Part shown: positions 1 through 49,460 of the stretch, piece after piece | Layout of the letters: the number at the start of each line of letters is the position of its first letter | Numbering within the stretch: position 1 is the first letter of the stretch | DNA from: Tetramitus jugosus | Lineage: Eukaryota; Protista; Heterolobosea | Direction: 5' to 3' | NCBI GenBank assembly: GCA_937625935.1 | Contig: CALMHQ010000002.1 | Location: 1-49,460 of the forward strand | Length of the DNA stretch: 49,460 bases | Program-made: the position numbers and the translations under genes | Notes under the pieces: generated by a model | The model's database searches: none | What the model saw: the letters and a program-made list of their open reading frames with translations, nothing else | What the model was told of the DNA's origin: nothing

Positions 1-691
1 TATTTTTAGTAAATTATTATTAAATACTTTTTATGTTTTGAATATTATTTATTCTCCAATTATAGTAATAACTATAGTTAGTAGTTTATTATTAGGTACT
101 TTTGGTGCTTTATTTCAAAAAAAAATAAAACGTTTATTAGCATATAGTACTGTTACAAGTGTTGGATATTTTCTAACTATGTTTATTTCTAATAATTTTA
201 TATTAATTAATAGTGTATATACTTATATTTTTTTATATAGTTTTTCATTATTAACTTTATTTTCCATTTTTTTACAATTATATTTAAATAAAAAAAAATT
301 ATATGTAGAAAACATTTCTTCACTAAGTGGTTATTTTTATAATAATAAATTTATGTCCTTATTATTATTATTTATTTTTTTTACTCTTGCAGGTATTCCA
401 CCATTTTCATTATTTATAGGTAAACTTTTTCTATTAACTAGTATTGCGCATATACAAATGTATCAATTTTTATTTTTAGCTTTATTAGCTACTATATTAA
501 GCTGTTTTTATTATTTAAAAATAGTAAAAATTATATACTTTAATAAGATAAAAAATTGGAATTATTATTCACAAATTAATTTTATTCCTGCATTTTTTAT
601 TAGTTTATTTATTATATTACAATTTTTATTTTTTATTAACCCTTCTTGGATTATAGTATTTTTTAAATATAATATTTATAGCTTTATTTAA
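1..691 (+). CDS. nad2: NADH dehydrogenase subunit 2, 3' part (continues from 48667..49460 across the circular junction)
   Basis: KRLLAYS and LAGIPP motifs. Final TT of the window + T1 = TTT, in frame with the 5' part. Confidence 0.95.
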   Translation, partial: IFSKLLLNTFYVLNIIYSPIIVITIVSSLLLGTFGALFQKKIKRLLAYSTVTSVGYFLTMFISNNFILINSVYTYIFLYSFSLLTLFSIFLQLYLNKKKLYVENISSLSGYFYNNKFMSLLLLFIFFTLAGIPPFSLFIGKLFLLTSIAHIQMYQFLFLALLATILSCFYYLKIVKIIYFNKIKNWNYYSQINFIPAFFISLFIILQFLFFINPSWIIVFFKYNIYSFI

Positions 692-940
692 TATATTAAT
701 TTATATTTTTTTTATTGATTACTTTGAATTATTATTATATTAATTAATTATGTATTAAATGCATGTATACCATCGAATATAGGTATTATTGATAATATAT
801 ATACTAATATTATATATTATGTGTATAGCACTGGGGTATATATAAGATGATAATTATTATAATTATAATAATTATCAAATTATAACTTAATTATTATATA
901 TTATAAATATAATAAAATATAATTGTATAATAGTAATAAA

Positions 941-1012
941 TGATCCATAGCTCAGTGGTAGAGCATTCGCTTGATAAGCGAATGGTCGGTGGTTCAAGTC
1001 CACCTGGATTCA
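941..1012 (+). tRNA. trnI: tRNA-Ile(GAU)
   Basis: Cloverleaf, anticodon arm TTCGC-TTGATAA-GCGAA; U1xC72 mismatch. Confidence 0.93.
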
Positions 1013-1143
1013 ATTCTATGACACAGCAGCCGGTCATAGAGTAACAATAGGCTGCATAAAGAAGTGGAAAGTAAGTAAAAATAATATATATATATGTAGT
1101 ATATATGAATAATAGTCACAGGGCAGCAATAGGGGTGGTATGA

Positions 1144-1896
1144 ATGTTAAATAGTCCATTTGAACAATTTCAAGTTCAATATTTATATAAGAATGAAAAT
1201 TTGTATATAACAGATACATTATTAATTAGTGCAGTGATAATAGTATTATTACATTTATTATATGTATCGATCAACATACAAGACAATCGTTATCATATAA
1301 ATATAGGTAGTGTATTATTAAAAGGAATATATAGTTTTATATATGATATAGTGTATGAATATTTAAATGAAGAAGGAAAAAAATTCTTTCCTTTTTTTAA
1401 TTATTTATTTATATTTATAGTAGTAAGTAATGTAATTGGAATATTACCATATAGTTTTACAATAACAAGTCATCTATCAATTACATTTGGATTAGCATTC
1501 ATGTTATGGTACGGTATGTTTATAGGTGTAGGAGTAAATAAATATGGTATAAAAATATTTTCAATGTTCTTTCCAAAAGATATACCATTTGCATTAGTAC
1601 CATTGTTAGTGTTTATTGAAACAATTTCATTTATATTTAGATCAATAAGTTTAGCATTACGATTATTTGCAAATATTGTAGCAGGACATATTCTATTAGA
1701 TACAATAGCGGTAGTAGTACATAAATTAATTTATCCAGCTTACTATATATCAGGTAAAACAATTTTAATTGGATTAATGCCAATATTCATAACAATGGTA
1801 TTAATCTTATTTGAATGTGTAGTAGCTATATTACAAGGATATATCTTTGTAGTATTATGCTGCATATATTTAAAAGATATGATAGTATTACATTAA
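1144..1896 (+). CDS. atp6: ATP synthase subunit a
   Basis: SPFEQF start, SLALRLFANIVAGH, LQGYIF. Confidence 0.97.
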   Translation: MLNSPFEQFQVQYLYKNENLYITDTLLISAVIIVLLHLLYVSINIQDNRYHINIGSVLLKGIYSFIYDIVYEYLNEEGKKFFPFFNYLFIFIVVSNVIGILPYSFTITSHLSITFGLAFMLWYGMFIGVGVNKYGIKIFSMFFPKDIPFALVPLLVFIETISFIFRSISLALRLFANIVAGHILLDTIAVVVHKLIYPAYYISGKTILIGLMPIFITMVLILFECVVAILQGYIFVVLCCIYLKDMIVLH

Positions 1897-2603
1897 TGCA
1901 AAATATTAGATATTTATTAATATATGTATCAATATTAATAGTATTACAGATGTTATATTTTTCGATATATAATATACCGATATATAAAATCTATTGTGAA
2001 TTAAATAATTATTATTTAAATAGTCAAAATTTATATAATCAAATTAATTATAAATTTTATATATATACTGAATTAGAAACTAATATTTTAAAGAATAAAA
2101 TATTAGTTTCTGAAGTAAGTAAATATTTAGAAGAAACTAGATGTAATATAGATATAAATAAAAATAATTTAATATATAATATAGAAAAGTATTACAAGCA
2201 AGTAGAATTAGAAAAAAGAATATTAAAAAATTCTGAAATAAACTTATATGTGGTTATTTTTAAAGCAACTACAACAAATGTAAATTTAGTTGAATTTGTA
2301 ACATTACAAAATAATATATATATTGCACCGAGTGAAACATATTTAGTATTTTTTAGGATATATAATCCAACAGATTATATAATAAAAGGGATAAGCATAT
2401 ATTTTATTTCACCTAATACAGTAAGTGTATACTTATTAAAAATACAATGCTTTTGTTTTGATGAATTATTATTATATAAATTTGAATCTGTAGATTTACC
2501 TATATTATTTTATATTTCATCAGAAATCATAGTATTAAATTTAAAAATAATAGCATATATACAAATACATATAACATATTTATTTATACTTAGTGGGTTT
2601 TAG
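1896..2603 (+). CDS. cox11: Cytochrome c oxidase assembly copper chaperone Cox11
   Basis: N-terminal TM followed by PIYKIYC, and KIQCFCFDE Cu-binding motif. ATG at 1896 overlaps the atp6 stop (TAATG). Confidence 0.9.
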   Translation: MQNIRYLLIYVSILIVLQMLYFSIYNIPIYKIYCELNNYYLNSQNLYNQINYKFYIYTELETNILKNKILVSEVSKYLEETRCNIDINKNNLIYNIEKYYKQVELEKRILKNSEINLYVVIFKATTTNVNLVEFVTLQNNIYIAPSETYLVFFRIYNPTDYIIKGISIYFISPNTVSVYLLKIQCFCFDELLLYKFESVDLPILFYISSEIIVLNLKIIAYIQIHITYLFILSGF

Positions 2604-2637
2604 ATTGATTGACTACATAAAAAAAAAATAAAAAAAA

Positions 2638-3813
2638 ATGTTTAATAAATTAAATAATATAATATTAGCAGACGCTAGTTTAAGAAGGGTATATCAATTT
2701 TTAGTATATTATCCAACACCACAAAATATAAATTATTTTTGGAATTATGGATTTATGGCAGGGATGTTTTTAGGTATACAATTAATTAGTGGTATATTTT
2801 TATCAATGTTTTATACACCACATATAGATTATGCATTTGATAGTGTACAACATATAATGAGAGATATAAATTATGGTTGGTTTATAAGATATGCTCATTC
2901 AAATGGAGCATCATTTTTTTTTATAGTAATTTATATACATATATTAAGAGGTATTTACTATGGATCATATTTAAAACCAAGGTTATTTGTATGGTTCTCT
3001 GGAGTAATTATTTATATTTTAATGATGGGTACAGCATTTTTAGGATATGTGTTGCCTTGGGGACAAATGAGTTATTGGGCAGCAACAGTAATTACAAATT
3101 TTTTAACTGTTATTCCAGTAATAGGTAAAGATGTAGTGTACTGGGTATGGGGAGGATATGCTATTAATAACTCAACATTAAATAGATTCTTTAGTTTACA
3201 TTATTTATTACCTTTTGTTATAGCTGTTTTTGCATTATATCATATATATACATTACATAAATCAGGTAGTTCAAATCCATTAGGAATAAGAACAAGTAAA
3301 TTAGATAAAGTAAACTTTTATCCATTTTTTTTAGTAAAGGATTTATTTGGTTTATTTATAGTTTTTATAGTATATATTATATTTGTAATATATTATCCAG
3401 AATTATTAGGACACACAGATAACAATATTAAGGCTAATCCACTAGTTACTCCAAGTCATATAGTACCAGAATGGTATTTTTTACCAATGTACGGTATTTT
3501 AAGATCAATTGAAAGTAAGACATATGGAATAATATTAATGTTTTTATCAATGTTAGTTTTATTTGTATTACCAGTTTTAGATAAAGGTAGTGAAAGAAAT
3601 AATCATTTCAGAATGTTTAATAGAATGATGTTTTGGTTATTTACATTTAATTTTATATTTCTAGGATATTTAGGTGGTCAATTACCAGTATATCCATATA
3701 TACAATTAGGTGTCATTTGCTCTCACTTTCACTTATTTTATTTTTTAATACTGCCTATTATAAATGGGGCCAAATTTCAAAATTATTTCACTTTATTTAA
3801 AGTAAAATATTAA
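2638..3813 (+). CDS. cob: Apocytochrome b
   Basis: HSNGAS, LPWGQMSYWA, PEWY motifs. Confidence 0.99.
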   Translation: MFNKLNNIILADASLRRVYQFLVYYPTPQNINYFWNYGFMAGMFLGIQLISGIFLSMFYTPHIDYAFDSVQHIMRDINYGWFIRYAHSNGASFFFIVIYIHILRGIYYGSYLKPRLFVWFSGVIIYILMMGTAFLGYVLPWGQMSYWAATVITNFLTVIPVIGKDVVYWVWGGYAINNSTLNRFFSLHYLLPFVIAVFALYHIYTLHKSGSSNPLGIRTSKLDKVNFYPFFLVKDLFGLFIVFIVYIIFVIYYPELLGHTDNNIKANPLVTPSHIVPEWYFLPMYGILRSIESKTYGIILMFLSMLVLFVLPVLDKGSERNNHFRMFNRMMFWLFTFNFIFLGYLGGQLPVYPYIQLGVICSHFHLFYFLILPIINGAKFQNYFTLFKVKY

Positions 3814-3909
3814 TTTTATATAAATATATACTGTAAATAAGTTTGTTTTTTGTGCGAAAAACATATAACCAATCCATGGATTAAATGGAAAAAAATTGAA
3901 ATAAAACTA

Positions 3910-5097
3910 ATGTTAGCTGAGCAATCTCAACAAATAAAAAATTTTATGTTGAATTTTGGTCCACAACATCCGGCGGCACATGGGGTATTGCGGTTAATAT
4001 TAGAATTAGATGGTGAGATAATAAAGAATGCTGATCCACATATAGGACTTCTACACAGGGGAACCGAAAAATTAATAGAGTATAAGACTTATGCACAAGC
4101 TTTACCATATTTTGATAGATTGGATTATGTCTCAATGATGTGTCAAGAGCATACTTTTTGTTTAGCTGCTGAAAAATTATTAAAATGCAAAATACCATTA
4201 AGGGCACAATATATACGTGTTATTTTTTCAGAAATAACACGTATATTAAATCATTTATTAGCAATCACTACACATGCTTTAGATGTAGGTGCTTTAACAC
4301 CGTTTTTGTGGGCTTTTGAGGAACGTGAAAAATTAATGGAATTTTATGAGCGTGTTTCTGGTGCAAGAATGCATGCTAATTATTTTAGAATTGGAGGAGT
4401 TGTGTATGATATACCTATAGGTTTATTAAAAGATATATCTATTTTTATACAACAATTTGCATCTAGAATAGATGAGATTGAGGAAATGCTTACTACTAAT
4501 CGTATTTGGAAACAAAGATTGATAGAGGTAGGTAAAGTTAATAGTCGACAAGCTATGGATTATAGTTTAAGTGGTCCAATGTTAAGATCTACTGGTATTG
4601 CTTGGGATTTACGTAAATCTGAACCTTATGAAATATACAGAAAGTTTTCTTTTGCTATTCCTACAGGTGTATGCGGAGATAGTTATGATAGATATCTTAT
4701 AAGAATAGAGGAGATGCGTCAGAGTATAAATATTATAAATCAAGCGATTAATCAAATTCCTTTAGGATTAGTAAGAGTAGATGATCATAAAATTACTCCA
4801 CCATATCGTAGTCAGATGAAAACATCTATGGAGTCATTAATACATCATTTTAAATTATATAGTGAAGGTATAAGTGTGCCTCAGGGTCATAGTTATGGTT
4901 GTGTAGAAGCACCTAAAGGAGAAACAGGTGCTTATTTGGTGTCTGATGGTGGTAATAAACCATATAGATGTAAAGTTCGTTCTCCTGGTTTTATGCATTT
5001 ACAGGCATTAAATAGTATAGTAGTAGGGCATATGATTGCTGATTTAGTTACCGTAATTGGTACTTTAGATATTGTTTTTGGGGAAGTTGACAGATAG
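3910..5097 (+). CDS. nad7: NADH dehydrogenase subunit 7 (first ATG 3910; frame open from TTG 3850)
   Basis: [15 protein letters not shown] ... DIVFGEVDR. Confidence 0.98.
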
Positions 5098-5167
5098 TTT
5101 TATACTATAAATTCGCATTATAAGCTTTTAGCACACATTACAAACAAAAAAAAAATATAAATAAAAC

Positions 5168-6253
5168 ATGTTTAGTAATTTAAAAAATAAAATTATGAAT
5201 TTAGTATTAAAGGTGGAGCCAGATGTAGTTTCTATTGCTAATAAAATTATAGCTGAAGTAGAACATAAATTTGTCTCTGCCATAGAAAATATAGTTGATG
5301 TCGTCTATAATTTTATAGAAAAATGGCATATAAGAATGAGTAAAGTAGAAAGTAAAATCTTTATTGCTTTATTTGGTAGATTTTTAGATAATAAATATTT
5401 TAAAAAAATTATAGATTTTTATGATAAGGTAGATAGTTACGAAGATAAAAAAGAAAGGGAATTTGCTAATCAAATAATAAAATTTATTATTTATATAGTT
5501 AGAAAAATTGCTTATGTTGTTGCAATATGTAAAATTATGTGGACAGTAGATGAAAAATTACATGTAATATTAGTTAAAAAAGAAAAACAATTATTAGAAG
5601 ATTTAAAAAATTTTTTACGTACTATTATTTTTCATTATTACTATGTTTTTTCAATTTTTTATTTATTTTTTTTAATATTGTATCATATGGATATAAGTTC
5701 TTTTAGTACATATAGAGATGCATTAGTTTCTCAATTTCCATATCCATATATTTCTGGTTATCTTTATTATTTTTTTTGTTTAGTATCTATGTATGGTTTT
5801 TCTTATTATTTAATTACGTACCTTACATATAAATATGATAATATTAATAAGTTTTTTTTAATTTTTTTAAGTTTATTAATTACTTATGTATCTTTTTATT
5901 TAGTTTTTATTAATACAGATATATCTAATGCTCAATTACCTGATATTACTGCATTATTATATGAGAAAGAATGTACTTTAGATAAATATAATGGTAATTC
6001 TACTATTACATTTAATTTTAGTATCGGAGTATTAATCATTTTAATAGCTGCATTATTGCATTTAGTAATTATATATTATTTAATCCGAAATATAATTTCT
6101 ACTGTATCAGAATTATTAATAGATTATATGGACCCAGAACATGATATGGTAATTGCATTCTTTTATCTTTTTGTTTATTTTTTTATATTAATTTTTTTTT
6201 TTTATTTATTAGGTGATATTTCTTTATTTTATACATTAAATGGTATACAATAA
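5168..6253 (+). CDS. orf361, multi-pass membrane protein; C-terminus weakly Sdh4-like
   Basis: Long ATG ORF filling the spacer: soluble N-terminal ~150 aa, about 5 hydrophobic segments, LLH...LIDY near the C-terminus. Confidence 0.6.
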   Translation: MFSNLKNKIMNLVLKVEPDVVSIANKIIAEVEHKFVSAIENIVDVVYNFIEKWHIRMSKVESKIFIALFGRFLDNKYFKKIIDFYDKVDSYEDKKEREFANQIIKFIIYIVRKIAYVVAICKIMWTVDEKLHVILVKKEKQLLEDLKNFLRTIIFHYYYVFSIFYLFFLILYHMDISSFSTYRDALVSQFPYPYISGYLYYFFCLVSMYGFSYYLITYLTYKYDNINKFFLIFLSLLITYVSFYLVFINTDISNAQLPDITALLYEKECTLDKYNGNSTITFNFSIGVLIILIAALLHLVIIYYLIRNIISTVSELLIDYMDPEHDMVIAFFYLFVYFFILIFFFYLLGDISLFYTLNGIQ

Positions 6254-6276
6254 TTTTATTGGTTATAATTAATTTA

Positions 6277-6284
6277 TTGATTAC
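6277..6284 (+). promoter_or_regulatory. TTGATTAC upstream element (representative copy). Other exact copies: 715, 6672, 8983, 17432, 32802, 33301, 34338, 37167, 37618, 43606, 45280.
   Basis: Same-strand octamer, mostly 28-30 nt upstream of start codons. Confidence 0.75.
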
Positions 6285-6305
6285 TTTTATATTTTTTTAT
6301 ACAAG

Positions 6306-6671
6306 ATGTTTTATTATTTAAATGAATATGGTGATTTTGTATTTTATGCATTAGTAATGTTTGCTATTTGTACATTAGTATTAGGTATTAGTTATTTAAT
6401 AACTATTAAAAATCCATATAATGAAAAAAATACAGGGTATGAGTGTGGTTTTGATCCATTTTCAGATGCAAGAGAACCATTTTATGTAAAATTTTATTTA
6501 ATTTCTATATTATTTATTATTTTTGATGTAGAAGTTGTATTTTTTTTTCCATGGGCAATAAGTTTAAAGCAATTATATTTTTTTGGGTATTACGTTATGT
6601 ATATTTTTATATTAATTTTATTAATAGGTTTTGTGTATGAATGGAAAAAAGGATCATTAGATTGGGATTAA
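6306..6671 (+). CDS. nad3: NADH dehydrogenase subunit 3
   Basis: YECGFDP, FDVE, EWKKGSLDW. Confidence 0.98.
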   Translation: MFYYLNEYGDFVFYALVMFAICTLVLGISYLITIKNPYNEKNTGYECGFDPFSDAREPFYVKFYLISILFIIFDVEVVFFFPWAISLKQLYFFGYYVMYIFILILLIGFVYEWKKGSLDWD

Positions 6672-6700
6672 TTGATTACATAACTAAATAAGTTAACAAT

Positions 6701-6967
6701 ATGTTTATACATTTAATTGTACCAGTATTATTATTTATTATAGGTATATTTGGATTATTTTTAAGCAGAAAAAATATAATATTAATTATTATGTCTTTAG
6801 AATTATTATTATTAGCAGTGAATTATAATTTTTTATTTTTTTCTGTATATTTAGATGATTTAATGGGTCAAGTGTTTTCTTTATTTATACTAACTATTGG
6901 AGCCTGTGAATCATCTATTGGATTAGCATTATTAATTTGTTACTACAGAACATATAAATATGTGTAG
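6701..6967 (+). CDS. nad4L: NADH dehydrogenase subunit 4L
   Basis: MSLELLLL, ACESSIGLAL. Confidence 0.96.
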   Translation: MFIHLIVPVLLFIIGIFGLFLSRKNIILIIMSLELLLLAVNYNFLFFSVYLDDLMGQVFSLFILTIGACESSIGLALLICYYRTYKYV

Positions 6968-6985
6968 TATTTTATAAATAACGAT

Positions 6986-8950
6986 ATGTATTTATTACCA
7001 ATATTTTTTACTTTTTTTTCATTTTTTTTTACTTTTTGTTTTGGTAAACAAATAGGTAATTACAAAAATCATTTAATCAATATATTATTAGTATTTATTT
7101 CAACATTAGTTTGTTATTTAATTTTTTTTGAAGTTTCATTTTTATCATTACCATGTTATATAAAAATGACAGACTGGATAGTATTTGATATTTTTAATGT
7201 ATACTGGTATTGTTTATTTGATTCTTTATCTGTTTCAATGTTAGTAGTGATTATGTCTATTTCATTGTGTGCGCATATTTATTCAGTGTCCTATATGGAT
7301 CAAGACCCTCATCAAATACGTTTTATGTCTTATTTATCATTATTTACTTTTTTTATGCTTATTCTAGTAACAGCAAGTAATTTAATACAATTATTTATTG
7401 GATGGGAAGGTGTTGGTATTTGTTCTTACTTATTAATTAATTTTTGGTATACTCGAGTTGGTGCAAATAAATCTAGTATAATGGCAGTATTTACAAATAA
7501 AATAAGTGATATTTGTCTATTATTTGCTTTTGGTTTAGTTTTTAAAATTTTTAAAACTTTAGATTTTAATATAATATTTTCTATATTATCAGTTAATTAT
7601 GAAAATGATTATTTATTTCAACTAATGTATTATGCTGGATTTTTTATTATTTTAGGAGCAGTTGGTAAATCTGCTCAAATAGGCTTACATTTCTGGTTAC
7701 CAGAAGCAATGGAAGGTCCTACTCCAGTATCTTCATTGATACATGCAGCTACTATGGTAACAGCAGGTGTATTTTTAATAGTTAGATGTTCATTTTTAAT
7801 GGAAAATATTCCATTACTATTAGTATGGATTTCTTTTTTTGGTAGTTTGACTATTTTTTTTGGTAGCACTGTTGGTTTATTTCAGTACGATATTAAAAAA
7901 ATAATTGCTTATTCTACTTGTAGCCAACTAGGTTACATGTTTTTATCTTGTGGATTATCAAGTTATTATAATGGTATGTTTCATCTAATAAATCATGCAT
8001 TTTTTAAAGCATTGCTGTTTTTAACTGCAGGTTATATAATACATGCATTATCAAATGAACAAGACTTTAGAAAAATGGGTGGTTTATTAAAAAAATTACC
8101 ATTATCTGCAATGTTAATTTTAATTGGTTCTTTATCTTTAATGGGATTTCCTTATACTTCTGGTTTTTATTCTAAAGAAAAAATAATTGAGTTATTTCAT
8201 AATAAATTAATTTATAATTTTGAATTTTTAAAATACATTAAATTTTTTTATTTTTTTCAATTTTTAGCAATGTCAAGTGTTATCTTAACTATTTGTTACA
8301 GTATCAAAATGTATGTATATGTTTTTTTAAATAATTTTAATGGTTATAAATCATATATATACAATCTTCATTATGGTTCATTTTATTTAGTATTACCATT
8401 AGTTATTTTATCTTATTTAAGTATTTTTAGTGGTTATTTACTAAATGATTTAATGATTGGTATTGGTACTGATTTTTGGAAATACTCTTTATATATTTCT
8501 TGTCAAGAGTACCAAGATTTTAGTAATTCTTCTGGGTTCTATTTATTTAATTATGAATTTATTAAATATGTTCGAAAAATACCATTGGTATTAACTATTT
8601 ATTATACTTTCATTTTTTTTATTTTATTTATTTGGTTGAAACAAATATTTTTATATTTTAAGTTTTATTATTCTTGGGTAAATAACTTATTTATTTTTTT
8701 TAATCGTAAGTATTTATTTTTTAATAAAAATGTTGTTTTTCCTTTAATTGATTTAATGAACTATTCTGCATTAAATTATACATTTAAATTATTTGATAAA
8801 GGTTTAATTGAGTTATTTGGGCCTTTTGGAATTACTAAAATAGTGGATAACATGGTTAATTTTAATAGTAAATTACAAACTGGTTTAATATATCATTATT
8901 CTGGTCTAATAATATTAAGTTTATTATCTTATTTATTTATTATTTTTTAA
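6986..8950 (+). CDS. nad5: NADH dehydrogenase subunit 5
   Basis: GWEGVG, KSAQIGLHFWLPEAMEGPTPVS, HAFFKALLF. Confidence 0.99.
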   Translation: MYLLPIFFTFFSFFFTFCFGKQIGNYKNHLINILLVFISTLVCYLIFFEVSFLSLPCYIKMTDWIVFDIFNVYWYCLFDSLSVSMLVVIMSISLCAHIYSVSYMDQDPHQIRFMSYLSLFTFFMLILVTASNLIQLFIGWEGVGICSYLLINFWYTRVGANKSSIMAVFTNKISDICLLFAFGLVFKIFKTLDFNIIFSILSVNYENDYLFQLMYYAGFFIILGAVGKSAQIGLHFWLPEAMEGPTPVSSLIHAATMVTAGVFLIVRCSFLMENIPLLLVWISFFGSLTIFFGSTVGLFQYDIKKIIAYSTCSQLGYMFLSCGLSSYYNGMFHLINHAFFKALLFLTAGYIIHALSNEQDFRKMGGLLKKLPLSAMLILIGSLSLMGFPYTSGFYSKEKIIELFHNKLIYNFEFLKYIKFFYFFQFLAMSSVILTICYSIKMYVYVFLNNFNGYKSYIYNLHYGSFYLVLPLVILSYLSIFSGYLLNDLMIGIGTDFWKYSLYISCQEYQDFSNSSGFYLFNYEFIKYVRKIPLVLTIYYTFIFFILFIWLKQIFLYFKFYYSWVNNLFIFFNRKYLFFNKNVVFPLIDLMNYSALNYTFKLFDKGLIELFGPFGITKIVDNMVNFNSKLQTGLIYHYSGLIILSLLSYLFIIF

Positions 8951-9089
8951 TTTTTATACTCTTTGTATATATTATATATTTATTGATTACTTTATATTTA
9001 TTTTTATCTGGTAAACTCTTTGTCCTATAAAAGATTCATTTAATGTTGTATGCAAAATATTATTAAAGTGCAAATTTTATTGTACTATT

Positions 9090-9401
9090 ATGAAATCAAT
9101 ATTTAAATATTATAATAATAATAATTACTCAATTAACACTTTAAATCATATACATAGTCAGATACTACCTATTAAACAAAATAAGTATAAAATGTCAAAT
9201 CAATTAAGAATAATGAATACAATTTCTATTGCATTCATTATTAAATCTAATACTTTTTCTTATTTTCAGTTAACTGGTGCTATTAAACGAAAAAAAAAAG
9301 CTTTAAGCTTTGTAGGTAGTGTATGTGTCGCTAGTGATTTATCAGGTATAAAAATTTTTGTATACACTGAAAATCATTCTCCATATAATAGATTTAAATA
9401 A
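9090..9401 (+). CDS. rpl19: Probable ribosomal protein bL19 (divergent)
   Basis: Basic. C-terminal half FQLTGAIKRKKK...SGIKIFVYTENHSP resembles bL19 FEGVVIAR...GVGVERTFPLHSP. Confidence 0.55.
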   Translation: MKSIFKYYNNNNYSINTLNHIHSQILPIKQNKYKMSNQLRIMNTISIAFIIKSNTFSYFQLTGAIKRKKKALSFVGSVCVASDLSGIKIFVYTENHSPYNRFK

Positions 9402-9421
9402 CTTTTTTTTTATATATAATA

Positions 9422-10135
9422 TTATAATTGACATATATATACATTATAAAGTAAGTAATACTGTAATATATAATTTGATAAATATATATATATATTTAAT
9501 GGACACATTATTAATAATATTAATACAGTAACAAATATAATATATATATTATTATTAAATATTATATACACTATTGTAATTAAAAAAATCCAAATATAAG
9601 ATATAAAAAATATATATAAGTATATATTTAAGTAATTTTGTAAATTTAAATTTACATCAAATATTATAAAATTAATTTCTTGATAATTATTATAAAAAGA
9701 ATTAAATATTAAAAATATAATATAATTATTATATATGAATATAAATAAATAAAAATAAAAAAATAAAAATACTGAAAATGCTGTAATGTAACTCATCTCA
9801 TGTTTATAAAAAGATGATTTAAAGTACATTAGTATTTGTATTATTATGAATGGCATTAATATTATAAAAGATATTATAATTATATAATACATTAATATAT
9901 AATTATAATCTTGTATTGAATAAGAGATCTGTAATGATGGAAGTATATAATTTTTAGTAGTATTTATTGGGTAAATAAATTCAGTATTTGAGATATTTAT
10001 AATATTTTTTATATATTTGTATGGTGTGAATGATAAATTTATTTTTGTTATTGGTATAAATATAAAAAGGAGAAAATAATCAAAATAAATAAAATAAAAT
10101 AATAATAGTGGTATTATTGAAAATAATATAATCAT
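9422..10135 (-). CDS. tatC: Twin-arginine translocase TatC (divergent)
   Basis: Very hydrophobic; PFIIIQILMYFKSSFYKHE matches TatC PxxxYQxWxFxxPGLYxxE. ATG at 10135; the upstream part of the ORF-track call overlaps trnR. Confidence 0.75.
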   Translation of the reverse strand: MIILFSIIPLLLFYFIYFDYFLLFIFIPITKINLSFTPYKYIKNIINISNTEFIYPINTTKNYILPSLQISYSIQDYNYILMYYIIIISFIILMPFIIIQILMYFKSSFYKHEMSYITAFSVFLFFYFYLFIFIYNNYIIFLIFNSFYNNYQEINFIIFDVNLNLQNYLNIYLYIFFISYIWIFLITIVYIIFNNNIYIIFVTVLILLIMCPLNIYIYLSNYILQYYLLYNVYICQL

Positions 10136-10170
10136 ATATACTTTTATATAAGTATAGTAATTGTTACTTT

Positions 10171-10242
10171 TTACTCTTAGCTCAGTGGAAGAGCATTCGC
10201 CTTCTAAGCGAGTGGTCACAGGTTCAAGTCCTGTAGAGTATA
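10171..10242 (+). tRNA. trnR: tRNA-Arg(UCU)
   Basis: Cloverleaf, loop CTTCTAA; U1xU72. Confidence 0.92.
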
Positions 10243-10257
10243 TATACTGTATATAGG

Positions 10258-10330
10258 TATGGAATAGCTCAATTGGCAGAGCGAGAGTTTCATGAGCTCC
10301 AGGTTATAGGTTCAAGTCCTATTTCCATCA
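10258..10330 (+). tRNA. trnM: tRNA-Met(CAU), probably elongator
   Basis: Cloverleaf, loop TTCATGA; U1xC72. Confidence 0.85.
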
Positions 10331-10340
10331 ATTTTATTAT

Positions 10341-10423
10341 AACTACTTGGTGGAACGGTAGACACGAGAGACTTAAAATCTCTTAGCTTTTTAGCTGTGC
10401 AGGTTCGATTCCTGTAGTAGTAA
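10341..10423 (+). tRNA. trnL: tRNA-Leu(UAA)
   Basis: Loop CTTAAAA, long variable arm; A1xA72. Confidence 0.92.
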
Positions 10424-10441
10424 TACATTAATTACGAATAA

Positions 10442-12757
10442 ATGAGAGTGCGACAAAATGATATAATAAATTCTTCATCATTACTATTCAATGTACCATC
10501 ATTGATAAATATTACAACATATAAAAAAAACAAGAAAATTACAAAGTTTGTATTATTGTCAGAATTAGTTTATATGATAATATTACAAACAAAAAATTAT
10601 AAAAAATTACATGAAAATATTTTAAGACAAATAAGTTATATAAAAAAAAAATTATTTATGTTGATTAAAGAAGAATTAGAAAAGGCAAACAGAGTAGATA
10701 TTTTAGTATTAAAAAAAAAATTATTGAGAAATAATATTTCTTATGATAGTTTTGTTGATTTTATATTGTTAGACAATAAAGGACTTAATATTTCTCACTA
10801 TTTAAGAAAACATTTTAAAGAGGAGATAGATCATATAAAATTAAAAATTAAAGATAATAGTGTATATATTAAATATATATATCTAAAGAAAATAATAACA
10901 TACTTAAATAGAATATTAAATGATAAATTAGATAAAATAAATTATTTTTTTTATAAAATAATTTATCAAGTGTTAAAAAATAAAAATAATAGATTAAAAT
11001 TAAAAATATTAATTACTAGAATTATCAAAATGTATACTTCAAAAGGTTTAAATATTGAATTAAGTAGACAACGATTACAAAGATACTTATTAAAATGTTT
11101 TAAAAAATCAAATAATTTTAATTATAAATATTTACCGAACTCTGATGAAACTAGTGTGAAAGAACGAAATGTATTAGTTATTCAAAGGGATAATGCAAGC
11201 TCAATTAAAGAGGTATTGAATTATATTGTTAAACATAAATATGGATTTGGTTATTATAAGTTTTATAGAGAATTAAAAGCACGTAACTTAGAAAATATTT
11301 CTATTATTGAATTATTTAAATTATTTGACAGAGTTAATAATAATACATTATTTGGTATCTTTAAAAATTTAAATATTAAAATAAACAATAAAAAAGAAAA
11401 TAAATTATTAACTATTAATAATGTAGAGTTAAATAATTATAGAGTTTTAAGAAAAAATAATTTATATTTTTTACAATCTGATTATCATACATATTATAAT
11501 AAAGATCTTTATGGTATTTATAATGTGTATAATTTTTTTAATAGTTTAATTAAACATAAAAAAAATGATAATTTTTTAGGTGTTTCTGATAAATTATTAG
11601 AATTATTTAGCAAGAGTTATTTAAAGTATATTTTTTTTAATTTTGAGTATACTGATTTAGGTGAAGAATCTATAGTTGCTTATGGCGCATTGAATGATTT
11701 ATATAGTTATATGAGTAGCAACAAATTAAAAAAAGTAAAAAAGCAAAATATACCTTTTGATATAAATTTAGATTTTTTTATTACAGACACTATTTCTTTT
11801 TATGATATTATAAAAAGAAAAAAACATATTGAAGAATTATTCATAAATAATATCTTAGAGCAAACAAGTAGTTATTTTTATAAAATAAAAAATATTTATT
11901 TAAATTATGATATAATTAAGTCTTTTAGTTTAGCAAATATTAATACTAGTCATAAATTATTAAACCTTTCAGATAATTTAAATCAAATACACATATACAG
12001 TATTTTAAATAATATTTTTCTTCGTTATTTTACTAAACTAAGAAAAATAATTTATATTAATATTAATAATATTTCTGATAATAATGTAATAACATTACTA
12101 CATAACAAAAAAATATTTAATGTAATTTCAGATACAATTTCAAATCATTTTAATGATAAAAATGATTTGTTAAATTTAAAAAAAAATATATTAAATGAAG
12201 AAGATAGTACTGAAAATATTAATTTAAATATATCTAAATTTCTTATAAAAATTGAATCAAATCTTTTAAATAAAACATTAATTGATCAAATACCTTTATT
12301 AGAGAAACAATATTTAAATAATACATTAATTTATAATAAAGAAACTATTGTGAATAAATCCGAATGTTTAATTAGTATTAATAATCATATTCTATATAAA
12401 ATTCGTAACAATATAAGTATCTTTTTTAAAAATAATATAGATAGTGAGATAAAATTATTTCATTTGCAGGAAAGTTTTAATAGTTTTTTTTTTAAAAGGT
12501 TAATTTCTTTTAATAATATACTTAAACTTTCAAAAAAAGAAACAAGATTTTTAATAAAAAATAATATAATGTTTTTTTTAAATACTAAAGATTATTTTGG
12601 TGAATTAAATACAGAACGTTTGATGAAAATAAATTATTCATTTTTATTGGATGATTATAGTAGAGTACTAACTAGCATTATTACATACACTACTACTGAA
12701 TTAGAAAAAATTACAAAATTTCAAGCTAAAAGAAAACAATCTAATCGTATATACTAA
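10442..12757 (+). CDS. orf771, Lys/Asn-rich; candidate highly expanded ribosomal protein uS4
   Basis: N-terminal KKNKKITKF...LQTKNYKKLHENI and later KFLIKIESNL weakly recall uS4 motifs. No other rps4 seen in the genome. Confidence 0.5.
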   Translation: MRVRQNDIINSSSLLFNVPSLINITTYKKNKKITKFVLLSELVYMIILQTKNYKKLHENILRQISYIKKKLFMLIKEELEKANRVDILVLKKKLLRNNISYDSFVDFILLDNKGLNISHYLRKHFKEEIDHIKLKIKDNSVYIKYIYLKKIITYLNRILNDKLDKINYFFYKIIYQVLKNKNNRLKLKILITRIIKMYTSKGLNIELSRQRLQRYLLKCFKKSNNFNYKYLPNSDETSVKERNVLVIQRDNASSIKEVLNYIVKHKYGFGYYKFYRELKARNLENISIIELFKLFDRVNNNTLFGIFKNLNIKINNKKENKLLTINNVELNNYRVLRKNNLYFLQSDYHTYYNKDLYGIYNVYNFFNSLIKHKKNDNFLGVSDKLLELFSKSYLKYIFFNFEYTDLGEESIVAYGALNDLYSYMSSNKLKKVKKQNIPFDINLDFFITDTISFYDIIKRKKHIEELFINNILEQTSSYFYKIKNIYLNYDIIKSFSLANINTSHKLLNLSDNLNQIHIYSILNNIFLRYFTKLRKIIYININNISDNNVITLLHNKKIFNVISDTISNHFNDKNDLLNLKKNILNEEDSTENINLNISKFLIKIESNLLNKTLIDQIPLLEKQYLNNTLIYNKETIVNKSECLISINNHILYKIRNNISIFFKNNIDSEIKLFHLQESFNSFFFKRLISFNNILKLSKKETRFLIKNNIMFFLNTKDYFGELNTERLMKINYSFLLDDYSRVLTSIITYTTTELEKITKFQAKRKQSNRIY

Positions 12758-12772
12758 TTGTTATGTTTAAAT

Positions 12773-12844
12773 GACTAAGTAGCTCAGTGGTAGAGCAGTT
12801 GACTGTTAATCAATTGGTCATAGGTTCAAATCCTATCTTGGTCT
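12773..12844 (+). tRNA. trnN: tRNA-Asn(GUU)
   Basis: Cloverleaf, loop CTGTTAA, paired acceptor stem. Confidence 0.93.
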
Positions 12845-12856
12845 ATTATTATTGAT

Positions 12857-12929
12857 GAGTGAGTATGTCAATTGGTAGACTCTCCGTTTTGGGTATGGAA
12901 TAATGTAGGTTCGAATCCTGCCTCACTCA
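12857..12929 (+). tRNA. trnP: tRNA-Pro(UGG)
   Basis: Acceptor GAGTGAG/CTCACTC, loop TTTGGGT. Confidence 0.9.
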
Positions 12930-12933
12930 TATT

Positions 12934-13016
12934 TGTAAGGTGGCTGAGTGGTCAAAAGCGGCAGACTGTAAATCTGCTCCGGTAACGGTTCACAGGTTCA
13001 AATCCTATCCTTACCA
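12934..13016 (+). tRNA. trnY: tRNA-Tyr(GUA)
   Basis: GCAGA-CTGTAAA-TCTGC, long variable arm; U1xC72. Confidence 0.93.
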
Positions 13017-13049
13017 ATACGATAAGTTTAATAGTCTTTATTTTTATTA

Positions 13050-13121
13050 TTGGTAGTAACTCAATGGTAGAGTAGTGGTTTGTGGTACCATTAGTTGAGA
13101 GTTCGATCCTCTTCTACCACC
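13050..13121 (+). tRNA. trnH: tRNA-His(GUG)
   Basis: Loop TTGTGGT, C73; U1xC72 and no encoded G-1. Confidence 0.92.
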
Positions 13122-13136
13122 TATTAAAAAAAGTTC

Positions 13137-13217
13137 GCAGCTATGATGAAATGGTAAACATGTTGGTTTTAGATTCCAATCCTTAATAGGTTGAGGGTTC
13201 GACTCCCTTTAGCTGTA
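13137..13217 (+). tRNA. trnL: tRNA-Leu(UAG)
   Basis: Acceptor GCAGCTA/TAGCTGT, loop TTTAGAT, variable arm. Confidence 0.9.
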
Positions 13218-13230
13218 TAATATACAAATA

Positions 13231-13635
13231 ATGATAATGGTAGATTCAATATTACCTTTTAGAACAGATAAATCAAAACAAGTATCACAATTAAATTTAT
13301 TAAATATATTTCAATTTTTTTCGCAACGATATGGTATAGGTAAAGGTATTAGCAATATTTTAATTTCTTATTCAGGTTATCATAAAAAAATAAAGTATGC
13401 TGTGTTAGAAAAAAAAAATAGTTATGTTTTATTTAGATATAAAGATTTTTTTATTGAAAAAAAAAAATTTTTAGATAATTTTATATTGGAAGATATGAAA
13501 AATAATATAAAATCTTATATATCTGATTGTACATTAAAAGGTAAGAAATTTAGATTAGGTATGCCTGTTAGAGGGCAACGAGTAAAAACTAATGGTAATA
13601 CTTCTAAGAAGTTAAAAGCATTTTTACGTTATTAA
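13231..13635 (+). CDS. rps13: Ribosomal protein uS13
   Basis: YGIG and GMPVRGQRVKTN motifs. Confidence 0.92.
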   Translation: MIMVDSILPFRTDKSKQVSQLNLLNIFQFFSQRYGIGKGISNILISYSGYHKKIKYAVLEKKNSYVLFRYKDFFIEKKKFLDNFILEDMKNNIKSYISDCTLKGKKFRLGMPVRGQRVKTNGNTSKKLKAFLRY

Positions 13636-13667
13636 TTGAACACTTATATAAAGTATATAGAATAATT

Positions 13668-14342
13668 ATGTATAATAATAAAATAAGAGATAAAATAAAA
13701 AATAAAATAGTTCTATTATTGCACAGCTCTATAAATAAATTTCAATTAAATGAAATGTTAACATTTAGTTCATCTTCATTTTTGAATAGAGTAGACAAAG
13801 ACACAAATCAAGAGGCAAGGATTTATATTCAGAGTTTGGGCAGAAACACTTTTATTACTGTTTCATTGGATGATAAATTGATTTATAATAGATCTATTGG
13901 TCAATTTAAAGTATCTAATTCAAAATTAAAAAAAAAAGATAAACGTAGAATGATGTATATTCATTCATTTTTACAATCTTTTAATCATTATTTTTTTAAG
14001 ACATTAACTAAAAAATACAATATAAAAAATGTATCATTTTACTTAAATTGTTTACCTAGAATTGTAAATGCGATATTAAAAGATTTTTCTTTTAAGTATT
14101 ATAGTCGTTTATATTTTGCAAGAAAGGCTCATCGTAAATATATAAGATTTAAAAATAGAAGATATTTAAAAAATAAAAAATTATTTGCAAGACTAAAAAT
14201 AAAAAAAAAATTTAAAAAAAAATTATATTTACTTGATTTTATACGTAAACATAGATATAATAAATTTTTTAGTATACGTAGTATTAACTATTTAGGTAAA
14301 ATTTCTTATAATGGTTGCAGAAAAAAAAAGAAAAAAATATAA
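13668..14342 (+). CDS. rps11: Ribosomal protein uS11, with basic insertion
   Basis: IYIQSLGRNTFIT and C-terminal SYNGCRKKK; follows rps13. Confidence 0.85.
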   Translation: MYNNKIRDKIKNKIVLLLHSSINKFQLNEMLTFSSSSFLNRVDKDTNQEARIYIQSLGRNTFITVSLDDKLIYNRSIGQFKVSNSKLKKKDKRRMMYIHSFLQSFNHYFFKTLTKKYNIKNVSFYLNCLPRIVNAILKDFSFKYYSRLYFARKAHRKYIRFKNRRYLKNKKLFARLKIKKKFKKKLYLLDFIRKHRYNKFFSIRSINYLGKISYNGCRKKKKKI

Positions 14343-14363
14343 TGTACTTTTAAGTAATTATGT

Positions 14364-14435
14364 ATTCTTGTAGCTCAGTGGTAGAGCATTCCGCTCATAA
14401 CGGATTGGTCATGGGTTCAATTCCTATCAAGAATA
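14364..14435 (+). tRNA. trnI: tRNA with CAU anticodon, probably Ile(CAU, lysidine type)
   Basis: Cloverleaf; CCG-CTCATAA-CGG anticodon arm resembles organellar trnI(CAU). A Met identity is not excluded. Confidence 0.75.
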
Positions 14436-14437
14436 CT

Positions 14438-14511
14438 TCGGTGGTAACTCAGTTGGTTAGAGTAATTGTTTGTCACACAGGAGGTCGTAGGTTCAAATCC
14501 TATCCATCGCA
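14438..14511 (+). tRNA. trnD: tRNA-Asp(GUC)
   Basis: Loop TTGTCAC; U1xC72. Confidence 0.9.
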
Positions 14512-14679
14512 TTTATTTAATTTAATTAATAAGCAATTGTATATCAAATAATATATTTTTACTATAGTACTAACTTAAACTTTTATTAATTATGTGTAGT
14601 TAATTAATTGTATTATTAACTCTATATTGCATGTTCAATTGTATACTGATAACTTGTAATGTGTAATATTAAGTATACA

Positions 14680-15501
14680 ATGTTAAATTTTAACGTATTT
14701 CAATATTTCTTTTTTGGAGAGGTTGCAAATGATACAATGTTTAATATTGCAATGTTATATAAAGAAACAGTTATTATGATGTTATTGATTCTATATGTAG
14801 TATTATCTATAATTTTTTATATTATAGAAAATTTTAATCATGAAACAAATAAATTTCCAATTTATTTTAGTAAAGAAACAGAATCAACATTAGATATTGT
14901 TTTTGTATTATTCCCAACAGCAATAATAGCATATTTAATTATTCCTGCAGTAGGGTATGTATATAATATTGAATATAGTGCAGCTCAAGTGGAAACATTA
15001 TTTAATGTTTATGTAATAGGTCATCAATGGTATTGGTCTTATGAATATGAAGTAAATATTTGTAATGATAGTAATTTAAATTTTTTAGGAAATGATTTTA
15101 TTAAACAAAAATTAACTTTTGATAGTTTAATTGATTTATCAGCATCTGATTCTAGATTACTAGCGGTAGATAAAAGATTAATATTACCTTCTAGTTCCTA
15201 TATTAATTTATTAATTACTTCTGAGGATGTTATACATTCTTGGGCACTTCCTCAATTAGGTATAAAGGTTGATGCAATACCAGGTAGATTAGCAGAATAT
15301 GTGTTTTTTGCTAATTTTAATGGTATTTATTATGGTCAATGCTCTGAATTGTGTGGTGTAAATCATGGTTTTATGCCTATTTGTGTTGAAACTATTTCTA
15401 GTGATATTTTTTTAGATTTTTTATTAGTTAGTATAAATTTTAATCCAAGTAAGTTATTATTAGATAATTGTGATGGATTTATATTAAATAATGAAATTTA
15501 A
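14680..15501 (+). CDS. cox2: Cytochrome c oxidase subunit 2 (alternative ATG at 14659)
   Basis: GHQWYWSYEY, DVIHSW, CSELCGVNHGFM CuA motif. Confidence 0.98.
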   Translation: MLNFNVFQYFFFGEVANDTMFNIAMLYKETVIMMLLILYVVLSIIFYIIENFNHETNKFPIYFSKETESTLDIVFVLFPTAIIAYLIIPAVGYVYNIEYSAAQVETLFNVYVIGHQWYWSYEYEVNICNDSNLNFLGNDFIKQKLTFDSLIDLSASDSRLLAVDKRLILPSSSYINLLITSEDVIHSWALPQLGIKVDAIPGRLAEYVFFANFNGIYYGQCSELCGVNHGFMPICVETISSDIFLDFLLVSINFNPSKLLLDNCDGFILNNEI

Positions 15502-15536
15502 TATAAATAATATTATGTATAGGTATAATTGATGCA

Positions 15537-15696
15537 AGATGTAAAATATTATGTATTTTACAAATAAAAATAACAATAACGTATTGTTATATTAATATAA
15601 AAGATGCGACAATGTAGCAGTACTATAATTATTTTTTTAGTAGTATTGGATACATTATATTTTATGCTTTATTAGCATAAAATATACTTTACATCT
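15537..15696 (+). ncRNA. Putative structured non-coding element upstream of atp1
   Basis: 9-bp closing helix enclosing three hairpins (9 bp, an interrupted long stem, 13 bp). Confidence 0.35.
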
Positions 15697-15726
15697 GTAA
15701 ACAATAAATTAAATAATTTAATAATC

Positions 15727-17388
15727 ATGAAAAATATTATAAGTATAGATACTATTGGTAAAGTAAAAAAAATATTTGATCATTTTGTTATAGCAGAAGG
15801 TTTAGATACAGCATATATAGGAGAAGTTGTAAATTTTAAAAATAAAAGATCTGAAATTACAGGTCAAATATTAAATTTAGAAAAAAAAGAAGTTAAGATT
15901 GCTATATTAAGTGGTGATCAATCTGATATTGAAATTAATGATGTTATTTACAGAACATATAAAATGGTTGAAATTCCAGTTGGTACTAGAGTATTAGGTA
16001 GAGTAATGGATCCAGTAGGGGAATGCTTAAATAAAAAAGAATTTGACAGACATGAATATGTGTATAACGAAACTATATATACACAAAAATATGAAATCGA
16101 AAGAAATTCTCCAGGTATTATCGAAAGAGAAACAGTTAGAACTCCTTATATGACTGGTATTAATGTAATAGATTTTTTTATACCAGTAGGTTGTGGACAA
16201 AGGGAATTAGTTATTGGTGATAATAATACAGGTAAAACTACATTATGTGTTACAGCTATATTACATCAAAGACACTGGAATAATCAAATCCATTCTTTAT
16301 GGAGAGAAATGGAAGGCTCTATGAAAGTATATACACATTATAGCTTAAGACCTTGTGTATATGTTTGGGTAGGTGCTCGTAAATCTGAAGCAGCAAGATT
16401 AAAAAGTTTATTAAAAACAAGTAATGCTTTAAATTATACATCTATAGTATTTACTTCTGCAGATCAACCTGCAGCTTTACAATTCTTAGCTCCATACTCT
16501 GGTATAGCTGTTGCTGAGTGGTTTAGAGATCGTGGTCATGCTGCATTAGTAGTATTTGATGATCTATCTCAACATGCTGTTGCATACAGACAAATGTCTT
16601 TAATTTTAAGAAGACCTCCAGGTAGAGAAGCTTACCCAGGTGATGTATTCTATGTACATTCTAAATTATTAGAAAGATCTGGCCAAGTTTGTAAACCAAA
16701 AGGTGGTGGATCTGTTACAGCATTACCAGTAATAGAAACTAAAGCAGGTGATATATCTTCATATATACCTACAAATGTTATTTCTATTACTGATGGTCAA
16801 GTATTCTTATCATTAGAATTAATTAATAAAGGTATTCGTCCAGCTATACATATAGGTTTATCTGTAAGTAGAGTTGGTAGTTCTGCTCAATATAGAACAA
16901 TGAATTACTTATCTAAACGTTTAAAACATGATATGGCTTTATATATTTCTTTTGCTGGTTCTCAAAAAATAGGTTCTAGTGTTGATGAAGCAATTAAACA
17001 ATATATAAGTAGAGGTGAAAAAATAATTGATTTATTTAGACAAGGTTCATATCATTCATACAGATTATTTCATCAAGTTGTGATGGCATATAGTTTAGTA
17101 AAAGGTAATTGTGATTTTTTAGACACTAAGTATTTAAAATTATATTTTGCTATTAAATTTAATAAATTAATATCTGCTAAATATTTAAAGGCTAATGTAA
17201 CACAATATTTATTATATATTGATGAAATAGAAGCTATGTTTAAAAGTAGAAATATTGAATTATTTGAAGAAGATTTAAAGATGTGGGATAATGCTTTTAA
17301 AAATTTTTTTTATAAAGACCTTTATCCTAGATTATTAGCTGATAAAAAAGATAGATTCTTTAATATGATGAAATCACAATATTTATAA
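15727..17388 (+). CDS. atp1: ATP synthase F1 subunit alpha (divergent)
   Basis: GQRELVIGDNNTGKT, LRRPPGREAYPGDVFY, PTNVISITDGQ, GLSVSRVG. Confidence 0.97.
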   Translation: MKNIISIDTIGKVKKIFDHFVIAEGLDTAYIGEVVNFKNKRSEITGQILNLEKKEVKIAILSGDQSDIEINDVIYRTYKMVEIPVGTRVLGRVMDPVGECLNKKEFDRHEYVYNETIYTQKYEIERNSPGIIERETVRTPYMTGINVIDFFIPVGCGQRELVIGDNNTGKTTLCVTAILHQRHWNNQIHSLWREMEGSMKVYTHYSLRPCVYVWVGARKSEAARLKSLLKTSNALNYTSIVFTSADQPAALQFLAPYSGIAVAEWFRDRGHAALVVFDDLSQHAVAYRQMSLILRRPPGREAYPGDVFYVHSKLLERSGQVCKPKGGGSVTALPVIETKAGDISSYIPTNVISITDGQVFLSLELINKGIRPAIHIGLSVSRVGSSAQYRTMNYLSKRLKHDMALYISFAGSQKIGSSVDEAIKQYISRGEKIIDLFRQGSYHSYRLFHQVVMAYSLVKGNCDFLDTKYLKLYFAIKFNKLISAKYLKANVTQYLLYIDEIEAMFKSRNIELFEEDLKMWDNAFKNFFYKDLYPRLLADKKDRFFNMMKSQYL

Positions 17389-17417
17389 TTAGTATACTGT
17401 CATTATTTATGTTTATC

Positions 17418-17447
17418 ATTATTAAAAATTATTGATTACTTATTTAT
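17418..17447 (+). repeat. 30-bp dispersed direct repeat, copy 1 (identical to 37604..37633)
   Basis: ATTATTAAAAATTATTGATTACTTATTTAT at both loci. Confidence 0.85.
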
Positions 17448-17460
17448 CATATTTCATATT

Positions 17461-18006
17461 ATGAATATTTTATTATTTGTTGGAGTGTTTATTGTAGTTT
17501 GTACTACACAAAATTTACTAGGCATTGGGTGTGATTCATCACAAGCTTTATTGGATAATGATTTAAAAGAAATTCATGATAAAGAAATGCAAGCTTTATT
17601 GGATCATGATTCAAGAGAAATTCATGATAAAGAAATGCAAGCTTATGATAAAGCAGAAAAAATGTTGTTAAAGCAACAAGAGATAGAAAAAGAAAGTGTA
17701 TTACAAATACAGTCTTTAATAACAGCTTCTTATGAAGCTGATTCTATTGTTCATGAGAAAATGTATAGAGTGGTATCAGCATACAGGGATCATCTTTGTG
17801 ACAACATAGAAAGAGATGGATTCTCATTAACTAGAGAAGATAGATCACTAGTTTTTTGTCAGGTTCATGATATGTTTATGGCGGTAATAGGTCAAGTTGA
17901 ATCTAAGAAAGAGGCATGCGAAATAGTTGATGCTTTGTATAATCAAAAAGTATTAAACAACATGGACGGTATAGAAGAAATTATTCAACGTACTAGAACA
18001 CATTAA
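17461..18006 (+). CDS. orf181, unknown: hydrophobic N-terminus, acidic body with internal 16-aa repeat
   Basis: ATG ORF with TTGATTAC exactly 29 nt upstream, as for housekeeping genes. Confidence 0.7.
   Translation: MNILLFVGVFIVVCTTQNLLGIGCDSSQALLDNDLKEIHDKEMQALLDHDSREIHDKEMQAYDKAEKMLLKQQEIEKESVLQIQSLITASYEADSIVHEKMYRVVSAYRDHLCDNIERDGFSLTREDRSLVFCQVHDMFMAVIGQVESKKEACEIVDALYNQKVLNNMDGIEEIIQRTRTH
17542..17644 (+). repeat. 48-bp tandem repeat, about 2.1 copies, in orf181
   Basis: Units start at 17542, 17590 and 17638 (QALLDNDLKEIHDKEM / QALLDHDSREIHDKEM / QA). Confidence 0.92.
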
Positions 18007-18022
18007 AAAAAGTATTACTGAT

Positions 18023-18097
18023 TAAAAGATGCCTGAGTGGTCAAAAGGGTTAGTTTGCTAAACTAATAAATCGCAGGTTCGAATCCTGTTCTTTTCT
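18023..18097 (+). tRNA. trnS: tRNA-Ser(GCU) with short variable region
   Basis: TTAGT-TTGCTAA-ACTAA, Ser-like D arm; U1xC72. Confidence 0.82.
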
Positions 18098-18168
18098 TTA
18101 GGAGTAGTTCAACGGTAGAATGTGAGTCTCCAAAACTCAATATAAGGGTTCAATTCCCTTCTCTCTTA
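18098..18168 (+). tRNA. trnW: tRNA-Trp(CCA)
   Basis: TGAGT-CTCCAAA-ACTCA; positions 1-3 all mismatched. Confidence 0.9.
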
Positions 18169-18176
18169 TCTATTTT

Positions 18177-18249
18177 TGCTCCTTCGTCTAGCGGTCTAGG
18201 ACGATACCCTTTCACGGTACAAACACGAGTTCAAATCTCGTAGGAGTCA
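18177..18249 (+). tRNA. trnE: tRNA-Glu(UUC)
   Basis: Loop CTTTCAC; U1xC72. Confidence 0.92.
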
Positions 18250-18275
18250 TTTTTTATTACAGATTATTTATATTA

Positions 18276-18303
18276 GAAATAATGTTTTTTAAAACATTAT
18301 TTC
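18276..18303. repeat. Perfect 13-bp inverted repeat immediately 5' of rns
   Basis: GAAATAATGTTTT-TT-AAAACATTATTTC. Confidence 0.8.
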
Positions 18304-18307
18304 GTGT

Positions 18308-19962
18308 AGAGTAGGGTTTTATTCTGGCTCGGAGTGAATGCTACTGATATGCTTAACACATGCAAGTTGAACGTATCTTTTTAATGTTAGAATTCTTTTA
18401 TAAGAATAAGTAAAGATTTACGTAGCGAACGGGTGTAAAATGTAGATTGAATGTTACTTAAAAGTTTGGGATGATTGTTTTTACATAAATACCGAATACA
18501 ATTAAAGTATTTAATATAAATAGTACTTATAATAAAGGCTTATAAAGTCGCTTTTAAATACGCATCTATAGTTTTAGGTAGTTGGTGTGGTAATGGCACA
18601 CCAAGCCAGACATGCTTAGCTGTTCTGAGAGGATGTACAGCCACATAGAGACTGAGACAAGGCTCTGGCTCCGTTTGGAGGCAGCAGTGGGGAATCTTGG
18701 GCAATGAGCGAAAGCTTGACCCAGCAATATCAATAGAGTGAACGAAGATTTTTAATCGTAAAACTCTTCCTTTAGCTAAGATTATGACTTAAACTAAAGA
18801 TTAGCGCTGGCAAAATCTCGTGCCAGCCGCCGCGGTAATACGGGTAGCGCTAGTGTTATTCCTCTTGATTGGGCGTAAAGGGTGTGTAGGCGGTATAATA
18901 AGTTAGAAATGAAAGACTATGCTTATCAATTGTAAATTTCTAAAACTATTATACTAGAGTAATATGAAAGATAGCGGAACCTTTAACATCAGAGTTGAAA
19001 TGCGTATACATTAAAGGGAACCCCGAAGGCGAAAGCAGCTATCTATTTATTTCTGACGCTGAGGCACGAAGGCATGGGGATCAAATAGGATTAGATACCC
19101 TAGTAGTCCATGCTGTCAACGATGAGTATTAAATGTCTTACTATTTAGTGGGATGTTACAGCTTACGCGTTAAATACTCCGCCTGGGAAGTACGATCGCA
19201 AGATTGAAACCTTAAGAAATTGACGGAGGTTAGTTGCAAGCGGTGGAGCATGTGGTTTAATTTGATAAAACGCGTAGAATCTTACCAATCTTTGATATAT
19301 CCATAATAGATAGTTAGAACTTATTATTTATAATAAACTAAAGACTTGTCTTTCTATCTCATAACATATTTATTTAAAATATGTTATGAATCTTTGTAAA
19401 ATATTTTTTTTTTAGAATATTTGCTTATATAAAAATTGGATACAGATGCTGCATGGCTGTCGTAAGGCCGTGCTGTGAAGTGTTAGATTAATTTCTTTCA
19501 ACGGCCACAACCCCTATCCTAAGTTGTTTTACTATTCAGTAAAGAGAAACTTGGGATATTGCCTACGTAATGTGGGATGAAAGTAGGGACGACGTCAAGT
19601 CATCATGGCTCTTATAGATTGGGCTACACATGTGCTACATTGGTAGATACAAAGAGAAGCAAAGATGTGAATCTGAGCAAATCTAAAAAATCTATCTTAG
19701 TTCGGATTGTTCTCTGAAACTCGAGAACATGAAGTTGGAATCGCTAGTAATCGTGGATAAGAACGCCACGGTGAATTTGTCACCTAACCTTGTACATACC
19801 GCCCGTCACGTCACGAAAGTTGGTTGTTCTGTAGGTTGTATTTAAATTTATTATAATTATTTATTAATGAAATAAAGTATCAGTACAATCAAAGGGTGAT
19901 CGATGATTGAGATGAAGTCGTAACATGGTAGGCGTAAGGGAACTTGCGCCTGGAATAATGTA
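18308..19962 (+). rRNA. rns: Small subunit rRNA (ends approximate)
   Basis: CTGGCTC, GTGCCAGCCGCCGCGGTAA, GGATTAGATACCC, GTACATACCGCCCGTC, AAGTCGTAACATGGTA. Confidence 0.98.
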
Positions 19963-19966
19963 AATT

Positions 19967-20043
19967 GTTGGAGTAGATTAAATTTTTAGGAAAATCGTCA
20001 GACTCATGATCTGAAGACACTGGTTCAAGCCCAGTCTCCAACT
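19967..20043 (+). tRNA. trnM: tRNA-Met(CAU), probably initiator
   Basis: TCAGA-CTCATGA-TCTGA-AGAC resembles mitochondrial trnfM; enlarged D loop. Confidence 0.82.
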
Positions 20044-20046
20044 TAA

Positions 20047-22090
20047 AAGAGGTTTTTTAACAAAAAATAAACAAGTAATAAATGGATGCCTTGGCATTTA
20101 GTTAATGACGTTGTAAACGATAAGCTAGTTAGAAAACGGCATGTTATCTATGAAATTAGCGTTTAAATTATTGCATATTATTATGTAATAATTACATTTT
20201 TTATTATTGCTAAAAAAGTGAAACATCTCATTATTTAGTAAATAAGAAATCAACAGAGATACTGTAAGTAGTGGTGAGCGAAAGCAGTTTAGACAGTAAT
20301 GATATATGTACTAAGAAAAGCGCTGAAAAGGCTTACTATATATGGTGACAGTCCAGTATTTTGTACATACATTCTGCAAATATTGTTTTCTATATACCTT
20401 AAAATTTTTTATTTTTTGAAGTTATAAATTAATTGTACATAAAGTTATATATTTATATATAACTTTATGTACAATTTTTATATAACTTTTTGTGTATAGA
20501 ATTAGTTTAGAAATAAAGATGATATTTGCCTTCTTAAAGTAGGATAATAATTCATATATTGTTTGAATAATGAATACCACTTTAAATGTCTATATACAAC
20601 TAAATGACCGATAGTGAATAGTACTGTGAGGGAAAGGTGGAAAGAAGCCGTGAAAGGTTTGAAGACGTAACTGAAGTTTATTACTTATTAGCATATGAAG
20701 CACTATTGACGGAAGCGTCTTTAGAGAGTGACATTATACCTTTTGCATAATGGGTCAACGACTATATAAAAATAGCAAGCTTAATTTATTAAAAGTAGGC
20801 GAAGTTAAAACAAGAATAACAGAAGTTATTTTTATATAACCCGAAGCTAGGTGATCTATTCATGATCAGATTGATGAAGACTTTAATAGGTTTTTGGAGG
20901 ATCGAACCCGTGTATGTTGCAATATACTGGGATGAATTGTGAATAGGGGTGAAAGGCCAATCAAACCTAGAATAGCTGGTTTTCTGCGAAATCTATTGAG
21001 GTAGAGCATTTATTTTAGTCTTATTAGGGTAGAGCACTCATTGTATGATGGGGACCATCATATCTTACTGAATACAATAAAACTTTCAATACTAATAATG
21101 AATTAAATGAATAGTCAGAATGTAAGTGATAAGATTTATATTCGAGAGGGAAACAGCCCAAATTACAAACTAAAGTCTTAAAATATATATTTAGTGAATG
21201 AGGAGTTAATGTGTATAAAATCATTCAGGATGTAGGCTTGGAAGCAGCCACCATTTAAAGAAAGCGTAAATGCTCACTGAATCGTAATACAATCATTCTG
21301 TAAATGTATAGAGTCTAAATATATTACTGAAGTTGTAATATTAAGTAGCAGAACATTCTGTAATTTGCTGAAGGAAAACAATGGTTGTTTGTTTAGTGTT
21401 TGAAAAAATCAGAAGAGATTATGTTGACATGAGTAACTTAAATAATGTGAGAAACATTATCGCCGAAAATCCAAGGGTTTCATATTTACAGATTATCTAA
21501 ATTGAGTTAAACGGTTTCTAAGAAAATAAATAAAACATATTTTTTGATGAAAATATTATTTTTATATTCTAATAAAGGTGACAGTATATATAGTTTTATG
21601 CTTTTAAGTATAAATGAGTATACTCAGGAAAAACCTTTATATATATTGGTGTTTAGTATTTAAGACCGTACCCTAAGCGGACACACGTGGATAAGTAGAG
21701 TATACTAAGGCGATTGAGATAATAGCATTGAAGGAACTCGGCAAAATAACTCCGTAACTTCGGAAGAAGGAGTATTATTTATCTATTCAGATAAATAGTG
21801 TAACAGAGCAGGGAAGGGCGACTGTTTAGCAAAAACACAGGACGCTGCAAAATTATAATATATGATGTATTGCGTCTGACACCTGTCCGGTGCTGGTAAT
21901 TTGAAAAAAAAAAGTGAAAGCTTTTTTTATAAGAGCCGGTAAACGACGGCCCTATCTTGAGGGTCCAAAGGTAGCGAAATTCCTTGGCAGTTAATTGCTG
22001 TCCCGCATGAATGGTGTAACGACTTTTCCACTGTCTCCAATGTTATCTCAGTGAAATTGAATTTTCTGTGAAAATGCAGAGTACTTGCAG

Positions 22091-22124
<34 letters not shown>

Positions 22125-22435
22125 TCATAAATAGTTTCTAATTTTTGGGGAAATGTAGAATAGGCATAAATTTGATTTTTTAAGGTCTTTTTTTTTTTGA
22201 AATATTGTTTTTTTCTGAGTTAGTACTAATAAGTATATTTAATATTTTATGATTGGTAGTTTTTCTGGGGCGGAAACCACCTAAAAAGTAACGGTGGTGT
22301 ACAAAGGTAAATTTCAATAATAATTATAATTATTTGAAATATTCAGTGGTATAAGTTTGCTTGATTGTTGTATAAACAAATATAACAAGAACGAAAGTTG
22401 GTCACAGTGATCCGATAATTCTGTGTGGAAAGGTT

Positions 22436-22475
<40 letters not shown>

Positions 22476-22507
22476 TATGACTCCTTAGAGTCCTAATCGA
22501 CGGAGTT

Positions 22508-22542
<35 letters not shown>

Positions 22543-22921
22543 AGCTGAAAGCGGTTCCAAGGGTTTAGCTGTTCGCTAATGAAAGTGGTACGTGAGCTGG
22601 GTTCAGAACGTTGTGAAACAGTTCGGTCCCTATCTACTGTAAGGTATTAGAGAATATATTTTAACTTTTTTTTAGTACGAAAGGACTGAAAAAAGCGCAC
22701 CTCTTGTGTACCAATTGTATGGAGTATTTTACAAAATGCATCGTTGGGTAGCTACGTACGTAAAAATAATTGCTGAAGGCATCTAAGCAAGAAGTTTTAA
22801 AATGTTGTTTTCTTTTGAGGATAGTAATAGACTATTACTTTTTAGGTTAAGTGTGTATATCATGTAAGTGATTCAGCTTATTAATACTAAAAGTCCAATA
22901 ATTTTTTGTTTCAGACCTCTT
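20047..22921 (+). rRNA. rnl: Large subunit rRNA (ends approximate)
   Basis: GGATGCCTTGGC, GACCGATAGTGAA, GGATAACAGGCT, CACCTCGATGTCGGCTC, sarcin-ricin-like AGTACGAAAGGAC. Termini are complementary (AAGAGGT/ACCTCTT, AACAAAAAAT/TTTTTTGTT). Confidence 0.97.
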
Positions 22922-23046
22922 ATTTTTTTTTTACTTTTTTACATTCGCATTCACCTTTAACCTTATATCCCCTGTATTATATATATTTAATAAAGTATAT
23001 ACAATATTTATATAATTTTAAAGGTACAAATAATTAATTATAAAAT

Positions 23047-24144
23047 ATGAATTTTCTTTTTTTTTTTATTTATATCTTTCTTGAAGTTGATAGATTTATA
23101 CGTAAAATTTGTTCTTTTATTCGTGATTCTATTCGCGATTATTTTTTTTTATTTATCGAGTCTAGTTATTTTATACTTCTATTATTAGTATTAGTTGTAA
23201 TTATATTTAATTTATTATCTATTGCTATTACTACTTTATTAGAAAGAAAAGCAATGTCTAGTATACAAAGACGTAGAGGACCAAATATAGTAGGTTTTTT
23301 TGGTTTATTACAGCCTATTGCTGATGGATTAAAATTATTGCTTAAGGAAATAATTTTACCAAGTAATTCTAATGTTTTTATTTTTTTATTTTCATCTATT
23401 TTAACATTGTTTTGTAGTATGTTATTATGGTTAGTAATTCCTTTTTCAGATTCAATATTATTACTTGATTTGAGTTATTCTAGTTTATATTTACTAGCTG
23501 TTTCTTCTTTTTCTGTGTATGGTATTATTTTTTCTGGGTGGTCTAGTAATTCTAAATATGCTTTTTTAGGTGGTTTACGTTCTGCAGCTCAAATGATTTC
23601 TTATGAGGTTACTATTGGTTTAGTGTATGTAAGTATTATTGTAATGTGTGATAGTTTTAGTTTTGTAGACTTTGTATTATGTCAAGAATATGTATGGTTT
23701 GTATTTCCTTTATTTCCACTTTATATTGTGTTTTTTATTTCTATGTTAGCTGAAACTAATAGAGCTCCTTTTGATTTACCTGAAGCAGAAGCTGAACTTG
23801 TTGCAGGTTATAATGTAGAGTACTCTTCCATTGCTTTTGCTTTATTTTTTTTAGGAGAATATGGTAATATGATATTAATGAGCACTTTAAATACAATTTT
23901 TTTTTTAGGTGGGTGGTTTCCTATATTTAATATAACTTTATTTAATGAATTAGTAGATCCTTATATTTGGATTGCAGTAAAAACTGCTTTTAATGTTTTT
24001 GTTTTTGTTTGGGTTAGAGCTAGTTTACCTAGATATAGATATGACCAATTAATGAAATTTTGTTGGAAAGTATTATTACCAGTTACTTTATTTTTAGTTT
24101 TTTTTTTTCAATTTATTTTAATATACTTTGAAATGTTTATATAA
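23047..24144 (+). CDS. nad1: NADH dehydrogenase subunit 1
   Basis: ERK...[36 protein letters not shown]. Confidence 0.99.
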
Positions 24145-24150
24145 ATTTTT

Positions 24151-26379
24151 TTGATACAATTTGATATTTTATTTATTGTAAACGAATACACTACTATTTT
24201 TTTTATATATTATATGCAGAAATATTTAAATTGGAAACGTTTACTAGTTAAGTACATTAAATACAAAAAAAAAGGTGATTATTTTTTAACTCTTCAAAAT
24301 ATTAAATATTATAATAGTAATTTATTTCAATATAAGTATAAATATTATAATCGTTTATTGCAAAAACAAATATCTTCTGGTTTTTTTTTCCCTAGTGTAG
24401 AAATTCAAAATGTTGAAAATTATTATTTAGGAAAGCATTTTATTGTGCATAATACTCTTGATTATTTTAAGGATAGTTTAAATAAGTATTTAAAAAAAAA
24501 AAAATCAATATACAAGTACAATTATAATACAGCGGAACCATTAAATTCATATTTAAATATTTTTTGTACATTATGTAGTATTGAAAATGTTTATTCTTTT
24601 TATAATTTTTCTAATGTTATGTATTTTATGGACTACGATCACACAGAAGTAGATTTAATGAATTTTGTACATTTTGATTATACTGGAGGTTCTTCTGAGA
24701 TATTACATCTAGTATTATTTCATAATGATATTATTTATAATAACTTTAGTTTTGAATTTTTTGAAAATAAAAATACTATTTCCGCTCATTATATACGTAC
24801 TTCTAAATTATTTGATCTTAATTCTTCTATTTTCACCGAGATGTTAATAAGTAATTCTAATAGTAAAGTATGTTATAATAATTATGCTAGTTATGATTAT
24901 TTACATTCATATTTTTTTTTAAATATGAGGGATAAATTAAAAAAAAATATAAAATATGAATTACAAAAAAGATATACAGAAAAATTAGAATACTTAGCTG
25001 AATTTAAAATTAGAATGGAAGAATATTTAGCGCGTATAAAAGAAGAAACAAGAATAAAATCTGATAAAAGTATTGGAGAAAAACAGAAAGAAAGATTAAT
25101 AATTGAAGGGCACCGTAAACAAAAAGAGGCTGAAACACAAAGAGCAGAATTTAAAGAAAAAACAAGTAAAGAGTTTATACTTACTCAAATTGATTTTTCT
25201 AATTATACATATTTCAAGCCGTCTTTAAATGATGTACATAGTCTACCGATTAATAATTTTGATTATTTATCTAATTTAAATAATACTAATAAATTTATTA
25301 GTAATAATATATATCAGTATGAATATGAAAATATAAATAATCAAATTTCTATTTATGATAAAAATACAAAATCAGGTGCAATTAATTCTATAGTAGATAA
25401 AATTAGTATTAATAACTTAAATTATTATGAATTAAATATACAAGAACCTATCAATAAAGAATTACAGTTAAAACAAAATAAATATAATTTTGAAAAATAT
25501 AATAAATTTTTTATGGATTTATTGAATGGATTATTAAATTATTCTGAATTACGTAGCTTTGATATTGAAAATTTATATAAAAGTAAAAATAAATTTGAAA
25601 GATTATTTAGTAATAGATTTAAGATATTAAAAATTATGTATAATAATTATAAATTAAATACTAAATTTCCAATTAAATATTTATATTTTTCAAAGTCTAA
25701 AGTACAAACTAGTAGTAACATTAGTAATAACACTATATTATATTATCGAAAAAAAAATATATATGTTCAACTATTAATTCCTAGAATTAGTAATTTATTA
25801 TATTATCCTTCCTCATACTTTTTTGATGCAAAGCATAATTATTACACTTATTGGGATATTAACTGTCTATATTATAAATTTTTAGGTTTTTTAATTAAGC
25901 ATGGTAAAAGACATAAAGCAGAATCTATATTAAGTAATAGTTTTTCTTTTCTAAAGAACTTAAGTTTATGTAATCCATTATATTTATTTATGAAGGCTAT
26001 TTATAATGGTCAAACTTTTTTTGAATTTACAAAACAAAAAAAACAGACTAAATCTATTTTAATTCCTAGATTTGCACCTTTAAATAAACGAGTTAGAATT
26101 TCTATGCGTTTAATTACTCAAAATATTAGAGATCATGATAATTTACGTAAAATGAAAAAATCAAAAAAATATAAAGTAAGTACTTCTTATTTATTATCAA
26201 ATATACTTATTTCTTATTTTTTCAAAATAGGTAAAGTAAAAACTGATCTAAAAACTAATGTAACTAGTGCTTTTAAGCAAAAACATTTATTACGAAAAAA
26301 TGTTGGAATATTTGTATACAATAGATTATTAAAATTTTTAGCTTTTCGTAAAATTAGAGGATATCATATTAGCAAATAG
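24151..26379 (+). CDS. rps7: Ribosomal protein uS7 with about 550-570 aa N-terminal extension (TTG 24151 or ATG 24214)
   Basis: C-terminal KFLGFLIKHGKRHKAESIL...NPLYLFMKAIYN...IP is uS7-like; single uninterrupted frame. Confidence 0.78.
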   Translation: MIQFDILFIVNEYTTIFFIYYMQKYLNWKRLLVKYIKYKKKGDYFLTLQNIKYYNSNLFQYKYKYYNRLLQKQISSGFFFPSVEIQNVENYYLGKHFIVHNTLDYFKDSLNKYLKKKKSIYKYNYNTAEPLNSYLNIFCTLCSIENVYSFYNFSNVMYFMDYDHTEVDLMNFVHFDYTGGSSEILHLVLFHNDIIYNNFSFEFFENKNTISAHYIRTSKLFDLNSSIFTEMLISNSNSKVCYNNYASYDYLHSYFFLNMRDKLKKNIKYELQKRYTEKLEYLAEFKIRMEEYLARIKEETRIKSDKSIGEKQKERLIIEGHRKQKEAETQRAEFKEKTSKEFILTQIDFSNYTYFKPSLNDVHSLPINNFDYLSNLNNTNKFISNNIYQYEYENINNQISIYDKNTKSGAINSIVDKISINNLNYYELNIQEPINKELQLKQNKYNFEKYNKFFMDLLNGLLNYSELRSFDIENLYKSKNKFERLFSNRFKILKIMYNNYKLNTKFPIKYLYFSKSKVQTSSNISNNTILYYRKKNIYVQLLIPRISNLLYYPSSYFFDAKHNYYTYWDINCLYYKFLGFLIKHGKRHKAESILSNSFSFLKNLSLCNPLYLFMKAIYNGQTFFEFTKQKKQTKSILIPRFAPLNKRVRISMRLITQNIRDHDNLRKMKKSKKYKVSTSYLLSNILISYFFKIGKVKTDLKTNVTSAFKQKHLLRKNVGIFVYNRLLKFLAFRKIRGYHISK

Positions 26380-26448
26380 CATATATTAAATTTTTATTCG
26401 CATAGCAACTATTAAATAGAAATAATACTATGTGTAATTTTTATTTAT

Positions 26449-28599
26449 ATGAAATCAGTATTATTAAAAGTAAAACATTCTAATATATTTAAATATTTAT
26501 TAAAGGTGAATAAAAAAAAATGGAAACATAATGCTTTATTTATTAATGATAAAAAAATACGTTTGGAGGACCGTTGTTATAATAGCACTATATTAAAATT
26601 TTGTGATTTTATTGGTGTTGGCGTTCCACGTTTTTGTTTTCATGATAGATTATTTATTGCAGGTAATTGTAGAATGTGTATGGTTGAAATTAAGTCATCC
26701 TTTAAACCTGTTATTGCTTGCTCTACTACTTTAGTTCGAGGAATGCATATATATACTACTAGTTTTTTTGTTAAAAAAGCCCGTGAAAATGTAATGGAGT
26801 TTTTATTAATCAATCATCCTTTAGATTGTCCAATATGTGATCAAGGAGGAGAATGTGACTTACAGGATCAAGCAATTATCTTTGGTAGTGATCGTGGTAG
26901 ATTTAAAGAAGTAAAAAGATCTGTTTTAGATTTTTTTATGGGGCCTGTAGTTAAAACAATTATGACTCGTTGTATTCATTGTACACGATGTATTAGATTT
27001 AATGAAGAAATAGTTGGTAACACTATTCTTGGTAGATTAGGTAGAGGTGATAGCACTGAAATTGGTACATACATTACTAAGCCTTTTATTGATGAATTAT
27101 CTGGTAATATTGTAGATGTTTGTCCAGTAGGAGCATTAACTTCTAAAAGTTATGCTTTTAAAGCTAGACCATGGGAATTAAAAAATTTAGAATCAATTGA
27201 TATATTTGATAGCTTAGGTAGTAACATACGTATAGATATTAAAGGTAATGAAATTGTAAGAATCTTGCCTAAAAGACATGATTATTTAAATGAGGAATGG
27301 ATTACTGATAAAGTACGATTTTCTTTTGAGGGATTAAAAAATAATAGAATACTTTTTCCTATGTATAGAGATAAAGCCGCTACGGATTTTTTATTACAAT
27401 CATGTAGTTTTTCATTTATTTTTAATTATTTAGTTAACAGTATAAATAATATTTTCAATTTTTATGATGATGGCGAGTCACGATCTATAGTACGTGTTGA
27501 ATTAAGTAATTATTTTACTTCTGCACAAGATTATTTTTATATTTCTTCTTTTTTTAGTGTATTAGGAATTGACAATATTAATTACTTTTCTAATGCATTA
27601 AACAATAATATTGATTTCAGGTACAATTATTTAGTTAATTCAAGTTTACGTGTTTTTACATATTATGAAAGTTATTTATTAGACAATATTAATTTAAAAA
27701 CTGTTAATCCTTTGATTAATAGTAGATTAAAGTATCGTAAGTTAAGGAAGGGAAATAATGTAAATGTTAGTTATATTGGTAAAAATATAAGTTTAAATTA
27801 TGATTATAATCATATTTCTAATTCTTATTTTACATTATTTTTTATATTAGAAGGTAAACATTTTTATAGTAGTAGATTATTTAAAGATTTAAATATTGTT
27901 AATAATTTAAATTCTAATTATAATAATTTAAATTTATATAATTATTTAAAACAATTTAAAGTGGATGTACAATTTACTACTATTTTAAATAGTAGCAGTG
28001 ATGTTACTGTTAGTGATTTAGGGCATTCTAATCCTAGTAATTATTATAGTGAGAATTCCGATATAATTTATTTATATAATACTGAATATTTAAATAACTC
28101 ACAGTTATTACGTTATATGAAAACAAAAGAATTAATTTTTCACGGTACTAATATTAGTGAAGAAATTAAAAAATATATTAGTGTTTTAATACCATCGACT
28201 TCTTTTTTTGAAACTAATGCTTCTTTTAGTAATTGCATTGGTATATCACAAAATAGTAATAAAGTTTTAACTAAGTTAAATAATTTTTACAGCGTTTCTG
28301 ATTTAATCTCATTTACATGTAATCTCTCTAATATTCCTCAAGTATCTTTTGCTGGCTTATATACTCAAATATCTTATAATAATCGGTTTGAAAAAGTATA
28401 TCCTTATGCAATTATAGATTATTTTTTACATATAGGTAAGTATGATCATATACATATAGTTAATACTTTTTTTACTGTTAATAATTTTGTGAGTAATAAT
28501 GTAAATTATTATAAAACTGATAATGTAACATTAAATTCTGATACTTTACAAAAATGTTCTTTATTATTATTAAATAATAATAATAATTTTATTATTTAA
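26449..28599 (+). CDS. nad11: NADH dehydrogenase subunit 11
   Basis: PRFC, AGNCRMC, HPLDCPICDQGGECDLQ, RCIHCTRC, CPVGAL. Confidence 0.98.
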   Translation: MKSVLLKVKHSNIFKYLLKVNKKKWKHNALFINDKKIRLEDRCYNSTILKFCDFIGVGVPRFCFHDRLFIAGNCRMCMVEIKSSFKPVIACSTTLVRGMHIYTTSFFVKKARENVMEFLLINHPLDCPICDQGGECDLQDQAIIFGSDRGRFKEVKRSVLDFFMGPVVKTIMTRCIHCTRCIRFNEEIVGNTILGRLGRGDSTEIGTYITKPFIDELSGNIVDVCPVGALTSKSYAFKARPWELKNLESIDIFDSLGSNIRIDIKGNEIVRILPKRHDYLNEEWITDKVRFSFEGLKNNRILFPMYRDKAATDFLLQSCSFSFIFNYLVNSINNIFNFYDDGESRSIVRVELSNYFTSAQDYFYISSFFSVLGIDNINYFSNALNNNIDFRYNYLVNSSLRVFTYYESYLLDNINLKTVNPLINSRLKYRKLRKGNNVNVSYIGKNISLNYDYNHISNSYFTLFFILEGKHFYSSRLFKDLNIVNNLNSNYNNLNLYNYLKQFKVDVQFTTILNSSSDVTVSDLGHSNPSNYYSENSDIIYLYNTEYLNNSQLLRYMKTKELIFHGTNISEEIKKYISVLIPSTSFFETNASFSNCIGISQNSNKVLTKLNNFYSVSDLISFTCNLSNIPQVSFAGLYTQISYNNRFEKVYPYAIIDYFLHIGKYDHIHIVNTFFTVNNFVSNNVNYYKTDNVTLNSDTLQKCSLLLLNNNNNFII

Positions 28600-28654
28600 T
28601 GATATAAAATTATTATTATTATTTAATAGTAAAATTATATTACATTTTATTACT

Positions 28655-28727
28655 ATTCTGGTAGCTCAGTTGGTAGAGCGTAGGACTGAAAATCCTCGTG
28701 TCGGTGGTTCGAGTCCACTTCAGAACA
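28655..28727 (+). tRNA. trnF: tRNA-Phe(GAA)
   Basis: Loop CTGAAAA; A1xC72. Confidence 0.93.
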
Positions 28728-28738
28728 ATTAATTTTTT

Positions 28739-28823
28739 TGATAGATGACAGAGTGGTCAAATGTGCTTGTTTGGAACACAAGTTTAGGATAACTAAGCGA
28801 AGGTTCAAATCCTTCTCTATCCT
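28739..28823 (+). tRNA. trnS: tRNA-Ser(GGA)
   Basis: CTTGT-TTGGAAC-ACAAG, long variable arm; U1xC72. Confidence 0.88.
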
Positions 28824-28876
28824 ATTTTGATAGCACAGATAATAATTGTGTTATTAATTATTATTCTTTATTGTTC

Positions 28877-29842
28877 ATGAAATTGGAAAGAGACAAGATA
28901 TATAATTACTATAGCACTGAGGAAAATCGTTTAAGAATGGAAAATTATATAAATCAAGATGTAGCGTTTACATCTGAAAGAAGATATTTTCATTATTATA
29001 ATGATATACCATACACACGTTGGCCATTTTATATAAGCGGTTTTATATTTTTATTTTTATTTTTTGGTGTTTTATATATAAATAAATATGAATACACTGG
29101 TTATTTAGTAGTTATTTCTTTTATTTCATTAGTTTACAATGTATTTGGATGGTTCAATGATATGTTAATAGAATCTATGGTATTTGGTAAATATAATAGA
29201 AAAGTTAGAAAAACTTTAGCTGCTGGATTTATTTTATTTATTGTTTCAGAAACATTATTATTTTTTGGTTTTTTTTGGACATACTTTGATAGATTTTTTC
29301 ATCCTTCTGTTTTTTTAGGTAGTAGATCTGTTCCATATGGTTTAGAAATGTCTATTTGGTATAAAAAACCATTAGTTGCCACATTAGTTTTAATTGCTTC
29401 AGGATATATCGGTAATTGTGCACATTATTATATGAAAATGAAAGATTGGCATACTGCTATATGTTACTCTGTAGGCTGTATACTATTTGGTTATACTTTT
29501 TTAGTAATGCAGTTAGAAGAATATATGCATTTATTATTTGATATTTCTGATAGTGTATTTGGTAGTATTTTTTATTTATTAACTGGTTTTCATGGTATAC
29601 ATGTATTAGTAGGTATGATTTTTTTAAATTATCAACATGATCGTTTATATTATTATCATTTTTCACAAGAAAGAAATTTAGGTTATGGGTTAGCTTTATT
29701 ATACTGGCATTTTGTTGATATTATATGGATTTTATTATTTATTTCTTTATATGTATTAAATTATAATGTACAACAAGCTGAATATGATTATTTTTCTCAT
29801 TTTAGAATTAGATTTAACGTATCTTTTGAAAGTAATATATAA
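28877..29842 (+). CDS. cox3: Cytochrome c oxidase subunit 3 (start uncertain)
   Basis: LFIVSE..FFGFFW, LTGFHGIHV, YWHFVDIIW. Confidence 0.97.
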   Translation: MKLERDKIYNYYSTEENRLRMENYINQDVAFTSERRYFHYYNDIPYTRWPFYISGFIFLFLFFGVLYINKYEYTGYLVVISFISLVYNVFGWFNDMLIESMVFGKYNRKVRKTLAAGFILFIVSETLLFFGFFWTYFDRFFHPSVFLGSRSVPYGLEMSIWYKKPLVATLVLIASGYIGNCAHYYMKMKDWHTAICYSVGCILFGYTFLVMQLEEYMHLLFDISDSVFGSIFYLLTGFHGIHVLVGMIFLNYQHDRLYYYHFSQERNLGYGLALLYWHFVDIIWILLFISLYVLNYNVQQAEYDYFSHFRIRFNVSFESNI

Positions 29843-29916
29843 TTATATGTATTTACTTTTTATTGTTTGTTTTTTTATAAAAAACTTTATATTAATTCAT
29901 TATACATAAAAAAAAA

Positions 29917-30531
29917 ATGTACACATCTTTAATCATAATTATATATATATTTTTAATTAGTTCATCAGTACTGATGATTTCTGCAGCAAATCCTATAAAT
30001 TCTGTATTATTTTTAATTTGCTCTTTTTTATTTAGTTCTATAGTTTTTATTTTATTGGGTATTGATTTTTTTGGTTTTATATTTTTAATTATTTATGTTG
30101 GTGCAATTGCTGTATTGTTTTTATTTATAGTAATGATGTTAAATATTCAAAAAATACAAACAGATAAGTATACTTACTTGACAATTGGTGTTTTTATATT
30201 AGTAATTTTATTGTTTGAAATATTTATTTCATTATTATATGGTTATGTTTATATGTTAAACTTAGATGAATATAATTATAATAATTTAAATAATTTATTT
30301 ATTTATAATATGAATTATAATGATGAAGAATCACATTATTTTACTTTATATAATATTGCTTTATTATTATTTCAAGTAAACCCTTTAAATTTAATATTAG
30401 CTGCATTGAATTTATTAATTGCGATGATTGGAGCTATAGCACTAACAAATAATACAAGTGGTAGTAATATTATTGAAAATAAAGAATTTACAGAAAGAGA
30501 TATGCATATTTATAATGTATATGTATACTAA
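29917..30531 (+). CDS. nad6: NADH dehydrogenase subunit 6
   Basis: NPINSVLFL, IYVGAIAVLFLFIVMM, LIAMIGAI. Confidence 0.96.
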   Translation: MYTSLIIIIYIFLISSSVLMISAANPINSVLFLICSFLFSSIVFILLGIDFFGFIFLIIYVGAIAVLFLFIVMMLNIQKIQTDKYTYLTIGVFILVILLFEIFISLLYGYVYMLNLDEYNYNNLNNLFIYNMNYNDEESHYFTLYNIALLLFQVNPLNLILAALNLLIAMIGAIALTNNTSGSNIIENKEFTERDMHIYNVYVY

Positions 30532-30555
30532 TATATAATATAATATATATTATAT

Positions 30556-30639
30556 ATTCAGATGGCTGAGTGGTCAAAAGCGCTGGCTTTGAATTCCAGT
30601 TTATTTTTATAAGCGAAGGTTCAAATCCTTCTCTGTTCT
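30556..30639 (+). tRNA. trnS: tRNA-Ser(UGA)
   Basis: Loop TTTGAAT, long variable arm; positions 1-3 mismatched. Confidence 0.88.
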
Positions 30640-30722
30640 TTTTTTTATTGTTATACATTTTATATTTATTTTTTTTATATTATTATTTATATAGTATAAT
30701 AATACATTATTAACTAACACAC

Positions 30723-31487
30723 ATGAATTTTAAATTAACTAAATTTTTATTTGAATTAGGTATGCACATTGGTGAACATAAAAGTAAAGTTTTTAATTTA
30801 AATTCTTTTTTCTTATTAGGAGTAAGAAAAAACCTGCACGTTATAGATTTAAATGTAACTATCTATTTTTTAAAAAATGCTTGTAATTTTTTAAAAAATT
30901 TAGGAAGTAAAAATAGTTATTTATTTTTTTACTATACAAATTTGTCTAATTTAGACAAAAGATTGATTAGCTTTTTTATATTTCATTTATATAGAAGTAA
31001 TCATTCATTTTTATTTAACAATTGGAAACATGGATTATTATCTAATTATAATATGCAAGCTTCGGATATATTAATAGATTTATTTTCAGGTAAAGATAAT
31101 GTTAAATCAAATTTAAAATTTACATCATTATTATTTAAAATGATTTATTTTTCTTTTAATACTCGTGAAGCTGGTATGCGTTGGTTTAAACATTTAAAAA
31201 TTATTAAAAAATATTGGAGATTTTTTATATTTTATTGTTTTTTTCGTAATTTAAATGCTCTACCAGATGTAGCGATAATAATGAATGCTAATAAAATGGT
31301 TACTCCTGTAAAAGAATGTAACTCTTTAAAGATACCTGTTGTTGGATTAGTTGATAGTGATAGTAAAAGTAATTTTTTCACTTATCCTATCCCAGGTAAT
31401 GATAATTCTTTTTTAATTACTGCTTTTTTATTTATTTTATTTATAAATTGTTATAAAAAAGGATTATTATCAAATATAAATTATTAA
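30723..31487 (+). CDS. rps2: Ribosomal protein uS2
   Basis: GMHIG, IDL, IPVVGLVDSD, YPIPGNDNS. Confidence 0.95.
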   Translation: MNFKLTKFLFELGMHIGEHKSKVFNLNSFFLLGVRKNLHVIDLNVTIYFLKNACNFLKNLGSKNSYLFFYYTNLSNLDKRLISFFIFHLYRSNHSFLFNNWKHGLLSNYNMQASDILIDLFSGKDNVKSNLKFTSLLFKMIYFSFNTREAGMRWFKHLKIIKKYWRFFIFYCFFRNLNALPDVAIIMNANKMVTPVKECNSLKIPVVGLVDSDSKSNFFTYPIPGNDNSFLITAFLFILFINCYKKGLLSNINY

Positions 31488-31574
31488 TTTTCATTAATAA
31501 TTAATTGGTTACATTATAAAGTATTAACTATTAGTAGTTGCATTAGTAGATTACATTATGTATTTTATATTTTT

Positions 31575-32429
31575 ATGGTTGATCCAAAAAAATTGAAATT
31601 AAAAGTTATATCTTATGAAAAATTTAGAGATATCACTAAATCTATTCAAATTGTTGCATTATCTAATATTTCAGAATTAAAAGAAAATATCGCAAATAGA
31701 TTTTTAGCGCTTACTCCATTTTTATCTTTTTTTAATATTAAACATTATGCAGAATGTGAAAATATGCAATGCTTAGTGATGCCTATTACAATTGATAAAA
31801 ATTGTTGTGGACCTCATAATAATGAGATTTTTGGAGCAACTGAAGAAATTATTGATACTTTAGAGGAAACATTTAATACTGTTAGAACTTTTAGTACTGG
31901 TGTACGTTGTAGAGTTACAATGTTAAGGGATTACCCAGGTAGTTTAATTAAGCATATTGCTCGGTACAATAAGGATATTGCAGCATTTTCTATTTTTAGT
32001 TTTTCTATTATTGTAGAGAAAATTATCAAGTTAAATTTAGATAGATATTTTATAGTATTTAATAGATTTATTTCTGTATTTGCACAAGAAACATCTTGTT
32101 ACCAAGTTTGTTCCTTTAATGAATTTACTAATATATTAGTTGATAAAATGGATTTAAATGAATCTATTTTTCATCGTGTAGCATTAGATAATAAAGATTT
32201 TCCTAATTATTTAAGTGACCTTTATAATTTTGGATTATCTTTAGTATTAATGGATGCCTTTGAAGAGAATGAATATAGTTCTTTAGGTGCACGTATTGTA
32301 GCTATGGATAGTGCTAAAAAAAATGCAGGTAAATTAATAGAAGAATTAACTATTAAATATCATAGAGCTAGACAGGAATCTATTACTAATGAATTAATTG
32401 AAATAGTATCTTGTGCTAACTTTGTATAA
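31575..32429 (+). CDS. atp3: ATP synthase F1 subunit gamma
   Basis: ITKSIQIVA, DKNCCGPHN, ARIVAMDSAKKNA, RARQESITNELIEI. Confidence 0.95.
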   Translation: MVDPKKLKLKVISYEKFRDITKSIQIVALSNISELKENIANRFLALTPFLSFFNIKHYAECENMQCLVMPITIDKNCCGPHNNEIFGATEEIIDTLEETFNTVRTFSTGVRCRVTMLRDYPGSLIKHIARYNKDIAAFSIFSFSIIVEKIIKLNLDRYFIVFNRFISVFAQETSCYQVCSFNEFTNILVDKMDLNESIFHRVALDNKDFPNYLSDLYNFGLSLVLMDAFEENEYSSLGARIVAMDSAKKNAGKLIEELTIKYHRARQESITNELIEIVSCANFV

Positions 32430-32524
32430 TTAATTTGTTATATTGATTTTTTTATATTCTTTGTCCTAAAAAAGATTCAAATTAGTTGTTGATTTTTATT
32501 AAAAAATATAAAAATACATGTAAC

Positions 32525-32743
32525 ATGATCGTAGAATTTAAAATGATAGGTGCAGGTTTAGCTACTATAGCTTCAGGTGGTGTAGGTGTAGGTATAGGTT
32601 TAATTTTTAGTAGTTTATTAGAAGGTATTTCTAGAAATCCATCAGTACATCAAAGATTATTTAACTTAGCTATTTTTGGTTTTGCTTTAACAGAAGCAAT
32701 AGCATTATTTACTATTATGATTGTTTTCTTAATATTATTTTAA
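32525..32743 (+). CDS. atp9: ATP synthase subunit c
   Basis: IGAGLA, GVGIG, SRNP, GFALTEA; ATG at 32525. Confidence 0.98.
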
Positions 32744-32829
32744 TATATTATTAAATATATTATTTAGTATCATTTAACAATATTTTTATATTTATTATTT
32801 ATTGATTACATAAATTATTATTATTTTTT

Positions 32830-33291
32830 ATGATATATTTATTTATTATATTTACACTATTAAATTTTACTAACTTTTTTTTATTATTTCAATCTGAGTC
32901 ATTTATATTGTTTATATCTTTTTTTTTAATTATTTCTTATTTTTATGCATTTATGAATATAAACTTAAAATCAACACATGCTTCTAATTTAGAATGGATT
33001 GAAACAGTACGATTTTATATTACACTATCTAGTTGGCATAAATCTTATATACGTTACAATGAATTAAAAATTGCAAATTTTTATAAATTAGTTTTAGTTT
33101 TAAAAAAAAATTTTTTTTTAAAACTACAAAAAATTAATAAATTATTAGTACGTAATCATTATAATAATTTAAAAAAATTACAATTATTTAGATTAATTCA
33201 TATTGAAAGAAAAACTAAGTTATATAAAGAGTTAGTGAGAACTAGTAAATCTAACTCTAAATCTATTATTTTAATTGGAAGTATTATATAG
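32830..33291 (+). CDS. atp4: Probable ATP synthase subunit b
   Basis: Hydrophobic N-terminus with SESFILFISF, basic helical tail; lies between atp9 and atp8. Confidence 0.55.
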   Translation: MIYLFIIFTLLNFTNFFLLFQSESFILFISFFLIISYFYAFMNINLKSTHASNLEWIETVRFYITLSSWHKSYIRYNELKIANFYKLVLVLKKNFFLKLQKINKLLVRNHYNNLKKLQLFRLIHIERKTKLYKELVRTSKSNSKSIILIGSII

Positions 33292-33329
33292 TTATTTTTA
33301 TTGATTACTTATTTTATACATATATATAT

Positions 33330-33659
33330 ATGCCACAAATAGATATTTTTATAGTAGTAAGTCAATTACAATTTTTATTATTTTTTTTTTTAGGATATTT
33401 TTATTTTTTAAAAAAAATATTACCATTAATTAGTTTAGAAATGAAATTTAGACAAAAAGTATTATTATTTCATATGAATTGGTTTGCTAATAATATAAAT
33501 CAAACAATATATTATAGAGAAACTTTTAGTACTTTATTAGTTAAGTTCAGATCTTTATTAGAAATATTTAATTTTATAATAAAAAAACGTGATCTTTTTT
33601 ATGGTATTTATGATATCGATTTAATGTTAGTTCGTTTTCAATATAGACAATTTAAATAA
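33330..33659 (+). CDS. atp8: ATP synthase subunit 8
   Basis: MPQID start, TM segment, ILP...KFR. Confidence 0.92.
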   Translation: MPQIDIFIVVSQLQFLLFFFLGYFYFLKKILPLISLEMKFRQKVLLFHMNWFANNINQTIYYRETFSTLLVKFRSLLEIFNFIIKKRDLFYGIYDIDLMLVRFQYRQFK

Positions 33660-33671
33660 TATTATATTAAC

Positions 33672-34313
33672 ATGACAATACATAACATTCTAATTAAATT
33701 ATTATTACGTAATAAATTATATTGGGCTAATAAGTTAGCTTTAAATTCTAAAATAGTTATTAAATCTTTTTATAAAAATTCTGAATCTGTATTATTAAAT
33801 AGTTTAGTAAAAACTAATGCTTTATTATTAGAAAATATTAATACTTTATTAAGAACTTATTTATTTATTTACCGTATTTTGTTATTTAATCAATTACATA
33901 ATATTACATTGAATAAATATAGTGTATCTGGTTGTACTTTATTAAAATATGATAATATTTCTGATTTATATAGTAGTCGTAAAATTTTAACTACTTCTAT
34001 TTATAGTACTATTAATTTTGTTGGTTCTTTTGGTATGAATGTATGTACTTTTTATAATATTTTTTATAATATTTATTTCAATATATTATATTTATTAAAC
34101 ACTAAATTATTATATAAGTATAATTGGAGATTAAGTAAATTACCTAAACATTCTGAAAAAATTACAGTTTTAAGGTCTCCACATATTGATAAAAAATCAA
34201 GAGAACAATTTGAAATCTTAACTCATAAATCTTCTATGATAGGATTTAATTTATTAACTATTGATTTTTTAAAAAATCAATCAGATAATAATTATATTGA
34301 ATATATTTATTAG
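33672..34313 (+). CDS. rps10: Ribosomal protein uS10, N-terminally extended
   Basis: LPK...[18 protein letters not shown]. Confidence 0.93.
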
Positions 34314-34365
34314 TATTTTATTACTAATATTTTTTTTTTGATTACTTTTTTTTATAATTAATATT

Positions 34366-35088
34366 TTGAAACAATATATAAATTTATTACTTAAACAAAT
34401 ATATATTTTTATACACAATAATAAAAAATTAAATGAATTACACAAACTATCATTAGAAGTATATAATAATTCATTAAATAAATTTTATAATCAAATTTAT
34501 AATAATCGGGTTGTAAATTATTATAAATCATTTTCTGGCACTGAAGAAAATACATGTTTACACAATCAATCAAATTTAGATACATTATATTATAATAATA
34601 ATTTTATACTTTATAAAAATATAAAAACTTTATTTTTATTAGAGGTTTCTAGAGGTATGTTTTTTGCTTTAAAAAATATATTTGATAGGAAAGCTACTAT
34701 TAATTATCCTTTTGAAAAAGGACCAATTAGCTCACGTTTTCGTGGAGAACATGCATTACGTCGTTATCGTACTGGGGAAGAAAGATGTATTTCTTGTAAG
34801 TTATGTGAGGTTATATGCCCTGCTTTAGCTATTACTATTGATTCTAGTATGCGTAGTAATGGTAGTAGAAAAACTGATAGATATGATATTGATATGACAA
34901 AATGTATTTTTTGTGGACTGTGCCAAGAAGCTTGTCCTGTAGATGCTATAGTAGAAGGCCCTAATTTTGAATACTCTACTTTTTCACATGATGAATTATT
35001 ATATGATAAAAAAAAATTATTATTAAATGGTGACATGTGGGAAATTGAGATATTTAATAATTTAAAAAAAGAAAATATTTATAGATAA
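34366..35088 (+). CDS. nad8: NADH dehydrogenase subunit 8 (probable TTG start)
   Basis: [33 protein letters not shown]. Confidence 0.97.
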
Positions 35089-35231
35089 GTATTTCTTTTT
35101 TTAAAATGATTAATTAATATTTGAAGATAATATTTAATCATATTAGTAAAATGAAAAAATTTTATCTATGTACTTACACATTGTATTAATAAATATTTTT
35201 TATATATAATTGTACAAAAATAATTATATAT

Positions 35232-37136
35232 ATGTCTTATTCTGATAGGGTTTGGAAACGTTGGGTTTGGACTACAAATCATAAAAGAATTGGTATTATG
35301 TATATATTTTTTGGTATCTTTAATGGTTTTTTAGCTGTTTTATTATCTATGATTATTAGATTAGAGTTAGCTTTTCCAGGAGATCAAATTTTATTTGGTG
35401 AATATCAATTTTATAACTTAGTTACTACTATGCATGGTGTACTAATGTTGTTTGTTGTTGTGTTGCCTATTTTATTTGGTGGGTTTGGTAATTATTTTGT
35501 TCCTATTTTAATAGGTGCCCCAGATATGGCATTTCCTAGATTAAATAACTTTAGTTTTTGGACATTACCACCTTCTACTTTATTAGCAGTCATTTCTACT
35601 TTTGTAGATGGAGGGCCTGGTACTGGTTGGACATTATATCCACCTTTATCTAGTACTCAAACACATTCTAATTCATCTGTAGATTTTTTAATACTTAGTT
35701 TTCATTTAGCAGGTATTTCTTCAATAGTTGCTAGTATAAACTTCATATGTACTATTTTGTATTTTAAAAGTGAATCAATGTATTTAAAAGATTTATCATT
35801 ATTTGTATGGTCTGTTTTTATTACTTCTTTTTTATTACTTTTAGCAATTCCTGTATTAGCTGCAGCTATTACTTTATTATTTTTTGATAGAAATTTTAAT
35901 ACTAGTTTTTTTGATCCAGCTGGTGGTGGTGATTTAGTATTATACCAACATTTATTTTGGTTCTTTGGTCATCCTGAGGTTTATATTTTAGTTATTCCAG
36001 GTTTTGGTATAGTTAGTCATGTTATATCAACATTCTCTCAAAAAAGAGTATTTGGTCATACTTCTATGATTGCAGCTATTTTAATAATAGGTATTATTGG
36101 TTTTATTGTTTGGGCGCACCATATGTATACTTCTGGTATAGATACAAACACTAAAGCTTATTTTACTTCTGCTACAATGGTTATTGCAATTCCTACTGGT
36201 ATTAAAATTTTTAATTGGTTAGCTACAATGTGGGGTGGTAGTATTTGGTTTTATACTCCTATGTATTTTGCTGTAGGTTTTGTTGCTTTATTTACAATGG
36301 GTGGTTTAACTGGTATTATATTATCTAATGCTGGTATAGATGTATCATTACATGATACATATTATGTTGTTGCTCATTTTCATTATGTTTTATCAATGGG
36401 TGCAGTGTTTGCTATTTTTTCTGGTTTTTACTATTGGTTTGGTAAAATGTCTGGTTTTCAATATTCAGAACACTTAGGACAATGTCATTTTTGGTTAACT
36501 TTTATAGGTGCTAATTTAACATTTTTTCCAATGCATTTTTTAGGTGTAGCAGGTATGCCTCGTAGAATCCCTGATTATCCAGATATGTATCAAAAATGGA
36601 ATACTTTTGCTAGTTTTGGTAGTTTAATTTCTTTTTTTGGTTTAATCTTTTTTTTTTATGTAGTTTATGATGCTTTAACACAACAAATTCCTTGTGGTAG
36701 AAATCCTTGGATATTTTCTACTCATGATGAAATGTCATATAGAATGACTAGATTATCATACTATGTTACTAACAATTTTGTTGCAAATGACTATAAAGTA
36801 AATAAACGTTTTACTACATTAGATAATAAATATTATCAACAATGGTTATTATATAATTATATATCACATTTAAAATATGTAATAAATTTAAAAAATATAA
36901 AAACATTTAGTTTAGAGTGGACATTACCTTCTCCAGTGCCTGCGCATACTTTTGCGGTTGCCCCTAAAATTATTACAGTTTCTAGTAATTATAAAAAATA
37001 TAGAAAAAATTATTATTTTAGAGATTTAAGTAATCCAAAAAATAAAAAATATATTTTACCTTTTGGTTCAGGTATGGATGCTGATTTTGATGTATTAGTA
37101 GAAGTATTTTATAGTACTACTCGTAAAAATATATAA
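35232..37136 (+). CDS. cox1: Cytochrome c oxidase subunit 1, C-terminally extended
   Basis: [27 protein letters not shown]. Confidence 0.99.
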
Positions 37137-37196
37137 GTAGTATATTAATGTTTGTTTATTATAATATTGATTACATATTTAAATATAATATATAAT

Positions 37197-37595
37197 ATGA
37201 TACATGAATATTTACCAGCGATGATACAAGCATATTTACCAACTATAGTTGGTGGTTTACATTTGACATTAGTTATTTTATTTCCTGGAATTGAATTAGA
37301 GTTTTACGAACAACTTGCAAGTTTACAAGCTTATTCTTCACAAATTATGTACGATATGGAAATGTCTAGAAATGTAGAGATAGAAGCTTATTTAGAATTA
37401 AGGAATCAAGTCGAAAAACTTTTTATTGAAATTAAATTGGATGGATTCTGCAGTGGATATGAGGAAAGGGAATTATTCAAACCTTGTATTGAAGAAGTAG
37501 TAAAAAGTGAACTTGAGTCTGGTTTAAGTGGTTATAAAGATATTCCTACTAAAATTAAATTTTTAAATATTATTCTTTCTGATTTAACAAAATAG
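37197..37595 (+). CDS. orf132, unknown: hydrophobic N-terminal segment then acidic helical region
   Basis: ATG at 37197 lies 30 nt after TTGATTAC (the ORF track starts at TTG 37152). Confidence 0.6.
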   Translation: MIHEYLPAMIQAYLPTIVGGLHLTLVILFPGIELEFYEQLASLQAYSSQIMYDMEMSRNVEIEAYLELRNQVEKLFIEIKLDGFCSGYEERELFKPCIEEVVKSELESGLSGYKDIPTKIKFLNIILSDLTK

Positions 37596-37603
37596 ATACT
37601 TTT

Positions 37604-37633
37604 ATTATTAAAAATTATTGATTACTTATTTAT
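37604..37633 (+). repeat. 30-bp dispersed direct repeat, copy 2
   Basis: Identical to 17418..17447. Confidence 0.85.
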
Positions 37634-37902
37634 AAAAGTATATAGTAAGTAGTATTAGATATTACTTATAAATAGACTGAACTTTTAGTAATTCTAAAAA
37701 AATAGAAGTTTTTAACTGTTATTGAAGTTAATTATTTAGAAGCACTATTTCTAATACTACTGATGAAGTATTAGCAAGAGAAATATTTGAAGACTTTTTA
37801 AATTTATAAGTTGTGTATGTTTAATTAATATTAATTTATAACTTTAATTTGATAACTTATAAATTTTTACAAATCGTTTGGATTATTTTTTATTTTGTTT
37901 AA

Positions 37903-38694
37903 ATGTCTAATAATTATATTCTTAGGTTTAATCCTATTACACCTTCACAAAGACATACTTGTTTAGTTAATAAACGTAATTTATCTAATAATATGCATAT
38001 TAAACGTTTATGTTTATCATTAAAAAATAGTGCTGGTCGTAATAACACAGGTATTATTACTGTAAGACATAAAGGTGCTGGAGTAAAAAAAAAATTTCGT
38101 AAAGTTGATTTTAAACGTAATATTTATAATATTCCCGCAGAGGTATACACTATTGAATATGATCCATATAGATCTTCTTTTGTTTCTCTTATTCATTACA
38201 GTAATGGTTTATTTTGTTATATTTTAACTACACAATTTAATTTGTGTAAAAAAATATTTATTTATAACTATAATGAAAGAATAGCTTTCCATAACATAGG
38301 AGATTCAAATTTATTATTATATTTTGATAATGGTACTCTTTTACATAATTTAGAGCAATTTCCAGGTAAAGGCGGCTCTATTTCAAGATCTGCTGGTACA
38401 TATAGTTTATTAGTAAACGTTAGTAGTAATGCGTCGAAGGTAAAACTTCCTTCCGGTAAAATATTATTACTTTCTTCTTATTGTAGAGCTACTTTAGGTA
38501 TTGTTTCAAATCAATGGTATAGATATTTAAATTTAGGTAAAGCTGGTCGATCAAGATGGTTAGGTATTAGACCAAGCGTTAGAGGTGTTGCAATGAATCC
38601 TATAGATCATCCACATGGTGGAGGTGAAGGAAAAAAAACAGGTCGAGTTAGTCCTTTTTCTGTTTGGGGCAGAAGACAAAAAACAGTAAGTTAA
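37903..38694 (+). CDS. rpl2: Ribosomal protein uL2
   Basis: GRNNTG, EYDPYRS, RGVAMNPIDHPHGGGEG. Confidence 0.98.
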   Translation: MSNNYILRFNPITPSQRHTCLVNKRNLSNNMHIKRLCLSLKNSAGRNNTGIITVRHKGAGVKKKFRKVDFKRNIYNIPAEVYTIEYDPYRSSFVSLIHYSNGLFCYILTTQFNLCKKIFIYNYNERIAFHNIGDSNLLLYFDNGTLLHNLEQFPGKGGSISRSAGTYSLLVNVSSNASKVKLPSGKILLLSSYCRATLGIVSNQWYRYLNLGKAGRSRWLGIRPSVRGVAMNPIDHPHGGGEGKKTGRVSPFSVWGRRQKTVS

Positions 38695-38705
38695 TACTTA
38701 AATAG

Positions 38706-38972
38706 ATGGTTAGATCTTTGTACAAAGGACCTTTTGTTGATAATAAATTATTAAAGAATGCGATAAGTGCTAAAATTAACAATAAAAAAATATTATATAC
38801 TAGAAGTAGATGTTCTACTATTACTTTTGATTTTTTAGATTTAATTGTTTATGTTTATAATGGTAAAATATATTATCCATTAAACGTTAAAGAATATATG
38901 CTGGGTTATAAATTTGGTGCTTTTTGTTTTACTAAAAAACGAGCAATTTACAAAAAGAAAAAAAAAAAATAA
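38706..38972 (+). CDS. rps19: Ribosomal protein uS19
   Basis: RSLYKGPFVD, VYNGK, MLGYKFG. Confidence 0.96.
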   Translation: MVRSLYKGPFVDNKLLKNAISAKINNKKILYTRSRCSTITFDFLDLIVYVYNGKIYYPLNVKEYMLGYKFGAFCFTKKRAIYKKKKKK

Positions 38973-38978
38973 TTAATT

Positions 38979-40868
38979 ATGAGTCGTCTTAGTAATTTAA
39001 ATACTTTAAAAATCGGTATTTTTGGTAATTGGTATTCTTCTTGGTATGATCGTGAATTTTATAATTTTTTAGTTTTTAGAGATTATAAATTAATACAATA
39101 TTTAAACTCTGTTTTTTATCGCCTTCGTTTACCAACTTCACATTTTTATATTAATAGAATTAATCAAAAGTATTATTACATCGAATCAAATATATATATT
39201 ACTAAACATACTTTTAGAAGATTTACTAAATCAGTGCATACATATAAAGATATATTTAAATATATATCTTTAATTGAATATTTATTTGATTCTGTTTTTT
39301 TATTGCCTAAAGATTCTATTTCAGGAATAAGTATTAATAAATTTATTTTTGAATTTGATACTTTTTATTATTTTTTATATTATTTTTTTAATAATTATAA
39401 TACTTTAAATTTAAATAGTAATATATTATTAAATAGATTTTCTTATTTTTATTATATTAATCATTTATTGGTTAATTCTTGTATTAACTTTTTCCCTGTT
39501 AAATATAATGTACAACTAAATATATTTTCTAATTTTTTTAAAATTAACAATACATTAAAAAATAAATTTATCCGCAATTACTCTGAATTAAATAAAAAAA
39601 AGTTAAATATTAAGAAATTAAATTATTTTTATTTAAATTCTTTTTTTCTAAGCTCCAGTAATATTAGTTTATTTAATTATATAATTAATATTAATTATGC
39701 TAATACTATTAATTTATTACATAGATTATTATTTAAATTCATTTTTAAATTTTTATTTATTTTTCTAAATATCTATATAATTATCGTATATAATTTTAGA
39801 TATTACAAAATAAATAAAAATTTACTAAAATGTGAAAATTTTTTAATAAGTAGTTACTATTATTTAAAAAAAATAAATATTATTTGTAATTATAAATTAA
39901 TTATTAAAAATAATGTAAAATTATTTTTAATGTATAATTTTAATAATTATTCATTTAGTTCTATTTTAGATTCAAAAAAAACTAGAAGCACTTACATAAT
40001 TAATCATGAAAATGTTTCAAATAATTATATACATAATAAATTTAATAAGTATTTAAATTTATTATTAAGTAATAAAAATAATTTATTTGGTTTTTTATAT
40101 ATACAAGATTTTGATGAATTTTTTAAAAAATCTATTAATAATAGTATTACAGTTGAAAATGATCAAATAGATGCTATTTATTATAAACAAGTAAATCATT
40201 TTAACAATTTTTTTAAGCGTATATATGTATATTTTTATAAAAAATTCTTTAATTTTTTTCATTTGTCTATAGAGTACACAATTTCTAGTTTTACTGGATT
40301 ACAATGTTTTTTTTTACCTACATATTATATTAAAACATTTCCAATCTTTGATACTAAATTATTATTAGATTATATTTCATATAACTTAAAAAGAAGACAT
40401 CATATTACTAAAATATTTAATAAAATTTCATTATTGCAACAAAAACATAATTCTGATGTTTCTAAATCATTTATTAATTTATTTAATGAATTTTCTGATT
40501 TAAAAAAAAATGCATTAAAATTTAATAAATTTTTACCATATTTTAATTTAGGTGAAATATATCAAACTTTAAATGTAAATAATATATATAGTGATCAAAT
40601 AAAAAAAAAAAAAAATCCAATTTCAGGTATACGTATAGAATTTAGTGGACCTCCTAAAAAAGCTGAAAGGACTGCATTAGTGGCATATCATGATATTATA
40701 CAAGATTATAGACTAATTGGTAAAATGCCAACACATAGTGTTTATGCAGATATACATTATTATCAGTCATACATTAAATTAAAGAGATCTACTTTTGGTA
40801 TTAAAATTTGGTTATTTTATTATACTCGTATTCTAAATTGCAATAATGTTAATAAAACTATTTTATAA
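38979..40868 (+). CDS. rps3: Ribosomal protein uS3 with large internal expansion
   Basis: N-terminal KIGI..NWYSSWY, C-terminal GIRIEFSG...FGIKIW; lies between rps19 and rpl16. Confidence 0.88.
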   Translation: MSRLSNLNTLKIGIFGNWYSSWYDREFYNFLVFRDYKLIQYLNSVFYRLRLPTSHFYINRINQKYYYIESNIYITKHTFRRFTKSVHTYKDIFKYISLIEYLFDSVFLLPKDSISGISINKFIFEFDTFYYFLYYFFNNYNTLNLNSNILLNRFSYFYYINHLLVNSCINFFPVKYNVQLNIFSNFFKINNTLKNKFIRNYSELNKKKLNIKKLNYFYLNSFFLSSSNISLFNYIININYANTINLLHRLLFKFIFKFLFIFLNIYIIIVYNFRYYKINKNLLKCENFLISSYYYLKKINIICNYKLIIKNNVKLFLMYNFNNYSFSSILDSKKTRSTYIINHENVSNNYIHNKFNKYLNLLLSNKNNLFGFLYIQDFDEFFKKSINNSITVENDQIDAIYYKQVNHFNNFFKRIYVYFYKKFFNFFHLSIEYTISSFTGLQCFFLPTYYIKTFPIFDTKLLLDYISYNLKRRHHITKIFNKISLLQQKHNSDVSKSFINLFNEFSDLKKNALKFNKFLPYFNLGEIYQTLNVNNIYSDQIKKKKNPISGIRIEFSGPPKKAERTALVAYHDIIQDYRLIGKMPTHSVYADIHYYQSYIKLKRSTFGIKIWLFYYTRILNCNNVNKTIL

Positions 40869-40944
40869 TACCTTTTATTAACATTATAATCGTGTTTGTT
40901 TTTTACTTTAAAAAACTTAATAAATATATATATATATATATATT

Positions 40945-41364
40945 ATGAAGCAAAAAAAATTATTTAGACGTAACATTTATAAAAAAGGAATTACTTCTTT
41001 TAGTAAAGATTTAATTTCTGGTGATTTTGGGTATGTGGTATTAAAAAACCACATATTAAATAAAAAAAATTTAGAATCTGGTAGAGTTTTAATTAGAAGG
41101 GAATTAAAAAAAAAAGCATACTTATTTGTACGTCCAAAATTTACTATTCCAGTTACAAAAAAACCAAATGGTGTACGTATGGGTAAAGGTAAAGGACCTA
41201 TACATGAATATATTAGTTTTTTAAAAATAGACACTTGTTTATATGAAATTAAACAAGTACAATTAGCGAATGCTTTAAAAATATTAAAAAAATTATCTTA
41301 TAAATTTGGAGTACCTTTAGCATTAGTGCATAAAAGTGGTACTAGATATTATGTAAAAAAATGA
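40945..41364 (+). CDS. rpl16: Ribosomal protein uL16
   Basis: PVTKKPNGVRMGKGKG. Confidence 0.97.
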   Translation: MKQKKLFRRNIYKKGITSFSKDLISGDFGYVVLKNHILNKKNLESGRVLIRRELKKKAYLFVRPKFTIPVTKKPNGVRMGKGKGPIHEYISFLKIDTCLYEIKQVQLANALKILKKLSYKFGVPLALVHKSGTRYYVKK

Positions 41365-41726
41365 TTTATTTAAACACTAGAGTAAATATTGCAGATAATT
41401 CTGGAGGTAAAATAGGTGAATGTATTAAAGTATTAAACTCTAAATTTGGTAAAGCACGTTTATCAAGCTTAATTGTTGTTGCTGTGAAAAAAGCAACAAA
41501 TAATAAAAAAATTAAATTGCATGATGTTCGTATTGGAGTAGTAATTAGAATGAAAAAATATGTTAGACGTAGTAGTGGTACACGTATTGCATTTGGTGAT
41601 AATGCAATAATATTAATAGATAAACGTGATAATCCTTATGGTAGTCGTCTATTCGGGCCAGTAGCAAGTGAGCTAGTAGTTAAAAAATACAATAAAATTG
41701 TATTTATGTGTTCAAGTATTCTATAA
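41361..41726 (+). CDS. rpl14: Ribosomal protein uL14
   Basis: ADNSGG, FGDNA, GSRLFGPV; ATGA overlap with rpl16. Confidence 0.97.
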   Translation: MIYLNTRVNIADNSGGKIGECIKVLNSKFGKARLSSLIVVAVKKATNNKKIKLHDVRIGVVIRMKKYVRRSSGTRIAFGDNAIILIDKRDNPYGSRLFGPVASELVVKKYNKIVFMCSSIL

Positions 41727-41741
41727 TATAAAAACAAAAAA

Positions 41742-42293
41742 ATGATATTATCAAATGAATTAAATAGTAATCAACATTTTAATTTTACTAGTAACTCTGA
41801 ACAATTAGGTATTAATAAACAACAAGATATTTTTAAAGTAAAAATTAACTTTACTTTAAAAAATATGGAACAAAATAGATTTATATTTATAGTTAATTTA
41901 TTACTATTAGAACGTGCTTCCGGGCAACGTATAGTTTTTATTAAGGAAAACACTAATTTTTCAAAATTATTACCTTTAAAAGTAGGATGTACTGTAACAT
42001 TGCGACAACATTCTTTATTAAATTTTATTAGAATGTTTATTATTTTCTCATTTCCTAAAATAAATCAAGAAATAGTAAATAGAAATTTAAAAGCTCGTAA
42101 ATATCAATTATTATCAATTAATTTTAATAAATTTTTATTTATTTCTATGTTTTCTTACTTTACTGATTTTGATAAATTTTTAATTCATTATGAAAATTTA
42201 ATATATAATTTTAATATTGAATTATACACTGGTTCTCATAAATTTACATTAAATAGATTAATATATAGTTTATATGGATTACAAACTTTATAA
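41742..42293 (+). CDS. rpl5: Ribosomal protein uL5
   Basis: SGQR, GCTVTLR; spc-operon order. Confidence 0.88.
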   Translation: MILSNELNSNQHFNFTSNSEQLGINKQQDIFKVKINFTLKNMEQNRFIFIVNLLLLERASGQRIVFIKENTNFSKLLPLKVGCTVTLRQHSLLNFIRMFIIFSFPKINQEIVNRNLKARKYQLLSINFNKFLFISMFSYFTDFDKFLIHYENLIYNFNIELYTGSHKFTLNRLIYSLYGLQTL

Positions 42294-42298
42294 TTTAA

Positions 42299-42607
42299 AT
42301 GGCTGGAGTATTATTAAAAAAAAAAAATTTAAAGATTAGGTACTATAAAGATCATAATTATATTAAGTATATAATTACTAATACATTATTAAAAGATAAT
42401 TATATAGATAAGGTAATTAGTTTAAAATATTTATTTGAGCATTCAAATAAATATTTTAAAGATTCAAGTATTACTAAAATAAAAAATAAATGCCTAATTT
42501 CAGGAAGAAATAGATCTGTTTTAAAAAAATTTAAATTATCAAGAATGTTTTTAAAAAATTTAGGTGTATGTGGTTATATTAATGGTTTAAGAAAAGCAAG
42601 TTGGTAA
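42299..42607 (+). CDS. rps14: Ribosomal protein uS14
   Basis: NKCLISGRNRS, LSR, KASW. Confidence 0.96.
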   Translation: MAGVLLKKKNLKIRYYKDHNYIKYIITNTLLKDNYIDKVISLKYLFEHSNKYFKDSSITKIKNKCLISGRNRSVLKKFKLSRMFLKNLGVCGYINGLRKASW

Positions 42608-42656
42608 CATATTCAAAAATCGTATACAATATATGTGAATATATTATACTAACTTT

Positions 42657-43034
42657 ATGATAAATTTTGCATCTATATTAAATCAAGCAATACAACACAA
42701 AAAAAATATATGTGTTATTCCTTTAACTAGAATAAATTTAGATATTTTAAAAATATTATATAATAATGGTTTTATTTATTCATACACTATGAATCAAAAA
42801 AATTTAAAGATAGTAGTTGCATTGAATATAGTAGGTGATATTAATACAATGAAAAAAATTAAAATTATTTCTAAGCCTAGTAAACCAATACACTATACAA
42901 TTAAGCAATTAAAAAATTGCATCATTAAAGAAGGTAGATTTTTTATATTATCTACTAGCAGTGGCATTATAAGCAGTGAGTCTGCATTAAAATTAAACAC
43001 TTCTGGTGAGGTTTGGATTGAAGTTATAAAGTAA
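42657..43034 (+). CDS. rps8: Ribosomal protein uS8
   Basis: GFI, ISKPS, ILSTSSGI, GEV. Confidence 0.95.
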   Translation: MINFASILNQAIQHKKNICVIPLTRINLDILKILYNNGFIYSYTMNQKNLKIVVALNIVGDINTMKKIKIISKPSKPIHYTIKQLKNCIIKEGRFFILSTSSGIISSESALKLNTSGEVWIEVIK

Positions 43035-43609
43035 TGATACATAACTATTGTTCTTTTTTATATTTTTTTCTGTATAATTATGTATATATTTATATTGAGC
43101 GTGGAAATATTATATGTGTTAGTAAATTAGGTAGTTTTAAATGTAAATTTAATTTATATTTTTTTTTATACAATAGTAATAGTTTATTTATTTTTAAATT
43201 TTTTTTAATTAATTCATTAATAATTTTTAATGACTTGAAACAATACACTAAAAATAAAATTAATTTTCAATTATTTATTTCTTTATTTTTAGTATCTATT
43301 TTTTCAGGTTTTAGAGCTAAGTTTAAAATACATGGTAGAGGTTACAAATTACATAAAAAAAATAATAATTTAGTTTTTAAATTAGGATATAGTCATTTAA
43401 TTTTTAAAACTTTAGATTTTGCTTTATTTTTAAAAAAAAAAGAAAAAAAAAAAGTTTTTTATACACTAATTTCCCTAAACCATCAATTGTTAACTAATAC
43501 TATTAGTACTTTTAGATCGTTTAGAATACCTAATATATATACTAAAAAAGGTATATTAAATAATACTAAAAAAATAATATTTAAAATTGGTAAGATTAAT
43601 ATGGTTTGA
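43034..43609 (+). CDS. rpl6: Ribosomal protein uL6
   Basis: GRGYK, LGYSH, PNIYTKKGI. Confidence 0.92.
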   Translation: MIHNYCSFLYFFLYNYVYIYIERGNIICVSKLGSFKCKFNLYFFLYNSNSLFIFKFFLINSLIIFNDLKQYTKNKINFQLFISLFLVSIFSGFRAKFKIHGRGYKLHKKNNNLVFKLGYSHLIFKTLDFALFLKKKEKKKVFYTLISLNHQLLTNTISTFRSFRIPNIYTKKGILNNTKKIIFKIGKINMV

Positions 43610-43633
43610 TTACTTATTAGTTCGTATTTTATT

Positions 43634-44134
43634 ATGTGTGATTACATTTTTTGTTTTTCACATCTAGAGGATAAACAAATGCAATTGTTAAAAACTGAAT
43701 TTTTTACTAAATATGGATATTTTATATTTTTTTTAACTCGTAAAAATTTTGATTCTTTTTTTAATATTGATCATATTAATTTAAAAAAAATATTAACTGG
43801 TAAATATTTATTAGTTAGAGGTGTTCATAATAAATCTTTAGGTATGGTTATTGATGAAATTAAATCATTGTTAATGTACGTAGATGGTAATTCTATGAAT
43901 TTATCATTTTTTTGTTTAAATTATAATAATAATTATTATTTTAATGATTTTTTTTTATTATCTAATAATTATAATGTAAAAAGTTTATATAATAATATAT
44001 TATTAAATATCAAACATTATAATTATTTAAATTTAATAATATATTATTATTCATTTTATTATTTTTTTTTTCGCATTTTTAGTTTGAATTCATTAATTGT
44101 TTTTAACGCTTTTATTAATCCAGTATATATATAA
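43634..44134 (+). CDS. orf166, possible ribosomal protein uL10
   Basis: [13 protein letters not shown]...KN recalls the uL10 N-terminus; size fits; TTGATTAC 28 nt upstream. Confidence 0.5.
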
Positions 44135-44136
44135 TT

Positions 44137-44517
44137 ATGATTACTATTAATCAATTACTATTTGTGCATAAGAGAAAAAGTAAAAAAACTAAAACACATG
44201 TTCCTAGATTACAGAGTTGTCCACAAAAACGTGGTGTTGTTGTTAAGGTATTTGAACAAACACCTAGAAAACCAAATTCTGCAAAAAGAAAATGTGTTAG
44301 GGTTAAATTAAGTTCAGGTAAAAAAGTTTCATGTCATGTACCTGGTATTGGCCATAATTTACAACAACACTCTGTTGTTTTAGTACGTGGCGGTAGATGT
44401 CAAGATTTAATTGGTGTTAGATATAAACCAATTAGAGGTAAATTTGATTTATTAGCTGTTAAAGGTAGAATCACTAGAAGATCAAAATTTGGTTTAGGTA
44501 GTTTAAAAAAAAAGTAA
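44137..44517 (+). CDS. rps12: Ribosomal protein uS12
   Basis: [26 protein letters not shown]. Confidence 0.98.
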
Positions 44518-44584
44518 TGAATAAATAGATAATAATCATATATATATTATATAATAAATAATATTATTTATGCTGTAACATATG

Positions 44585-44656
44585 TTGCGTATAGCTCAGC
44601 GGTAGAGCAATTGACTTTTAATCAATTGGCCGTAAGTTCAAATCTTACTACGCACA
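44585..44656 (+). tRNA. trnK: tRNA-Lys(UUU)
   Basis: ATTGA-CTTTTAA-TCAAT; U1xC72. Confidence 0.93.
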
Positions 44657-44661
44657 TATGT

Positions 44662-44733
44662 TACAGTGTAGCCAAGTGGTAAGGCATACGGTTTTGGTCC
44701 GTATATACGTGGGTTCGATTCCTTCCACTGTAA
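44662..44733 (+). tRNA. trnQ: tRNA-Gln(UUG)
   Basis: TACGG-TTTTGGT-CCGTA, paired acceptor stem. Confidence 0.93.
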
Positions 44734-44746
44734 TTTAGTTTACTAG

Positions 44747-44766
44747 TCATGAGATTTATCTCATGA
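44747..44766. repeat. Perfect 9-bp inverted repeat between trnQ and rpl11
   Basis: TCATGAGAT-TT-ATCTCATGA. Confidence 0.75.
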
Positions 44767-44785
44767 AATTAATTATAAAATTATT

Positions 44786-45283
44786 ATGAAAAATAAAAAA
44801 AATATAATTGAACAAAAACAATCAGTAAAAACTCTTGAAGTTCTAGTAAAATTAAATATTAATTCTATGGAAGCTTCTAGTAAAGAACCTATCGGTCCTA
44901 CTTTAGGTCAGTATGGTTTACCTATTAATGATTTTTGTAATTTATTTAATAATTCTTCTACTATTTATGAAGAACAAGTACCTTTAAGGGCGCACATATA
45001 TATATACACAGATAAAACATTTGAATTAACAATCAATATTCCTACATTATATTATTTTTTAAAATCTTCTTTATCTTTAGAAGAAATAGATTTAATTAAA
45101 TTTAAAAGAAAACCTGGTTACATTGATTTAAGAACTATTTATTTGCCTATATTTAATAAAAATATGGTATATACAATACTTAAATATGTTACTGATAATC
45201 TTATATTTGTTATTAATTTAAAAAGTTTATTTAAGAAAATTCTTGGTATCATTTATTCTTCAGGTTTTTTTTTTTTTGCTTGA
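44786..45283 (+). CDS. rpl11: Ribosomal protein uL11
   Basis: PIGPTLGQYGL..DFCNLFN, YTDKTF. Confidence 0.94.
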   Translation: MKNKKNIIEQKQSVKTLEVLVKLNINSMEASSKEPIGPTLGQYGLPINDFCNLFNNSSTIYEEQVPLRAHIYIYTDKTFELTINIPTLYYFLKSSLSLEEIDLIKFKRKPGYIDLRTIYLPIFNKNMVYTILKYVTDNLIFVINLKSLFKKILGIIYSSGFFFFA

Positions 45284-45308
45284 TTACATTTGTTCTATCT
45301 AAGTCGTT

Positions 45309-46208
45309 TTGTTTGTTGGCTTTTTAGATAAAATTCATAGTAGTTTATTGCACTATTATCGAGAATTAAATCTTAAACGAATAAATTTAATAAATGAGAA
45401 ATTTATTAAATTTCCAAATACTGACGACTTTATTTGTTATCGTATTTTTAAATACGATAGTACTATTCGTGAAAAACCGTCAGTAGATACTTTCTTTTTG
45501 AGAGCACATGAACATGCACCAATGCTATTGGATACTTTAATATATTTAAAAGATATTAAAGATGATTCTTTAGCATTTAGACGTTCTTGTAGGGAAGGTA
45601 TTTGTGGTAGTTGTGCTATGAATATTAATGGAGTAAATGCATTAGCATGTACATATCGGATAGATCAACATGTATCATATATTTTTCCATTTTTAAATAT
45701 TTATCCATTGCCACATATGGTAATTGTTAAAGATTTAGTCATTGATATGAAACATTTTTATAATCAATATCGTTCTATTAATCCATTTTTAATTAAACCT
45801 TATGAAGTTAGGCTAATTTCAGATATTTCAAATAGTGTACATAATATTAGTGTATACGTTTCTAGACCAACTATTGAGAATTTGCAGTCAGATTCTGATA
45901 GACGTATGTTAAATGGTTTATATGAATGTATATTATGTGCTTGTTGTACAACAAGTTGTCCTAGTTATTGGTGGCACACTGAAAAATACTTAGGTCCTGC
46001 TGTATTATTACAGGCATATAGATGGATAATAGATTCTAGAGATTTATCATTTGAATCTAGATTAGAATTTTTGAATGATACTTATAAATTAAAAAGATGT
46101 CATTTAATATTAAATTGTATCAGATGTTGCCCTAAAAAATTAAGTCCTGCAACAGCTATATCTAACATTAAGTATATGATACACTTATATAATGTTGAAA
46201 AAGTATAA
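45309..46208 (+). CDS. sdh2: Succinate dehydrogenase iron-sulfur subunit (probable TTG start)
   Basis: RRSCREGICGSC, CILCACCTTSCPSYWW, CHLILNCIRCCPK. Confidence 0.98.
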   Translation: MFVGFLDKIHSSLLHYYRELNLKRINLINEKFIKFPNTDDFICYRIFKYDSTIREKPSVDTFFLRAHEHAPMLLDTLIYLKDIKDDSLAFRRSCREGICGSCAMNINGVNALACTYRIDQHVSYIFPFLNIYPLPHMVIVKDLVIDMKHFYNQYRSINPFLIKPYEVRLISDISNSVHNISVYVSRPTIENLQSDSDRRMLNGLYECILCACCTTSCPSYWWHTEKYLGPAVLLQAYRWIIDSRDLSFESRLEFLNDTYKLKRCHLILNCIRCCPKKLSPATAISNIKYMIHLYNVEKV

Positions 46209-46249
46209 AAATTATTTAAATTGACAACATTATATCTTATTTTTATTAT

Positions 46250-46798
46250 ATGAGCAAATATTTAATTTCATTATTACCAAATTATATATTTAATATTCAT
46301 AAAAAAGAATATTATTATATTACTACACATAAACAATATTTAAATAATTTATTGAGTTTTTTTTTTTTACATATGAATACTCAAGTTAAGATTTTTGTAG
46401 ATTTATGTACTATTGATTTAATTCAGAATAAAAGTAGATTTTTATTAGTGTATCAATTTTTATCCCATTATTTTCATAATCGATTTTTTATTAAAATTAA
46501 TTTCAGTGAAATAGATAGCGTATATTCTATTTGTTCATTATTTCCAAGTGCTTCTTGGTACGAACGAGAATCTTGGGATTTATTTGGTATAAATTTTATA
46601 GGTAATCCTGATATGCGACGTATACTTACAGATTATGGATTTCAAGGATTTCCATTGCGTAAAGATTTTCCACTAAGTGGTTTTGTAGAAGTATCTTATT
46701 GTGAAATGATTAAGAACATTAAATACTCTTCTATTAGTTTTATACAAGAATTTCGTTTATTTGATACTAAAAGCCCTTGGGAGTTTTATCATAAATAA
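46250..46798 (+). CDS. nad9: NADH dehydrogenase subunit 9
   Basis: WYERESWDLFG, RRILTDYGFQGFPLRKDFPL. Confidence 0.98.
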   Translation: MSKYLISLLPNYIFNIHKKEYYYITTHKQYLNNLLSFFFLHMNTQVKIFVDLCTIDLIQNKSRFLLVYQFLSHYFHNRFFIKINFSEIDSVYSICSLFPSASWYERESWDLFGINFIGNPDMRRILTDYGFQGFPLRKDFPLSGFVEVSYCEMIKNIKYSSISFIQEFRLFDTKSPWEFYHK

Positions 46799-46825
46799 CT
46801 GATTACTTCCCTGTTACATTTTTTA

Positions 46826-48352
46826 ATGTATTATAATCATAAATTAATATCTAATAATTTTCAAAAAATAGGAGCAACAATAAAAATTGTTGTTTTTTTT
46901 TTATTTAATATTTTAAATATACTAGATAGGTATTTAAATATTAGTAGTGTTTATAATTATTTTATAAAGATTCCAGTTCCTTTAATTATTTCTTGGATAT
47001 CACATATTTTTTTTAGTATTATTTGGATAATGTTTGATCCATTTCATTTAGGTTTTCAACATTGCATTCAAATAAATATTTATGATTTATATTTAAATTT
47101 TGGTATTGATGGATTGTCATTATTTTTTATATACCTTATTTCTTTTTTATTACCATTATGTTTAATACATATATATTATTCTAATAATTTAACTTTTTCA
47201 GCAAGAAGTTCTTATGGTGTTGCATTGTTAAGTATTAGTTTTTTATTGGTTATAGTATTTTATACTTTAGATTTATTAGTTTTTTATATTTTTTTTGAAG
47301 GTATTTTAATACCTTTTTTTGCATATATTGGTATATCTGGATATAAAAAACGAAGAGTACATGCTTCATTTTTATTTTTTTTCTATACTTTATTTGGATC
47401 ATTATTTATGTTGATTTCTATTTTTTCTATATATTTACATACTGGTACTACTGATTTAGAATTACTTTGGTTAAGTGAGTATAGTAGCATCAATGAACAT
47501 TTTATTTGGTTTGCTTTTTTTCTATCATTTGCTATTAAAGTACCGATGTTTCCTTTTCATATTTGGTTACCTGAAGCTCATGTAGAAGCCCCAACTGAAG
47601 GTTCTGTTTTTTTAGCTGCTATTTTATTAAAATTAGGAACTTATGGCTTTTTACGTTTTTTATTTCCTATTTTTCCAAATGCAACTTATTATTTTTCACC
47701 ATTAGTACTATTAATGGCTACTCTTTCTGTATTTTATACTTCTTTAACTACATTAAGACAAATAGATATAAAAAAAATTATAGCTTATTCTTCTGTAGCG
47801 CATATGAATGTATGTATGATTGGACTGTTTTCATTTCACATTACTTCTTTAAATGGTTCTATTTTTTTAATGATCGGACATGGTATCGTTTCAGCTGGTT
47901 TATTTTTTATGGTTGGTTTTTTATACAATAGATATCATAGTAAAATAATTAAATACTATAGTGGACTAGTTCAAACTATGCCACTATTTTCAATTTTTTT
48001 TTTCTTATTTTTATTAGGTAATATTAGTATGCCATTAACTAGTAACTTTATAGGTGAGTTATTAGTTATAATAGGAACTTTTAATTCTGAAAATTATATA
48101 CCTTTATTTTTTGTGGGTTTTAGTATTTTAATATGTTCTATATATTCTTTATGGTTATACAATAAAATGATTTTTTTAATGCCAAATAATAGATTTATTC
48201 AACATTACTTTGATCTTAATTTTTTAGAATTAAGTATAGTTTTACCACTAGTTCTATTTATGTTATTTTTAGGTATTTATCCAAATCCATTTTTTCAAAT
48301 AATTAATCCTGCGGTTAATTATAATTTTTTTGAATTATTAAGTATTCATTAA
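46826..48352 (+). CDS. nad4: NADH dehydrogenase subunit 4
   Basis: GIDGLS, HIWLPEAHVEAP, IAYSSVAHM, FIGE. Confidence 0.99.
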   Translation: MYYNHKLISNNFQKIGATIKIVVFFLFNILNILDRYLNISSVYNYFIKIPVPLIISWISHIFFSIIWIMFDPFHLGFQHCIQINIYDLYLNFGIDGLSLFFIYLISFLLPLCLIHIYYSNNLTFSARSSYGVALLSISFLLVIVFYTLDLLVFYIFFEGILIPFFAYIGISGYKKRRVHASFLFFFYTLFGSLFMLISIFSIYLHTGTTDLELLWLSEYSSINEHFIWFAFFLSFAIKVPMFPFHIWLPEAHVEAPTEGSVFLAAILLKLGTYGFLRFLFPIFPNATYYFSPLVLLMATLSVFYTSLTTLRQIDIKKIIAYSSVAHMNVCMIGLFSFHITSLNGSIFLMIGHGIVSAGLFFMVGFLYNRYHSKIIKYYSGLVQTMPLFSIFFFLFLLGNISMPLTSNFIGELLVIIGTFNSENYIPLFFVGFSILICSIYSLWLYNKMIFLMPNNRFIQHYFDLNFLELSIVLPLVLFMLFLGIYPNPFFQIINPAVNYNFFELLSIH

Positions 48353-48419
48353 TAATTTATATTTATTTTTCCTATGAACGTGATACATTTTTCATTTACT
48401 ATATATATAATATCTTATT

Positions 48420-48632
48420 ATGGCTGCTCCTAAAAAAAAAAAAACTCATATGAGAAAAAATATTAAATATAAAAAATCAAATAATGTATTATTAAATAGA
48501 GTATTTGGTTTTAAAATGCAAAAAAATCGATTTATGAACCATACTATTGATTATTTTACTAATAGTCAGCGTATTTCTCATGTAGATGAAAGTAGATTAA
48601 AACTTCGAACAGATGATGCAAGATTTAAATAG
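48420..48632 (+). CDS. rpl32: Probable ribosomal protein bL32
   Basis: MAAPKKKKT..RK N-terminus typical of bL32; no Zn-finger cysteines. Confidence 0.65.
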   Translation: MAAPKKKKTHMRKNIKYKKSNNVLLNRVFGFKMQKNRFMNHTIDYFTNSQRISHVDESRLKLRTDDARFK

Positions 48633-48666
48633 TTGACTACTTAAGAATCATATTATATTATATACT

Positions 48667-49460
48667 ATGAATGTTTCAATGGTTTATTTATTATTATTAC
48701 CAGAAATCTATTTTATTTTTGTAGTTTTATTTTTTTTAACATACACTACTATTGTTAATTTATCTAAGACTTACAATTTCCCTAATAACACTAAAAATTA
48801 TTTATTTTTTTTTATATTATCAATTATTAATATTATGTTATTATTATTTAATTACATTCATTTAGGTGAATTTAATATATTACAATATGTAAGAAAAGAT
48901 ACTTTTGTTTTTTTTTTACAGTTAATTACTTTATTTTTTACTGTATTATTATCATTTTTAATGTATGATTACATTAAAATCAATAAATTTAATCAGTTTG
49001 AACTGTATGTACTTTTTTTTTTTTCAGCTCTTAGTCTTTGTCTATTAGTTACTTGTAGCCATATGACTAGCTTATATTTAATTTTAGAATTACAAGGATT
49101 CAGTTTTTATATACTAACTGCTTATAATAAAAATAATCAATATTCTGTCGAATCTGGTTTAAAATATTATATATTAGGATCCTTTTCTTCTATTCTTTTA
49201 TTATTTGGTATATCTTTAGTTTATGGTTTTACTGGTTTACTTTCGTTTAAGGAAATTGAAATATTTTTAAATAATTTTGATTATTATATTAATAACATTA
49301 ATATACATTTAATATCTGCTAGTTTTATTTTTATATTAATAAGTTTTTTATTTAAATTATATGCAGCTCCTTTTCATTTATGGGTAAGTGATATATATCA
49401 AGGTGCTCCAATGATGGTAACTGCTTATTTTTCATCTGTTCCATTTATATCTGTATTTTT
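48667..49460 (+). CDS. nad2: NADH dehydrogenase subunit 2, 5' part (joins 1..691)
   Basis: LLPEI, YLILELQG, ESGLKYYILG, FKLYAAPFHLWVSDIYQGAP. Confidence 0.95.
   Translation, partial: MNVSMVYLLLLPEIYFIFVVLFFLTYTTIVNLSKTYNFPNNTKNYLFFFILSIINIMLLLFNYIHLGEFNILQYVRKDTFVFFLQLITLFFTVLLSFLMYDYIKINKFNQFELYVLFFFSALSLCLLVTCSHMTSLYLILELQGFSFYILTAYNKNNQYSVESGLKYYILGSFSSILLLFGISLVYGFTGLLSFKEIEIFLNNFDYYINNINIHLISASFIFILISFLFKLYAAPFHLWVSDIYQGAPMMVTAYFSSVPFISVF

Follow-up and report, generated by a model that had tools for sequence, protein, structure and literature searches.

Identification of a conserved box upstream of start codons

How are start codons selected in the mitochondrion of Tetramitus jugosus, and does a short word that recurs at a similar distance before many of its genes take part in this? 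To our knowledge, start choice on leadered mRNAs in mitochondria without Shine-Dalgarno (SD) sequences is described in detail only for yeast, with one activator per mRNA and no shared sequence. The window analysed here is the complete mtDNA of T. jugosus (49,460 nt).

The exact 8-mer TTGATTAC was found 13 times in the window compared to 3.95 occurrences expected from shuffles. Twelve copies were located on the plus strand and one, within rpl5, on the minus strand. All 12 plus-strand copies were intergenic or overlapped the upstream stop codon, and nine of them were found 20–22 nt 5′ of a start codon; the probability of 9/12 intergenic copies landing 19–22 nt 5′ of a start is approximately 3e-11. 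An exact 8-mer ending 17–29 nt 5′ of the start was present in 9 of 46 genes (shuffle mean 0.02, maximum 2 in 5000), which bears out the positional peak proposed in a previous sequence-only reading of this DNA. With variants included, 14 of 46 genes carried the box (shuffle mean 0.10). A matrix trained on relatives alone and then applied to the window genes recovered 14 of them, compared to 0.27 expected. Depletion in coding sequence was not seen: no avoidance of the motif was detected in 147 kb, where expected counts of only 2–9 give low power; positions 33378–33414 of the atp8 coding sequence, which adjoin the atp8 box and leader, were excluded from this and other counts.

The 8-mer proved to be real but not the full motif. 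A T occupied the second base 3′ of it in 61/62 copies, which extends the motif to a length of 10 nt, with the consensus TTGATTACWT. The box preceded 14–16 of 46 genes, about one third of the protein genes, from complexes I, II, III and V together with orphan ORFs, and was repeated up to 20 times per genome. The boxes with a start codon are listed below, with distances in related mtDNAs (G81, G86, L090 and similar labels) where found.

2609..2618 (+), box, TTGACTAC variant, 21 nt 5′ of the cob ATG at 2638; cob boxes of G81 and G86 at 23 nt
6277..6286 (+), box, 21 nt 5′ of the nad3 ATG at 6306; G86 20 nt, G81 35 nt with a hairpin
6672..6681 (+), box adjoining the nad3 stop, 21 nt 5′ of the nad4L ATG at 6701; G86 21 nt, G81 44 nt with a hairpin
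13636..13645 (+), weak box TTGAACAC (matrix score 8.1), 24 nt 5′ of the rps11-like ATG at 13668
14646..14655 (+), weak box CTGATAAC (matrix score 6.0), 26 nt 5′ of the cox2 ATG at 14680
17432..17441 (+), box, 21 nt 5′ of the orf181 ATG at 17461
31505..31514 (+), second, upstream variant TTGGTTAC, 62 nt 5′ of atp3; also in L090
31547..31556 (+), box TAGATTAC, 20 nt 5′ of the atp3 ATG at 31575; G85 22 nt, G86 24 nt (start codon TTG)
32802..32811 (+), box, 20 nt 5′ of the atp4 ATG at 32830; G85 20 nt, G88 26 nt, G93 26 nt (variant), G81 and G83 39 nt with a hairpin
33301..33310 (+), box, 21 nt 5′ of the atp8 ATG at 33330, found in every box-clade genome; G81 47 nt and G83 38 nt, with a common stem and differing loops
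34338..34347 (+), box, 20 nt 5′ of the nad8 TTG start at 34366
37167..37176 (+), box, 22 nt 5′ of the orf132 ATG at 37197; L090 has the orthologous box with its leader
43606..43615 (+), box sharing its TGA with the stop codon of rpl6, 20 nt 5′ of the orf166 ATG at 43634; G85 22 nt, G81 and G83 23 nt, G93 23 nt
45280..45289 (+), box sharing its TGA with the stop codon of rpl11, 21 nt 5′ of the sdh2 TTG start at 45309
46221..46230 (+), box TTGACAAC, 21 nt 5′ of the nad9 ATG at 46250; G81 25 nt, G86 27 nt, G93 30 nt
46799..46808 (+), box CTGATTAC, 19 nt 5′ of the nad4 ATG at 46826; G81 25 nt, G86 21 nt, G93 35 nt without a hairpin
48633..48642 (+), box TTGACTAC adjoining the rpl32 stop, 26 nt 5′ of the nad2 ATG at 48667; G81 23 nt, G86 23 nt

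All 16 coordinates and distances given in the sequence-only reading were correct, but its list left out the exact plus-strand copies at 715, 8983 and 37618 and the variants at 31505 and 37849. Among the copies it had classed as looser, those before rps11 and cox2 were indeed weak, whereas the nad2 copy matches as well as the cob copy.

Non-AUG starts were found at box distance in nad8 and sdh2 of the window and in atp3 of G86. The first ATG of nad8 is codon 98, beyond conserved residues, and the nad8 ATG of G85 lies 21 nt from its box; in sdh2 the first ATG is codon 72, and the ATG starts of orthologues lie 18–25 nt from a box. An in-frame ATG 5 nt past the weak cox2 box CTGATAAC is not the conserved start, and cox2 of G93, with a perfect box at 28 nt, starts at the Met matching that of the window gene. 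The box is also of practical use in annotation, where it settles the start codons of nad8, sdh2 and atp3 and singles out orphan ORFs that are probably expressed.

Spacing to the start codon

Within the window the distance from box to start codon was tight (19–26 nt; 19–22 nt for 14 of 16 boxes) compared to a loose distance to the upstream stop codon (−4 to 303 nt), which agrees with the earlier claim that the box is tied to the start. The box is positioned at about −30 to −19. Over 73 box-start pairs from seven genomes the shortest spacer was 19 nt, and the clade-wide range was 19–35 nt, or up to 47 nt where hairpins occur. Ranges in single genomes were 20–27 nt (G86), 23–35 nt (G93) and 21–47 nt (G81), with a variation within genomes of 7–26 nt. 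The distance claimed to be fixed is near-fixed in this genome but not across the clade: its lower limit is strict and its upper limit lax. Of the nine AUGs found in spacers, seven were no more than 8 nt away from the box (p = 0.03). AUGs nearer than the box distance appear to be skipped; the atp3 leader has an out-of-frame ATG 3 nt 3′ of the 8-mer. Gaps between protein genes were either at most 18 nt, without a box, or at least 24 nt, and a box was present in 12 of 13 gaps of 24–60 nt.

Occurrence in related mitochondrial genomes

Boxes before start codons recurred in seven related mtDNAs with protein identities of 66–98%. The 10 nt were conserved down to 66% protein identity with unrelated flanking sequence, boxes were gained and lost gene by gene with the spacing to the start kept, and most lineage-specific ORFs had a box. 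The box was absent from two Naegleria-type mtDNAs, and no other shared upstream word above shuffles was found in these loci (L128, L132), so that an extension to Naegleria, for which the sequence-only reading had proposed a check, did not hold. In a metagenome scan with Nad8, most matches came from bacteria and further taxa that lack the box, a viral scan gave no matches, and a genome scan detected one misbinned mtDNA (L093). Among the sampled genomes the box appears to be confined to the Tetramitus-related clade, and it may therefore be a tractable case of a general expression signal that one lineage has and its Naegleria-type relatives lack.

Comparison with the small-subunit rRNA

The rRNA region relevant to SD pairing is the following.

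19906..19966 (+), small-subunit rRNA 3′ tail, without an anti-SD sequence and without a complement of the box

The best duplex between the box and the last 61 nt of rns was −2.5 to −3.7 kcal/mol, and the tail contains no CCUCC-like run. Since there is no anti-SD sequence in the rns tail, the box does not act by SD pairing, as the sequence-only reading had maintained. Its minimum distance of 19 nt (73 pairs) also differs from that of an SD element, which is purine-rich and located about 5–15 nt from the start. A 10-bp wobble match to helix 44 (19894) was at chance level (P = 0.37).

Hairpins in long spacers

All six long spacers in G81 (35–47 nt) were predicted to fold into one hairpin that leaves 22–30 nt open, at least 14 of which adjoin the AUG; the same geometry was found in 6.5% of other G81 intergenic windows and in 4–10% of dinucleotide shuffles, by a criterion fixed only after the data had been seen. 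These single-hairpin spacers point to a spacing that is read on the RNA. Hairpins were generally frequent between the genes of G81 (21 of 32 intergenic tiles; p = 0.17), and by hairpin strength alone the long spacers were not separable from other intergenic DNA of this genome. In the atp8 spacer, the loops of G81 and G83 differ by 9 nt, with the same stem and 6+19 open nt kept (G83 by eye). Minimum-energy folds of the two G83 spacers did not give the 24–25 open nt. The nad4 gene of G93 is an exception, with a 35-nt spacer and no hairpin. A further caveat is that insertion of a palindrome into a pre-existing spacer would by default not alter the number of open nt.

Boxes without a start codon at box distance

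Four further boxes in the window were found outside the pattern described above.

715..724 (+), exact box, 23 nt 3′ of the nad2 stop and 218 nt 5′ of trnI, without a reading frame at box distance
8983..8992 (+), exact box, 32 nt 3′ of the nad5 stop and 99 nt 5′ of an rpl19-like ATG
37618..37627 (+), exact box, part of a 30-nt duplicate of the orf181 leader with a decayed frame 3′ of it; L090 has a mutated form
37849..37858 (+), variant TTGATAAC, 46 nt 5′ of rpl2; absent from L090

The box at 715 was missing from the equivalent spacer in G81 and G86. The box at 8983 is probably a relic, because at that place an additional ORF of G81 (orf291) has its box. A perfect box was kept 99–106 nt 5′ of rpl2 in G85, G81 and G83, with no start at box distance, and G86 has a perfect box 95 nt 5′ of atp4; at those sites, far from the starts, the box would therefore have another role.

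Proposed role of the box

The analysis establishes the motif itself, where it lies, that it is conserved and how it is spaced, and also that an anti-SD sequence is lacking. From the comparison between genomes we infer that the box is read on the RNA and acts in start selection. The explanation to which we give slightly better than an even chance is that a single RNA-binding factor recognises the box immediately beyond the ribosome footprint and sets the site of initiation, as the yeast activators do, but for many genes. The box would be an RNA element, UUGAUUACWU, in mRNA 5′ leaders, and the mRNAs that carry it would be those with neither an option of translational coupling nor a gene-specific leader. 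A single protein with sequence specificity would read it; the probable candidates are a helical-repeat factor encoded in the nucleus and a protein associated with the small subunit. On the box, just outside the ribosome mRNA exit, this candidate protein would tether the small subunit, and an AUG or UUG about 20–27 unpaired nt 3′ of the box would be placed in the P site; in this proposal the box therefore replaces the SD mechanism. Once bound, this protein may in addition protect RNA ends.

A ruler of this kind had been suggested in the sequence-only reading. The start-linked spacing and the hairpins in long spacers agree with it, but the ruler would have to be elastic, and some conserved boxes have no nearby start. 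A mitoribosomal extension had been named as its possible reader. The N-terminal extension of uS7 is a poor candidate for this, because the length of the protein ranges from 472 to about 1040 aa and, beyond close relatives, alignment is limited to its C-terminal 210–230 aa; the extension is not conserved across the clade.

More tentatively, and with the chances rather against it, the reader might be a general factor, possibly a standing part of the Tetramitus mitoribosome, for which one 10-nt word is, throughout the genome, a protein-read equivalent of the SD sequence. Such a factor would measure the unpaired distance to the AUG or UUG, and a copy of box and spacer would therefore suffice to switch on any new reading frame.

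In yeast mitochondria the initiating footprint reaches to −16, with activator binding about 30 nt upstream (PMC12916500); by analogy, the 19-nt minimum would fit a footprint reaching to about −16 plus a bound protein. The yeast activators (Aep1/Aep2/Atp25C, Aep3, Pet111, Pet309) resemble the proposed system in that there is no SD/anti-SD pair, that their sites are just 5′ of the ribosome footprint, at roughly 30 nt from the start, and that they are proposed to replace the SD sequence; in yeast, stem-loops also shorten the distance to far sites (PMC12916500). The box lies within the range of such sites (about 16–38 nt before the start). A geometry that would suit stem-loop bridging was found in 6/6 long G81 spacers compared to a 6.5% background, a result qualified by the post hoc criterion, the commonness of hairpins and the G93 nad4 exception. 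The one-mRNA specificity was not found: yeast activators are mRNA-specific with unrelated sites, whereas here one 10-nt word precedes 14–16 of 46 genes.

Jakobid SD motifs, also from a discoban mitochondrion, are likewise one word at a set distance before many genes; they are purine-rich, located 7–15 nt from the start and pair with the rRNA 3′ end (PMC3590771), whereas the Tetramitus box lies 19–27 nt away from it, and the rns tail contains nothing complementary to the box. Conserved 5′ sequence blocks with a suspected translation role were found at plant mitochondrial start codons (Pring et al., 1992, as cited in PMC3865367); these are other sequences, anywhere within 100 nt of the start and without tight spacing. 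No earlier description of the box was found in the literature searched, which included PMC7900873, PMC5421314, and PMC11106597 and took in few subscription papers. T. jugosus can be grown in culture and its nuclear genome has been sequenced; one short consensus at a set distance before one third of the genes offers a direct experimental handle in this amoeba, and natural hairpin and UUG variants already serve as spacing tests.

Alternative explanations

The box could instead be a barrier or processing site of the PPR10 type, at which a bound protein, or a nuclease that it guides, sets where the downstream mRNA begins and where the upstream mRNA stops; the 20-nt minimum would merely clear the ribosome, and any effect on translation would be indirect. 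We consider this unlikely. Chloroplast PPR barriers (PPR10, HCF152) are intercistronic, with footprints that end 20–60 nt before the start to clear the ribosome (3′ edge at least 20 nt away), and such proteins can define ends as well as promote translation of SD-less mRNAs (PMC3326301). The box is intercistronic and located in this range; it approaches the upstream gene no closer than overlap with its stop codon (6/16 at 0 or −4), genes 3′ of tRNAs are mostly without it, and conserved boxes are found 3′ of cox1 (G85, G81, G83) and atp9 (G86) without a nearby start. However, the box stays near the start in wide gaps, long spacers would be effectively shortened by the predicted hairpins, and UUG starts are located at box distance. 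One G86 box lies directly 3′ of a tRNA and 5′ of cox3, where tRNA processing already provides a 5′ end, and the depletion in coding sequence that a cutting signal might show was not seen. The chloroplast barriers also have footprints of about 25 nt, with one or few sites per protein spread over 20–60 nt, whereas the Tetramitus box is short, has up to 20 copies per genome and is clustered at 20–27 nt.

A promoter signal was another option of the sequence-only reading. In this case the nucleus-encoded phage-type mitochondrial RNA polymerase would begin transcription in or just past the box, and the 19–27-nt leader would be the shortest that the ribosome tolerates, held short by genome compaction. 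Promoters of this type are short consensuses of 8–10 nt, such as the yeast nonanucleotide, and the box shares with them a short, strand-specific motif upstream of genes; the boxes before the rpl2 operon fit, and those on newly acquired ORFs would supply transcription. Phage-type promoters precede rRNA and tRNA units too and have no fixed tie to start codons. The box was not found upstream of such units, nor upstream of the minus-strand unit: it preceded 0 of 34 tRNA clusters, was absent within about 860 nt of rns in the window and was lacking in three genomes upstream of tatC, the sole minus-strand gene. Small adjacent genes (nad3/nad4L, atp4/atp8, sdh2/nad9/nad4) would each need their own promoter, and a promoter offers no reason why long leaders should be shortened by hairpins. 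The hairpins and the absence before tRNA clusters favour an RNA-read element, and we regard a promoter as improbable.

It is very improbable that the box is an upstream promoter element (−35 or TATA-like) that sets transcription to begin at the start codon and so yields leaderless mRNAs. TTGA resembles the sigma-70 −35 hexamer, the 19–22 nt of most window boxes would suit it, and AUGs near the box would stay untranscribed. The spacing in G86, G93 and G81 is, however, too loose for a DNA ruler, and no consistent −10 was found at 16–18 nt: a −10-like hexamer was present in only 11 of 73 cases, a count confounded by the ATG itself, and promoter-like matches were below the shuffle mean. No rpo genes were seen among the ORFs, and hairpins would serve no purpose in a spacer that is not transcribed.

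Finally, a functionless repeat spread by leader duplication is hardly credible: such duplication does occur (a copy of the orf181 leader at 37604; a tandem copy in L090), but the 10 nt are kept between unrelated flanks down to the most distant relatives (66% protein identity), and the spacing to the start is kept through gain and loss in single genes.

Position of the box in the window

The 8-mer core of the box, TTGATTAC, was found 13 times in the window versus 3.95 expected and was the top G/C-containing 8-mer of upstream windows. All 12 plus-strand copies were intergenic, intergenic DNA making up 3.5 of the 49.5 kb, and nine copies ended 20–22 nt upstream of a start codon; shuffles averaged 0.02, with a positional P of about 3e-11. 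The box claimed upstream of start codons by the sequence-only reading is real. With variants included, a strong box was found at 19–26 nt in 14 genes and a weak box at rps11 and cox2. The distance to the upstream stop ranged from −4 to 303 nt, which bears out the earlier view that the box is tied to the start codon and not to the stop. The list of copies in that reading held as an observation, but it did not include three exact copies that have no start (at 715, 8983, and 37618) and two variants (31505 and 37849). Later window counts leave out positions 33378–33414. The coding-region count showed no depletion of the box in coding sequence. Two of the three TGA stop codons in the window fall within a box (43606–43609 and 45280–45283), and in the related mtDNAs G81 and G83 the rps10 TGA lies within a variant box upstream of nad8 (L081 9969; L083 9993).

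Conservation in related mitochondrial genomes

Parts of seven related mtDNAs were compared: the near-identical L090, G85 (L085), G81 (L081, L130, and L133), G83 (L083), G86 (L086 and L131), G88 (L088), and G93 (L093 and L134), with protein identities of 98 to 66% to the window. The box (consensus TTGATTACWT) was present upstream of start codons in all seven, and the spacer sequences were unrelated. A matrix trained without the window recovered 14 window genes versus 0.27 expected, and genes with a box were clearly set apart from those without one. Gain and loss took place gene by gene: cox3 carries a box only in G86, nad6 in G86, G88, and G93, and rps8 in G93. Most orphan ORFs have one. No description of the motif was found in the searchable literature, and the box is a real, conserved, and apparently undescribed signal.

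The sequence-only reading had proposed that the motif search be repeated in Naegleria; neither the box nor any other common upstream word was found in the two Naegleria-type loci searched. These loci, so labeled for their 497–547-aa Cob and different gene order, showed only 44–46% identity to the window over six proteins, and the window is therefore not Naegleria. In L090 (12790–12865), box and leader occur in tandem upstream of the orf132 orthologue, with an ATG 17 nt from the first box and another 22 nt from the second, the latter matching the orf132 start of the window.

Spacing and start codon choice

Across 73 box–start pairs from seven genomes, L090 being left out as near-identical, the minimum spacer was 19 nt. 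The median was 21 nt in the window and higher in G88 and G93, at about 26 nt. In G81, eleven spacers measured 21–27 nt and six measured 35–47 nt (atp4, atp8, nad3, nad4L, rpl19, and orf253). Folding gave one hairpin in each of these six, with 24, 25, 24, 26, 22, and 30 open nt and at least 14 nt unpaired beside the AUG. Of the remaining intergenic windows in G81 only 6.5% showed this geometry, as did 4–10% of dinucleotide shuffles; its definition was fixed after the data had been seen, and hairpins of any kind are frequent in G81. The same stem and 6+19 open nt are found in the atp8 spacers of G81 and G83, with loops that differ by 9 nt. The minimum-energy folds of G83 spacers were unlike the stem drawn by eye, and the 35-nt nad4 spacer of G93 has no hairpin. 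As an alternative to looping out, G81 nad4L could be coupled through a five-codon reading frame in its spacer (L133 12946–12997), the ATG of which lies 20 nt from the box within the hairpin stem. These sequences speak well, though not conclusively, for a distance from box to start that would be measured on single-stranded RNA.

The first ATG of window Nad8 and Sdh2 is codon 98 and codon 72, respectively; both lie beyond conserved sequence, so the proteins must begin upstream. A TTG was found 20 nt (nad8) and 21 nt (sdh2) from the box, at the position of the orthologues' ATG. In G86 atp3, the TTG start at 24 nt aligns with Met1 of the others, and an out-of-frame ATG at 8 nt is passed over. Seven of nine ATGs within spacers lie at most 8 nt from the box, and the other two are in frame, at 18 and 20 nt (p 0.03).

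Gaps between protein genes fell into two groups, one of at most 18 nt without a box, for which we infer translational coupling, and one of at least 24 nt. A box was present in 12 of 13 gaps of 24–60 nt, and many gaps above 60 nt contain gene-specific structured leaders in its place. A second leader motif, GTTTG followed by a U-run/A-run hairpin, was found upstream of nad6 (29843–29916), rpl16 (40869–40944), and nad7 (3814–3909), and as a CGTTTGG-type word 21–25 nt upstream of rpl2 (window 37876–37902; 39 nt in G86). It was present in 4 of 11 window leaders of box-less genes versus 0.37 in shuffles and is kept in relatives (L085, L081, L083, L086, and L133); a second factor may have its site there. 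Besides, the rpl19 (9018–9038) and atp9 (32457–32477) leaders share a near-identical 21-nt stretch, and sequences resembling the atp9 copy occur in G85, G86, and G88.

Possible function of the box

We consider it somewhat more likely than not that the box is a translation initiation site read by a putative protein. In geometry it agrees with two known systems. The activators of yeast have their sites about 30 nt upstream, clear of a ribosome footprint ending at −16, and stem-loops span longer distances (PMC12916500). The box resembles such sites in geometry and would do so in mode of action, but they are mRNA-specific and the box is not. Chloroplast PPR footprints, which end 20–60 nt upstream of the start (PMC3326301), are similar in geometry. 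The uS7 extension was rejected as the reader, since it is not conserved across the clade.

A protein-read initiation site leaves the conserved boxes without a start unexplained. In G85, G81, and G83, a perfect box persists downstream of cox1, 99–106 nt before rpl2, at the place of an orphan ORF in the window, L090, and G88; in G86, a perfect box is likewise kept 95 nt upstream of atp4. Such boxes may have remained from ORFs since lost, as appears to be the case for those at 8983 and 37618. That they are conserved suggests a further function, either in protecting ends or in transcription. A role as an end barrier or processing site, which could be combined with that of an initiation site, is on the whole unlikely. 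A promoter is slightly less likely still: all 34 tRNA clusters were free of a box within 150 nt, and none was found close to rns or upstream of the minus-strand tatC. A leaderless-type upstream element is improbable, and a neutral repeat is hardly credible.

The box fails both Shine-Dalgarno tests. The rns tail contains neither an anti-Shine-Dalgarno sequence nor a complement of the box, in agreement with the non-Shine-Dalgarno nature claimed earlier. A 10-bp wobble match to helix 44 was at chance level, and a sigma-70 element failed as well.

Gene content and minor observations

The mtDNA in the window is complete and circular; nad2 spans its origin, and it contains 46 protein genes on the plus strand, two rRNAs, and about 20 tRNAs. 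Weak Pfam hits in G86 orthologues suggest that two frames are rpl19-like and tatC-like:

Window 9090–9401, rpl19-like gene; also L131 16381–16710 and L133 16288–16602 (Pfam Ribosomal_L19, E 4e-4 for the G86 copy)
Window 9422–10140, minus strand, tatC-like frame

No mention of rpl19 was found in published accounts of some heterolobosean mitogenomes. The tatC-like frame, the sole minus-strand gene, begins just beyond trnR antisense and has no box. The L093/L134 contig (JARDZP010000009.1), a Tetramitus-clade mtDNA, was placed in a bacterial MAG (Haloplasmataceae), and its proteins therefore bear bacterial names in public databases. uS7 (window 24151–26379; L093) varies from 472 to about 1040 aa across the clade, and beyond G85 only the C-terminal 210–230 aa align; Rps3 (629 aa) and Rps4 (771 aa) are likewise long, yet alignable over most of their length. 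A family of orphan ORFs (249–288 aa, 24–44% identical) occupies several positions in G81 and G83 (L081 15937–16686; L133 16718–18356; L083 15966–16832); in G81, a box precedes orf249 and orf253 but not orf282.
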